A stretch of 64,000 nt of DNA from Eutreptiella sp. 'Long Island Sound 2002' (GCA_964036045.1 OZ038378.1:178746001-178810000); one strand, 5' to 3'; counted from the stretch's first letter, positions 1-64,000 are shown. Numbers and translations are program-made. The notes: generated from the letters alone by a model not told the origin.

Positions 1-1956
1 TTCTCCCCATCCAAGGTGCTCACCACCGGTTCTTTGACTTGTCGGGCTAGTGCAATGCGTGGCTCGGCCCATTCCTCATCTGTCCATAGCGGTGCTCATT
101 GGACATACTCCCAGTTTGGCATAGGGTTTGCAGCAATCCAGCGTTACTTTCCCAGCGACAGTTTTGATGCCCTTGGCGACCACCCAAACAGTAGTGTGTC
201 CGGGGGGGTCGAACCACGAAAGCCACAGAGTCGCACAGGCTTGGATGTACGAGCGTGTTCTCCGGGTGCAAGTGCAGCATCTCCCATAAACAATCTCTGT
301 TTAATAATCTCGCCTTGGCGTGCAACCCAGCGATCTTGGCATCCTCTCAGTCATGTACAGCAGCACTTCATCCATATGGTCACTGTGTAGACCCGTCAGT
401 GGCCTCAGAGTGTAGGAGTTGATCACTGCGGGGGGATAAATTGGTCCGGACAAAATTTGGGCACTGCAGCTCCCATCACAGGCGAAATACACAAAAAAAA
501 GCAGCAGAAAGGCGGCAGTACCTTCTCCCAAGTTCTTTCGAAGATGCCAATGTACTCGCGCCCGTCCGACAGCTGCAGCAGGGTCACCAGGGGTCTCCAA
601 ATCTTCCACACAGTGTCCTGCATAGGGTACACAGAGAATCACCACACATAGACATTGGGGGACAAGTGCGATGATGTCCGGAGGTCTTTTTGGCGTGTTG
701 TGTGTTGCACACCATTGTTGTTTTCTCCTTGAGTCTACCGGCCTTTCGTACCTACCGGCCACCAGTAGCATCTCCCCCTTTGGCTTGCCCTTCTGTATCT
801 CAGTCCATATGCGCGACCCAACCTGTCCCATGCTCAGTTTCGTAATAGAGTGTTGAACTGCATTGTGGTCCCATCCAATAATCAATCTGATGTCAACAGG
901 GCACTCGTGCTTGATTTCTTCGCAGTACATGTGATTGAGCCACCGGTAGCACCCGTGAATTGGAACAATACTCCCGATAGAGGTGTTGGAGGGCTGTGAG
1001 GATATGGGCTCCACCCAGGCAGTATGGCACTTCCGCTGACATAACAATGACACACAGGAGGCTGAGAAATAATGGGAAAACGAACAAGGTGGGCACTACA
1101 GTTCCCAAATGATGTCATTCTCCAAAATAGGGGAGGCGTGTAACTTCATCTCGCCAGATAAGAGTATTGGAGATCGGTCTGCACGGTGGGTTGGTCCTCA
1201 AGTTGGCCATGTGTTATAGTGCTGCATCCTCGCTCCTGGCTCTTGTCTAGCCCCGAATCATCTGAAGGTCAAATTTGATCTTCATGACTTGGATCTTGAC
1301 GAGCTCCTTCTTGACCCATGTGGTTCTGAAGGTCTCTGTCGCCTTCTAGTCTGCCGACTGCTGTCCTGGAGTTTGTCCCGCTTGCGACCTCGCTCTCGCT
1401 GCTGTGTGGACGGCCTGCGACGCATTCTGGTGCTCAACCCCTTCCGGAAGCTCCTCTTCCAAAGGCATGGCTAGGCAAAGGGGCTGACAAAGGATGAAGC
1501 AACATAGTCAAACAGAGGTCCGAAAAAAAACGATGGTCAGACGGGTCCCCGTGCTTAGATAAGGGTACATAACCTGTGCCTTCTTTGCAATGCAGGGAGA
1601 TATCAAAATGGCTACATAACTCCTGCCATGTTGAGTCTAAAAATGGAAAAATGTTGGATCGTGCATGCTATTGGCACTACATGCGTGTAGTCCTGTTGGC
1701 AAAATTATTCTTCCCAATTGGTCCCATAGGCAAAGGTTTGGAGGGAATGTTGGTGTTTGGGCTGCCCTGTAAGTACTGGTGCGATTCTTGTCTGCCTATG
1801 GAGCAAATGCAATACTCAAATGGTTGAAGATCCAAAATTGGAGGAAAACTCATGCCATGAAGGTTGGCGAGGGCAAAGATTGTTGTGATTGTTGAGGTCC
1901 TTTGTCACCCAATTCTCCGAACTTCTGTGGCTGATTCAGAATATAATGGGTTCCAA

Positions 1957-2654
1957 GGGGGAATGTTTGCCCGGCACGCGCCCGGCGCGCTACTTTTTAG
2001 TTAACTATCCCGACTTCAGCCCGAGGTTTACCCTCTGATGGAGAAGGCCCCCCAAATAGACCATCATGGACTGCACACCCTACAAAGCACGTTGCATAAT
2101 TAGACAATAGCTGTGAATTCAACAACTCCAAATGTCATTTGTATTGTACTTAACAAACGGTACTTTGCCTTTACCTTTCCCATAGATTTCGCTATGGTAA
2201 TGAGTCCCCAAGCCGCAAGCGGTTTGGACGGCGTTTATGCCTCACGTCATAAGAACGAAGCGCAAACTCAGTATTCGCTACATCACCTCTGCCTTCTGGG
2301 GGTCCGGAGAAATCAATATGGCTACATTACCCCTGCTTTCTTGGGGTCCCCATGGTGGGGAGAAATCAACCTAGTAAGGAGTGGATGTGGTGGAAACAAG
2401 CAAAAAATGGAAGAAAATCGGTGAAACTGGGTGAGAATACAAATATACCATATCCCGAATGTGAAAGAAGCATCAAAATACCCAATGTCAAACAACAATA
2501 ATGCCCATAGTATCACAAAGTATGGGGTTCTAGGACGGCTAGACGTCCAAATAGTAGTGCTTAGTGCAGCCCCTAAAAGGTCACCGGTGGGGCACGGGTC
2601 AAGAAAGATGCCCGGCGTGCGCCCGGCGCGTGCCTGGCGCGCTAACGCTCCCCC
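1957..2654. mobile_element. Non-autonomous TIR element, 'G5' family (GGGGGA...TCCCCC termini, 3-bp TSD CAA)
   Basis: Left end GGGGGAATGTT and right end AACGCTCCCCC are flanked by CAA/CAA. GCCCGGCGCG-like subterminal repeats lie at both ends. The left ~200 bp recurs at 43914-44117; the right ~250 bp recurs at 16590-16750 and 60570-60731. Confidence 0.75.
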
Positions 2655-4419
2655 CAAGAATCCAAGAGTACCATTTAAGCAAATGCGACTACAAGACCAC
2701 AACAATACTTTTCACATGGACGGCAATCCAATTGGTTTCATGGTTGTGCCGTTCCCTCACCTCACAGGCATGCACTCAAAATCGGTAGACAAAGGCATTC
2801 GGGGTCAGCGAGGGTCGCAAAAACTCAGTGAGTTTTAAAGACAAGATGGGCACACGCATGTATTAAGCTATTGTTTACTGCGTAAACAAAGGGTCGAATT
2901 CTCGGCAAAAAACGAAAGAGAAGAGCTAGAATGATGCTCAATCATGCTCCTCATCCAAGTGTTGGAGGGCCGCCCCAACTTCAGGGTGGCTGCAACAGTC
3001 TTCTGCCATGTGGATGGACTCCTTGCGGCCAGGGTGCAATACCAATTGGGTGTATGTGGCCTTTGATGTGGTGACATTGGGTTGCTTGTAGCTCTTGGTG
3101 GGGTCTGATGCCAAACAAAGCAGTTGGTGGCAACAACTAACAGCCATCCCCCCACGACCCTAACACATGGGTCTGTAGCATGGTGCAACACAAAACATGT
3201 GCACGGCATATATACGGCAGCTCTTGTGCCCTGTAAGCTCAGCTAGAGATAGCGGCCAACCTTTGTAGATCAGACAGAGGTAGATGGGTTAGGTGGTTTG
3301 CTGTCCAAGCTAGACTCCCGTTGTGCACTTGGCATATGTCAGAGCAGGTCTACACGGTTACCATTCATCGGCCGAGCGCTGCAGCACTCGCTTATCTGTC
3401 ACGCTGCTGTTTGCACAAGACCTACGTGCCGCGCGCTGCATGCTGCTGCGCAGCCACAGCAGGGGCTGATAAACACTCAGAAAACACACGCGCAAATGCA
3501 CGTACTGTCAGCAGACACCCTGTGTGGGGTTGGGAATACCATGCAGCCTGGAAAATAACCCACAGCCAATTTGCATGGCTGGCACTCAATGGGGTTCTTC
3601 GCAGAGAGCAGGGGAGGGCCAACTCCCTCCCCAATTGAACTGCAGCAGCCGGGACGGGAAATTCGACGTTCTTCGTGCCATCGCTGCCCGTTGTCCCAGT
3701 TGTGTGACCTAATGCGCCTCTCGTATCAGCAAAACCCAAAAAACATCGCAGGGAAACCAGTCATTGAGCGGCACGCAACGGCTGGTGGTTATCTGACCAT
3801 GAACGATGGCTAGTTTGGTGGCGGCTGTCAGTAGCCCAGGCATCAGATTCTGGCAGGTGGTTTCCCTGCAGTGAAGACCACCCATTGGCTAGTGCACTGT
3901 AACAAGACACCTGCGTTCACGTGGCTTGTACCTGGCACACCGATGGGGGCTGATGGCCAGCACGGGTATGTGAGAAGCCAGTGTACAGATGTCTTGGAGA
4001 ATCTTTGTTGGGGGGTGGGTCAGTATGTCACAGGAGGTTAGTTGGCCAGCGGTGGTGAGCCTCATGGGTCAAATATTGATCCCACTCTACACTTGGGTTA
4101 TGTCGAAACACAACAATTTGTCGTTGTAATGGTGTTCCCTAATTTGATGCAGACGGTGCCTTCATCAAAGCGGATCATAGTTATCCTCTACCACCCACAA
4201 GCCTAACGATCTTCGCGCGAAATTGACAGCCCACACAGAAATACCTTTGATCTACTTGCGCTCCTTCTCTTTAGAAAACTTTGCCAAACCTTTTGGACAA
4301 GCATAAAGATCAATTACCTTGAGTGACTAGCCGCTTCTGCGTTGAGGACATAACCCATATATGCACGACCATCTGTTCTTTTCCATGTCATCCACAGCCC
4401 TTACCAACAAACATCCACA

Positions 4420-4643
4420 GGGGGAGTATCCGCACCGCGCGCGCACGGCGTCCGCACCGCGTCAGGTATTTGAACAACTTCCCTCGGAGATGGTCTACTG
4501 GGAGAGGAGTTGTAAATGGTACCTGGTGGGCTCTTGAGGCGTTACCATTCCCCCTGATTGGCTCTGGATGAAAGGGTCTACGGAACAACCCCAGTACCCG
4601 CACCGCGCATGCACCGCGCGCGCACCGCGTCTGATACTCCCCC
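4420..4643. mobile_element. 224-bp MITE, G5 family, perfect 11-bp TIR, 3-bp TSD ACA
   Basis: GGGGGAGTATC (4420-4430) and GATACTCCCCC (4633-4643) are flanked by ACA on both sides. CGCACCGCG subterminal repeats occur at both ends. Confidence 0.85.
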
Positions 4644-5879
4644 ACAAAACATAAAGATCGTGTCAAACAGGAATGGACTTCCAAATAATGATGCCCCTTT
4701 CTTTTTTTTGTCAAAATGAACGATTAATTCACAATCCCCAAAAATTGAAGCACAACACATGCTTGTTTTAGCAATTATTGGGGAACGACTGCATGGTGCC
4801 CTCAGTGAGGAGGCCAGCAGCAAATACTTCAAATGTGTTATCCTGGAATCCAAGGTTGCGAAATGTTCACTCAAAACCGAAATGAATATAATACACCAGG
4901 CAGTTCCTTAGGAGCCAGCAGCCAACGATATGCGATCCTTCCATCATCATGTGCACCCTGCAGGCCGCCCGCCCCCTGTCCTGCCTCGAAGATATGGTAT
5001 ACGGGCAGTTTTAGGGCGGCGGGGGGGTGGGGCTGTGTGGAGGATGCTGGTGGCAGCAGGAATTTCAGGTAGGAACAAGATTAGAGGTCGGGTTGTAAGC
5101 AGGGTAGGAGTTAGGTTGGGTGGGGAGTAAGTAGGAGGCAGTGCAAGGCCATAGGGAGGAGTTACTATTGCGTTGATGCTTGAAGCAGATTCCAACGCAC
5201 CAGATCTGCCCGCAGCCAAGCTGGGGGGGATAGACAGCACAAAACTGCAGCGTGCAGTACACCTTGTTGCTTCAGCATCGCATGCAAACCCACCCAACAC
5301 TCACAAGCCCCGGGCTCCATGTGGGGAGGCCCCTCACACCGCTCACAAAGGTCGGAGTTATTGCTTGCTCACCACGAGCTAGTATGGGGGCGTTGCTACT
5401 GAGGCTGCCAAGCTGAATGGTGCCCCTATGGCAGGGTGGTGGTCAAATACTTGAAACGCTTCTGTTCCGGTTTTGCACCCGATACTTGGGTATGACCAGC
5501 AAATGTGACAGGGGGCAGACATCGTTTTGGGCTGGGGATGAGTAAACGGAGCCTGCAGTGTTCTGGGCTGCAGAGCACGTAGTGGTCCACATCCACGCCG
5601 CACAGGAGGGAGGGGATATGGGCTGTGGTGTGTGTGCCCAAACCATTTTTGACAACACCTAAACCGCGTTCCCCATAGGAATGACGGAAGACCTGTCTGG
5701 GTGTCTCGGGCTCCCCTGTCACCTTGTCGACTAGCACAAATCGATTGAAGGCTAAACTTGCAAGGCTGACGTACAAGGGAACCAGTCTCAGTGTCTGCAA
5801 CTAGGGAGTAAGCGAACGAGCAGTGTAAACCCCCGAGGACCAGTGATGCCATTCCAGAACAAGGCTGGCTGGCGTACTA

Positions 5880-6704
5880 CAGGGGGGGGAAGAATTTAGT
5901 ACGGGAAATTTTTTGCCCGGAAAAATTGCGCCAGGGAACAATTCCGCCACAATCGTTAAAAGCAATGGGAAAAATTGCGCCAGCCTTTTCCATGGTGAAG
6001 GGCAAGGCCTAAGGTCGGCTCTCCTTACTGAGGGGGACGCCACTTGAGGAAAAGCTGTGATGAGGGTCTAGTTTGCTCAGGTCCACGTAGTTCCCCGCAC
6101 TGCAAGTGGCATCCAAATTACTGATTGCGCCCAGCCGCTGACCCTGGTCGTAACTCCCCAATTAGGAGTCCACGGGCCTTGCTCTTTATCTTTTTGCCAT
6201 TCCTTTTGGGTATTTTTTGCTGTGGCCCCCCAATATTTTTCTTGAAACATTGTCGGGCAGTTCACAGAAAACAGAATGTGGACGTCTTCATCCAGGTACT
6301 GGGCTGCAGCTGCCTTTGCCGAACAGCGACCTACAGAGAACACAGTATCAGTTGACACTGTGCTCACTATTAACTGGCAACTACATGTGGTAGGCAGCCT
6401 GAAGTGCCCTGAAGGATAGAACCCTGTGTTGATCGCAGCAGTATTCACAGCAGCCAAGCAGACAACACAGAATCGAACCAGACCATCCATCCACATGACG
6501 TATTTAATTCTGCACCCCCCTCCCCCGATCATACCCCCCCCCCCCCAGCACAGGGTACAAATTTTGAACTTGATGTCCAAAAAAAGGTATGGGAAAAATT
6601 GCGCCACAATTGTTAAAAGTGATGGGAAAAATTGCGCCAGAATTGGGCGTACTAAATTTTTCCAGACAGGTTTCTTCCCGTACTAAATCCCCCCCCCCCC
6701 CCTG
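5880..6704. mobile_element. TA-flanked MITE with CAGGGG...CCCCTG termini (Tc1/mariner-type TSD)
   Basis: TA|CAGGGGGGG..ATTTAGTACGGGAA matches TTCCCGTACTAAAT..CCCCCTG|TA. AAAATTGCGCC subterminal repeats occur near both ends. Confidence 0.8.
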
Positions 6705-7499
6705 TACTGAATGCTCCTCACTAGCTACTGCAAACCTTGCGCAACCGAGGCGTAGTAAAGCCCGATAGATGCCCATGCCCATGCACAAATGCATGCACAA
6801 CCATGTTAATTCATGGTCCTGAACTGGGGACACTGGGACAGCACGCAAAGCAGTAAGTCACAGAGGCAATGGTGCACAGTGCGGGACAGGTCAGGGCCGA
6901 GCCACCAACCACCAGACTTGGTAGGTATTCAGACTGCTGAGGCTTGCCAGAGGTCATCATACTCACCGCACCTTACTAAAAGGGCCTGGCCGCCTCCACA
7001 GCTTCGGCCCTTGGACCCCGTGGCGAAGCAGGGGCAGTTGGGGGGGGGGGGTCTCAAGCACAACAGAAGCAGAGGGGCTACCGGTCACGATCGCACAGTC
7101 CACAACACCGCCCCCATTCATACTGCACTGCACCATGCACACCACTCCCCCCCCCCCAAGGGCGACATGTCTCATTGGTTCACGGGTGAGTCAGACCTGA
7201 ATACTCTCCCAATTACACTTGTTGACTCGAGTCAACCGCCTCGCCCTTCCCTTTGACTTCTTCCGCGGGGCTCCTCTGTCTGTTGTGCCTCTGGGCTCGG
7301 AATGGGGCGCCGGTTCTCTGAAGACCTGCATCTCTAGGCCCACAGCTGCCGGGTCCCGGTAGCTGAAGCTGCACAAGACGCCCGGAGTCGGCCCGGGCCG
7401 GCGGCGCCCACCGGCGCACCTCGAACGACCGGGCTCGTGCGGCGCTCAGAGACCCGCCAGCGGTGGGGGCGGGGGTAAGGGGGGGCTCTGAGGCAGGCC

Positions 7500-7715
7500 A
7501 CAGCTTACCGTCACCTGGGGGGGGGGGGGGTGCGGAATGGCAGCCTGGGCTCCTCCGCCTGACCCACCCAACCACCCACATCAAAAAGTTTTCCCCAGGG
7601 AAAAAATGAAATTTATCAAAGGGGCCCAAAATTGGAGGTCGATTTTAGGTACACAATTTGTTTTGCGCCTCTGACCCCACACCCAGTACAGGTCACGGTC
7701 ACCACTAAGCCGTGG
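7500..7715. repeat. Dispersed ~200-bp repeat (copy 1; copy 2 at 12245-12470)
   Basis: Both copies share the blocks GGAATGGCAGCCTGGGCTCCTC, ATTTATCAAAGGGGCCC, TTGGAGGTCGATTTTAGGTAC, CTCTGACCCC and GGTCACGGTC(A/G)CCACTAAGCCGTG. Confidence 0.8.
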
Positions 7716-7741
7716 CCTGCACCAGGGGGAGAGGGCGCGGA

Positions 7742-8122
7742 TCACCACACGAAATTTGCGATGACATGAAATATAATTTTGTGGAGCGCCTTGTTGTGGC
7801 TGCCGGACTTCAGAATGATGTGCTCGTGCGACTTGACGTTGGGGATGTTGACGTCCACGCGGGTCCAGGGCAGCGAGTCCAGCGCCTCGAACATGATGCG
7901 GATGTACTCGCCTTGGAAATTGGCCTCGCGGGGCACACTGGAGCTGTACTGTTTGCCCGTGGGCCTGGAGCTGTCCCTCTCCGTGTCCTTCGAGGCGTTG
8001 GCCGGGAGCACCAGCTTCGGGACCTTCTGTGCTGCTTCAAGGTACACTTCGCCGGGGAGCGGCTCCTCCAGGGCATCAAAAACCACGGAGACGACGCCGT
8101 GCCGGTCGTTGTCGGAATATTC
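7742..8122 (-). CDS. FYVE-like + DUF676 alpha/beta-hydrolase gene, exon 6 (last)
   Basis: Acceptor ctcttcag|GAA, phase 0. Encodes EYSDNDRHG...WTRVDVNIPNVKSHEHIILK...NFVW*, including the candidate catalytic His. Confidence 0.8.
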   Translation of the reverse strand, partial: EYSDNDRHGVVSVVFDALEEPLPGEVYLEAAQKVPKLVLPANASKDTERDSSRPTGKQYSSSVPREANFQGEYIRIMFEALDSLPWTRVDVNIPNVKSHEHIILKSGSHNKALHKIIFHVIANFVW

Positions 8123-9994
8123 CTGAAGAGCAGGTTGCGCACTTGGCCCAGAGGTCTGCTTGAGTGGAAGAGGGGGGGGGGGGGGGCTGATGGACCTGTA
8201 GTGGCCGAGGTCCATGTAGCCCAGGCCATCCCCCCCCCCCCCAAAAGCCCCAGAATTGCTGTTGTTTCGGCTGTTCACTGGCACCTGCAACTTTTCGAAA
8301 ATTTGATTTGTTTCCGAAACCCTTTGTTCGCCTCTGGAATGGGTTTGGGTGATCATTTGGTGACAATACGGATACTCGAGCACCCATGATGCAGGAGCCA
8401 TCCAACCAGCACCCAACACCCTCAATTGTCCAAGATACAGCAAAGTCCTAAATGACTGCAATACACGCACCCTGTGCCTCTCAGACAGGGCGTATCTTGT
8501 GCGCGGCAGTTCCGCTGTATTAGCAAGGCACCCCGCAGTAAATTGGGATTAAGTGTAATTCGGTTTCAATTTAGAGATCGGGGCCAGGATGCTTGGTTTT
8601 ATGCATCGTATGCAATTTTTGGTTGTGTGGTGAGTAACGGTGATGCTGTTGTGATTTGGCTGACCATCGTCTACCCGTGTGGCTACCATTCATTTTGTTG
8701 TGGGGTCAATGGCGATGGAGCGTCATTAGGAGCACAGTTGCATCGGGTTTCATTGCGCGGTCCGTATCTTGGACAAGCCGTATCTTAGACTTGGGGGAGG
8801 GGGGGGGCTCCCCTTCCTTGACCGCCCAGAATGTGCCCCAGCAGCACATCGCCTCCATGCAGCCAGATGCAGCAGAGCACAAAGGTATCCAGGGAAACTC
8901 ATTGAGGGTTTTGACTGTGGCGTCGCACTTTGCACCCTCACATCCCTCCCACCAACAGGGCGAATAGCCCCACAGGCCTTTCTGCTGCCATCGTGCGCTG
9001 CAGCAAGGCATGCTGTGCTTGCACCTGCCAGCCTGGGAACTAATACCGGAGGGGGGGGGGGGTCTAGGAACTCCAAATCTACAAATTTTGGTGCAACAAA
9101 AACCGTGCCATTTCTTAAACGTGAGCAAACAAAATATGCAGCGTTGGCAAAAGTTGCGCATGAGAAACAGTGGACGGTTCCTGTTGTTTCCTGGAGGACT
9201 TTCCTGGCACTCTTGTCTGCACCCCATTAAATGCCACAGGAACACTACAGATGAGGAAAGACCACTTCAGCACTTCTGCAATTTCCATGGGAAACTAATG
9301 AAACTTAGCCAAATCCTTTGGCATGGTACGGGTGAGCAAAGGCACAGCCGAACGGATACCCGTCCAAATCCTTAAAAACATCGACCAAATTGCGCACAGA
9401 ATTTGTGACACAGAAATTCTACCCTGCATAATCCCACCCTATCCCTACCTAGGTATGGCGCTCAGTAGCTGGATTGGAGCTAACAGCCATATCTCTGGGT
9501 GACATTCGTCTGGTGCCAAAGCCGGGCAAACTGGCGCTCACTGGAACTTCTTGCACATTTGCTTCTGGTATGCAAAATGTCTGTCCCGCAGTGTGGGAAT
9601 GACAGCCCACCACACAACAGTGCCCCCCGTTAGACCGACCCAGAGGACACCCCCTGCCTAAGACCGAGGTTCTGGCGGATTGTGGAGAGTTGTCGAAACA
9701 GTGGGAGAGGGGGTCGCAAGCTGCCTTTTGCAGTGTGAAGTCAGACAGTCAGGCACATTGAAGAGACATGCTGTGCCGCTGCACCGCTGCAATTGCAAAA
9801 GAAAAGAAACTCTTTTGCTGACCTTTTTGTGCTGCAAATGTGACGACGGCGCCGCTGGCCACCCCACAGCACAGCCCAATGCACAATGGACTACTGCAAC
9901 ACCCATCATCCCGTGTGCGCGTGTGCCGACTGCTGATGACATGCTGCAGCCACACAAGGGCTACTGCAGAGCAAACCTCTACACTGAAGTCCCG

Positions 9995-9996
<2 letters not shown>

Positions 9997-10042
<46 letters not shown>
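9997..10042. repeat. (CT)n microsatellite
   Basis: About 23 CT units. Confidence 0.95.
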
Positions 10043-10050
<8 letters not shown>

Positions 10051-10170
10051 TTGTCTCTATCTCTCTCTGTCTGTCTGTCTGCTGTCTGTGTGTGTGCCAA
10101 TTGCCAATTGTCCACCACAGGGGTGTTTTCATCGCCTTCAGTTCTCGCCAATGGCAGTTCTTTGATTTGC

Positions 10171-10276
<106 letters not shown>

Positions 10277-10578
10277 CTGCCCAACGATTTGATTCAAACG
10301 CATAGTGTTCGCTATCATACAGCACATCTACAACTCTGTCCGCACTGCAGCAATGTTCAATCCGGGCTCCCATTGCCCCCTTTCCGCCCTCTCCGCACCA
10401 TAGCAACACTATGTACACTGAGTGCATCCCTAACGTACCCTGCAGCCCACGTGCTCATGCGCATGTATCGGCCCCTGTGCAGGGGTCCCCATGGCCGAGC
10501 TTGCAACTGCACACGGAGGTGGATTGACCTACGTGATGCCAGTGTGTGTGTGGGTGTGAGTGGGTGTTTGTTTGTGTG

Positions 10579-10623
<45 letters not shown>

Positions 10624-10837
10624 CACCCAGTCATTTCAACCAAAGCAATAGCGTTTGCTATGATGCACCACCTCTCCACAGCTCTGTCCGCACTGCAGCG
10701 ATGTTTGGTATCTCCGCCCGGTGCGGCCTTTCCTCCGTCTCAGCACGAAGACGGCAAGTGTGTGTGTGTGTGTGTGCGAGCGCGCGCGTGCGTGCGCCCT
10801 TTGCACTACTATGCGTGCGCTGTAAGCCACTTTGTAC

Positions 10838-11249
10838 CCGCATGACGATCGTCGGAATCACGTCCTCGGACTTCGCCTCCCCCGCCGCGTCTGTGTCCCG
10901 TGTCTCCGTCTCGGAGTCCAGTTCCGAATCGGATTTCACGGGGACCGCACTCCCGTCGTCCAAGAAGCAGGAGCAGACGCCGTGCGGGTGCACCGCCGCG
11001 ATGGTCCGGTCGCCAGTCGCACAGGCCGCCGTCCGCAGGCCCTTGCCGACTTGGATGATGGACGTGCCGTAGGGCACGATCACGTCCATCGTCGTGTTGG
11101 CGTATGCCATCAAGTTTCGGAAGGCCCCGAGCTCGTGGATGGCCCCGTGGGTAATGTTTGGGAGGATCCGCCGCTTGTCCTCCAGCAGCAGCTCCCGCCC
11201 GGTCCGCGAGAAGAACCATTTGGTCACGAGTTGCACTGACATCAGGGAC
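10838..11249 (-). CDS. FYVE-like + DUF676 hydrolase gene, exon 5
   Basis: Acceptor tttcacag|G and donor CGG|gtacaa. Encodes SRTGRELLLED...FRNLMAYANTTMDVIVPYGTS, typical of DUF676 lipase-like proteins, with candidate catalytic Asp in DxxVP. Confidence 0.85.
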
Positions 11250-11635
11250 CTGTGAAAGTGACAGGGCACAGCGTTTTCTTTCCCTCAGCCGCCCCCAGCG
11301 GACTTTTGTCTGCTCGTCGATTCACAGGGCTCTAAACAGTTCCCCCGTCACATTCGGTGTCTCCAGTCGATCCTGTCGCTGGTGCCGCTCTTACTTTCCT
11401 CCGTCGTCGTTGCCTTGATTGATGGCACCCCAATGTCCTGCCGAAACTTCCTGCGAAGGTTCGGCTGCCATTCTGTTTGGCTTTTGGATGGGCATTCAAG
11501 TCCTCCCCCCCCCCCCTCTCTGCCAATCCCGTTCCCGTCCCCGTCCCTCTCCTCGTCCATTACCGTCAATCCTCCCTCCTCAAACTCACCCTCTCCCTCT
11601 TTGGCTCGTCGTGGATGACTTTTGCTGTCGTGCTA

Positions 11636-12016
11636 CAAGGGAGGGGGGGGATTTCGGGTGGGTACAATTTGGGCAGGGAAGATTTCGTGAGGGGAAATTT
11701 TTGGCACACCTCAAATTTTGGTGCGGGGCCATCAGACACGGGAAACGTCAACACCCCCAACCCTCGGTTCCCTTTGGACAATCAGTTGTGTGAAACTTCG
11801 GTAGACCCAAATTTTGAATGATACCAACTCATCAGAGATAAAAAAAAGGAGCAAGGCCCAGGTCGGCTCTCCATCTCCCCCCCACCCCCGCTGCAAAGGC
11901 CAAGGAGCAGGAAGTAGCCCGACTTGCACAAAAAAATTGTGGGGGAAATTTCGGCACCAAACTGAAAACCAAATTTTCCCACGAAATTGTCCCCTTATGA
12001 AATCTCCCACCGCCTG
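11636..12016. mobile_element. TA-flanked CA(A)GGG...CCTG MITE in intron 4
   Basis: TA|CAAGGGAGGGGGG...TTCCCACGAAATTGTCCCC...CGCCTG|TA; both ends resemble those of 14153-15171. Confidence 0.7.
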
Positions 12017-12244
12017 TACTTGTTTTTGAGCACCCAAATCATACCCACGCCTGGCAGGCACAATCGAAGGACCAAGCAGGATGACACTGACAATGGCGCG
12101 CAACTCGAACCATCAAGTGCAGGGTGTGGAAGACGCCACGGTCCCGCAGAAGAAAGAGAAGGCCCATTAAGCACTTTAAGCGCCGAAGCACTGGGACAAA
12201 GCAACGTTCCAGGCGATCCCCCAGGAGAGTACCCAGAGCAAGCC

Positions 12245-12470
12245 ATGGCTTACCGTTCCCGAGTTCGGGGAGGGGGACGGAATGGCAGCCTGGGCTCCTC
12301 GGCCTGACCCACCTCCCCACCCACATCAGAAATTTTTTCCTGCGGGAAAAATGAAATCGAAATGATTTATCAAAGGGGCCCGAACTTGGAGGTCGATTTT
12401 AGGTACCGAAAGCTTTTGTTCTTTGGCCTCTGACCCCCCGGTGAAGGTCACGGTCGCCACTAAGCCGTGC
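12245..12470. repeat. Dispersed ~200-bp repeat (copy 2; copy 1 at 7500-7715)
   Basis: Same shared blocks as copy 1. Confidence 0.8.
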
Positions 12471-12512
12471 CTGGCCAGAGGAATCAGAAGCAAGCGGTAA
12501 GCCGAGCAGTAC

Positions 12513-12697
12513 CTGGTTCGCCGCGACCCCAAGTGCGGAGTGGCCAAGGAGACGAAGTTCATGGGCGCCAGCTGCAGGAAGGCCTTGCACGTGTGGCGTA
12601 GCATGAGCATGTACTTGGGGTAGATGCCCCCGAGGGAATGCCCGATGATCGAGAAGCGGTCAAACACGCCCGGGTTTTTCTCAAGGAAGGCCTCGAC
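12513..12697 (-). CDS. FYVE-like + DUF676 hydrolase gene, exon 4 (catalytic Ser)
   Basis: Acceptor gatgcag|GTC and donor AG|gtactg. Encodes FSIIGHSLGG (GxSxG nucleophile elbow) and FVSLATPHLGSR. Confidence 0.9.
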
Positions 12698-12962
12698 CTG
12701 CATCACAAGCGCGTCGGCAGTGCAGCAGCGGGGGATGAACTGGGCTGGTCTGTGCGATTGAGGGACGGGGGGCGGCGAAGAAAGACACGCAAGATGCTGC
12801 TGACGGGGATGGCCTGAGCCACTGTCCAAAAAGTGCTGAAGGAAGGCCATCGTCAAAGGCCCATGGCAACTGCCAAGAGGAAGTCACATTGGTGCCCGAA
12901 GAGAGAGAGACAAGACACAGCACTTGAATAAAATGAAGCAGAAACGCGAGGGATGAGGCATA

Positions 12963-13311
12963 CAAGGGCGGCAATACGTTTGCCAGGGGACAATTTCGAC
13001 GGGGATAATTTCGGAAGGGGAAATTTTCGCCACCTCCAGGAATCCTGAAGGACGCTGTTCTTTCCTGGTGGGCTCCGGATGACTCCTGATATTTTCTGGG
13101 GGGCTCCGGATGGAAAGAAGCATATCTTTGTCCGTTCCCTCCGCCGGACCGCGGCACATGTCTCGATTCGCAGTACTCGCGTGCATCTGAATTCACAGTG
13201 AAATTGTTGGTCACACGCCGCGAACATTTCGCCGAGGGGAAATTTCACCACTTTTCTTAACGGCGTAATTTTCCCCGCGAAACCCCCCCCCCGAAAGTTT
13301 CCCCCCTCCTG
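12963..13311. mobile_element. Degenerate CA(A)GGG...CCTG MITE in intron 3
   Basis: TA|CAAGGG...CCCCTCCTG|TG, with GGGGAAATTT subterminal motifs shared with the other copies. Confidence 0.5.
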
Positions 13312-13480
13312 TGACCAGGAAAGCAAGGGAAGGGCATACCGGGGGGGGGGGGGGGAGTATGAGGAAATGGGGGGGTGCAGGAGGCAGGAGGCAGCGGATC
13401 AGGGGGGGCTCATACAAAAGCTCGTGTGGAGATGCGGGGCAGATCCGGGATGGACTGCGGGGGGATTGGGTGCGGAGGAC

Positions 13481-14060
13481 CTGCGCGCAGGCCTGCGTTG
13501 CGAGGGCCTCAATGCCCTTCAGGGTCTGCCCCTGAAGGTTAACCACAAAGAACTCGTAGTAGAGGGACTTGGGGTCCGCCTTGGCCCTGGGGCTGTCCGC
13601 TTTGTCGAATGACGGCGCCGAGGCCGTGCCGGTAGTGGGCGATGCGGTCTCGCCGGTCAAGGGAAAGGACACGTCGGGGATTGTGGGGGACACGCCCCAG
13701 GCATCTGCGTTGACCAAGAGCTGCGGCGTCGCGACGGTGGGGGTCGTGACGGGGGAGAGTTCGCTTGGGGGACTGTCGGACCAGACACTCAGGGCGCCTC
13801 CGTGCGGTGTTTCCCCTTCTTCGGGGGACTCTTCGCGCTCACCCGAAGACCGCGACGGCTGCTCCGTCGGCGGGTCGGCCCCCAACGGCTCTGGAAAGAG
13901 CGGCGACGACGGGTTAGGGGTGCGGGGCCCGGGCGACTGCCGGGCGTCCGCCGGGGGGGTGTTCTTCTGGCCGGACCTCAGCAGCCTGAGCTTGCTGCCG
14001 CTCCTGTGCATGGGTTCGGTGTACAGATTGTTCCGGACCAGTATCTCCTTGTTCCAAATC
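13481..14060 (-). CDS. FYVE-like + DUF676 hydrolase gene, exon 3 (low-complexity insertion)
   Basis: Acceptor gtctgcag|G, phase 2, and donor CAG|gtcctc. Encodes IWNKEILVRNN, a Pro/Ser-rich tract, then YEFFVVNLQGQTLKGIEALATQACAQ. Confidence 0.75.
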
Positions 14061-14152
14061 CTGCAGACAACGGAGGTAGCGTAGCTCAGCTGTTAAAGGC
14101 TATCAATTATGGCACACGACTGCTCGCCGCCCCAGGTGCAGCACAACTTGTA

Positions 14153-15171
14153 CAGGGAGGGGGTGGGGATTTTGTGTGGGGACTGGTTCGCCACGGAGAA
14201 TTTCGTGGGGGGGAAATTTCGCCACCCTTGGAAATCCCGAAGCCCAACTGCCTCATGCACACCCTAACATGCAAGTCAATGCTGTACACAGAGATATAAA
14301 CAGTTGAAGTTAAACTAGTAGTCCTTTGGAAACCCAAAGTATGTCAGATTTCTCGAAGAAAAAAATCGCTCCTTGGAATCTATACCACCGATGAGCAGCA
14401 GTTGAGCAGATTGGCACAGTACCCTAGTGGTGTGTGCACAGGGTCCCAGACTGAAGAATACAGATTCAAATCCCAGGAAGGAGGGTTTTTGTGAATTTAT
14501 TTTGCCCATCATTCCAGTGAAAAATTGCTTTCTTTTAGTCCAGAACCAAACATGAGCACAACAGTACGACACAGAAACACCGGCAAAGCATTAGTAGACA
14601 TCGAAGCTGAGGCCCACAGGTATTCCTCACTTCTTCTATTGTGAGCTGCTAGTCACTGCAGTCACCGAGTGCAACGGAGTGCAAAAAATGTCCAAATCAC
14701 TGTCACCTGTGAGGCAAATAGTATGGTAAATAAATGTATTGAAGAACACACTGTGTAGATGTGCAGAAGAACATATGTGGAAAAAAATTGCCTGACATAA
14801 TCGCGCCTTTTGATGTCCTTGAGCCATCCGTTTCTTGCGGTGAGGCAAGGGGCAGAATGGGGCACGATACACAGGCAGTCCCCAGTGCAGGCCGCGCCGC
14901 AGGCTGTGGGTGGCGTAGAGCGGCACTGGGGCTCCGCCTGGGGGGGCGCACCATCCCCCCACCCAAGCAGCACTCCAGCAGGGCCCACCAGGGCCATGGG
15001 CGTATGAACGCCCCCCGCTCTCCCCAGGCTGCCCCGGGCGGACAGGCCGGCTGGCCCCTGGGCATGCGCCCCAGCGCCCGCCAACACCCCTAAATTTCGC
15101 CAGGGGAAAATTTTGCCATCTTACAAATATTTCCCATGAAATTGTCCCCCCAAGAACCCCCCCCCCCCCTG
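14153..15171. mobile_element. TA-flanked CAGGG...CCCTG element filling most of intron 2
   Basis: TA|CAGGGAGGGGG...CCCCCCCTG|TA; ends resemble 11636-12016 but the interior is unrelated. Confidence 0.6.
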
Positions 15172-15233
15172 TAATGCACTGCACAACCTGCACCAACCAC
15201 CCACACCCTCACCACCACTCAACCCTCCACAAC

Positions 15234-15532
15234 CTGATCCAGTTGTTCCAGTCTGCATCAGAGCCCAGCACCCCATGCGTGAGGATGATGAGGTGCTTTT
15301 TCGTGCCATCCACACTGGGCGACGCAGCAGCCCCGTCCCCTGCGCTCTGGGTGGCTGTATCATCCAGAAAGTTTGCAGCCGAGCTCGTTGCTTCGCGAGA
15401 CAGTGGTGTGGGCCCTGGGTCTTCTGCAGCATCGCGGGGTGCAGGATCCAAGTAAGCATTTGTGCCGTCCAGAAATGATTGGTGATGCTCAAGTGTGGCT
15501 TCCTGAAACTGTTTGAAGCAGCCCTCACAGAC
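15234..15532 (-). CDS. FYVE-like + DUF676 hydrolase gene, exon 2
   Basis: Acceptor ctttgcag|GTC and donor AG|gttgtg. Encodes VCEGCF (last FYVE Cys pair) and HLIILTHGVLGSDADW (start of DUF676). Confidence 0.85.
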
Positions 15533-16007
15533 CTGCAAAGCAGAAGAGGGGGCTGCTATTCCTCAAAGCGTGCACCTCAAGAGGTTGCGCACACCAAAAC
15601 CGCGTGCGTGTTGGGCCAGCGCCCATCTCGGCATCCCCTGGGAGCACTGGGCGTTGTACATCAGGCGCGGCACCACTGGGGCAACAGCAGGGCACAACGG
15701 TACCACTGTGAAGGCAGAAGCAGGGCACCCACAAACGCACAAGAGACGTGGGGCCACGAAGGGAAGCGCTCGGCATGGACCCCTCCAACTGCCCCATGTG
15801 CAGCCCGGCTGGGGGAGTGTAGTACCCAACCATTGAACTTTTGGACAGCAAACACCAGCGCATTGGATCTAGCACACCATACTGGAAGCAATGAAGGCCG
15901 TGGTGGCAGGAGCGGTTGGAGCTAATTGCAGTGAAGCAAACCTGACCGCCCTGGGAACCTACCCGGGATGGCTCTCAGATTGCGGCGCTTACAGCCCCGG
16001 TAGTCCT

Positions 16008-16751
16008 GGGGGCCTTCGGGGAACGCTTGCACTGCGCGCTACTTTTAGACTAGATTCCCCTGTGAAGAACCTCCATACCGTCCCCTTCCAAACACCCTTA
16101 AAATTAGGCCACCCTAGCTACCCAAATGCCCCTAAATTTAAGTCACTCAAACTACCCTAGCTCAAGACAAATGCAAGCTACCTTCCCTTTATATAAGACA
16201 TCATGCAAAATGCGGAAAGCCACGCACATATCCTCTTTTTTGTTCAATTGAAAGCTCACTCATCCTACCAGCTAGTCCCAAAGCCGCATATGTGTCCACC
16301 CCATCCTCAACTGGACCGGGGGGGCAAAGTTTCTTGCAGGAGGGAATCCACGTCAACCTCTGTTTTCAACTTGTGGTACAACCACACTTCCTCATCAGCA
16401 GGAATGCAGCCTCGCATAGGGCATTCGACTGTGGTCAGGCAAAAACCGGGCAGTCCATCACGTCAACTCGAGGGGCCACGCCAAAGCGTGGGAGTCCATC
16501 ACCCCAACTCAAGGGCCCACACCATAGTGTGGGAGTCCATGGTGAAGATGAGCAAAAAAAAAAAGTGAAAAGGGGTGGAAATGGGTGAAAGTGGGTGAAA
16601 ATCCAAAAATGCCATATCCCCCATCTGGAAGAAGCATCAAAACCTATGCTAGGGGCAACAATGATGCCCCTAGTATCACAAAGTATGGGTCTCTAGTGCG
16701 GCTAGACGCCCAAATAGTTGCACTGCACCCGCACTGCGCTAAGGGCGCCCC
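16008..16751. mobile_element. G5-family non-autonomous element in intron 1 (probable TSD CCT)
   Basis: CCT|GGGGGCC...GGCGCCCC|CCT. The right end is homologous to 2440-2654. GCACTGCGC repeats lie at both ends. Confidence 0.6.
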
Positions 16752-17944
16752 CCTTGAAAGCACACTACGGGACTGGCATCTCCTTGGAAAAGGGGGGGGG
16801 GTCCCATAAAAGCTGAATGAGTATGCCGGGCGGTACTTCCGGGTGTACGCAGTGGTTCACCTTTGAGAAATGGCGGGGGTGGACTGCACGCACCTTGTGG
16901 ACTATTTTACCCGGAAACAGTGCCGTTTCCCCCACGCATGACAAGGGCGCCACGTGCAAAGGCACAACTAGCAAAACATAACGACACTTGCTCCAGCGAT
17001 GGTGTTTTGCGCTTCCCAAATGCTCATTCAACACCTCACGGGCGGAGACCCCACAGGGGACGGAAGAACACAAATGATGGAATGGATGCAAAACTCTCCC
17101 CTGAACCCTGGGGAAAAAATGGCTGCCCAGATTCTGCTGCGCATTAGTCTTTTTTTGGGGGGGGGGGAGATGAGCTGGCATAGCCTGCTCACTGTATGGT
17201 GCTCCAGATGACTTCTCCGGATCAAAGTTCAAAGAGCTGTCCAGTTCTAATACGATCCCACAGATGCCTGCGGTAGCGAATCTGATATGTGGTGAGGATG
17301 AGGATGCGGTGAGGAGTCTGATAACACATTATGCGAGACTGCCACGGCTGTAGGCTTCCCAGCGTGCACATGAGACACAAAGGAAAGTGCAGATTCCGCA
17401 CCAATTTCCGCATTGCAGGCGCACCGTGTCCAATGCTCCACCCGAAGCACCTACAAACCTGCAAGTGGCCAAGACGGTTGTGCACCACCACGATGCAATG
17501 TAGTTTGCTTTTTTTTTTTGACTGCCCAGTACTGATGAGAAACTGGGAAGCACAGTCACAGATTGGGAGCACAGGTTCACATTCCGATTGCGGGGCCAAC
17601 CCAATACCAGGCGAAAGCAGCCGCAAACATCTCCCCAGTCATGACCGTCTTGACAGCATGCGGACCTGATTGCTCATGGCAGAGGAGGAATGCAGAGGGA
17701 GGGGGATGCAAGATAGAAGGCAGAGGAGAATGACTGACGTTGTTGGTAAGGCATTTTTGACGATTGACATTCATTTGGGTCTGGCCAGGCGGCGTTATCA
17801 GCGCGTCCTTTGCTGCACTGAGCCTTCAGGCAGTGAGGCGCATGAACCCTTAGGCAGTGATGTTCGCTGGATCCTCAAAGAGCGTACCATCTGTGGTGCA
17901 GGTGCATGCGACTCATCACGATGCTCAGGACCGCATTCGCACAC

Positions 17945-18181
17945 CTGAGCGTAGGTCGTGGCTACGGGCTCCCCATTGACCGGCTCGTCGCCAGCGTAGA
18001 TGAACGCTCCAGTGGCCTCGACCAGCTGCAGTTTGTGGGGTGAGAGATGCTCAGGGCATACATAGCAGAAACAGTGGGCGCATCGGTGCTTGTCTTTGCC
18101 CAGGAGACTGAACTTGTAAGTGCAATCAAAATGAGTACAGATGTGCCGTTTGTTCTTCAATTCATTCAATTTTGCGATCAT
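17945..18181 (-). CDS. FYVE-like + DUF676 hydrolase gene, exon 1 (FYVE-like zinc finger)
   Basis: ATG lies 16-18 nt after a ctgcctacag(ag) candidate trans-splice acceptor. Encodes CTHFDCTYKFSLLGKDKHRCAHCFCYVCPEH; donor CAG|gtgtgc. Exons sum to 2094 nt in frame (~697 aa). Confidence 0.8.
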
Positions 18182-20506
18182 TTCAGATCAGCGAATACTC
18201 TGTAGGCAGCGCGGCTGCAGTGGACGTGGGGACTTAATCGAGCTCCATCAGACATTGTCTGAGGGATCAAGTAAAACTGACATCCACTATCTGCAAAAGG
18301 GAGAGATGATGCGTTTTACCAGCTCCCCTCCCCGCTCCCCATGTACGCTGGGGAGGGGAGGGTTGCCATCCACACCATGGTGCTTATGCTGCCTGTTACT
18401 GTTGCTAACAACTTCACCCTTCACCCTAATCAAGGCTCAGATTGACACCCTGCTGGAGAAAGGAACATTGCACACTATACCATGCGACCTTACTGTGAAC
18501 GTGTGCTCATAGAACGCGTACTCTGCACTACATACACAGCGCACACTGCAGCTTGCACCCTGCAAACCACAGAATGAACAAAACACACACCAGGAGGCCC
18601 CCCATCCCCAGAAACTGTCCTCTGACGGCACTCATACTACACATTGCACTCTGCACCTTGGTTTCTCATTTCTCTAGGGCCCTTTCCAACTTTTTGTGCA
18701 CTACCAACTGTTGACACCACCCTGCACCGTAATCAAGAGCGAGCATGGGGACTAAGCTGGTGGGGAACAGGACACTGAACACTGTACACCCTGCAGTTTG
18801 TGCACTGCACACCATGCACTTTGTACTCTGCCCGATGTCCACTTCTTCACAGGGTTCAGTCGTTGCAAGGGGGGGGGGGGGGTGCCTCACTTAAATCTCA
18901 AGCTAACACTGCATTGCAACGTACATCGGGTCCAGAGAAAGAGAAGGAATGGAATTTTTTTATGTTCATTCTTGTGGCATTTCCTAAATGCCTAAATAAT
19001 CAAAGCCCACACCATTTCAGGCCTCGGGAAGTGGGGATCCACTGATTCAGGCGCAATGACTCGGCTTGGGCAAAATGGGCATAAATCGTGACCCCCCAAA
19101 TATGTTTTGTTCTGGTTGTTATGCAGTTGCGGCCGCTTGCCAACCAATTATTTGTTGGAACTTTTGAAAAACAATTTCGCCCCTGGGGTTCAGCAGTCCA
19201 CTATCTTTTTTTTTTCTTCACAGGGGCTCATCATGTTCGTGGCATCGACCCACATGGGGCGTTCAGCAGTCCATTGTCATGTCACAGATGGGCGAAACCT
19301 CAATGTAACTCCCTGGTATCTACAACAAAAAACAACAAGGTTCACGTCCCAGCATACCTTTTTGCACTATACATGGTGCTCCACAACACATGTGCTTCTC
19401 ATAGTTCTGGTCATGAAGTGGGGTTGTAGATGGTGCTCTAGATGCTTGGGGGGGGGGGGGGGGGATTGTAAGGTGGGGGGGGGGGGGGATTACAAGGGGG
19501 GCATAAGGTACTACACCCTTATTACAGGCAGGGACACGGTGGCCTACAATTCATCAGCTGTTCCGCTTTCTTAGACTGATGCATTGGGGACTTCCCACAA
19601 TGTACCTTTCCCTGAGCCGTTTTATGCCATATACTTGTTTCACCCCCCTTGCGAGAGCAACGCCCTTGTCAGAATGACCGTAGGTGTTGTTTCCGCAACT
19701 TTTGGAACCACGTCCTACTTTGCCCTGCAAAAATACCACTGCCCCCTGTCAAAAACAACACGAGGTGTTGTTTCTATCAATTTTTGGGAATTTTTGGGAG
19801 TGTTGTTCTTGCAAGCGTGTATGCCATAGACAACCGAAACACTCAACCACATAGCCAACCATCCATACGGTCATCAACTGTTTGCCATGGAAGATCACCA
19901 TGCAAAGAGGGTAATCTGTGATGTGATTGGTGCCAGACGTTGGTTGTCTTGTGCCACCTCCATTCCGAGCAGGGTATCCTGCTGCTCAATGAGCCGGTCC
20001 ATGGCCCTCTCCGCCAAGTCCTTGGTTCTCTTGATGGTCTCATGGGGTCCAAGCACCCAGCTCCAGAATTGAAGGAGCGTAGAGGACGGCCATGATGTCA
20101 GGTTTCGAATTAAGCAGCATGCTCCTAACCACATGCCAGACTTACTCAGGTCGATGTTCGCAGATTGTTTTGCTTGCTGCCACTGCAGCACAAACCAGAC
20201 CAGTGCCGAATGTTGCCTTGAGTTCACTTCACGGGGCGGCTATCGAATGTTTCTTGGGCTGTCTGGGTCAGCTCTTCCCCCTCCCACGGCACCGGGTAGT
20301 CACAGACCATGCTACACACTGGGGGTTGGTGGAGGCACACAAACTTCGACAAAGTAGGAGCTGTGGTGAGTCACCCCACAGCACTGAACTGAACTGAAAT
20401 ACGAGTATGATTTCTAGTGCATGAGGTGCCCGGGGAGGGTCAGCACCCGCTCCCTCTGGCCGATGATGTTGGAGGGTTCTCAACCTCCGACTCATACCTC
20501 AACAGC

Positions 20507-20800
20507 CATGGATGATATCACCACACCGGTCTTACCGCTGGATACTACTGGCAACGTCAATATTGGGACGGTGTGGGTACATTAGCCATGCCGCACACTG
20601 GGGCTCAGATGGGAATGACAAACAAAAAGTGCACTCGGGGGGCACTCTGGGGAACGGTGGGTCCGGTATGAAACGAAAATACAATCTGCCTCCGGGTTGG
20701 GGGCAGCGATTGCTCGCAGGCGGGCGCAAGATCTACATCGACCACATCGCCACATGCACAAGCCAGGGCTCGAACACGCCCCACGAGTCCTCGCGCCGGG
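20507..20800 (+). pseudogene. Degenerate tandem WW-domain coding fragment
   Basis: cag|CC ATG MDDITTPVLP, then a frameshift, then WILLATSILGRCGYISH and NLPPGWGQRLLAGGRKIYIDHIATCTSQGSNTP (second Trp lost). Confidence 0.5.
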
Positions 20801-21003
20801 GTGTGTAGCCGCTATACTATGACGATGCTGGTCAGCATTCAGTACAATGGTGGTTGAGTAACCGACAATTGCTCCCACAGTTTTCCAGTCGCAATATGGC
20901 TGCACTGATGCACACTGGGCAACTGCGGTAAGCACATCTGCCCCTCGGCTGGGAACGCACAATCGCCGAGGGGTTAAAACATTTATCCAACCGCCTAGCC
21001 ATG

Positions 21004-21076
21004 TGCCGACGCTCCAAGGTTCGAACTCGGATCCCCCAAGTGGGGGGCCGAGGTGTGTTACTGCCGTGCTATGTCA
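21004..21076 (-). tRNA. tRNA-Gly(CCC)-like pseudogene or tRNA-derived SINE head
   Basis: A-box-like TAGCACGGCAGT, CCC in the anticodon position, T-arm CCGAG-TTCGAAC-CTTGG; stems are imperfect. Confidence 0.45.
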
Positions 21077-21895
21077 GTATTCATGTACTCAGGCCAAGTT
21101 ATTGCACTACGTGCGCACTGCGTGCGCACCAGTGCATATTGCGCACGCAGAGGCCGTGATACTCACCCAAGAATACCTGTCACCTGACTAGTTGCACAAC
21201 GAAGCAGCAAAGCCCACATAGGAACAATGAAACTGCCTTCAACTTGGTACTCCACTGTCCCTATGTGATGTGGTGTGGTGGGGATGAAGGCCATACCACA
21301 AACTCCTCAAGGTCCGCGGGGATTGACATGTGTATTCCACAAACAAAGCGCAAAATACAGTAGTTCCGCAGCAGATACCCTGAAGTTGTATCACCACATA
21401 CTAGGCTCAGGGTGCCCATTTGACATTTGGCAACAAACATGGGAGAGGCATGAATGCAGAGAAGGGGGCTGAGTTACAACCGTAACACCAACCGTAGCAA
21501 AGATTGGCCCGGTTTCCTCAATAGCACCGGAAGGTTGAGTCGAAAACAAAGGACGGTTAGGTTCCCCGTAGGTACTGAAACCACCGAAGCAGAGCTCAGG
21601 GCGGTCTTGGGTTCCCTAAAGGTACTTCCTTAGCACTTGCCCCCAGAAGCAATCAACGTAGATGCTCCGGCTTCCTTTGTCATGCAGCATGCCTACATCA
21701 CCCCTGCTAAAAAAACCCCAGTAGGGAATCAAAAACATGTCAAAAGGGGCCAAAAGTAGGGTCCAAGTATTTGCCGACATCCAAAATTTCGCGCTGCGTG
21801 CACAGCATTCCCTCAACCTATCGACAGCCAATACCCCAAGAGCAGTGACCCATACATGGGTACCACAAACCTCAGGACTATGGGTCACCAAGGCG

Positions 21896-22030
21896 GTCAT
21901 GGGGTTCGAAATACACCATGGGGTTGGAAATACACCATGGGGTTAGAACTGCATAAGGGGTGGGCGGGTCACCGAGGTTGTCATGGGGTTCGAATTGCAC
22001 CATGGGGTTAGAAATACACCATGGGGTGAG
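21896..22030. repeat. ~20-bp tandem repeat (GAAATACACCATGGGGTT..)
   Basis: About 6 CATGGGGT-anchored units. Confidence 0.8.
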
Positions 22031-22621
22031 ATATGCTATCGGGGGATCAATGGTCGGTGCTGATCGACTGAATGTCCCCGCCATAGACACTTTCAGCCAT
22101 TAGTCCAGAGGTTCTCTCACAGATGCATGTGTCCCCTTCTTGGTTGGGGTGCTCCACTATTCAATGTACAACAAGTAGGTACAAGGTTTCAATCAGCGGT
22201 GCCAGCGGCAGCTGCATTTGTTATATAACCTGTGGACGGCGAACCACTAAAGATCAATACCTGTGTGTTGCTGAGCTAGATGGTGCATGAAAAACAGCCA
22301 CGCCCTCAAGCTGCGTCTGTGTTGATGTGTCGCAGTGAATCACAGGGCCGTATAGCCTGATGCACTCCTTCGGCCTAACCATACGGCTTTCTGTTCTCCT
22401 GCCTGCTGGAGGGGAAAAGGGGAGGTAGACAATCGCCGTATTACGTGCGAGCTGACAAGGCTGCATAGCTGTGTGTTTGTGGGACCATATGTCGGGTGAA
22501 GTGCCGCGTGCTTCAGTGGAACCACCCTGGGCTCCAGCATCGCTGACGATGCTATCCACTATACCACACTGCCTCCCATACTGTCTTTGTGGGAAGAAAC
22601 ATTCAAAACTTAGAAAGCAGT

Positions 22622-25600
22622 CTACTGGCTGAGGCGTCGTTTTCTCGTGTCGCTAACATCAGTGCTGTAGGCACTGTCATTGTCACTGTCGTCGTCGGCG
22701 GTGACGGTGTCAGAGTCGCTATAATCTGATATGGTACCCGACTCGTCAGAGTCAGATAAAGGCTCTAGGTCTAGTGATCTGAGGATGTCACTTGCAGTGA
22801 CGGAGGAAAAACGTACTGCTGCTGGAGATTGAAAGACAATTTTTCGTGAGACCTCAGACAGATCATGTGTTGACGTAGCTGCAAAACGTGCCTTCTTGAG
22901 AGGGGTAAACCGTGGTGGTGAAAAATCAGAAAAGGTGCTTGGTGTGTGCAGTATGGGGTGTAGTGGGCTGGAGAGGCGGCCTAGGTCCGCCAGCCGGTCT
23001 GCTTCGTTGTTGCCCTCCACTGTGACGTGGGACGGGACTTTGACCCATTTAATGGTTTTGTCTGGCTGGCTTAGTTCGCTGAGGAGTTGCTCCCAAATTT
23101 CAACATTGGACACTGGGCCGGAGGAGCCTGTCCATCCGCGCAGTTTCCAGCGCCTGGCCGCACCGCTCGCACCTAGAATTACGTAGGAAGAATCAGAACA
23201 AAAGGCATACCGCTCAGGCGGCAATAATTGAATAGCGCGGAGCACTGCAAAGAGCTCTGCTGTGTTGTTGGTTTGGCGTAAGTGCACTGGAACGTAAGCG
23301 GAGATGGACAATAAATCAGAGGAGAAAATCCCATAGCCTGCTACTCTACCAATGCCAGGGACTAACTTGGACGAGCCATCGGTGAAGACTAGCGTGTAGC
23401 CTTCGTTGGAAAGTGTGGGAAGCAACTGCTCCAGCTCTGAAGCTCGCTCTTGTTTGCGTTCCAGTCGGCGTTGAGCCTTGGCCGCCGCCGGTGGGGGCGG
23501 GGGAGGGGGGGGGGGGGGGGTGATGATGAGGGATGGGTGTGCGAGGGCTCCATGTTGCAAAGATTCAATGCCCGCAATGAAAAGTTTGATTTGATCCACA
23601 GAAATGTGTGTATAGCACCGTGCTTGTGCAAGTGAGCGCAGCACCACCAACCAGCATTTTAGAAAGAATTGGAAGGTATGACGTGCCTCCGGATGGTATT
23701 TTACAGTGCAACGGACCAACCATGAGGCATAAATAGCAGTCCAGGCAAGGATGCCAACAGGGGTTTGAAGTGAGCTGTCTGGTTCACTGTCAATCAGTCG
23801 TTGAATACCTAGGACTCCCGAACCCCAATCTGGGAAGCATTTGGCTATGGTGTCATAGGCCACTGGTAGGTACCGACAGTGTAGCAGGGAGTGCCGTACT
23901 GTCTCTAGGGAGCCGTCTAGAGGACAACAGGTTTCGAGTGGCTTCCAGTTTGCCTGTCTGTGCCCGACTGGCAGGCGTTGCCACAGTGCAGCATGGACAA
24001 AGTCTTTCAAGTCTGAGGGAAGATTGCAACGCCACCATGCTTTCCACACTTTCTGTTCTTGCCTAGGCTCAAAATCATAGGGATAAGATACATAGCTCAG
24101 GAGCTTAGTGTCAATCCATTTGACCCAGTGCGATCTGTCTGGGAGTTCTGGGTATCTGTCTGGATACGCCGGTGGCAACGGTGGCTGTGATGTAGCTAGG
24201 CGCTGGATGGCCGCCCGGTAGATGGGTTGCCAACTGGGTGCGAGCCGGGAGAAAAGGCTGTCGTCCTCCAGCAGGCTGCCCACTGTTAGGATGCCAGCTC
24301 GGATTAGCTGTGGGCAATAGTACGTTTGATTGTGCTGATTACGAAATGCATGGTGGTGCCAGAGCGGCGTGTCGTAGGCGAGCATAGAAAGGGGTGCTTG
24401 TGGAATGTGTTGCTTGAGCAACGAAAAGGCGCGGGCAGACCACGCCAGGTATGGCATGGTGTTCCACACCACGTTACTCCCCATCTGGAAAGTGAATGTA
24501 GACGTGGTGTCTAGGACGATTCCATGTTTGATTTGAAAAGGCTGGAAGCCGCTGACAATAGTTGAAGGAATGAGTGAAGAATTGTTCAGGAAACGTGCAA
24601 AAGGCGTAGAAAATTGCCAGTGTAGAAATTCCTTAGGTGCAGGCAGCGCATAGCCTCCCTGCTGTTTGGGGAGGGAGAGAATTGGTTGCGTGATGCCCCA
24701 GGAATTGAGTCGCAGAGATACGTGATAGATGAGTGTGAGTGTAGAGATAACGTTATCGTCAGCAAAGACTGCCCTGGCAGGGTGCACCAGCAGGGGGAGT
24801 ATCCAGAGCTTCAGGAGTTCTATTCGCTCCGGGAGGGACAGTTCCCATGAACGCATGGAGTAGGCTCTGCCCAGTGCCTTATTCAGTGCGAGGGAAAAGG
24901 ATTGTTCTGGGGTGACATGTCCCAGCAAGATCCCCAGATATTTTATGTCTTCTGGATAGGTATGCCCAACTGTGTGAGTGCAGCCTGCAGTTGTGGAGGC
25001 CATTCCCCTTTCAGAAGAATGGTTGACTTGCCTTTGTTCATTTTTAAGCCGGTATGTGCAGTGAAGCATGACATTTCTATCATGATCAGTGTCAAAATTG
25101 CGTGAGCTTCATCAGGCGGCAGTGTAATGATGATAAGTAAATCGTCTGCATATAAAAGAATGGAGACATGTGGTGAAATGGCAGTCAGTTTCAGAGCCAG
25201 AGGCGAAATGAGCATTGCAAACATCGAGGGGGAGAGAGGGCAGCCTTGTCTCACCCCCGATGTTGGGTTTATGGGGTAATGCTTGAAGGGTATGCCGTGT
25301 ATGACAGGTATGATCTGAGCCGTGAACAATGCAAGTAACAGTCGTGTGACATCTGCAGGCAAGGTCATCATTTCGAAAAAGGCCTGAGCATATGCATGGG
25401 TGACCGAATCGAAGGCTTTCTGAAAGTCAATAGGAACAAAACAGCCTTGCGTCATGGACGACCAAGAGTCAAACGCCTGCCAAACTGTGTTCTGGATGTA
25501 ACGACCTTTGATAAAGCCTGACTGGTGCATTGGAGTGACAGCAGAAACAAGGTCTTGCAATTGCAAAAGCAGAATAGCGGACGTCCACTTGTGGCAGCAG

Positions 25601-27420
25601 TTTTGTAGGACTAGCGGCCTGAGGTCTGCAACTCCCACACTGCCCAATGCTTTGGGGATGGGGTTGAGAATGGCCTGAGACCACTCCGGGTTCAATTCTC
25701 CTGTGTTTAAAATACGCTGATAGATGTCATGCATCAGAGGGACAAAAAACTCTCGGAAGGCTGAGTAGATGGAGGCCTGTGCTCCATCTGCACCTGGTGC
25801 AGAGTTTTTGCTGAGGCCGTCCAGTGCGGCCTCCACTAGGTCTTGCGTCGGGGAGCGTACCAGCATGCTCACCATCAGAGGCATGTTTTTGTTCGAAAAA
25901 AATTGCGATAGGTAGCGTTTGCATTCCGGGACAGGTGCACCCTCGGCTCGCATGGTTTGCTGCCAGTATTGGACTATCTCTGCGGCGAGTGCCTCTGGTT
26001 CCTGTATGATGTGTCCGAATTTGTTTCTCAAATTGTGCAACTTACGTTTGTGCTGAAAATGCTTGACAAGCCTCCAGACGTCTTGTTTCCTTCTCCGGGG
26101 ATGCAGTGTGTATGGATCGTCTAACACAGTCCTCAGCTTTTGCAGCACAATTTGTCCTGTTCTGTCTGTATTTTCTTGCTCAGCAAGTGCTGTGAGGATG
26201 GAGTAGGCGGATGACGGTGATGTAGTGCTGTAGCGTCGCGAGCGAAGCAAGTCCCAGGCACCTGGCGAGAGCTGTTGCACTGTAGAATCCATAAGGAGTG
26301 CTTGAATTTCAGAAAAACCCTGCTCTGCCCTGTGCTTTGCTTCAAAGTGGAGTGCAGAGGAGCGTATGAGGGAGAGCGCATCGGCCCAGCGTGCGTAACC
26401 TTCCGTGGGGATAGCCTCCAGTTTCACCCCAATGGCTGAAACTGTGTCGGCACGGGACAGAAACGTGGTTGGACAGCGTTTCAGCTTGTTGGTGTGACGC
26501 TTGAGAGGCGCGATGCGGGCAACAACAACCTTGTGGTCAGAGCCGCCCAAAAATGTGCAATAGTATTCAAGTAGGTTTTGAAGGTAGGAAGAAGGTAGCA
26601 AAATGCGATCAATGCGTCTCCGTCTGTCGGGCACAACGGCGCTTTCATTAGGAGAGATGTCGGGCTGTGAGGGGGCCTGAGACAGCCGTGGAAAACCCCA
26701 GGTGTAGCCTTCGAGGGGAAGGTCGTCGAGTCGACCTTCATGGAGCGCCCAATAGGCATCAATCACGTGGTGACTGCTGACAAATTCTGCCTCTGCAACA
26801 CGCGCCTTGACAGTGTCCGGGGGCTCAGACCCCAGATGTGGCGAGGCGACGTCACGAATAGGGAGCATGACGGAGTTATGGTCTGACAGAAAAATAGTGT
26901 CATCGTGCAGCCAGCCTGGCGGCAGAGCCGTCAGCTGCTCCCACTGTTGTAGGCGGATGTCTGCTTGATGATGAAAATGCGAAACCAGGAAGTTATGTAC
27001 ATTGCCATCTGGATCAGCCAGGCTTGCATGTAAAAACCGTGGATGGAAAGACCATGAGCTGATCAAGGTCCATTTTTTGTGGTATAAAAGAGCTACAGCC
27101 CCGCGGGCACGGGGGGTGTCACAGAGCTGTGAATTGCAGATGAAGCTGATGCCTTTGTCCGAAAAGCGCTGTGTTGCGGTTGCAACATCTTCTGGTGTCT
27201 GGAGATGCGGTTCTTGTATCCCCATAACCTGGATGTTGTTTCTGTGAAAGAACCTGGTGATTTCAATATGACGAGAGACCTCGGTGACGGAATCTTTAGT
27301 GAAAATACCATTGGCATTGAAAGTGCAAAATTTTGCGCCTGAAAAGGAATACGGTGGGGGGCTGTGTGCATGGGGCTTGGACAGTGGGGGGGGTGAAAGA
27401 CACGTTGAGAGCGTAGTCAT
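22622..27420 (-). CDS. LINE ORF2 (APE, RT, zinc knuckle, RNase H) with one 1-nt frameshift near 24945
   Basis: APE motifs TFNANG, IQEPH, IDRIL, SDH. RT motifs SAPGADG, QSGFIKGR, DFQKAFDSV, QGCPLSP, YADD, KYLG. Zinc knuckle CPLDGSLETVRHSLLHC. RNase H motifs FTDGS, TNNTAEL, SDSSY, VPSH..GNNEADRLA. Confidence 0.92.
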
Positions 27421-27425
27421 GGTTG

Positions 27426-29596
27426 CTAGGTGTTAGAACGTGCAGCATTGGCATAAGTGAAAGACCTGTTGTCCGAGCGGTTCTGCCGTGAGGACTGAGA
27501 ATCTTTGCGCATGCGTTGATACTCTGACATAGACACGATTGTCATTGTGATATTTTTTGATGCGTCACATAACAGTTTATTGGAAAAGTCATCAGGGAAC
27601 GCGCCCTGGATGCGCCATGCCGTACAATTAAATTTCCCCGGATTCCAGATGCTTGGGGCGACAGCTTGTGCGGGGACACCAGCGTCATTCAAGAGTTTTA
27701 GCAACTCTGCGTCATTGAAACGGATCGGTACGTTGTAAACGACCATATCCTGTGTGACGGTGGACTGCCTGGAGGAGGTGGAAGAGGTAGAGAGAGAGGA
27801 CTCCGAGTCAGAGCCGCTCAGACCGTTGAACCATTCCCCTGGTTTTTCGTTTTTCAAAAGGATGCCTGCTGCACGGAATTCGACTAGTGGGCCAGCCAGA
27901 AAGGCTGCCACGGCGTTCTCATCGCGCAGACCAAGGCGCAGTTTGTTGAAACCTGCCACCTGCAGTGGGAAAAGGGATTGATCGATAAGGTGGTCCTTAA
28001 GGACTTTGTAAACATAGGCCCAAAAGGACTTGGCATATTGCTCCTTGTGAGTTTTTTTGTAAAACAGTTCCAAAACGAGCTCACAATCCCCGTAGGGCTC
28101 TCCTTCGTAGACTGAAATGGGCATTGATGCAAAAAAGTCCAGCTTTGAAAAATCACGAATCAAATTAGCATGCTTAACCTCATCCATGTCGTAACAGAAC
28201 ACTTTGGATCTCCCTCCAGGGGAGGAGGTTGTAGGACGCACATTGACGGGACCAGGAACATTTCGACGGTTTTTTCCGGTAATTCCCAATTTCCCAAAAA
28301 TAAACGCGAGGTCATTTTCATGCACATGAATAGCCCGCGTGTTGGGCGCAGCCTCAGGGAGGGAGATGGTTTGGCGTTCCAGCGAGACTCCCCTGGTCAT
28401 GAGTCGGACAGAGTTCAGCAAGGGTTTGAGTTGTAATGATACAGACTTTTGTGTAACACTGGCAATGGCATAAAGTCTTTCTGTACCGCTGGCAGAGACA
28501 GCCGCACGAGAGAGGCGGTTGATGGAGGCGAAAGATAGGGGTAGTCGTTCATGCACTTTTTCGGACCATTGCTGGAAAGAAAAAGATTGATTTGGAAGTT
28601 CGATGAGAAAGTCAATTTGCTTCAGGGGGCCATATGAGTGAAGTTTGGAAGAGAAAATTTTAGAGAACTGTGATATCTCCGAGTCTTTAAGCGAGATGAG
28701 CAGATTCAGTTCGTTGCTAGGCAGAACAGATGGAAGCAAATCAGCCGGTATCTGATCAAGACCTTTCCAGGACTGAGGCTTACCTTCAGTGGTGAACCTT
28801 ACGGAGGACTGTAACACTGTGGGACGTGTCTGGTCCCAGCCAAAGTGTAGCATGAGCTGCGTTTGTTCATCCGTGTGCAGTGGATCTTCCTCATCCGGTT
28901 TTAGAGCGTCGGCCTGGGCCTTGCGCATTTTCTCCACTGTGTTCACGTTGTCCTGGCTCAGGCCTCCAGCCGCCTCCGTGATAGAATGTAGCAGATTTTG
29001 GGTAGACTCAGCGGAATCATCCACTGCAGTTTTAGAGCGCTTCGAGTCCCGCGTGGGGGTGTACACAATCTTGCCGATGTGCGCATTGAGCTGTTTCCTC
29101 TGGTCGCGTAAGATACGTTGTTGATTTTGTATGACGTCCTTCTGAAGCTCAAGGTATTCGACAATAGAAGTTTCGTTAGAGTTGATGAGCTGCACCAGAC
29201 TGTTTTCCGAGGTGGCAACCTGTGTCGTAAGCGTGTCCCATTGCGACTTAATTGATCTTTGGCCTTTTGCGATGCGTTGTGACTGATGGCGGTGTACTGC
29301 TGTTCAACTTCTTGTAGTTGAGAAATTAGCTCGAATAGTTGGCCACAGGCAACACCAAGTGGAGAATCTTTCTCATAGTCAAATTGTTTAGCGATCATGC
29401 GCAAAGCCAGCAGCGAGTCCGCACGAGTGCTTAGCAATGTTGATCTCGATTGTTGATTGTCAGGAACGTCAGGCAAGCCTTCAAGCTGTTTGTCCAGATC
29501 AGCGATGTGCGCACACAGTTCAACGACATTGTGCTCAGCAGAGAGTTGGAGTCCCCTGTCGACAGGGTCGTCGACTTGCATCTCAGCGTTGGACAT
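27426..29596 (-). CDS. LINE ORF1 (~720 aa; coiled-coil N-terminus, possible RRM-like C-terminus), 1-nt frameshift near 29250
   Basis: ORF-track pieces 28958-29596 and 27426-29195 join if one A is restored (DQL-K-SQWDTL). The ORF ends 5 nt before the ORF2 ATG. Confidence 0.75.
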
Positions 29597-29953
29597 TTAT
29601 TGAGAGAGGGCGGAATTGAGCCTCAATTCTTGGAGTATGATGAAGGTCTCCTCTGGGGTGTGCCAGGTGGATATTCTCCAAATCCAAAAGTAGTCGAAGG
29701 GCAGCAGAAGTTTGTAGATGGTGTATTTCAGCAAATAGTTCGCCCGTGTCGTTGTCGGGTGGAGGTAGTCAGCAACCAGGTACACCGGCTTGTAAGTCTT
29801 AACGATATCCGGGTCCAGGAAGTGCAGGAGGTGGCCTCCGATGCGGTGTGCTGCGATCTCGTGCGGCGACTGGTCTAGGACGGAAGTGGACGAGGCAGTT
29901 GCCTCGTTGCTGCTGTGTTCAGTGAGCTCAGCAGGCAGTTTGCTTTGTGACAT
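29597..29953 (-). CDS. LINE upstream ORF0, 118 aa, unknown function
   Basis: First ATG, 47 nt after the SL copy. Its TAA directly abuts the ORF1 ATG (TAAATG). It contains an aromatic/hydrophobic stretch YLLKYTIYKLLLPFDYFWIWRI. Confidence 0.65.
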   Translation of the reverse strand: MSQSKLPAELTEHSSNEATASSTSVLDQSPHEIAAHRIGGHLLHFLDPDIVKTYKPVYLVADYLHPTTTRANYLLKYTIYKLLLPFDYFWIWRISTWHTPEETFIILQELRLNSALSQ

Positions 29954-30000
29954 AATTCAATAGGCCACTGTGGCCCTTGACATTGTGCAAAGAATGTCAC

Positions 30001-30027
30001 CGAAAAAAATTGACACTCAGAAAGTGA
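30001..30027 (-). other. Spliced-leader copy at the LINE 5' end
   Basis: TCACTTTCTGAGTGTCAATTTTTTTCG versus the recalled euglenid SL ACACTTTCTGAGTGTCTATTTTTTTTCG. Confidence 0.9.
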
Positions 30028-30460
30028 ATGCTATCGGGGGGGGGGGGGGTAAAGGAAGGTGTGTGTGTGTGATATTATACTAGTTGGCCGAAGCAACTCG
30101 GGAGGCCCTTAAGGCTATAGCCTCCCTCACCGCGCCATTGTGTGGGCCTTCCAGCCCTAACGCGCATGCTGCAGCAAGGGAAGGAGAAGGAGAGGGCACC
30201 CTAATTCTTGCGCCCAGGCGTGCATCGCTTTTTAGCACTGAACATGGCAGTTGTAGTGGGCCGCTTTGTGCCCTTGGCCTTCACCGCCTTCTTTTTGGGG
30301 CGAACTTCCACCCCTAAAGAAGAGGAAGAAGAGGAGGCTGACGAGGAAGAAGAAGAGGTATTAGCATCTTTGGAAGGTGCCGAGGTCTCACTACCACTAG
30401 ACGAATCAGAATTGGCCGCAGAGCTTGCTTCCTCCTCTGGCTTCCATCCTAAATCCTAAA

Positions 30461-33400
30461 TTTTTTTTTGACTGACTCCAGAAGTTCAAAGAGTACTCAA
30501 GACTGTGCTTGGGAAAGTGGGCGTCTCCAGCATATGATACAGTGGATCCCCGCAAAGCGGGGCACATGGCAAAGACCCAGAGTTCACATGCGTATAACAG
30601 AGGGCTGTCTGATGCGGTAGGCAAAACCGCCACGCCATATGGCAAGCCTATAATGTGTAAGATTTAAGGGGGTTAAACATGCTGCATCACGTGTGTGCCA
30701 TTCCCCACAGGTCTTCGAGAGTGACAAGCTTTCGTCGCTTTGTAGGTGCCATGTCCGGTGGCGGGCGTTGGCCCAGGATGCCGGGACTTGTGCGGCAGTG
30801 GCGTTTAGGCAGAGGGGGCTCCACCCAGTGGGCCGCGCGCTCGGATGCCCACAACTGGCTCATCACCGAAAAGAGCTGGACCTTTCGGTCATGCCGCTGT
30901 TAGTGCTGGTCTGCGGAGGTGGTCCACACTGTAGCACGTCGCAGAAGGGTGTGCCAGTGCCGTGATTGCCGCACTAGATCATCTAGCACTTCGCGGTATG
31001 AAACCATTAGTGAGGCCCCGAGAACGGCACGTTGATGCAGAAACCAAGGCTGGGCCAGATACTGCATTGCCGAAGCTACGTGCCGTGCCCCTGGGTCCGC
31101 GGCTGTGGGACAAAGGCACCGGTCGACATATTTTACCGCCCATGACCTGGTGTGGTACGATTGCGGCCGGTCCCATGTGCGCGCAGCTCTATGGTGGGAC
31201 GTCTCTTGGGAGGCGCGGTCGTCCTGCCGCCGTGTTCTCTCCCGGGGCCCTGTATACCCTACTTGATTGCAGACGATAGAGTCCGTGGGGTTTGGTCGTA
31301 CAGCTCGTGGGCGCAGCTTTGTGTACCATGCCGGCACCGCTGTGGAGGGCGTGGGCGGCACCTGTGGGTCACGGGGGGGGCATGGTGAGTTGGCCGCGCA
31401 GTTGGCATACACCATGTAGGGCGTGGTACTGGTGCGAGGCCACACGCTCCCTGAGGTCTACCCGCATTGTTCGGGGGATGTGGTCCCATAGGGACTGTGG
31501 TATGAAGGCAGGAAACATGGTGTAGGTCTGCCGCTGACGCCCTGTTGCACCATTCCGTAACCGTATCTTGCCATGGTCCCCAGGTGCTAAGCCACATGTT
31601 GCGAAATGCGACTTTCCAACGCATGCAGTGGATGAGTTGTTTGTGGACAGTGGTACCGTGGTGGAGGGGACATATGGGGCATTTGGGGTTGGTATGGTCC
31701 CACGGCGCGCCCGTCCCATCCCATCGTACCTGGCCCCAAAGCCATTTAACCCAGAGCATACGTCGATCCCCGCGCATCGGCAGCCAGGATACCCAGTGCG
31801 CACCGTCAAAAGTGACAACGCGCCTCCGTTGGAGGATCCATTTCCGCGCCGGAGTGGGGGCGGGCCCGCCGCACATTGCAATATCTTCAGGGCGCCGGGG
31901 GTCGTAATCCGGCACGGGTAGGCGCGTGGCCATCTTGGCGAGCAGGTCTACTTCCCCATTGCGTCGAATTTGTTCGCGTTCTTGCGCGTTACGGGCCTCC
32001 GTCTCAAGGCGGTGGCTAGGGATCCACTCCGCGGCGACGCGTTTGTGCTGCACCTGGTCGCACACTTTGTGGCGGATGTCAGCGTCAGAACATTCGTGCG
32101 TGGGTCGGCGGTGTGCGCATTTTGTGACGGCCATGTTGTCGATGTATTGAGTGTCACCGTCAGATGCAATGGCCGCGCCGATGGCTGCTCCGTACATTTC
32201 AGCCCTGTAGGACTTTTGTGGGCCCGCCACCCGGGCGAGGATGCGAAGAGGCCCTTTTGTTACTGCTGCGCCCACCGCTTGGTATTCCGAGCCCGCAATC
32301 TGGACGGTTTGAAGGCTGCCATCGGAGTATAGGGACGTTCCGGTTGGCGGTTGCTGGTTTGAGTAGCACGGTACGCCCGCGACGTTGACAGGGTGGTATC
32401 CCGCAAGCACCGTGCCCGCTGAGGGGTCTTCGTGGTACCGGTGTGGGGCAATGTAGTGGCGCGTGTGGAGGGCATCCCCCACCTGCTCTTTGCGGGCAGA
32501 CAGGAGGACGCCGTCATCGGAGCTTTCACTGTCGATAAGGTTGGGTCCCCCGGCCGGCCGCGGCGGAAGTGCTATGTGGAGTGCAGTGCGAGCACCTAGC
32601 TGGGTGAGTATAGCCAAGTAGTTGTGAATAGGCACTGCTCGCGAGGGCAAATCTTTGCTAAGGTCGCAGCCAATGGATCCCGGACGTGAACGTAACGTGT
32701 TCTGTACCATTGTGGTGAAGCGTGCCCTGTGGGCCCAGAACAGTTGGTGCAACCCCATTCCGCCCAGTCGGTGAGGAGAAGTGACATGGAGGACGTTGTA
32801 TGATTTGTGAACGTCGACCTTATTGAGTTCCATGCCCTCCGCCATAAGCACAAACCGCAAGCACATGGAGTCCATGGCTTTGAACATTGAGTCGTTGGGG
32901 AGAAACAAGGTGCGGTACGTCCACCGTGGGATCACGATGGTGTTCAGCAGCTGCACCCGCTCGAAAGCGTTCAGTGGCAGGTATTGGTATCGCGCCAGAT
33001 CAGCTGCGGCCGTCCCCACGAAGTCATCACGTGCCTTTTGTTCCCAGGTCGGATGTGCCAGGAGGTGACCGAGGTAGTGGAAGATAGGGGGTCGCAGCGG
33101 CAATCGCGCCTCGCCCCACGTGATGGTGTCCCTGGTCGGGGACTCTCGTCGTGCCACACCCTGACGGCGGGAGGGTGGGGCCCAACGGTACACCTGTGTC
33201 TTTGAAGGGTTCGTCTTGAGGCCCAATATGGCAGACAACTGACTGACGCGCTCCAGGACGTGCTGCATCTCCCGTTGGCTCGGGGAGATGATGGCGATGT
33301 CATCGACATAGGCCAGTATGGTGCTATTGGGAAATTCCCTAGTGAGAGTCTGGTGGAAGGCCTCATACACAAGAACAAAAAGGGCTGGGGACAGGGGGCA

Positions 33401-33981
33401 CCCCTCCTTGATGCCACGGCGCAACGGGAAACGAACGTCTCCGTACACCCCCGTGCTGTGCGCGTAGATGCTAGCCACCATGTTGTAGATGCGGGCCGGG
33501 GTTCCAATCAACTGGAGTCCGTAGGTGAGGCACTCATGGGGCATGCTGGGGTAGGCTTTTGCAATGTCCAGGAGGCATACCAGCGCTCCGTCCCCGTATT
33601 GGTGTAAAAGCATCGACATGCGGAGGGCTTGTTGTGATGTGGTATAGCCTCGTCTACATCCTGCTTGGGGGTCGGAGAGCGCCGCATCGATGGGCCCTCG
33701 CAGGGTGTCCAATATGAGCCGGGCTAGAATGGAGTACATCCCAGTGGCTACGCTAATGGGCCGGTAACTGCGGGCCGCCTCAAGGGGGCCAGACTTGTAG
33801 ATCATGGCTATTCTGGCCTGCAGCCAGTGGTGCGGCACATCGCCGCTTTCCCACACATGGCGCACTGCCATTTATAGGTCCCACTGTAGTTCCCTAGGTA
33901 ACCACTGGTACAGGTGGGGCGCCACGTGGTCCATGCCTGCCGCCTTGTTCTTGGGTTGGCGTAGCGCTTTTGTGAAAGATT
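30461..33981 (-). mobile_element. 5'-truncated non-LTR retrotransposon (RT-RNase H-zinc knuckle) with poly(A) tail
   Basis: A 22-bp TSD with one mismatch, GCTTCCATCCTAAAT(C/G)CTAAAT, lies at 30440-30461 and 33982-34003. T9 at 30461-30469 is the A-tail. Confidence 0.9.
31259..33981 (-). pseudogene. Truncated LINE pol (RT + RNase H) with a stop and frameshifts
   Basis: Motifs KAAGMD, YRPIS, QAGCRRG, DIAKAYPSM, EGCPLSP, YVDD, FHYLG, YSDGS, SYRAE, IDN, WIPSH and CPICPLHHGTTVHKQLIHC. A TAA stop precedes 33871. Confidence 0.9.
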
Positions 33982-34168
33982 GCTTCCATCCTAAATGCTA
34001 AATCCATCGCTCTGCGGCGAGTGCATTTCTTGTGGTTTAGGTTTGGGCACACACAGGTTTGGATTTGGGCACCATTCGCTGCTTGGATTTTCCAAAGGGG
34101 AGCCGCCCCTCAAACCACTTGCCTAAAAGAAGAAACGAAACAAAACTCGGCGCAACGGAATTGCTACG

Positions 34169-34724
34169 AAAGCGTGGATTGCGAGTCCCTAACCCCAAGT
34201 CAAGGGGCCATGCAACAAAGCGTGGATTGTGAGTCCCTAACCCCAACTCAAGGGGCCACGCAACAAAGCGTGGATTGTGAGTCCCTAACCCCAAGTCAAG
34301 AGGCCACGGCACAAAGCGTGGATTGCGAGTCCCTAACCCCAACTCAAGGGACCACGCAACAAAGCGTGGATTGTGAGTCCCTAACCCCAACTCAAGGGGC
34401 CACGCAACAAAGCGTGGATTGTGAGTCCCTAACCCCAAGTCAAGAGGCCACGGCACAAAGCGTGGATTGCGAGTCCCTAACCCCAACTCAAGGGACCACG
34501 CAACAAAGCGTGGATTGAGAGTCCCTAACCCCAACTCGTGGGGCCACACAACAAAGCATGGATTGCGAGTCCCTAACCCCAACTCAAGGGACCACGCAAC
34601 AAAGCGTGGATTGTGAGTCCCTAACCCCAACTCAAGGGGCCACGCAACAAAGCGTGGATTGCGAGTCCCTAACCCCAACTCAAGGGGCCACGCAACAAAG
34701 CGTGGATTGCGAGTCCCTAACCCC
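34169..34724. repeat. 48-bp minisatellite, ~11.6 copies
   Basis: Unit AAAGCGTGGATTG(C/T)GAGTCCCTAACCCCAACTCAAGGGGCCACGCAAC, with a duplicated three-unit (144-bp) block. Confidence 0.95.
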
Positions 34725-35245
34725 ATTGGCTGCCTCGGCCCTGCCTTCTTGGGGGCCCAAAAGTGGTTAGAAGTGCTACGTCACCCCTGCATTCTCGGGG
34801 GTCCCCAACAAAGGGGAGCAAAATCAGAATTGGCTGCCTCAGCCCTGCCTTCTCGGGGGCCCAAAAGTGGGCAGAAGTGCTACGTCACCCCTGCATTCTT
34901 GGGGGTCCCCAACAAAGGGGAGCAAAATCAGAATTGGCTGCCTCAGCCCTACCTTCGCGGGGGCCCAAAAGAGGGCGGAAGTGCTACGTCACACGTGCAT
35001 TCTCGGGGGTCCCCAACAAAGGGGAGCAAAATCAGAATTGGCTGCCTCAGCCCTGCCTTCGCGGGGGCCCAAAAGTGGGCGGAAGTGCTACGTCACCCCT
35101 GCATTCTCGGGGGTCCCCAACAAAGGGGACAAAATCAGAAGTGGCTACCTCACCCCTGCCTTCTCAGGGGCCCACAAGTGGGCGGAAGTGCTACGTAACC
35201 CTTGCAATCTTAGGGGTCCCCAGCAAAGGGGACTAAATCAAAAGT
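34725..35245. repeat. 104-bp satellite, ~5 copies
   Basis: ATTGGCTGCCTC recurs at 34725, 34829 and onward. The unit shares GGGGGTCCCCAAC and CAAAATCAG with the 84-bp satellite. Confidence 0.9.
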
Positions 35246-36273
35246 GGCTGCATTGGGGGCAAGGACAAAACTGTGGATATGCAGCCCAAAATGACACCAC
35301 CAAAAAAATTTCCCACGAATGGTGTGCTTGCATCGAAAAACCCCCTTAAGACCCCCCAACAAACCATTTTGAAAAGGGGGGGGGTCCGAAACCCCTCACG
35401 GTATCGGATTTCTAAGAACCCCCCCCCCCCCGGGAACCCATACAATTCATCTGCTGCACTCTCCTCTCCCCCACCGTCTCCATCACTCGTCCCATCACTC
35501 ATCATCTCACATGAAAACTGCGATGCCCGCCCCTTTTCCCGCAACTGTGACACACTTGGCCGCTTGCACTTGCGTGCGTCACTGACTTCTGTGCTACAGT
35601 CAGACCAATCAGTCCCTCCCCCAAGTCAGACCCCTGCGATACCCGTCGCTGGATCGGTCTGGATTCTGCCCCCCCCCCCCCCCCCCCACACCTCGCGACA
35701 ATTCGTCGCTCCTCACTTCTGAGCTGCTCATTTCCACTGGGCCCAGGGACAACCAGATCGGTCCCAGACCCGGGCTGAGCCGCAGGGATGGGTCCCCCTC
35801 CCCACGCTCCCCCGGCACCAGGCACCTTTCCACCATCCCCTCCCCCACCATCGTCTGTTCATCCTGCACCCCCAAAGCATATCACTTGCCCCATTAAACG
35901 GCAACGCAACTGCTGCATGCGGTTTTGCATACATCAGCAGATGTTTCTGGACCATGTACAGGCCTTCACCTGTTGCGTCAGGCTGGATTCCTCCGTGCTG
36001 CTGATCGTGTTTGATGGTCAAGCAGAAGAGCGGCAGGCACCTGGCGTGTCGCATTATTACAAAAGTTACAATCGCAAATCAGCAGCCTTTAATTTGAGTG
36101 TCTTTGCGAACGGGCAGCGGGTCGCCGACTGACAGTCGTTCTCGGCAATAAATGTTTGTGTTTCATTGGCAGCTTGCAAAAAAAGGCAGCGAGTTCCCGT
36201 AGTGTGATCACAGACATGGGACAGTGGGACAGGAAATCGCCATCCGCTTGAGGGTGTTTCAGATGAATCAGCA

Positions 36274-37374
36274 TCACCCGCAAGGACATGGGTCGGTCAT
36301 AACGACCGTCACAATTGCGCGGCATATCACCTTTCCCTTTTTGTTGCGGACGTTTGCGCGTACCACGGCCATATTTGCAACCGATTTCGAAATCATCTTG
36401 CACTCCACCCCAACCTGCTGTCCAGGTGAAGCTGGGGTCATATAATGTACGTCAACTTGGTGGATTCTGTCTGGCTGTTTGTCGTGCAGCATCTCATCGT
36501 GGGTTACAGCAGCAAGAGCTGCAGTGCATATGACAGACCCCAAAGCGCCTCCGTGGACTGCACCGAGAATATTGACGTGCTGATAGTCAAACGTGTGGTG
36601 CAGCGTGAAAAAGTCGGGAGGGCTGCTATCCGTCAGTTGCAGGGCTGGCATCCATTTATCATACCCGACCAATGCCACATCCGCCAAACCAATCTGCCTC
36701 AAATATTCACTGGGATCTTTGCAAACCTTATCCAGGGCCGCGGGCTGTGGGGCCGCCTCCTGTGCCTTCTCCTTGGCTTCCACTCTCTTTGCAAGCCATC
36801 CCAGCAATCCCACCAACACCTTCGTGCCAGGCCCAGGAAAGCGGTTGATCAACCCCCAACCAATCGTTCCGACAAGGCCCAGGCCCACGAACTTCATATG
36901 CGTGCCATGCGCCACCAGAGCGCTCGACTTGGGCCCCATGAGGTAGAAATTGGCTTCGGTCACAGCCAGAGTGCGCCCAGTCTTCACCACTTTCGCTTCA
37001 ATCTCAACTGTACTGCCCAACGGCACTGGGGCGAACTGAGACAATGATAACGACACGCTCACCCCTCCGTAACTGCCTGCAGCAGCCAAAGCCAATGTCG
37101 TAAGCTGATCCAGTAATGTTATGCTTGCTCCACTGTGCAAGTACTGGTAGCAGTCCAGAAGGCTCTCGGTGATCTTCACAGAGAACCGCACAACCCCGCT
37201 CTCACTGACCTCCATGGGCGGGACATCGGGCGACGTCTTATCCCAACCAACCCGAAACATGGACGTTCGAACCCGGGCCATTGCGACCTCAGGCCTCAGG
37301 CGTACAACACCCGCTGACTGAAGCCAGCGGTACACCGCAAAGCAGACAAACAGGGCAATGACGAACGCCCACAT
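36274..37374 (-). CDS. Intronless double hot-dog acyl-CoA thioesterase (PaaI/ACOT13-like) with N-terminal hydrophobic anchor, 366 aa; probable retrogene
   Basis: Two hot-dog motifs, YQYLHSGASITLLDQLT and LGAVHGGALGSVICTA, plus VVKTGRTLAVTEA. An SL copy ends 6 nt upstream of the ATG. Confidence 0.85.
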   Translation of the reverse strand: MWAFVIALFVCFAVYRWLQSAGVVRLRPEVAMARVRTSMFRVGWDKTSPDVPPMEVSESGVVRFSVKITESLLDCYQYLHSGASITLLDQLTTLALAAAGSYGGVSVSLSLSQFAPVPLGSTVEIEAKVVKTGRTLAVTEANFYLMGPKSSALVAHGTHMKFVGLGLVGTIGWGLINRFPGPGTKVLVGLLGWLAKRVEAKEKAQEAAPQPAALDKVCKDPSEYLRQIGLADVALVGYDKWMPALQLTDSSPPDFFTLHHTFDYQHVNILGAVHGGALGSVICTAALAAVTHDEMLHDKQPDRIHQVDVHYMTPASPGQQVGVECKMISKSVANMAVVRANVRNKKGKVICRAIVTVVMTDPCPCG

Positions 37375-37380
37375 TGATGC

Positions 37381-37408
37381 CAAAAAAAAATAGACACTCA
37401 GAAAGTGA
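37381..37408 (-). other. Spliced-leader relic upstream of the thioesterase
   Basis: TCACTTTCTGAGTGTCTATTTTTTTTTG, differing from the recalled 28-nt SL only at the first and penultimate bases. Confidence 0.92.
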
Positions 37409-40099
37409 AGGAGCGCAGAGGGTGTGTGGGGAAGGGGGGAGGGGCTGTGTTTTCCGCCCAATTGTCACCCTTGTCCAGTTCCATCAAACGAAACTACCAA
37501 GGCTCTGAGAGCAAGGGTCCGAAACTGTTGTATATGTGAGGTTGCTTAATGCCGCAAATTGATTACTGTACACTTGAGGGACACTGTGTGTGGACCAAGA
37601 GGGGCAACGCCAATATTCAGCTTGCCTACTGTCTTAACTTGGGACTCTGCAAGCCAATATTTAATGGTGATCTCACGGAACACAAGGGCGATCTCCTGGT
37701 TTGTGGGTGGGTGGGGGGATGTAGCCCTCACTCGCACATTACAAGTATGTGTGAAAAATGTAACTCGTGTACAAAACAAGCGCTGGTGGAAGCCCGGCCC
37801 GCCCACCCGCGACAAGACCCGGCGGGAGAGTGGTACTGAGTGTTAGTCACTTGCACGTCACATGCCCAAAGCCATCGATACAAGTGTACCCTTGGCGTCT
37901 TCATTAGAAGCACCATGGATATAGTTTAATTGAATCATATCTTATTGTTTCAGTAACAATAGTCATCAAAATGGACAGCAAAGAATGCATAATTCATAGC
38001 TCTTGTTCATTGTGATGCAGATTGTGTTAGATCATACTTTTCTTCCACATATTGATTTTAGTACACATTATATTCTTTTTCAGAATCGAAAAATAAAATG
38101 ACGAAATGAAGGGAGCAACCAACATCACCACATGCTACTACACCTGCTAAAAAAAATAGTTTCTCCGTTTGTGCGATCCATCAAGAAAACAATACAAACT
38201 AAGGAAACATAATATATCTTGCAGCAAATGCAATCAAAAAGAAATTAAAAAAAAAAAGACAACATAAAATAATCCATGGCATTAGGCTTGTGACTAGGCT
38301 TGGGAAGGAGGAGCATAGCGAGTCCTTCCCAAGCCTAGAAACACATGAAGTCTCCAAGATAACCGCTGCAGTTTTCGATGCAACCTTGAAACCACCGACG
38401 CAAAAAAAGTTGGGTGTTTCTTCTACCAAAGCACGCAAAGAACAAAACTCACCTGCAATGCCTGTCGGAGCAAGACATAGATCATGTTTGTTCCACTGCT
38501 CGAGGCTCGAGGATAGAACATTGCTCGTTGTAGAAAGGTATAGGTTTCATTGGCACGGTTTCGTTCAAAATTGGTAGCCAAAAAAATTGACCCTGAACGG
38601 ATTTTTTTCCAAGAACAGCAAGCGTCCGTTTCTTCTTGACTCCAACAATTGTTGAAGCCCTTAGTCCACTGCTTCTATTGGTTTTCGTTTCGTGCCAAAC
38701 GGAACCATTGGTTTGTTGGACCGAGGTTCATTCCCAGTCCCATGGTTTCGGTAGGTGACTGCTACCAACACACGTGCAAAACATCCAACTTGCAAAATAC
38801 CTCAATTATAGCACTTGAGGAAAGCAAACCACCACCCATTCTGAGGTCTGTCGTTGTACACAACCGTAACCGCTTTGGTTCGTGATGAATTCATACCTAA
38901 CCGCAGGAATGCTTCGTTGAACAGTCACTGCAAAAAATATCAAAACGGTCGCTCACAGCGGCGCAAAAAAAGTACCTTTTGCCGTAATTTTTGCGCCGAA
39001 TATTTAGAGCTGCCAAATACCACCCCCCGGTCATTCTCTTCTACATCTCTCAACGATCGTAATGAGCAACTTTTCGAGGCCTAGCTCAACGACATGTCCA
39101 AATGCCGCCCAAAATACGCGACCACGCAACTTGAAAAAAGTGCCAAATGTCAAACCTCCAACGCAAGAAACGGTTGCATTTTATAACCTCGCGGACCCAA
39201 ATACCAACCCGACACGTGCTACACACCACGAAGGACCTTGATAAAAAAGATTTGACGGAAAGTGTATCCGGGGCTCCTCGCAGTACCACTTGGGGGGAGA
39301 CACATGACGGCTGAAAAACGCACTCTGTTTTTAGCACTGACAGCATGCTCCAAAACCCTCCACTTGACGCCCCCCGTTCTATGACCATACAGACACAAGC
39401 TCAAAGCCACATAGTACATATCGAAGGGCAACAGTAGGGCCTCGATTTGGTCGGAGGGCAGCCGCGTAACTCAAGTTCGTCTTCGCGCAGCGCCAAATTC
39501 CGTACCGACCACGATCGGAAAAATGCGATTTTTCGCGCAAATCGTTCTCACTGAAACGGCCGTATCTTGGCGCCACCGCGTCGTTTGGAGCTAAATTTTT
39601 TTTCCGCGACCCCGGGAGCTGTCCGGAGATGATGATGCTTGAATCAGGGCCAGATGAGCCACAGGCGCGGCGCCATATCTGTCGCCAGATGACCCGCGTT
39701 TCGAAAATTGACGTTTTTTCGCAACTTGAACCCTTCGCCAAACTGCGAAATCGGATCGGTTTTTCGAAATTCCAAATGCCATGTGGATCGTTTTGCGATG
39801 CCGTTCACAAAAATGCAGTCGAAATCAGATTTCGTGAAATCGCGTTTTTCGCGATTTTTTAAACGGATCTTCGGATTCTGGCCAGTAAAAAAAAAAGTGC
39901 CAAAATAACATTGTAGGGCCCGACCTCCCATCCACAAATGTACCTTCCGTTCGTCCGAAACTTCGTCCGTTGCCAACAGTACGGCAGCACGAATCTGGCG
40001 GGATAATCAGCGGGGTCAGCTTTACAGCTGAGCGTCTCTGGCGGCAGCGGAGCCCCTCCCCCACGGCTGGACAGCAGACAGCGGGCCTTACGGCCCCGG

Positions 40100-40260
40100 G
40101 GCAAAAAATGTCAAGTCGTGTAACTTTTTTCGCGGTAAATGCGTGTAATTTTTTTTTGCGGCAAGTCATGTAAATTATAAAAAAAATTGTTTTTTTTTTG
40201 CGGTAAACGAGTGTATTTTTTGCTTTGCCGTAAGTGGTGTAAATTATTAAAAAAAATTGA
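40100..40260. repeat. AT-rich degenerate tandem repeat (GTGTAATTTTTTTGCGGTAAA family), also at 44980-45340
   Basis: Recurrent TCAAGTCGTGTAA..TTTTTTGCGGTAAA units on both sides of the 84-bp satellite. Confidence 0.7.
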
Positions 40261-40724
40261 AAAATTGCAAAAATTGAAAGAAGTGCAACTTTTGCAATAC
40301 ATGCGCAATGTGTACAAATGCCGCTTGCGTACGGCACCCCATAGTGACCTTAACAATGGGAAGCCGAGTCCAGAGTGCACCTAGTGCTGTGTGGCTACCA
40401 ATTAGTTGGGACTCGGTCAATATAACACAGTTCCCCATGGTGTAATTGGCACTAGACATAAAATTAGGCCAAAAAAAAACAGTCCTAACAGGGCCATGGC
40501 CAACATCCAGTGTGCCGGCACTGGGAACAAAAACAGGCTCAAGAAAAGAGTCTAGACAGGGCCATGGCCAACGTTAGTGCCACCGTTATAGGCCACCAAG
40601 GCACTGGGATGGGGCCAATATAATAGCATGCAATATAACATAGTATCGCATGGTGTGATTGGCGCTAAACACAAAATCAGGCCCAAGAAAAGAGTCCTAA
40701 CAGGGCCACGGCCGGCATCCAATG

Positions 40725-43700
40725 TGCCCCGCTCTGAAGCGTTGGGGACCCCAGGCGGCAGGGGTTATGTAGCCACCCGGCCCACTTGTGGGCCATTGCT
40801 GATTTTGTCCCCCGCTCTGAAGCGTCGGGGACCCCCCGGGTGGCAAGGGTGATGTAGCCACCTAGCCCACTTGTGGGCGGTTGCTGATTTTGTCCCCCGC
40901 TGTGAAGCCTTGGGGACCCCTTACGCGGCATGGGTTATGTAGCCACCCGCGGCCACCTCTACTTTCATAGGTGGCTACATAACCATTGCCGCACGGGGGG
41001 TCCCCAACGCTTCAGAGCGGGGGACCAAATCAGCAATGGCCCACAAGCGGGCCAGAGGGCTACATGACCCTTGCTGCGAGGGGGTCCCAAACGCCCCAGA
41101 GCGGGAAACAAAATCAGCAACCGCCCACAAGTGGGCCGGGTGGCTACATAACCCCTGCCGCCTTGGGGGTCCCCAACGCTTCAAAGCCGGGAACAAAATC
41201 AGCAATGGCCCGCAATTGGGACATGTGGCTACATAACCCTCGCCGCCACGCGAGACCCCAACGCTTCAAAGCAAGGGACAAAATCAGCAATAGCCCACAA
41301 GAGGGCCCGGTGGCTACAGAACTCTTGCCGCCTCGGAGGTCCCCGCCGCTTTAGAGCGGAGGACAAAATCAGAGGTGGCCCACAAGAGTGCTGGTTGGCT
41401 ACATAACCCCTGCCGCCTCGGGGGTCCACAACGCTTCAGAGCAGGGGACAAAGTCAGCAATGGCCCACAAGTGGGACGGTTGGCTATATCACGTGCCGCC
41501 TGGGGCGTCCGAAACACTTGAGAGCGGGGTACAAAATTAGAGGTGGCCCACAATTGGGCCAGGCGGCTACATGACCCTTGCCGCATTCGGGATCTCCAAC
41601 ACTTCACAGCAATGGACAAAATCAGAGGTGGCCCACAAGAGTGCTGGTTGGCTACATAACCCCTGCCGCCTGGGGGGTCCACAACGCTTCAGAGCAGGGG
41701 ACAAAGTCAGCAATGGCCCACAAATGGGCCGGGTGGCTACATAACCCCTGCCGCCAGGGGGGTCCCCAACACTTCATAGCAATGGACAAAATCAGAGGTG
41801 TCCCACAAGTGGGCCAGGTGGCTACATAACCCCTGCCCCCTCGGGGATCTCCAACGCTTCATAGCAGGGGACAAAATCAGAGGTGGCCCACAAGTGGGCC
41901 GGGTGGCTACATAACCCTTGCCGCCTTGGGTGTCCCTAACGTTTCAGAGCCGGGGACAAAATCAGCAACCGACCACAAGTGGGCCAGGTGGCTACATGAC
42001 CCCTTCCACCTGGTGGGTGGGCAACGCTGCACAGCAAAGGACAAGATTAGAGATGGCCCACAAGTGGGGCGGGTGGCTACATAACCCCTGCTGCCTAGGG
42101 GGTCCCCAACGCTTCAGAGCGGGGGGCAAAATGAGAGGTGGCCCACAAGTGGGCCGGGTGGCTACATAACCCTTGCCACCTCGAGGATCTCCAACGCTTC
42201 GGAGCGGTAGACAAAATAAGAGGTGGCCCACAAGTGTGCTGGGTGGCTACATAACCCTTGCCGCCTAGGGGGTCCCCAACGCTTCAGAGCGGGAAACAAA
42301 ATCAGAAGAGGCCCACCAGTGGGCTGGGTGGCTACATATCCCCTGCCGCCTCGGGGATCTCCAACGCTTCATAGCAGGGGACAAAATCAGAGGGGGCTAC
42401 ATGACCCCTTGCTGCGAGGGGGTCCCCAACGCCACAGAGCGGGAAACAAAATCAGCAACCGCCCACAAGTGGGCCAAGTGGCTACATAACCCTGGCCGCT
42501 TGGGGGTCCCCAACGCTTCAAAGCCGGGAACAAAATCAGCAATGGCCCGCAGCTGGGACATGTGGCTACATAACCCTCGCCGCCACGCGAGACCCCAACG
42601 CTTCAAAGCAAGGGACAAAATCAGCAAAAGCCCACAAGAGGGCCCGGTGGCTACAGAACTCTTGCCGCCTCGGAGGTCCCCGCCGCTTTAGAGCGGAGGA
42701 CAAAATCAGAGGTGGCCCACAAGAGTGCCGGTTGGCTACATAACCCTTGCCCCTTGGGGGGTCCCCGACACTTCAAAACCGGGCACAAAACCAACATGGC
42801 CCACAAGTGGGCCGGGTGGCTACATTTTCCCTGCCGCCAGGCGGGTGGCCAACGCTTTAAAGTGCGGGACGAAATCAGAATTGACCCGCTGTTGGGCCGG
42901 GTGGCTACATAACCCCTGCTGCCTAGGGTCCCCAACGCCTCAGAGCAGGGGACAACATGAGCAATGGCCCACAAGTGGGCCGGGTGGCTACATATCACGT
43001 GCCGCCTGGGGCGTTCCAAACGCTTCACAGCGGGGGACAAAATTAGAGATGGCCCACGATTGGGCCGGGCGGCTACATAATCCCTGCCGCCTTGGGGTTC
43101 TCCAACACTTCAGAGCCGGGGACAAAATCAACAATGGCGCCGGGTGGCTACATAACCCTTGCCGCCTGGGGGGTCCCCAACGCTTCAAAGCACGGGACAA
43201 AATCAGAAGAGGCCCACAAGTGGGCCGGGTGGCTACATAACCCTTGCCGCCTGGGGGGTCCCCAACGCTTCAAAGCACGGGACAAAATCAACGACCGCCC
43301 ACAATTGGGCCGGGTGTCTACATAACTCTTGCGGCCCACTTGTGGCACCTGTGACACGGGGGCGTATGCGAGCCCATTATCCGTTGCCTCATGGCCCACT
43401 TGTGGGCCACTTCTGATTTCGTACCCCGCCCTAAACTGGCGGGGAACCCCCAGGCGGCGGGTGGCTACATAAGGCCTGCGACGAGGGGGGTCCCCAACGC
43501 CTCAGAGCGGAGGACAAATTTAGCAATGGCCCACAAGTGGGCCGGGTGGCTACATAACTCTTGCCGCCTCGGGTGGTCCACGCCGCTTTAGAGCGGGGGA
43601 CAAAATCAGCATTGGTCCGCTAGTGGGCCGGTCGGCAACATATCACGTGCCGCCTCGGGGGTCCCAAAGGCTTCAGAGCGGAGGACAAAAGTCGGCGGGT

Positions 43701-43913
43701 GGCTACGTAACCCTTGCCGCTAGGGGGGTACGCAACGCCTTAGAGCAGGGGACAAGTGAGCAATGGGCCACAAGTGGGCTAGGTGACTACATAACTCTTG
43801 CCGCCTAGGGGGTCCCAGGCGCTTCATAGCAGGGGACAAAATTAGCAGTGGCCCACGTGTGGACCGTGTGGCTACATAACTCCTACCGCCTCAGGGGTCC
43901 CAAACGCTTCAGA
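40725..43913. repeat. ~84-bp satellite array (~38 units; the first ~3 are inverted)
   Basis: Unit AAAATCAGCAATGGCCCACAAGTGGGCCGGGTGGCTACATAACCCCTGCCGCCTGGGGGGTCCCCAACGCTTCAGAGCGGGGAC. Confidence 0.95.
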
Positions 43914-44117
43914 GGGGGAATGTTTGCCCGGCGCGCGCCCGGTGCGCTACTTTTTTATTAACTATCCCGACTTCAGCCCAGATTTACCCTCTCATGGAGA
44001 AGCTCCTCAAGTAGACCACGTTGCACTGCACACCTTCCCTACAAAGCACGTTGCATAATAAAGCAATATCTGTGAATTTAGCAACTCCAACTGTCATCTG
44101 TATTGTACTTAACAAAC
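43914..44117. mobile_element. Truncated left end of a G5-family element
   Basis: Close match to 1957-2158, from GGGGGAATGTTTGCCCGG to TATTGTACTTAACAAAC. Confidence 0.8.
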
Positions 44118-44465
44118 AACATTGGTCCCACAAGTGTGGGTGTCAATACATTCAGTACAATAGTGCTCCTTACACTCATCATAAGCTGCGATGGTGGAGC
44201 GCTTCTGGCAACAAAACACACACACTTCTGCCTCATCCTCTGCCTCATCTTGCGTGCCACAACCAAGCAAACAGCTGCTCAATGTGTGCCCTATACCACC
44301 CATGCACGTCATTGTAACATTGTTGGCGGGCTGTCAAAGTGCCATTCTTTCTTCCAATGAATGGCACAATGACATGAAGCCGGCCTTTATAAGCACCATC
44401 ATGGCCCCCAACTTCGAAATCAAAGAAATCACCTCAGGTACGAGAAGGTCCATACCCATCCCATC

Positions 44466-44945
44466 CTGCGGGGTCCCCAACGCTTCAGAGCAGGGGACAA
44501 AATCAGCAATGGCTCACAAGTACGCCCGTTGGCTACATAACCCTTGCTCTCAGGGGGGGGTCCCCAACACTTCAAAGCGGGGGACAAAATCAGAGATGGC
44601 CCACAAGTGGGCCAGGTGGCTACATAACCCTTGCCGCCTTGGGTGACCCCGCCGCTTTGGAGCAAGGGACAAAATCAGCAGTGGTCCACAAGTGGGCCAG
44701 TTGGCTACATATCCCCTACCGCCTAGGGGGTCCCCAACGCTTCAAAGCGGGGGACAAAATCAGAAGTGGCCCACAACTAGGCCGGGTGGCTACATGTCCC
44801 TGCCGCCACGGGGTCCCCAACCAATCAGAGAAGGGACAAAATCAGCAATGGCCCACACGTGGGCCAGGTGGCTACATAACCCGTGGCACCTGGGGGTCCC
44901 TGGCGCTTCAGAGCGGGGGACAAAATCAGCAGTGGCTCACAGGTG
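44466..44945. repeat. Second block of the ~84-bp satellite (~6 units)
   Basis: Same unit as 40725-43913. Confidence 0.9.
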
Positions 44946-46349
44946 GGCACATTGGCTGCATGCATGCCTTTTCAGTAAAATTGGTAAGTTTATTGTTTGC
45001 GGTAAGGTCGTGTAAATCTTTGTTGCAGTAAGCACGTGTAAAAAGAATTGTCAAGTCGCGTAAATTTTTTTGCGGTAAACACATGTACAAAAAAAATTGT
45101 CACGCCGTGTAATTTTTTTTAGCGGTAAACACATTTAAAAAAATTGTCAAGTTGTGTAATTTTTTTTTGGCGGTAAACACGTGTCAAAAGAAAAACTATC
45201 CAGTCGTGTAATTTTGTTGCGGTAATGCGAGTACGGGTTTACACGAGTTACTGGGGGAAAAAAATTACACGACACGACGATTTTTTTTGCTACACGCATT
45301 TACGGCAAAAAAAAAAATCACACGCATTACAACATACACCAAGTATGTTTCCATTGTCGAAAACAAGATACAAGATATTCTCCTCCAATTACCCGTGCTC
45401 GGACGGCACTGACGCCAATGTTCAGGACACACATGTAGGTTATTACAAGCTACACAACGTACCACGCACTTGCGTTCTGGAGTGCAATCTGGGCATGTAT
45501 TTTGCATGCGGGCATGCCCACTCCATGTTCGCAGCAACCCGACTAAGGCTAGTCGAAATCGCATTAAAATGGAAAACCCTTCGGCTTTGTTCATATAGGA
45601 ATAAGGTGTACAAAAACTTGCTTGCATCGAAAGAAAAATGGCCCCTTCTGACCCCAAACAGGAATGACAAGGGTGATCCATAACCCCTTTCCAGCCACCA
45701 GGGATGACAGTTTGGGGAAGGGAGAGCAGGCCGCGCAAGACACAGAATGACAGAGAATAAACTCTTCGGCGGCCATCCAAATGGCGTTGGCGTCAATACA
45801 TTTCTTGAAGCCATCAGAATGCACATGTGCAGTAGATGTGGGTGGGTGGATGAAGCTTTACTGCCCCCCACTCAAAAAAAAGTTGAAGAAACCAAAACAT
45901 AGAGGACACAGTACCCTCAAACCTTCCCAAGCCCCAACCTTCAGAATTCTGGGGAACCTTCAGTTTGGGAAAGGGAGGGCAGGCAGCGTAATACACAGAA
46001 AAACAAGGAAGAAAAATTTCAACAGCCATCCAGATGGCGCAAAAAAAACAATACTTTAAGAACATCCTTGCGTTGTGCGCCGCCGTGCGCCCACTGGGAG
46101 ACACTACATGCAGAAAATCGTTCTCCTGGGGCACCGGTACAGCGATTGTGCCCCCCCCCCCCCCGGCATCTTTTCTTGCGTCACCGGTGGCAAGCTACTC
46201 TGCTCACCGCTCGGAAAACCTGGGCCACACTGCCGTGACTCTCGGTAAACCCAAAGACCAACCAGGGTGCATGTGGCGGAGCGGATCATCCACTAACTTT
46301 TGGAAGAGGGCTACGGCTTGCAACATCGCTTAGCGCCTCGTCCCCTGAA

Positions 46350-47300
46350 GCCCATTCCATCAGCCTACTCCAGGGATCAGCCGGGTTGAGCCCCGATTGA
46401 ACCCACCACAGGTGCACAGACTGCGTACGCTGGAGCAACCAAAAAAAAGTCACTAGAGAACGCGCTGCTGCTGTACGGACAGGCCTATGCTAATTTTACA
46501 GGCAGCCAAAATTTGCAAAACAGCTGAATTGTCGCCTACGAAGTTCACCACAGGCCAGGATAGCTTATGACAGAGCCGAAGGCCAAACTCGAATGCACTC
46601 AGCTGGGCTATTTGCTGGTTGCTACACATTGCCTGCTGCAGTCCTGTCCTGGCACCCAACTTGAGGACCCAGGTCGCATACCGCCACCGATTCATATCCT
46701 TGGCGCCGTCAAAAAACAGGAAGAAACCCCAATCTCGGGGGCGGGGGGGGGGATGCACAACCCTCCACCCAAGCAAAGGGAAACTCAATGTTGTTGCCAA
46801 AGCATCTCCCTCTCACAAACCCCTTTTTTTCTGCTGGAACTACGTAGGTGACTAGATAATCCAATGCCAGCTTAATGACTCCAGTGTGCCATTCTATTTT
46901 ACAGTTCACAACAGTAATTGGGTGCACGTTCTCCACCGTCGGTGGACCTGCACTAACTCAAGTGTAGGCTGGCACCATAGCTTAGCCCTTGCACCTCGCC
47001 AACGGTGTGGCATATTCGCAATGTAGGCAGCCTGATGTTGACGTACATAAAAGGGCAAGCGACGCATGGGGCAGCCACCCAGGCTCCCAAATCACATGCG
47101 CCCAGGCAGAGGCAAGAAAAGGCCCCACGCCCCCACGCTGGACGACACAACCGCAGCAGGTGGCCCAATAATTTCAACCGCTGGCGGCGTGTACACGGTC
47201 CCACACTGAGCCGCAACCACCACGCCACAACTGCACACGGGCCCTTGTGATCGATCTCCGCAGTATCCTATTCCAGATCAAAATGTCGACCAATCCACCG
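46350..47300 (-). pseudogene. Decayed RT thumb + RNase H of a tyrosine-recombinase retrotransposon (DIRS/Ngaro/VIPER-like)
   Basis: Across frames: VQPTPVLRWIGRHFDL, CTRRQRLKLLGHLLRLCRPAWGRGAF, FFDGA, SNQQIAQL, VGDNSAV and LWWVQSGLNPADPWSR. Confidence 0.7.
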
Positions 47301-47677
47301 CAACACAGGAGTGGGTTGAACAGCGTGTCCGGTGTTCAAAGCTGGGCCCTCAAAGCATTTTCACCTGCACACATGGGATGCAAAACGCTGCAAATCAAGT
47401 AACTAGGCTCCTCAAAATCAAGATTTGGGCCTTGAAAATGAAGTCTTAAAGTAGGTAAGAAAGGGGGGGTCGGAAAACAGCATGCCTTCGGTGGGTAGGC
47501 ACATGCTGTGTGCATACGCCCTGCTGCAGTGCCGATTCATATGGATAGGCACCAGCAGCATTCTGACACCTCCATTCTTATTGGATCCCCCCTGCATCTG
47601 TCCCAACTCCCCTTCGCCACAACCTACGACACAAAGGCCAAGGACAACGGGGCCGTGGTGGTGGAAGCAAGTCTCCA

Positions 47678-48367
47678 GGGGGCGTGTGTGCACAGCGCAG
47701 GCACAGCGCGCACATGACAGGAAGAAATTGGGGGGTTTTGCTACAATTGGCAATAGTCTTGCCTATACAAACCATACTACACCCCCACAACGTTGGACAG
47801 CCTGATGTTTGCAAAGGCGGAGCACAAGAATACTGCAACAGAACTTGGGCAGTGACTCAGTGTCGCCAAGACCAGGCGAACCGGCAGTAGTATGGACGGG
47901 TGCGGTAACTTCCTCTCCGCAAGCATGCGGGACCCCACACAATCACAGACCCGCAACCAAAACCCAGGAAGAATTGCTGCAACACAGTTGGGCCAGCCCT
48001 GTGACACGCGGGCAGGCCGGTTTCAAAAGGGAGGGCAGCTCCACGGTGAGGCACTCCTGCAGGGACCTGTTCCACCACCAGCGAAGGGGGTGGGCGGGCG
48101 GAGAAGACAGAAAAATTGCCTAAGTATGGAAGTGCAAACAGAAGTTGAAAAAGTCGAAAAAGATACCACGAACCTATAGGAAAGGATGCACAACAACACA
48201 CACCAATGCAGTAGAAATGAGGCCAAAGCATGCATGCAACTCATATAAATGCGTAACAAGGCTCATTGTTACGGGTACTCGGCACTACTATGCAGGTTAG
48301 GCATGGTCCTGTACCAATTTTGTGCACAGCGCACGCACAGCGCGGGCACAGCACGCAAAACGCCCCC
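47678..48367. mobile_element. G5-family non-autonomous element, TSD CCA
   Basis: CCA|GGGGGCGT...ACGCCCCC|CCA, with GCACAGCGC repeats at both ends. Confidence 0.75.
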
Positions 48368-48678
48368 CCAGACACCTAGACGACACAGAAAACAGTGTGT
48401 CACCAACAACCGGCTTACCCAAAGTGTCCCAAAAGTTGGCCCGGATCTCCTGTTGTTAACGAAGCGTGCAACGAAAGCCTCGCCCCACCTTGGGGTCCAG
48501 CACGTCTCTGGCAGTGTATCTGGTACAACCCAAGGCCATAGTGTGCTTCGTAAGGTGGCCATGGGCGGCCAGAGCCAACCAGAAAATCCAAAACGCAGTC
48601 AAAGATTTCTATAGATCGACGGAGATATAGATATTTCACGACTGTGCGTCCTCGTGCCTCCCTGCCTCAGAGCTCCCC

Positions 48679-49803
48679 TCACTGTGCCCTGGCCCCTATG
48701 CGCCGCACAGTCTGTGCCGCCGCTGCCACATTGTTCACACACAAAGCATCCACTCCGGCTCTAAGTGCACTTTGGACATCTGTCTGATTGTCCACGGAGT
48801 GGCCTTTCCACCAAAGCATGACCTGCAAACGCTGCGATTGCAGCGCTTGGACGAAGGCGAATGTAGAGGGCCATGGGGTCTGCAAAGTGTTGAAGTCATA
48901 CCGGACGTGGACCCAAGTAGCTGAATACCTTGTGGCCCATTGTATGATGTTCTGGGTTTGCGGAGTTGGTCGACCATCGTCATTGTACAACAGCCCTAGA
49001 TCAAATGGCAGCCAATCCCTCGCCAGGCCACACATGCCGTTCAATAATGGTTGCAGTAGATCCTCCGGCTTATACCCGTTGGGACAGCGGTCAGGGTTGC
49101 GTGTAGCTTGATGGCGCAAAATGGTGCACCCACTCTCTGGCGCAAGCTGGAACGTGGATACACGGGAAATGCAGGCGGGGTATGCCCGTGCTAAGCGGGC
49201 CAACTCACATGCTAACTGGGGCTTGGAGCCTTTCATTTCCACCTGAAGTCGTACTCGGCCACACAGTTGCTGCATTATATCACGAAAAAGTGGCAACTGG
49301 CCCCACCTTGTCGCAGAAGAGGAATTGGTTTGGTGCATGTACTCCCTTATTGCAGCCTCTTGTGCTTCTTCTGTCAGAGCTGCATACTCTTCAGCTCGGG
49401 CGAGCACTCTGCTGATCACACCCCGTGCAGAAGAATCACGAGTTACATGCCCAGCCCATGGGGCGCGCAGCATCAGGGGTTCCTGGAAGCGTTTCAGGGA
49501 AGCCTGCTCCAACTGGAAATCCGGAGCAGCCACCACCGTTTCGGCGCATCTTCCTCCCGAATTGCCTCCTCCACCATGGACCACGACAACTTCCCCATCT
49601 GCAGTCATCCAGACGTCCAGTTCCACTTCAGCTACTCCAGACCTGATGGCTGCCTCAAAAGCGGCGATGGTGTTCTCAGGCACAAGAGCCTCACAGCCCG
49701 GCACTGAGCACCCAGACCCACGGTGCCCCACAATCTGCACCCCAAAGATTTGGGGCAACAGGACTACCAGCAGCCGCAGAAACTGCAGCCATGCGACCAG
49801 CAT
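48679..49803 (-). CDS. Intronless glycerophosphodiester phosphodiesterase (GDPD) with signal peptide, 374 aa; probable retrogene
   Basis: Motifs IVGHRG, PENTIAAF, EVELDVWMTADGEVVVVH and VEMKG. N-terminus MLVAWLQFLRLLVVLLPQIFG is signal-peptide-like. Confidence 0.88.
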   Translation of the reverse strand: MLVAWLQFLRLLVVLLPQIFGVQIVGHRGSGCSVPGCEALVPENTIAAFEAAIRSGVAEVELDVWMTADGEVVVVHGGGGNSGGRCAETVVAAPDFQLEQASLKRFQEPLMLRAPWAGHVTRDSSARGVISRVLARAEEYAALTEEAQEAAIREYMHQTNSSSATRWGQLPLFRDIMQQLCGRVRLQVEMKGSKPQLACELARLARAYPACISRVSTFQLAPESGCTILRHQATRNPDRCPNGYKPEDLLQPLLNGMCGLARDWLPFDLGLLYNDDGRPTPQTQNIIQWATRYSATWVHVRYDFNTLQTPWPSTFAFVQALQSQRLQVMLWWKGHSVDNQTDVQSALRAGVDALCVNNVAAAAQTVRRIGARAQ

Positions 49804-49835
49804 TACCAACGGAGGCCAGAGGTCATTGAAAGCCT

Positions 49836-49859
49836 GGAAAAAAAAAAGACACTGAGACA
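49836..49859 (-). other. Degenerate spliced-leader relic upstream of GDPD
   Basis: TGTCTCAGTGTCTTTTTTTTTTCC matches the SL 3' 24-mer at 20/24 positions without gaps and is followed by AG. Confidence 0.7.
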
Positions 49860-50269
49860 ATTAGTGGGGAGCAAGTCTCACTAAAACACTTTCGGAACCC
49901 ATGCCACAATGAATCATCAGGCTACTACTGGTTGATGGATTGCTACTGATCATCTTGTTGATCGTTGATGACATTGATGCACCGACATCGCAGCGTAATG
50001 CATCCGGAAAGGACGCTACGCAGGTCATCGCTACCCGATTACATGGGAGGCTCTCACAGTACTGTCTCCTGCTGGAATTCCTCCGCGAGGGGGTCTCCCT
50101 CCCACTACCTAACCCCAATCCATTGCTCCCTCCGGAACTAGTACGCGCGGGACATTTGAGGCGTCCTTTCATCTTTCCACATCTGTGTCCCTGCGCCATA
50201 GTTGGAGCAAAGTTCTTGTATCGGGTGAGGAGTATATCTTTGTAGAGCCCGAAAAAATGTAGTAGTCTT

Positions 50270-50790
50270 TGAGGTAGGTGGGCATCCGCCTCCTTGTTGA
50301 GGGCCCTGTGGACTACAGCAAAATTGTCTGTGCAATTTCCAATGCATCCAGATACAGCGTGTCCCAAAACTCTCTACATGTCGCCAAGATTCTGGCTTTT
50401 TGGCCATGAGATTCGACCATGGGACACCTGCGGTTATGGCGTAACGAATGTGACCGGAGGCTGTCATCAGCGACATCTATGGAATAATGATGTTGGGAGA
50501 TGGAACGCCCCTCACGACCTTGAGACCAGGGGCATCATATGCACCCATCCCATTCAGCGCCTAGAATTTGAAATTGTGGCTGGAACTGCAGATTTACTGC
50601 GTTGATATCCAACCCACCATCGTCAACAATGCGGACAAGTTGTTGGCATTGACCACAGCATACAGAAACAAACTCTATGGTTGAGATGTAGACATTTTGC
50701 ACAGGTCGCGTAATCCGCAATCCCCCAGTTGGCTTCACATATGAATGTCACATCGAAATAACATATTTGGGGGACTCGTTGAAAGCGATG
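50270..50790 (-). pseudogene. Decayed retroelement RNase H fragment (archaeal/plant-L1-like type)
   Basis: Across frames: ICYFDV, GAEWDGCI, VADDS and LYLDALE..FAVVHRALNKEADAHL. Confidence 0.5.
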
Positions 50791-53465
50791 GGTCACCTGG
50801 GACATGCCTTGCTTTGGAAGTTGCAAACATAGAAAAGAATTGGGTGCACACAACAGGAATGTGGGAGCAACCCATGGATCACCAAAGGAGCAAACCATGT
50901 TGGGATCCATACCTCCGTTCCATGACTCCTAAACACCAATTGATGCAACAGACTAGGAGCACCACACCTCCCTAGCATGGCAAACAAAAGGGAGTACAAA
51001 TTGGGCCTGCACACCAAAAAAGCACCCGGTTGTAGGCTTTCTAAATTTTTTTCAAAAAAAAAAGCTTTCTAACGTTTTCTGTTTTTTTATCAAATAGGCT
51101 TCACAAGTTCAGTCCCGGGACTGTGAAGGGCAGATGTACAAGATGTAGAGCAGGTTTCGGCAAGGGCAGCCGGGGTAGCCATACAGGGTGCAGCTTGTGA
51201 TTGGCCCCCGAAGGTGTCTCCAACAGGATACACGGTCAGTGTAATAGCATGCCCCACTTGTTGGGATCCAGTGTGCCTTATGGCGTTTTGGAAGTGGAAC
51301 CTTTCTAACATTTTATTTCGTAAAAAAACAAAAAAAATTTAGATTGAGTCTACCTTTCTAAGAGGTTCCCAAGGCAGAGGCACAACCCATTTATCTTCAA
51401 GCAACGCAAGATAGTTGCCACCTTATTTTTTCTTACGAAGCTGCATCAATTTCACAACAGTACGAATAAGCCTCCGTAGAAAGTACACTCACAGTATACA
51501 ACATACTGTCTTGCCCTATCAAGGAAAGGGATCATGCACAACACAGAACGGGCTACTTGTATTCTTGACCTAAGCATACCCGCAGTGCGACATTGAGTCG
51601 CCACACCCTTGTGTTTGCACACATCACTTCATCTCACGCAAGATAGTGGCCATCCTACAATAAAAACAAGGGCCACCGCTGCCGTTTGGGAGTATGCCTC
51701 CCACTTATTTCCCACTGCGGAAACGGGGCCTCCTCCTCTCCCTGAGTGCACCCAACTCAAGCTTCCGTGTGCTATTGGATTGCCTCACCGTGCAAGGGGT
51801 GGCCTACGCAGGTGCCACTAGTCACCCGACCCCTGTCCCATGCACCCGGGACGATCTCCCCTTCCATGCATGTGGTCAAACCCACCAAGCTCGGGCCGTT
51901 CTTGACCGCAGGCCCTAGATTTACGAGGATTTACAGTGCTTTTGGCCCCCGGCCCCCACCTTGTGTAAATTGGTGTGAATTTTCCCAAAAGTGGCGTAAA
52001 TTTCCTTCAAAAAAGTGTAAATTTAAGAAAAGGATGGTGTCACTCAACAGCTCAACCAATATGCACAACTCATAAAAAAAGTAGTGTAGACTTTTGTGAT
52101 TGGTTGCTTGGGCCTTGTGACCCCAAGTGGCATTTTCCCACCGTTTGCATGGTTGGTTTGGTGTTTGGATTAGAAAATGTGTGTATACATACTTATATAT
52201 ACCGGCAGGTAGGGTTTGTTTTAGGTGGGTTTGCCCAAGCACTGCCGGGGGGTAGAGGGGGTCATGAGGGATGGGGAATGCACGATGGACCCAGGCTGCG
52301 GTCCAAATTTTGTGTTGCCACAAGGGCATAAAGATGCTGAAAAATTGAGAAACAAAGGGCAAAATTTTTGGTGCACTCTGGGCAGAGGAGGGGGGTCGTT
52401 GCGGCTGGGGTGGGTAAATACGTTAGTTTCGTTGTATGTTGTTAGTTTACAGTGTGTGGGAGGGTGAGTGGATACATACACAAGTTACAAACAAGAGTTA
52501 CGCAATCAGTTTTGCAATTTCCTTTGTGGCGGGGTGGGGAAGCATCCCAAACCTAGTAGAAACCTGCCACCACGTCCTGAACCAGGGCTGGTTCAGCCTT
52601 CTCCTGAAAGCTGTGGCACAGCGGAAACACACCGGCCTTAAGCCTTTCACACAAGTGCACCTTTAGAGCTAAAAACTGATGCACCACCTTGGGGGGGGGC
52701 CAAGTACAGCCGCAAAATGCGTGGCAATGAGGTGCACGGACTCATTTGCATAGCTTGCCAACGCAATGCCGTCCGAGGGGTTGCGCAGGGGGGGGGGGAC
52801 TTGGAATGGCGTCCAACCAATGCACACGAAGTAGATCAGGATTGGGCTCACCTGATCAAGAGTGCCATCGGCCCCCATTTCTGAGGTTGGAGATGGATTG
52901 GAAGAATCTGAATTGGACGATGACTCACTGCCTGAGGGCGTGGAACCACTTCCGTGCTTTGCATGCCACCTGTTTTTTCCGTCCAGTGAATTTATGCTGA
53001 AATCAGAAATACAAGATTTGCTCCAACGACATCTTCGTGTGTTGCATGCCGGCACACTTGACTGGAACCCAAAGAACGCACTCTTCAAATTTGGTCCAAA
53101 TTCCCAGATTGTGGCACAAGAACAAGCATAGACCATGAATGTTGGTTGTCATTTTTCTTATCATAACAACTGTGGTCCACCTGCTTGTCTCAGCAAGTGG
53201 CCCAGAGCACCTGTGGGCGCAATGTCAAACATGTTGCACAAATTCTGCACATGGGCAGTCATTACAGGCATGCAGTGCACATTTGCAATTGGGGGCGGGG
53301 GAATAGAAGACACGGGACAATGTGGGGGGCTGTTGCAGAGAGTGCTGGCCTTGACAAATCGAGGGGTGTGTGTTGTTGCACTAGTGTGGATGGTTGGGAC
53401 GAGGAGGAGTTTGTTGCGGATGGGAGGGAGCGTTGAGAACTGGGGCTAAAAAAAGTCAATCAGAA

Positions 53466-54111
53466 CTATAACTTTGTGGCCTTGCATGGGGATAGGAAGG
53501 AGGCGGAGGAGCTGGTAGGAGAGGGTGTGGAGCTAAAGAAATCTGTGATGGTTCTGCGTGGTGTGGATGGCGGGCGGCGGGGGGGGAGGGGACAAGGGGA
53601 AGGGGGGTCTTTGGAAAATGACTCCTCTTTGTTTGAAATGCTTTTCAACAAAGAGGTATACACAGTGATCCACTGAGCATCACTCGTGGGGGAAGGTAGG
53701 GGCCTCACACGGGCACGCTTGGCGCGTTCTAGTGCACAGTCGCGCACCAAATGATCCACAGGGGAAAAATGCTTCCCTGCTCTCAAGCGGTGTGCTTCTT
53801 GACAGCTAGCCTTTACTTGGGTTTTTAAAGGCAATAACCCTGCAACTGAGCACCGCGTGAGCTTCTTGACAGTTAGCCTTTACTTGGGTTTTTAAAGGCA
53901 ATAAACCTACAACTGAGCACCGCTTGTCTACTATCCCTTTTGCTACCTTCTGTTGCAACGCCCATCTTTGTTGGACACTCTGATTTCTGTCCTTCAAAGG
54001 GGTGGAGGGAAACATCTCTTCCACGAAAACATGTTCCGAATTCCGAAATTCTTCATAGGGGGTGCGTGGCACAGGAAAAGGTTTAAAAGACAAAGCAATG
54101 ATGTCCGACAT
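53466..54111 (-). pseudogene. ~192-aa ORF broken by a 67-bp internal tandem duplication
   Basis: The duplicated units start at 53794 and 53861. Removing 67 nt fuses the two ORF-track frames. The ATG lies 5 nt after ttttctgcattttaccag. Confidence 0.55.
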
Positions 54112-54724
54112 TTTTCCTGGTAAAATGCAGAAAACCCAGAAATGGTGCTGAAAAAATATACTTGTTTATTCCTCCTTTCTAAGCGACTGGGAGTGTTAGA
54201 AGGAGAGGTCGCGGCCACCTTTATAGCTCCCGAGGGATGGGGGGGGTCTGAGTGCGTATTTCACTTAGCCCACTGTATAAGGGGGTTGGGCATCGCGACT
54301 CCTGAGGAGGAGCCTTGGGCGCCCCCAGTCCTCAGTTTTTTCTTTTGCCCCCTCCGCTAATTGAATACGCCAAAAAAGGGTGTTACACCTGTCGGACATC
54401 AGCCATCACGGTTGAGCGCACTAGGGGAACTGCCCCCCTAGGCCCTGCCCGTGCTCCTTTTATACCCCATAGGGCCCGTCGGGAGTTAAGTCCGGAATTT
54501 TTTTCAGTTCACTGGGTAAAAAATACCCAAATTTTTGTTTCATGAACGGTCCTGACCTTCGAGCCCCTTTCCTGGACCCCCCCCCTCCTTCGGAGGGCTC
54601 GAAGCCCCCCCCCCCCCCCCCCACGCAAACCTTTTTTCCCCTTCCCATGGGCCTTTGGTTGGTTGCTGTTATTTCCTTGAGGCTGTTGGGCATAATGCCA
54701 AGAGAGCTGAAAAAGACAACCACA

Positions 54725-55861
54725 CAAGCCAGCCCCCAAATCGGCGAAGAAATCCCAACAAATCGGTGAAGAAATCCCAACAAATCGGCGAAGAAATCCC
54801 AACAAATCGTTGAAGAAATCCCAACAAATCGGCGGACCGATTTTTCGCCGAAACAGGTTCCCAGTGACCTGGATCTCAGTCCCTGGGCCCAAACACACCT
54901 TCCTTTTGGTTGCTCAGTTGTTGGAGTCATGTGGTAACCCAAAATATGTCTCAATTTTCCAAAAAAAAAATTCGTATCTCGGTCTGTACATGGTCCCTGA
55001 GCAGTAGCATGACATTGCAAGGCGGTGGTCTCGTGGTATAAACATCAGTCAATATTTCTTCTGGCGTGGGATTGATACCCACTGGTTACAGACCGGAATT
55101 TTTTTTGGCATTTTTTGTCACCTGTTTGGCTGAGAAAATTGGTTTTCCATGCACAAACAAAGCTTGCCAGAAGAAGATCAGTGCACACAGACTGGCCATT
55201 TGCATCTCCGTGTGTGCTGCGTGGGTGTGCAGCTCTGATCTGCAACCAACCCTGTGGCCGACCCTGTGGCAGCAGTAGAAGACTCTGCACCAGACGCTGA
55301 AGGCTCCACAACCCCAGGTTCCACTGACTCTGTGGCCAAAGGCATGGCTGCACCAGACACAACTAGAGGAGCCGAAGGCAGTTGCGGCCCAGAATCCAAT
55401 GATTGGGGGGCTGATGATGATGTGCTTCGAGAACGGCGGCCGAAGAACGAACTGGGGCGTGCAGAGCGAACACACAAGTCGCAAACTGCCCCCTGACCAG
55501 CATCAGGGTACTTGTCCCGCAGAAAAGTTTGATCATCAGGGGACAATGAATCCCAGGGGACCACAGACTCGCCTTTTCGTGGGCAGTAAAAACACTTCAT
55601 GGTGCCAATCTGAACAACCAATATAGAAAGAAAAGGTATTCTCTAGTGTCCCAAAATAAATGATGCACATCCTAGAGTGACACCTCCCAATCAGGTGTCC
55701 TAGAATCCCAGAAACCCCAACAAGTCGGCAGAATGAATCGGCGGAATTCAGAAACCCTACAAATCGGCAGAACAAATCGGCGGAATTCAGAAACCCAACA
55801 AATCGGCAGAACAAATCGGCGAAATCGGCCGAATTCGGCCGCCGATTTGGGGGCTGGCTTG
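54725..55861. mobile_element. 1137-bp TIR element, perfect 22-bp TIR, 6-bp TSD ACCACA
   Basis: CAAGCCAGCCCCCAAATCGGCG and CGCCGATTTGGGGGCTGGCTTG are flanked by ACCACA. AAATCGGC-based tandem repeats occur at both ends. Confidence 0.85.
55178..55600 (-). CDS. 140-aa C4 zinc-finger-like ORF inside the TIR element (possible truncated transposase N-terminus)
   Basis: MKCFYC-x33-CDLC followed by a low-complexity tail. The ATG lies 9 nt after a pyrimidine-rich ...ttgttcag acceptor. Confidence 0.5.
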   Translation of the reverse strand: MKCFYCPRKGESVVPWDSLSPDDQTFLRDKYPDAGQGAVCDLCVRSARPSSFFGRRSRSTSSSAPQSLDSGPQLPSAPLVVSGAAMPLATESVEPGVVEPSASGAESSTAATGSATGLVADQSCTPTQHTRRCKWPVCVH

Positions 55862-56069
55862 ACCACAAGAGAGCTAAAAATGGCTTCGGACCTTGAAATA
55901 ATATACCATGGCATGATTTGCACACTTTTGTTGTGCCACATTTTGCCATTCCAAATTTTGCCTGTTCCTAACTTCTCCTTCCCCGGTATTTGTTGCCAGT
56001 GTCGGGCTTCATCCGAACCCTCTTTGTCAGGCGTATTCTACAGGCTCGGGGGATGGGGTCGACGAAGGA

Positions 56070-57434
56070 TCAGGGAATTCTGTGGAGGCGAAACTGAAGC
56101 AAAGGTGCATCACTGAGCGTCGCAAGCGCCTGGGCACCGCTGTCTCCCAGTGACCGTCGCGCAAACTGAAGGGTCAGGGTCCGAAGCGAGGGGGCCTCCC
56201 CCAGTGCAGCAAGAGCCTGGGCGGTGCTGTCCCCCACGGGATTAAAGTGAAGGTTCAGATCCAGGGTACGAAGGAACGGGGCATGCCTCAGTGCGGCAAG
56301 CGCCTGGGCCCCGCTGTCGGGCACGGAATTGTCGGTGAGATTGAGGCTGAGGCTCCAAAGCGAGGGCGCATCCTTCAATGCAGCCAATGCCACGGCACCA
56401 CCAGCCCCCACTGCGTTCCCCGCGAGGGCCAAGGCTAAGTCCCGGAGAAGAGGTGCGTCCTTCAGCGCAGCGAGGGCCTGGGCCCCGGGGACTCCCACGG
56501 AGTTCTGGGTCAGATCCAAATGGAGCGTCTGGAGGGACCGGGCCTCCCACAGGCCGCTAAGCGCCCGTGCACCGCAGTCTCCAACGGCGTTCGCCGTGAG
56601 GTCGAGGGTCAGCGCGCGCAGTGAGGGCGCGTGCCTCAGCGCCGCGAGCGCCGCCGCGCCGTCCGCCCCGACGGAGTTGCGCGTGAGATCGAGGGTCAGG
56701 GTCTGCAGGGCCGGGGCCTCCCTCAGCGCCGCCAGCGCCTGCACGCCCCCGTCCCCCAGGGCGTTCCGCGCGAGGCGGAGGGTGAGGGTGTGGAGGCACG
56801 GCGCCGCCTTCATTGCCCCGAGGGCCCGGCCCCCGCGGGCCTTCAGGGCGTTCCACGTCAGGTCGAGGCTCAGAGCGCCGAGCAGAGAGGCGTGTCCCAG
56901 CGCCGCCAGGGCCTGGGCCCCGCTGTCGCCGACGCCGTTCCAGCTCAGATCGAGGGCCAGGCTCCGGAGCGCCGGCGCGTGCGTCAGGGCGGCGAGGGCC
57001 TGGGCGCCGCCGTTCCCGACGGCGTTCTTGGCCAGCGCGATGGTCAGTTTGTGGAGGTGCGCCGCGTCGTGCAGCGTCGCGAGGGCCTGGGCCCCGCGGA
57101 CGGACACCGGGTTCCCGTTGAGATCGATGGCCAGGGTCCGCAGTGACGGGGCGTCCCTGAGCGCTGCCAGTGCCTGCGCACCGCTGGGCCCGATGGAGTT
57201 GCCGCCAAGGGCAATGGTCAGGGCACGAAGCGAAGAGGCAGTCCTCATTGCGCCAAGTGCTTGCGCACCGCTATCCCCCACCGAAGTCTCCCAAAGCTCG
57301 AGCGTCAGAGTCCGCAGCAAAGGCGCCGCCCCTACTGCACTCAGCGCCTGGACGCCGCTGTCGCCCAATGAATTCCTTCCAAGATTGAGGGTGAGGGTAT
57401 GGAGTGCAGGGCAGTCCTTTAGGGCTGCAAGCGC
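56070..57434 (-). CDS. F-box/LRR protein, exon 2 (~16 RI-like 28-aa LRRs)
   Basis: Acceptor (CT)n-gctcag|GCG. Repeat unit ALAALxDAPxLxTLxLDLxxNxVGDSGAQ. Confidence 0.88.
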   Translation of the reverse strand, partial: ALAALKDCPALHTLTLNLGRNSLGDSGVQALSAVGAAPLLRTLTLELWETSVGDSGAQALGAMRTASSLRALTIALGGNSIGPSGAQALAALRDAPSLRTLAIDLNGNPVSVRGAQALATLHDAAHLHKLTIALAKNAVGNGGAQALAALTHAPALRSLALDLSWNGVGDSGAQALAALGHASLLGALSLDLTWNALKARGGRALGAMKAAPCLHTLTLRLARNALGDGGVQALAALREAPALQTLTLDLTRNSVGADGAAALAALRHAPSLRALTLDLTANAVGDCGARALSGLWEARSLQTLHLDLTQNSVGVPGAQALAALKDAPLLRDLALALAGNAVGAGGAVALAALKDAPSLWSLSLNLTDNSVPDSGAQALAALRHAPFLRTLDLNLHFNPVGDSTAQALAALGEAPSLRTLTLQFARRSLGDSGAQALATLSDAPLLQFRLHRIP

Positions 57435-57438
57435 CTGA

Positions 57439-57440
<2 letters not shown>

Positions 57441-57483
<43 letters not shown>
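57441..57483. repeat. (AG)n microsatellite forming the acceptor polypyrimidine tract
   Basis: Lies directly upstream, on the minus strand, of the exon 2 acceptor. Confidence 0.95.
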
Positions 57484-57485
<2 letters not shown>

Positions 57486-59246
57486 AAGGGCGTGAGCATT
57501 ACCCATGGCATGTGCCATGGCACACACATCACCCCCCCCCTCCCAAACACACACCCATACACTTAAGAAACGTGGAAAGTAGGCTGGGCTAAAGCATGTC
57601 CTGAGTGTTTGAAAAGCTCATCAGGTGGATTTACAACATGTACAGTTCGTGAGACAAATCGCATCCACTGGCACCTTTCTGTTCAAGAAGCAACAATTGT
57701 GCATCCAATTCTAGCGTCGGTTCACAGGGGTTGAGAGGCAGGCCGTCATGCACTGAGGTCCAGACCAACCACACTACCAGGAAGCTACACACATAGACCA
57801 GATCACTATGTTGTCTTGTGAGGCATCAAAATCCGCATCCCGAATCCCTATACCCCGAATGCCTTGTACTGCCAAATTGGGTTTCAGCAGCCACAAACTG
57901 TAGTGCCACCCTGTGAGAATGCTTGTTTTGTAGCCTTCGATTATGTGCCTTCTATTGAGCCCATGAGCAAGGTTGTCAAGAAATGAATTTGCTGAAGAGA
58001 CATAGCGCCCTTGTGAGTGTGGTTCTTTGACCGCACGCAAGTGTCTCTCTTGCTGAAGATGATTGCGATGGTTGTTGGTCGGATCACACCAGGCCCTGCC
58101 ATGCAATCACAGCTGCTTTTCTAGCTCTAGTCAATTTCGTTTGCACTATCTTGAGCACACCAGCGTCGGTTCTTTTTCAAAGTCACTCCGACGCTCAACA
58201 TATGCTTACGGACCCATGTGGGCTCAATTTCATTGAATTGCTTCTGCAATCCCAATTCGCGGGTGCTGGTCTGATTTCAGGTTTGAGTGGCATTACTCTG
58301 CCATGTGCTGCAAATTTAATGCTAAAAGAGAGACCAGTCCACATCATCCTCTGGAGGTTAGAACCAAATAACACCACATTTTTTTTGACATGTTCTCTCA
58401 GGGAAGCCAGGGAATCGTCACGCACAACTGATTGCATAGCAAATGGGCGGCGAGTTACACCAGGCGTTGGACTGGCTTTCTGTGCGAGCACATCTGATGC
58501 CAGCCCACTGTTAACACTGAAACACTACGCCACTATGGCAAGGTGACTCCGACTGAGGGGCGAATGTGCTCTGGTTTCTTGTACCCCCTTTGCCCCCCCC
58601 TCCCCCGCCTGCACCATGTTGTCCCCCCAGGGGGGCTGGGGAACCATTTCCTTGGCGACCACCAAAAATCGGTAAAGTGGCAAACCTTCAAGGTGGACGT
58701 ATGTGGGGTGCCTTGAGTGCAGTGCAACTATCTGGCCACCGGGGCAGATCACGTCACTTGTGGAACAAAATTATGTGTCTCCCAGCATCACTCGACGTTG
58801 AGTGGCTAAACACGACGGCTCACCCCCGGCCCCCAACGAAAATGTGGCACGAGTGGCACACAGCAAGGCACCACAGTACCAGAGCACGGCGTGACGGACC
58901 GGTAGTCAGCACGAGGGGCCCCTGAATCTGGGCAAGCACAACAGTGCCCTCTGAACGTTCGAAATGCACGGCAGCCATGCGCAGCCATGTCACCGTGGTC
59001 AATCAATATCCATGGCTGAAATGCTACGTCAGGGGCCGGGGTGTGTGTCGTGCTGCGCACCTTGAGGTAATTTACAAGCCCATCTCTCATGCTTCATGGG
59101 GGTGCGAACGACAAACGGACTTCTGCAGTGATGTCTTTGGGCCGACAGTTGAGCAGGACAAGGCTTTGCTGCATTCTACACTACATTCTGCAGAAAACAC
59201 ACGCACGCACGGACGCGCGCACACACACATACACACGAATGCAACG

Positions 59247-59499
<253 letters not shown>

Positions 59500-59540
59500 G
59501 ACTGAAACAGACACACGTGCACGCGCGCACGCACACGCAC

Positions 59541-59960
59541 CTGTGCACCGCTGCACTTCACCGCATTCCAACTGAGATCCAGACTCAGAGTCTCAAGTGA
59601 AATTGCATCCTTCAGGGCAGCAAGGGCCTCTGCCCCACTGTCCCCCACTGTATTCCCTGCGAGATTCAGCGTCAGGGTACGAAGTAAGGGCGCATCCTTC
59701 AGCGCAGCAAGTGACCGGGCTCCTCTGTCACCCACACAAAGAATGCCCCAGAACTGCAGATCCAGTGCAGCAACCTGCAGCACCTCCGGACTGTATACGA
59801 ATGCCATCACCTGCTCCGCCTCCACGGTGCGTCTGCACGTGCCTTTAATGTACCTTTCTCCCAGACACTCCCGGAGGCGTTGGCAGACCCGCCTCAGCGA
59901 TTCTGACTGCAAAAATGCAGAGATGAGGGTGAAGACATGAAATGGCAAGAGCAACAACAT
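59541..59960 (-). CDS. F-box/LRR protein, exon 1
   Basis: cactgcag|GTCAAAC ATG. Encodes F-box-like LLLLPFHVFTLISAFLQSESLRRVCQRLRECL and two LRRs; donor CAG|gtgcgt. Total ~594 aa. Confidence 0.8.
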
Positions 59961-60464
59961 GTTTGACCTGCAGTGGACAAAAGCGGACAGATGGCCACCA
60001 TTCGGTCAAGCATATCACAGCTGGCCCGCCAGAGAAGCCCTTTCTCCCCTCTCTCCCCTCCCCCCGGTTCCCACCGCGATACCTGCCCCCCCCCCCCCCC
60101 TTCCCATGGGGAGAGGTGTCAGGGACAGCAACAGACAAAGCGAGCAGCGCTCAGCAAGACATGAAATTTTTCATCAATGGTACCATAGATGCCTTCCGGT
60201 ATGGGTGCAGTGATTGCCCAAATGGTGCCCACAAAGAGACAGCGTGATCTTTTCTGTACAATGTTGCATCCGAGGTTGCTGTACACTAGCCACTAAACAT
60301 GTAGCTTTGCACATCACCACCACCCTCTTTCTGCCTTCATCGAGCAACATACCGCATTACCCTTGTTTTCCTACCGAATACTTGATCAGCGAGATCCAGG
60401 TGTGCGTTTTGTTTTATTCTGGGGGGGGGGGGGGGGGCTGCGACCGCCAAAAAGTTTCCGAGAG

Positions 60465-60731
60465 GGGGGAGCCTATGCAGCACGCGCACAGCACGCACAG
60501 CGTGCATACTTTCCAGGGTAAAATCATTTAGGAAATTCCGGGGATTTTGTGAACGGGAGAGAAAGGGTGAAAGTTCAGCTATGCCATATCCCAAATCAAG
60601 TAGAACCTCCCAAGTGCCTGGTGCCACACAACAACGCTCCCAATCCCACAAAGCATGGGTCTTTGGTGCAGCAGAGTATGAAAGCCTTTGCACAGCGCGC
60701 ATGGCGCTTGCTTAGCGCGCCATTCGCCCTC
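60465..60731. mobile_element. Degenerate G5-family element
   Basis: Starts GGGGGAGCC with GCACAGC repeats; the right part is homologous to 2440-2654 and 16590-16750; no TSD found. Confidence 0.5.
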
Positions 60732-61646
60732 TTGGGGGGTATCGATGTATGGGGGCAGGCCTCTGGTAGGGTGTTCTCCTAAGACAGAAGCGGAGGAGTC
60801 CTCCAAGGCTTGAAACAGCCCCCCCGCCCCACCCACCACCACACACCCTATGAACTGCAGTCTTGTGTCACATTGTGCCCCCCACCAGGGCACTGTCACT
60901 AGAAGGGGCTGAGAAAACATGTGATGGACGCTGTGCTGTGCTGGAGGAGTTTTGAGCCTGCTGACCCAAAGCTGAGGCAGCCCTTGGCAGCGATCAACGG
61001 CGTACAGCAGATTTCAGTCTGCAGACTGTACACTGCGTGCTCTGTACCCTGCGTAATGTGCACTCTCCACACTGCACACTGCACGTTGCGCAATCTGCTC
61101 AGGGCGCACTGCACACACAGTACACCGCCACTTCTGCGCACTGCACACTAGGACCCGTGCACTGCACGCTTTGCACTCTGTGCATTGCAGACCGCAAACG
61201 GTACACCTTGCACACTGGACACTGCACACAAGAATGCAGTGCAGTGTGCAGAGTGCGCACTGTACATTCCTCCCATGCCATTTACATGCTGAGAAAGTTT
61301 TGGCACTAATTAATGTGGCTGACTTATGGCCCACATTTGCAGGCTGCGGTATCCTCTGTCGGTTTTACAGCGGTTCTGGAAAAATTCACTAGGTGTGCAT
61401 TGTTGACCCATCTCCGGTTTCTAAATAGGCCATTTTCAAGGTATCGAAGGAGATTCACACAAGCCGAAAACAGGTGTTTGCAATGTAAGAATATTGTTTT
61501 CACCAGTTGTGCACAGGCAATGTGCCAGCTTTTGTCCTGACAGCGACCACTAGCGACTGTCGATGCACCATAGCCAACAGAGCTTGCCCTCGTAGAATCC
61601 CCGGTCTCTCGCTGGACGCCCGGTCTCTTGCTGGCAGCCAAAAGTC

Positions 61647-61865
61647 TCACCCGATCCTCGGTCTCTCACAAGGTGCCTGGTTTCTCATCAGATGTTTGGT
61701 CTCAATTGCAGTGGTGTGCAGTGCACGTCCTCCCTTCAAACTTGCAAGCGCCCGTGCACCACTGTCTCCCACATTGTTGACCCCAAGATCCAAATTCAGG
61801 GTGTGCAGTGCAGGTGCTTCCTTCAACCCTGCAAGCGCCTGTGCACCACTGTCTCCAAGAGGGCA
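61647..61865 (-). pseudogene. Isolated LRR fragment (2 repeats), paralogous to the F-box/LRR gene; last exon of an upstream gene or a relic
   Basis: LGDSGAQALAGLKEAPALHTLNLDLGVNNVGDSGARALASLK. Confidence 0.7.
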
Positions 61866-62594
61866 ACACAGTGACCAAGGACTTGCACACCACACAACCC
61901 GGCAGGTGTCGTCAGGTGTCACGACAAATTTTGGCAGATATTAGCCTCAGGTATGGCCTATGCCTGTTACACCCCCCGCGCTCTATCTTGGAGCATGCAG
62001 GGCCTGCAAGCGTGAAGGGGGGGCATTGGCCCAGGGGAAGAGAGTGTGTGTGTGGGGGGGGGGGACACTGGCCTCACTCCACAGCGCAGGGAGTGTGCAG
62101 GCCTGTGCCTTTCCCAATCACATACCCTCTGCCGTACGGCGTGGCGTGGGGCACCGGAGGCTCGGGGCATTGACCTACCCACACCATCTTGGAACGGGGA
62201 GGGCCCAGAGGGAGGCGGGGTCAGGCAGTAGGCATGACTGACATTTTCTGTGGCCAGAAACGCAAACAAAGAAGCATGTATGGGGCAGGAGACTGCATGC
62301 ATTGGGGGAAATCCCTGAAGCCCCGGTGGAAAAAAGCCGCATGAGGTGAGTGTTGCACAATGCAGGGGTTCCATGCAGAGGTTTGCTTATCCACTGGGGG
62401 GGGGGGGGGCATTTTGGGGCTGCCTCAGGACTGGCCAACCCACCCACCCACCCACCCAAGCTGACCTACCCCCCCACCCACCCAGAACCCCCCCTACTCC
62501 CCCAGTAGGGGGGGAGGGTTATTTCATCCCGCATCGTATGTCCATTGCATACTGAAAATTTTGACAAAAGATCAGCGACCTAAAGTTCAAAAAT

Positions 62595-62666
62595 GCAGGA
62601 ATCAAGGTTTGAACCCACATCTGCACATCTGCACCGCAGGATATTAACCATTGGACTACCAGCCGT
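62595..62666 (-). tRNA. tRNA-His-like pseudogene or SINE head
   Basis: A box TAGTCCAATGGTTA, B box GGTTCAAACC, and a CTGCG..TGCAG anticodon stem with an aberrant loop. Confidence 0.4.
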
Positions 62667-64000
62667 CACAGCAGCACATTGCTAAAGTACTGTGTAGAGC
62701 CTGCCATCTGATTTTTTTGGTTTGGGAGAGTCACGCCCTACCCAGCCCCTACCCAGTTGCCCACCCACCCACCCACCCACCCACCTAGCCCCCCCCCCCC
62801 AGGGGGGGGGGGGGAGTAGGCATCGAGACGACATCAGGTATCAACAGGGCTGACGGGATATATCTCAGTGCGAGGGGTGACTCCCATGCTCACAGGTGTA
62901 CCCAAATCTGTACTTGCACCCGCAGCAACGGCTACATCTGCACCTGCATGTGCACCCAAAACCCACACCCATGTGCAAAGCTATCAACAACACCTGCCCT
63001 ACACTGTAGCCCAACTCAAACCCACACCCATGCCCACGCCCACGCAGATACCCAGCATCATTCCTGCAGCCACACCTGCAGCGCCTACGCCCACACTCAC
63101 ACCCACGCTCAGCCCCCAAATTGCACACCCAGTTGCAGAGGACAGAGGAAGCAGTGCAAATGCGATATTGTGTGGCCACAATTTCATCCCTTTGCACTGG
63201 CTGCACAATTGTCACTGTTTTAGCAGCAAGGCTCGTGACTGTCCACATCCGAAACAGGGGACTGGGGCGGCATCACGGGTAGTGGTGGTCATGATCGAGG
63301 TTAAGAGGTTCGATAATCAAAACGGGGACACACAAGCGAAGCGCTAAGCGTTGTTGCAACAGCACTGGGGCATACGCCTGGGTTTGTAAGTCTCGTGGTT
63401 CAACAGTGGTTACTGCCACTTGCCATCATTGTTTGGACCAGATTTTTCCGTCACCAGTCATCCAGTTTGATGTGCAATACTTGGCAGTGGGGGTCTACGT
63501 CGGAGTTCAGGAGGATCCCTGTCCCTCCCTTTACCTGAGGCCACCACGGCCCGACCCCTTCCTGAGCAATGAGCTGAAGGGCAGCGGTGCTTGTGCACAC
63601 GCTGCATGCACACGCGTTACCCCTGCATCCATTGCCAACAGGGATGCGCCGGCCCTTTCCAAACCGCCCCCGCCCCTCCCTCTGTGTCAGCAAAGGGGGA
63701 TGAGAGGCAGGCCAGGAGGTGGCGGCACCCACGGACTCCCCCCATTTCCCGTCAGTTCCCTTCTGCAGCCCCACCCGTGCTATGGGCCTTTGAATACAGG
63801 CGGCTTAGTCATTGACTCTGATCCAGACACAATGCGTCTGCAAGTGACGGAAGCATCCGAACCCGATCCGTACCTCTATGTACACCTCTACGCCATGGGC
63901 CATCGCTTCTAGGCTTCAAGTCTGAGTCGCTGTCTTGCAGTCGGACGTCCGAGAGGCAGGGGGATGAATAGTGGTTTGCCAGAGCCCAGTGCAAAAGAGT

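Follow-up and report, generated by a model that had tools for sequence, protein, structure and literature searches.

In a 64-kb window of a euglenid genome (i.e., the whole stretch of DNA that was analyzed), the spliced leader (SL) is encoded three times. This raises the question of how a post-transcriptionally added tag came to be written into DNA, at the head of a LINE and in front of two host genes, encoding an acyl-CoA thioesterase and a GDPD-family protein. A preliminary description of the window, made from sequence alone, had proposed that SL-capped RNAs were reverse-transcribed and reintegrated. It had also named four observations that would refute this, i.e., that the real SL differs from the motif, that SL matches are not enriched near ORF starts, that an SL-RNA intron and Sm site follow the copies, or that the copies represent cDNA contamination. 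All four were examined and none (0/4) went against the proposal, which we regard as probably correct.

RESULTS

Three DNA-Encoded SL Copies Precede Uninterrupted ORFs

The 21-nt core of the SL matched the window at 30003-30023 (one mismatch), 37384-37404 (no mismatches) and 49839-49859 (three mismatches). All three copies are on the minus strand, with an uninterrupted ORF just downstream of each (Table 1). No match to the core with three or fewer mismatches occurred in 100 dinucleotide shuffles of the window. When the SL alignment was slid over the whole window, the three copies scored 25, 22 and 17, against a background with a maximum of 13, a mean of 5.6 and an SD of 1.5. On the basis of the core matches and shuffles, the claim of three minus-strand SL copies 5′ of intronless ORFs held. 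The three are unlikely to be chance events; the copy before GDPD is decayed, and the other two are near-perfect.

This is the SL published for euglenids (PMC3621762), so that the first potential refutation failed, and it also heads genuine SL-RNA genes recovered from metagenomes. The proposed check on enrichment near ORF starts was carried out over ~310 kb (the window and 11 loci from the same genome), and 12 of 12 SL matches were sense-oriented and 6-90 nt upstream of an ORF start. The statement that two genes without an SL have GT-AG introns is backed by split homology only. Homology to DUF676 is divided between ORFs at 12329-12883 and 10661-11284, and homology to LRR_6 over 56073-57617, 59184-60005 and 61650-61940, and no SL copy was found near either gene.

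Table 1. Positions of the Features Discussed, Counted from the First Nucleotide of the Window
Feature	Position	Strand	Details
Full-length non-LTR retrotransposon, family A copy	22046..30027	-	7,982 bp; RVT_1, zf-RVT and RNase_H domains
SL at LINE head	30001..30027	-	30001-30026 preceded by T at 30027; 2 positions off canonical SL
5′ copy of target-site duplication	30028..30040	-	13 bp, CCCCCGATAGCAT, ending a 14-C run
3′ copy of target-site duplication	22033..22045	-	Identical 13 bp
LINE ORF0	29597..29953	-	118 aa; ATG 48 nt 3′ of SL; no known domain
LINE ORF1	27426..29596	-	723 aa in intact L004 and L006; window copy split by private 1-nt deletion near 29250
LINE ORF2	22622..27420	-	RT, zf-RVT, RNase H; 1,597 aa in L008
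SL relic (thioesterase)	37381..37408	-	T + 27 nt, 26/27 canonical (penultimate C to T)
Acyl-CoA thioesterase ORF	36274..37374	-	366 codons, intronless, two hotdog domains
C-rich block	37428..37444	-	20 nt upstream of thioesterase relic; like C-runs of LINE insertions
Decayed SL relic (GDPD)	49836..49866	-	CACT, then core 19/21, ending in T-run + CCAG
GDPD-family ORF	48679..49803	-	374 aa, intronless

The SL of the LINE Belonged to the RNA That Was Copied

The family A copy in the window starts with T+CACTTTCTGAG... and ends with ...CCATTGAT, without poly(A) at its 3′ end, and is 99.2-99.3% identical to four other family A copies. This non-LTR retrotransposon entered a C-run by target-primed reverse transcription. 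The SL sits inside the target-site duplication, which shows, within the limits of sequence evidence, that the copied RNA contained it. The description of the element as a full-length LINE held for its length, but not for its intactness, since private deletions lie near 29250 (Table 1) and near 24944, the latter being a 1-nt deletion that breaks ORF2. The 429-450 residues before the RT of ORF2 gave no Pfam or PDB sequence hit, so that no endonuclease (APE or restriction-like) was recognized, and a single-sequence AlphaFold model of this pre-RT region (pLDDT 38.8) was too poor for a structure search. A second family A copy was not found inside the window.

The window also contains, at 31259..33871 on the minus strand, the RT ORF of an unrelated retroelement, with ~23% amino acid identity to the family A RT and no SL; we place it outside the SL system.

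In seven other family A copies and one family B copy, the SL likewise lies within the copied RNA. Seven additional full-length copies of family A were retrieved from this assembly; all begin with (N)CACTTTCTGAG, and they have target-site duplications of 83, ~11, 14, 0, 16, 15 and 6-10 bp, while a 5′-truncated family A copy has one of 14 bp. All of the LINE duplications open with CCCC(C), the 5′ copy closing a run of 9-16 C, and this C-run is the sole feature common to flanks that are mutually unrelated. Five family A copies are 99.2-99.4% identical among themselves, suggesting a recent burst. None of the LINE copies examined had ORF0, ORF1 and ORF2 all intact, for which assembly indels could be the reason. 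The SL-headed family B copy has its own duplication of ~20 bp, and a different body (ATCTCTTATTGC) follows its SL; the representative of the family B cluster is 44% identical in ORF2. Apart from the endonuclease, the criteria for a LINE are fulfilled, i.e., an RT ORF, no LTRs, truncated (L001, L002, L007) alongside full-length copies, and duplications of variable length at unrelated sites. An SL-gene-specific LINE of the SLACS/CZAR type was considered and rejected, with the SL inside the duplication and the flanks sharing only the C-run.

The Copies Are neither SL-RNA Genes nor Assembly Artefacts

An alternative that we regard as virtually ruled out is that the SL copies are true SL-RNA genes, or artefacts of assembly from cDNA or transcript reads. 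Nothing favors it beyond the presence of the SL itself. Genuine SL-RNA genes (L011-L014) continue after the SL with GTATA.A.TCGTT and then AATTTTTG, with an Sm-like site. The window copies, however, are followed by three bodies, unlike each other and unlike the SL-RNA intron, none being such an intron with an Sm site. They lead into ORFs, the hallmarks of an SL-RNA gene (GT intron plus Sm site, in a tandem array) are not met, and an Rfam search of the window found no RNA families, ribozymes included. Arguing against artefacts, target-site duplications flank the LINE copies, poly(A) tails are absent, and contigs of even, genomic depth span both sides of the thioesterase relic. Neither of the corresponding refutations was therefore borne out.

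The Thioesterase Gene Has Some Features of a Retrocopy

The predicted SL immediately before the thioesterase held, with 26 of 27 bases matching, a gap of 6 nt to the ATG at 37374, and an ORF of 366 uninterrupted codons. DNA-like read contigs covering 35669-37407 and 37382-37775, with 0 differences and an even depth of ~27-30, tie the relic to the ORF on one side and to a unique upstream flank on the other. The gene is transcribed, in that RNA contigs from estuary metatranscriptomes span 36113-37266 without differences, ending at 37266, short of the relic. The SL, 6-nt leader, ATG, lack of introns, genomic reads and transcription together go part of the way to demonstrating that this gene was copied from a mature mRNA that had been trans-spliced.

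The criterion for a processed retrocopy made by a LINE, i.e., a target-site duplication plus a 3′ poly(A) or LINE tail, is fulfilled by neither the thioesterase nor GDPD. Near either gene, searches by k-mers, local alignment and fuzzy matching, extending 5-12 kb downstream, found no target-site duplication, poly(A) remnant or LINE tail above shuffled controls. A chimeric thioesterase retrogene with an attached LINE tail was not seen; the DNA downstream is dispersed satellite and an unrelated RT. The intron-containing parent of the thioesterase that the preliminary description had proposed to seek was not found: a look-up of the exact product was empty, and the only hit of a homologue search was the model from the window itself. 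A C-rich block comparable with that upstream of the relic is present within 45 nt upstream of just 0.8% of window positions (~0.008 by chance). The internal AG of the relic (37397-37396), which lies behind a long pyrimidine-rich stretch, is a candidate for a new acceptor.

Evidence for renewed trans-splicing comes from a different gene. An RNA contig from run X5 contains the end of an SL, 13 nt, a full SL and then the mRNA body. This reads as a fresh SL together with a relic, so that relic-bearing genes appear to be re-trans-spliced. Thus, the tandem leader that had been suggested as a check was seen in one RNA contig of another gene, the thioesterase contigs stopping short. Locus L004 contains a further SL relic, 88 nt upstream of an OTU ORF without introns.

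The GDPD Motif Is Probably an Old SL Relic

The motif before GDPD, whose core at 49837-49857 agrees with the SL at 19 of 21 bases, has CCCCACT in front of it and CCAG behind. It lies ~33 nt upstream of the in-frame start codon at 49803-49801; another ATG comes first (49826) and begins a 7-codon uORF (49803-49826), whose stop overlaps the GDPD ATG. The claim of an SL-like copy here held as a decayed motif, with the start codon corrected to 49803-49801.

Alternatively, the motif could be a normal acceptor, with polypyrimidine tract and AG, whose likeness to the SL is coincidental, leaving only two real SL copies in the window. Consistent with this, there are 3 mismatches in 21 positions, half of the match is a T-run, the motif ends in CCAG as normal acceptors do, and neither a duplication nor poly(A) was found at GDPD. 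However, it scores 17, well clear of the window background, 0/100 shuffles gave three or fewer mismatches, it is sense-oriented with an intronless ORF starting ~33 nt downstream, and it is preceded by CCCCACT, as at the starts of other copies. We consider this alternative improbable and infer that the motif is probably a real but old SL relic. It may now act as a trans-splice acceptor.

Was the Head of Family A Inherited from an SL-RNA Gene?

A single SL is present at one exact junction in seven of the eight family A copies, L009 bearing 18 extra nt. This is so even though the DNA-encoded relic has no AG at that junction, and a simple cycle of copying, re-splicing and copying therefore fails for family A. 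Re-splicing at the relic's own AG was rejected as a general family A route, extra SL sequence being present in only one of the eight copies, which keeps the AG.

A rival explanation is that the family A head was inherited as a module from SL RNA or its gene, rather than gained by trans-splicing. It could have arisen as a template-switch chimera of SL RNA and LINE (cf. U6/L1) or from a master copy in an SL-RNA gene (cf. SLACS), and, by acting as a promoter (internal or borrowed), might determine where the transcript begins. Such a module would account for the exact junction and single SL. In family A, GT comes directly after the SL, as at the SL-RNA donor site; 12 of 15 positions agree between GTGACATTCTTTGC and GTATACATTCGTTGC, the start of the L012/L013 intron (anchored p ~4e-4); pairing is possible between ACATTC and the GAGTGT of the SL, as seen in stem I of genuine SL RNAs; and L011 aligns weakly but collinearly over ~60 nt, the Sm-site region included (p ~0.002). 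These intron comparisons used genes of other euglenids only; scans of sequence collections for SL-RNA genes returned only other euglenids' genes, with none in viral contigs and one contaminant contig in a bacterial MAG.

Against the inherited module, unanchored nhmmer and blastn searches with the introns miss the LINE heads (310 kb), an intact Sm site is absent, with ORF0 beginning 48 nt after the SL, and the head of family A folds no more stably than expected (z = -0.09). In addition, the family B SL is joined to an unrelated body without GT, and we take the host retrogenes as proof that trans-spliced mRNAs were copied to their 5′ ends in this genome. Overall, we think an inherited module unlikely.

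DISCUSSION

Our preferred reading, to which we assign a probability of roughly 0.72, is that the SL copies are relics of the reverse transcription of SL-capped RNAs, involving both the LINE and host genes. The mRNAs of this euglenid receive a 28-nt SL by trans-splicing, and in this scheme the three DNA-encoded copies would mark RNAs that were reverse-transcribed to their 5′ ends. The LINE's own mRNA is inferred to be trans-spliced like other mRNAs and to be the template for retrotransposition, and the enzymes of C-run-targeting LINEs would also copy host mRNAs. GDPD would be an older retrocopy of the same kind, whose relic has decayed into a T-run plus AG. New copies lack their own promoter, and may be expressed by read-through transcription, with an SL added anew at an AG that lies within the relic or a short way upstream of it.

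The "LINE-driven" part of the original claim remains an inference, the sole support for LINE-made host retrogenes being one feature, the C-rich 5′ flank of the thioesterase. Likewise, for the claim of a recurring process yielding functional genes, the function of the retrogenes is inferred, and transcription has been shown for the thioesterase alone. The lack of poly(A) in family A, with duplications that start in C-runs, suggests priming on the element's own 3′ end, which would make mobilization of polyadenylated mRNAs less straightforward.

A close parallel is the "mRNA recycling" of dinoflagellates (PMC6050394, PMC5585692, PMC12014239), where a DNA-encoded SL right upstream of intronless genes also marks reverse-transcribed mature mRNA, a fresh SL plus relic is found in RNA, and the process is recurrent. 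The lineage (here Euglenozoa) and the SL differ, and stacked relics are rare here (one of eight copies examined). Those papers call the mechanism unknown, whereas here retrotransposons themselves carry the SL within their duplications, giving a concrete candidate source of reverse transcriptase. In the literature searched, SL-tagged retrocopies were reported for dinoflagellates alone and not for any euglenid.

SLACS, CZAR and CRE are site-specific LINEs of trypanosomatids that are physically associated with SL sequence. SLACS is named in PMC10161547. They are, like the elements here, Euglenozoan non-LTR elements tied to the SL, but they insert into SL-RNA genes and have the SL in their flanks, whereas here the whole SL is inside the duplication, the C-run flanks are unrelated, and no remainder of an SL-RNA gene is present. 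L1Tc/ingi (PMC1874656, PMC3185411) are also Euglenozoan LINEs, with RT, RNase H and duplications of ~12-16 bp, and must likewise define a 5′ end in a host that trans-splices. L1Tc is reported to have the Pr77 internal promoter, an HDV-like ribozyme and unspliced transcripts from its own promoter; the elements described here start instead with the SL, lack poly(A), target C-runs, and gave no Rfam ribozyme. In mammals, L1 enzymes likewise copy cellular RNAs into processed pseudogenes, and template switching can put a small nuclear RNA 5′ of a LINE, as in U6/L1 chimeras (PMC11838501). In contrast, the elements here lack poly(A) and an A-rich target, and only the 27-28-nt exon part of SL RNA is present, on full-length rather than truncated LINEs.

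These observations raise the puzzle of how a LINE that starts with a tag added after transcription is re-expressed. A bolder reading, which we think doubtful, is that SL-headed euglenid LINEs have a life cycle unlike that of other LINEs. The SL written in the DNA, possibly together with an SL-RNA-like stretch behind it, might serve as a portable start module that fixes where the transcript begins, or insertion next to a C-run might hand each copy a ready polypyrimidine tract and acceptor. If so, each daughter copy could again yield SL-capped, translatable RNA without its own promoter, and expressible retrogenes tagged with the SL would continue to enter the genome through this machinery.

No natural label of RNA-mediated gene duplication is cleaner than an SL relic, and it has so far been applied only in dinoflagellates, where the source of reverse transcriptase is still guesswork. 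With the same label on euglenid host genes and on retrotransposons, a candidate enzyme, its C-run preference and its products can be studied together, and the SL-relic rule offers a simple retrogene finder for the gigabase genomes of euglenids.

Three Minus-Strand Copies of the Spliced Leader

The preliminary description had claimed three copies of the spliced leader (SL), which is added to euglenid mRNAs by trans-splicing, all on the minus strand, and this held. A 21-nt SL core had three matches in the window, all on that strand, at 30003-30023 (one mismatch), 37384-37404 (exact) and 49839-49859 (three mismatches), with none in 100 dinucleotide shuffles. In a sliding SL alignment over both strands the three sites scored 25, 22 and 17, far above the background of the window (next best 13, mean 5.6, SD 1.5). 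The concern that the true SL of the organism might differ from this motif was not borne out: it agrees with the published euglenid SL, ACACUUUCUGAGUGUCUAUUUUUUUUCG, which is reported to be identical in Eutreptiella and Euglena gracilis (PMC3621762), and two Euglena papers also give its 24-nt core. Our main reading, to which we assign a probability of roughly 0.72, is that SL-capped mRNAs were reverse-transcribed to the 5' end and reinserted, leaving DNA-encoded SL copies (relics); the host examples are genes for a thioesterase (36274-37374) and a GDPD protein (48679-49803).

A fourth SL-derived fragment, TTTCTGAGTGTTTAT, occurs at 3469-3483 (minus strand; 14/15 positions, ~0.006 expected by chance). 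No T-run accompanies it and no ORF follows, and it is probably what is left of a decayed retrocopy.

The SL of the LINE Lies within a Target-Site Duplication

A 13-bp sequence, CCCCCGATAGCAT, at 30040-30028, immediately before T+CACTTTCTGAG, is repeated at 22045-22033, immediately behind ...CCATTGAT. This exact duplication on both sides delimits the family A non-LTR retrotransposon (LINE) of the window, and therefore places the SL inside the target-site duplication. The element codes for ORF0 (118 aa), ORF1 and ORF2 with RVT_1, zf-RVT and RNase_H domains, and has no poly(A). The earlier claim of a full-length LINE headed by an SL held for length and SL; two 1-nt deletions unique to this copy, near 29250 and 24944, shift its reading frames.

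ORF2 and ORF1, used as protein queries, gave clusters of 67 and 15 members from a single ENA assembly that also contains the window's own proteins; ten family A loci and one of a second family, B, were taken from it for comparison. Full-length copies were present at seven of the ten, and all seven start with the SL joined to a common body, GTGACATTC; pairwise identity among five copies was 99.2-99.4%. The family B element (L015; its cluster representative is 44% identical in ORF2) likewise has an SL at its start, inside its own ~20-bp duplication, joined to a different body, ATCTCTTATTGC, with an ATG shortly after.

All duplications of both families open with CCCC(C) directly behind the 3' end of the element, and the 5' copy closes a run of 9-16 C in every case (window 22033-22045 and 30028-30054, L001, L003-L006, L008-L010 and L015). 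Family A therefore targets C-runs, and both families insert at them. The family A and B elements have no poly(A). At two places, L001 and L004, a family A copy is followed at its 3' end by a 128-bp repeat.

Coordinates and target-site duplications (TSD) of SL-bearing and related features
Feature	Position	Strand	Remarks
Family A LINE, window copy	22046-30027 (7,982 bp)	minus	bounded by 13-bp TSD; SL with two changes
Thioesterase SL relic	37381-37407	minus	26/27 bases, with T for C at 37382; T in front, as in most LINE copies
OTU SL relic and ORF	L004:17682-18861		relic with one mismatch, 88 nt before intronless 354-aa OTU protease ORF
Family A, L001 (5'-truncated)			TSD 14 bp
Family A, L003			TSD 83 bp, extending into SL through microhomology
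Family A, L004			TSD ~11 bp
Family A, L005			TSD 14 bp
Family A, L006			TSD looked for, none found; SL with an A-to-G change
Family A, L008			TSD 16 bp
Family A, L009			TSD 15 bp
Family A, L010			TSD 6-10 bp

SL Copies Compared with SL-RNA Genes

Exact matching against metagenome contigs yielded real SL-RNA genes of other euglenids (L011-L014), which read A+CACTTTC...CG and then GTATA(C/T)A(T/C)TCGTT; L011 and L014 also show an Sm-like site, AATTTTTG, tandem repetition and adjoining TTAGGG repeats. The SL-RNAs of these genes fold into the expected stem-loops; the LINE heads fold no better than shuffles. An SL-RNA intron or Sm site behind the window copies would have counted against the preliminary description. 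After the SL, the thioesterase, GDPD, OTU and family B copies run into unrelated sequences, and family A shows a weak resemblance only.

The rival explanation is that the family A head is related to the SL RNA or its gene rather than to the trans-spliced leader. In its favour, the 15 nt directly behind the SL (window 29987-30000) agree at 12/15 positions with the beginning of the L012 and L013 introns (anchored p ~4e-4) and can pair with the SL like stem I of real SL RNAs, and the head has a weak collinear match to L011 (p ~0.002). Neither nhmmer nor blastn returned the resemblance in unanchored searches, and we regard this explanation as unlikely; derivation from the trans-spliced leader remains our preferred reading. 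SLACS-type elements insert into SL genes; unlike these, family A has flanks in which no SL-gene remainder was found and which are unrelated to one another, and SLACS-type insertion was therefore excluded.

In L011 and L014 the SL-RNA genes lie in ~782-bp repeats, with telomere-like TTAGGG repeats after each copy. Real SL-RNA genes have an A immediately before CAC. Of the retrocopies (window 30027 and 37408, L005, L006, L008, L009, L010 and L015), six have T there, one has G and one has A, and L004 and the OTU relic have an ambiguous C. This pattern may have been left by a modified nucleotide next to the cap that the reverse transcriptase misread. A euglenid SL with non-intron sequence also occurs at L016:792-816, in a 988-bp contig assigned to a Pontimonas MAG; this contig is a eukaryotic contaminant in a bacterial bin, and its SL is probably another relic.

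SL Relics before Host Genes

The thioesterase ATG lies 6 nt after the relic and is followed by 366 uninterrupted codons with two hotdog domains, as claimed for an SL copy before an ORF without introns. The DNA-like read runs X1 and X3 gave an even depth of 27-30 over genic and intergenic unique DNA at this locus, and contigs covering 35669-37407 and 37382-37775 had no differences from the window. The relic junctions therefore exist in raw genomic reads, and the copy is not cDNA contamination of the assembly. Two estuary metatranscriptomes (X4 and X5) covered only 36113-37266, i.e., coding sequence and ~160 nt of 3' UTR, without differences, and the gene is thus transcribed. A target-site duplication, poly(A) and a parent gene, including the intron-containing parent that had been proposed, were looked for and not found. 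A C-rich block (37428-37444) lies in the 5' flank, 20 nt upstream of the relic; just 0.8% of window positions have a comparable block within 45 nt upstream. Nothing else hints directly at the C-run-targeting LINE machinery as the maker of this copy.

Downstream, at 34169-35251, are two tandem satellites (units of ~48 and ~104 nt), also dispersed in L004, L008 and L010. From ~300 nt upstream of the relic, 37715-39950 is highly repeated, AT-rich sequence with read depth 10-300 times the single-copy level.

The claim of an SL copy before an intronless GDPD gene held in part. The core, TCTCAGTGTCTTTTTTTTTTC (49857-49837), has 19/21 positions in common with the SL, with CCCCACT before and CAG after, and the ORF (374 aa, GDPD domain) is uninterrupted from its in-frame ATG at 49803; that the motif is an older relic is a probable reading, inferred from sequence without read data. 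Its T-run and AG might now act as an acceptor, a use that is untested. The start codon is overlapped by a 7-codon uORF (49801-49826, minus strand), which ends TAATG, so that its stop overlaps the GDPD start. The OTU relic sits right against the end of the 128-bp repeat that follows family A copies in L001 and L004.

Regarding the two genes said to have GT-AG introns and no SL, DUF676 and LRR_6 homology is divided over separate minus-strand ORFs with no SL copy nearby; the claim held to that extent, with GT-AG borders unmapped.

Re-expression of Relic-Bearing Copies

An X5 RNA contig from a different gene, aligned at 37381-37412 with loose ends at both positions, reads ...TTTTTTTCG, 13 nt, a full SL and then the mRNA body. 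This tandem leader, which the preliminary description had suggested seeking in RNA, indicates that in relic-bearing genes a new SL can be added ahead of the relic. Extra SL sequence was present in only one of eight family A copies, L009, where a full SL is followed (9551-9600) by an exact 18-nt repeat of its 3' part, AGTGTCTATTTTTTTTCG, and 16 extra bases separate the duplication from the SL. Because the repeat retains the AG, it differs from what splicing at the AG of the relic should yield; its origin could lie in slippage, a template jump or unusual re-splicing. The uniform single-SL junction in family A would be explained either by a small number of master loci that have a true acceptor or by initiation occurring at the relic, and we cannot decide between these. 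In three metatranscriptomes, words taken from the 5'-most 2 kb of family A had shares of 0.05-0.21, which is weak evidence of its transcription.

SL-Tagged Copies and mRNA Recycling

The literature searched contained no report of euglenid SL relics, retrogenes or SL-tagged retrotransposons, only work on dinoflagellates; the two Euglena genome papers do not discuss SL relics or retrocopies. The proposed recycling of SL-bearing mRNAs was supported as a feature, in that the SL-headed copies are real; that LINEs made the host retrogenes, and the manner in which copies are re-expressed, are still inferences. The SL-tagged copies are a parallel, in a euglenid, to the mRNA recycling of dinoflagellates. 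The present analysis adds an SL tag common to retrotransposons and host retrogenes, which the euglenid retrotransposons bear inside exact target-site duplications.
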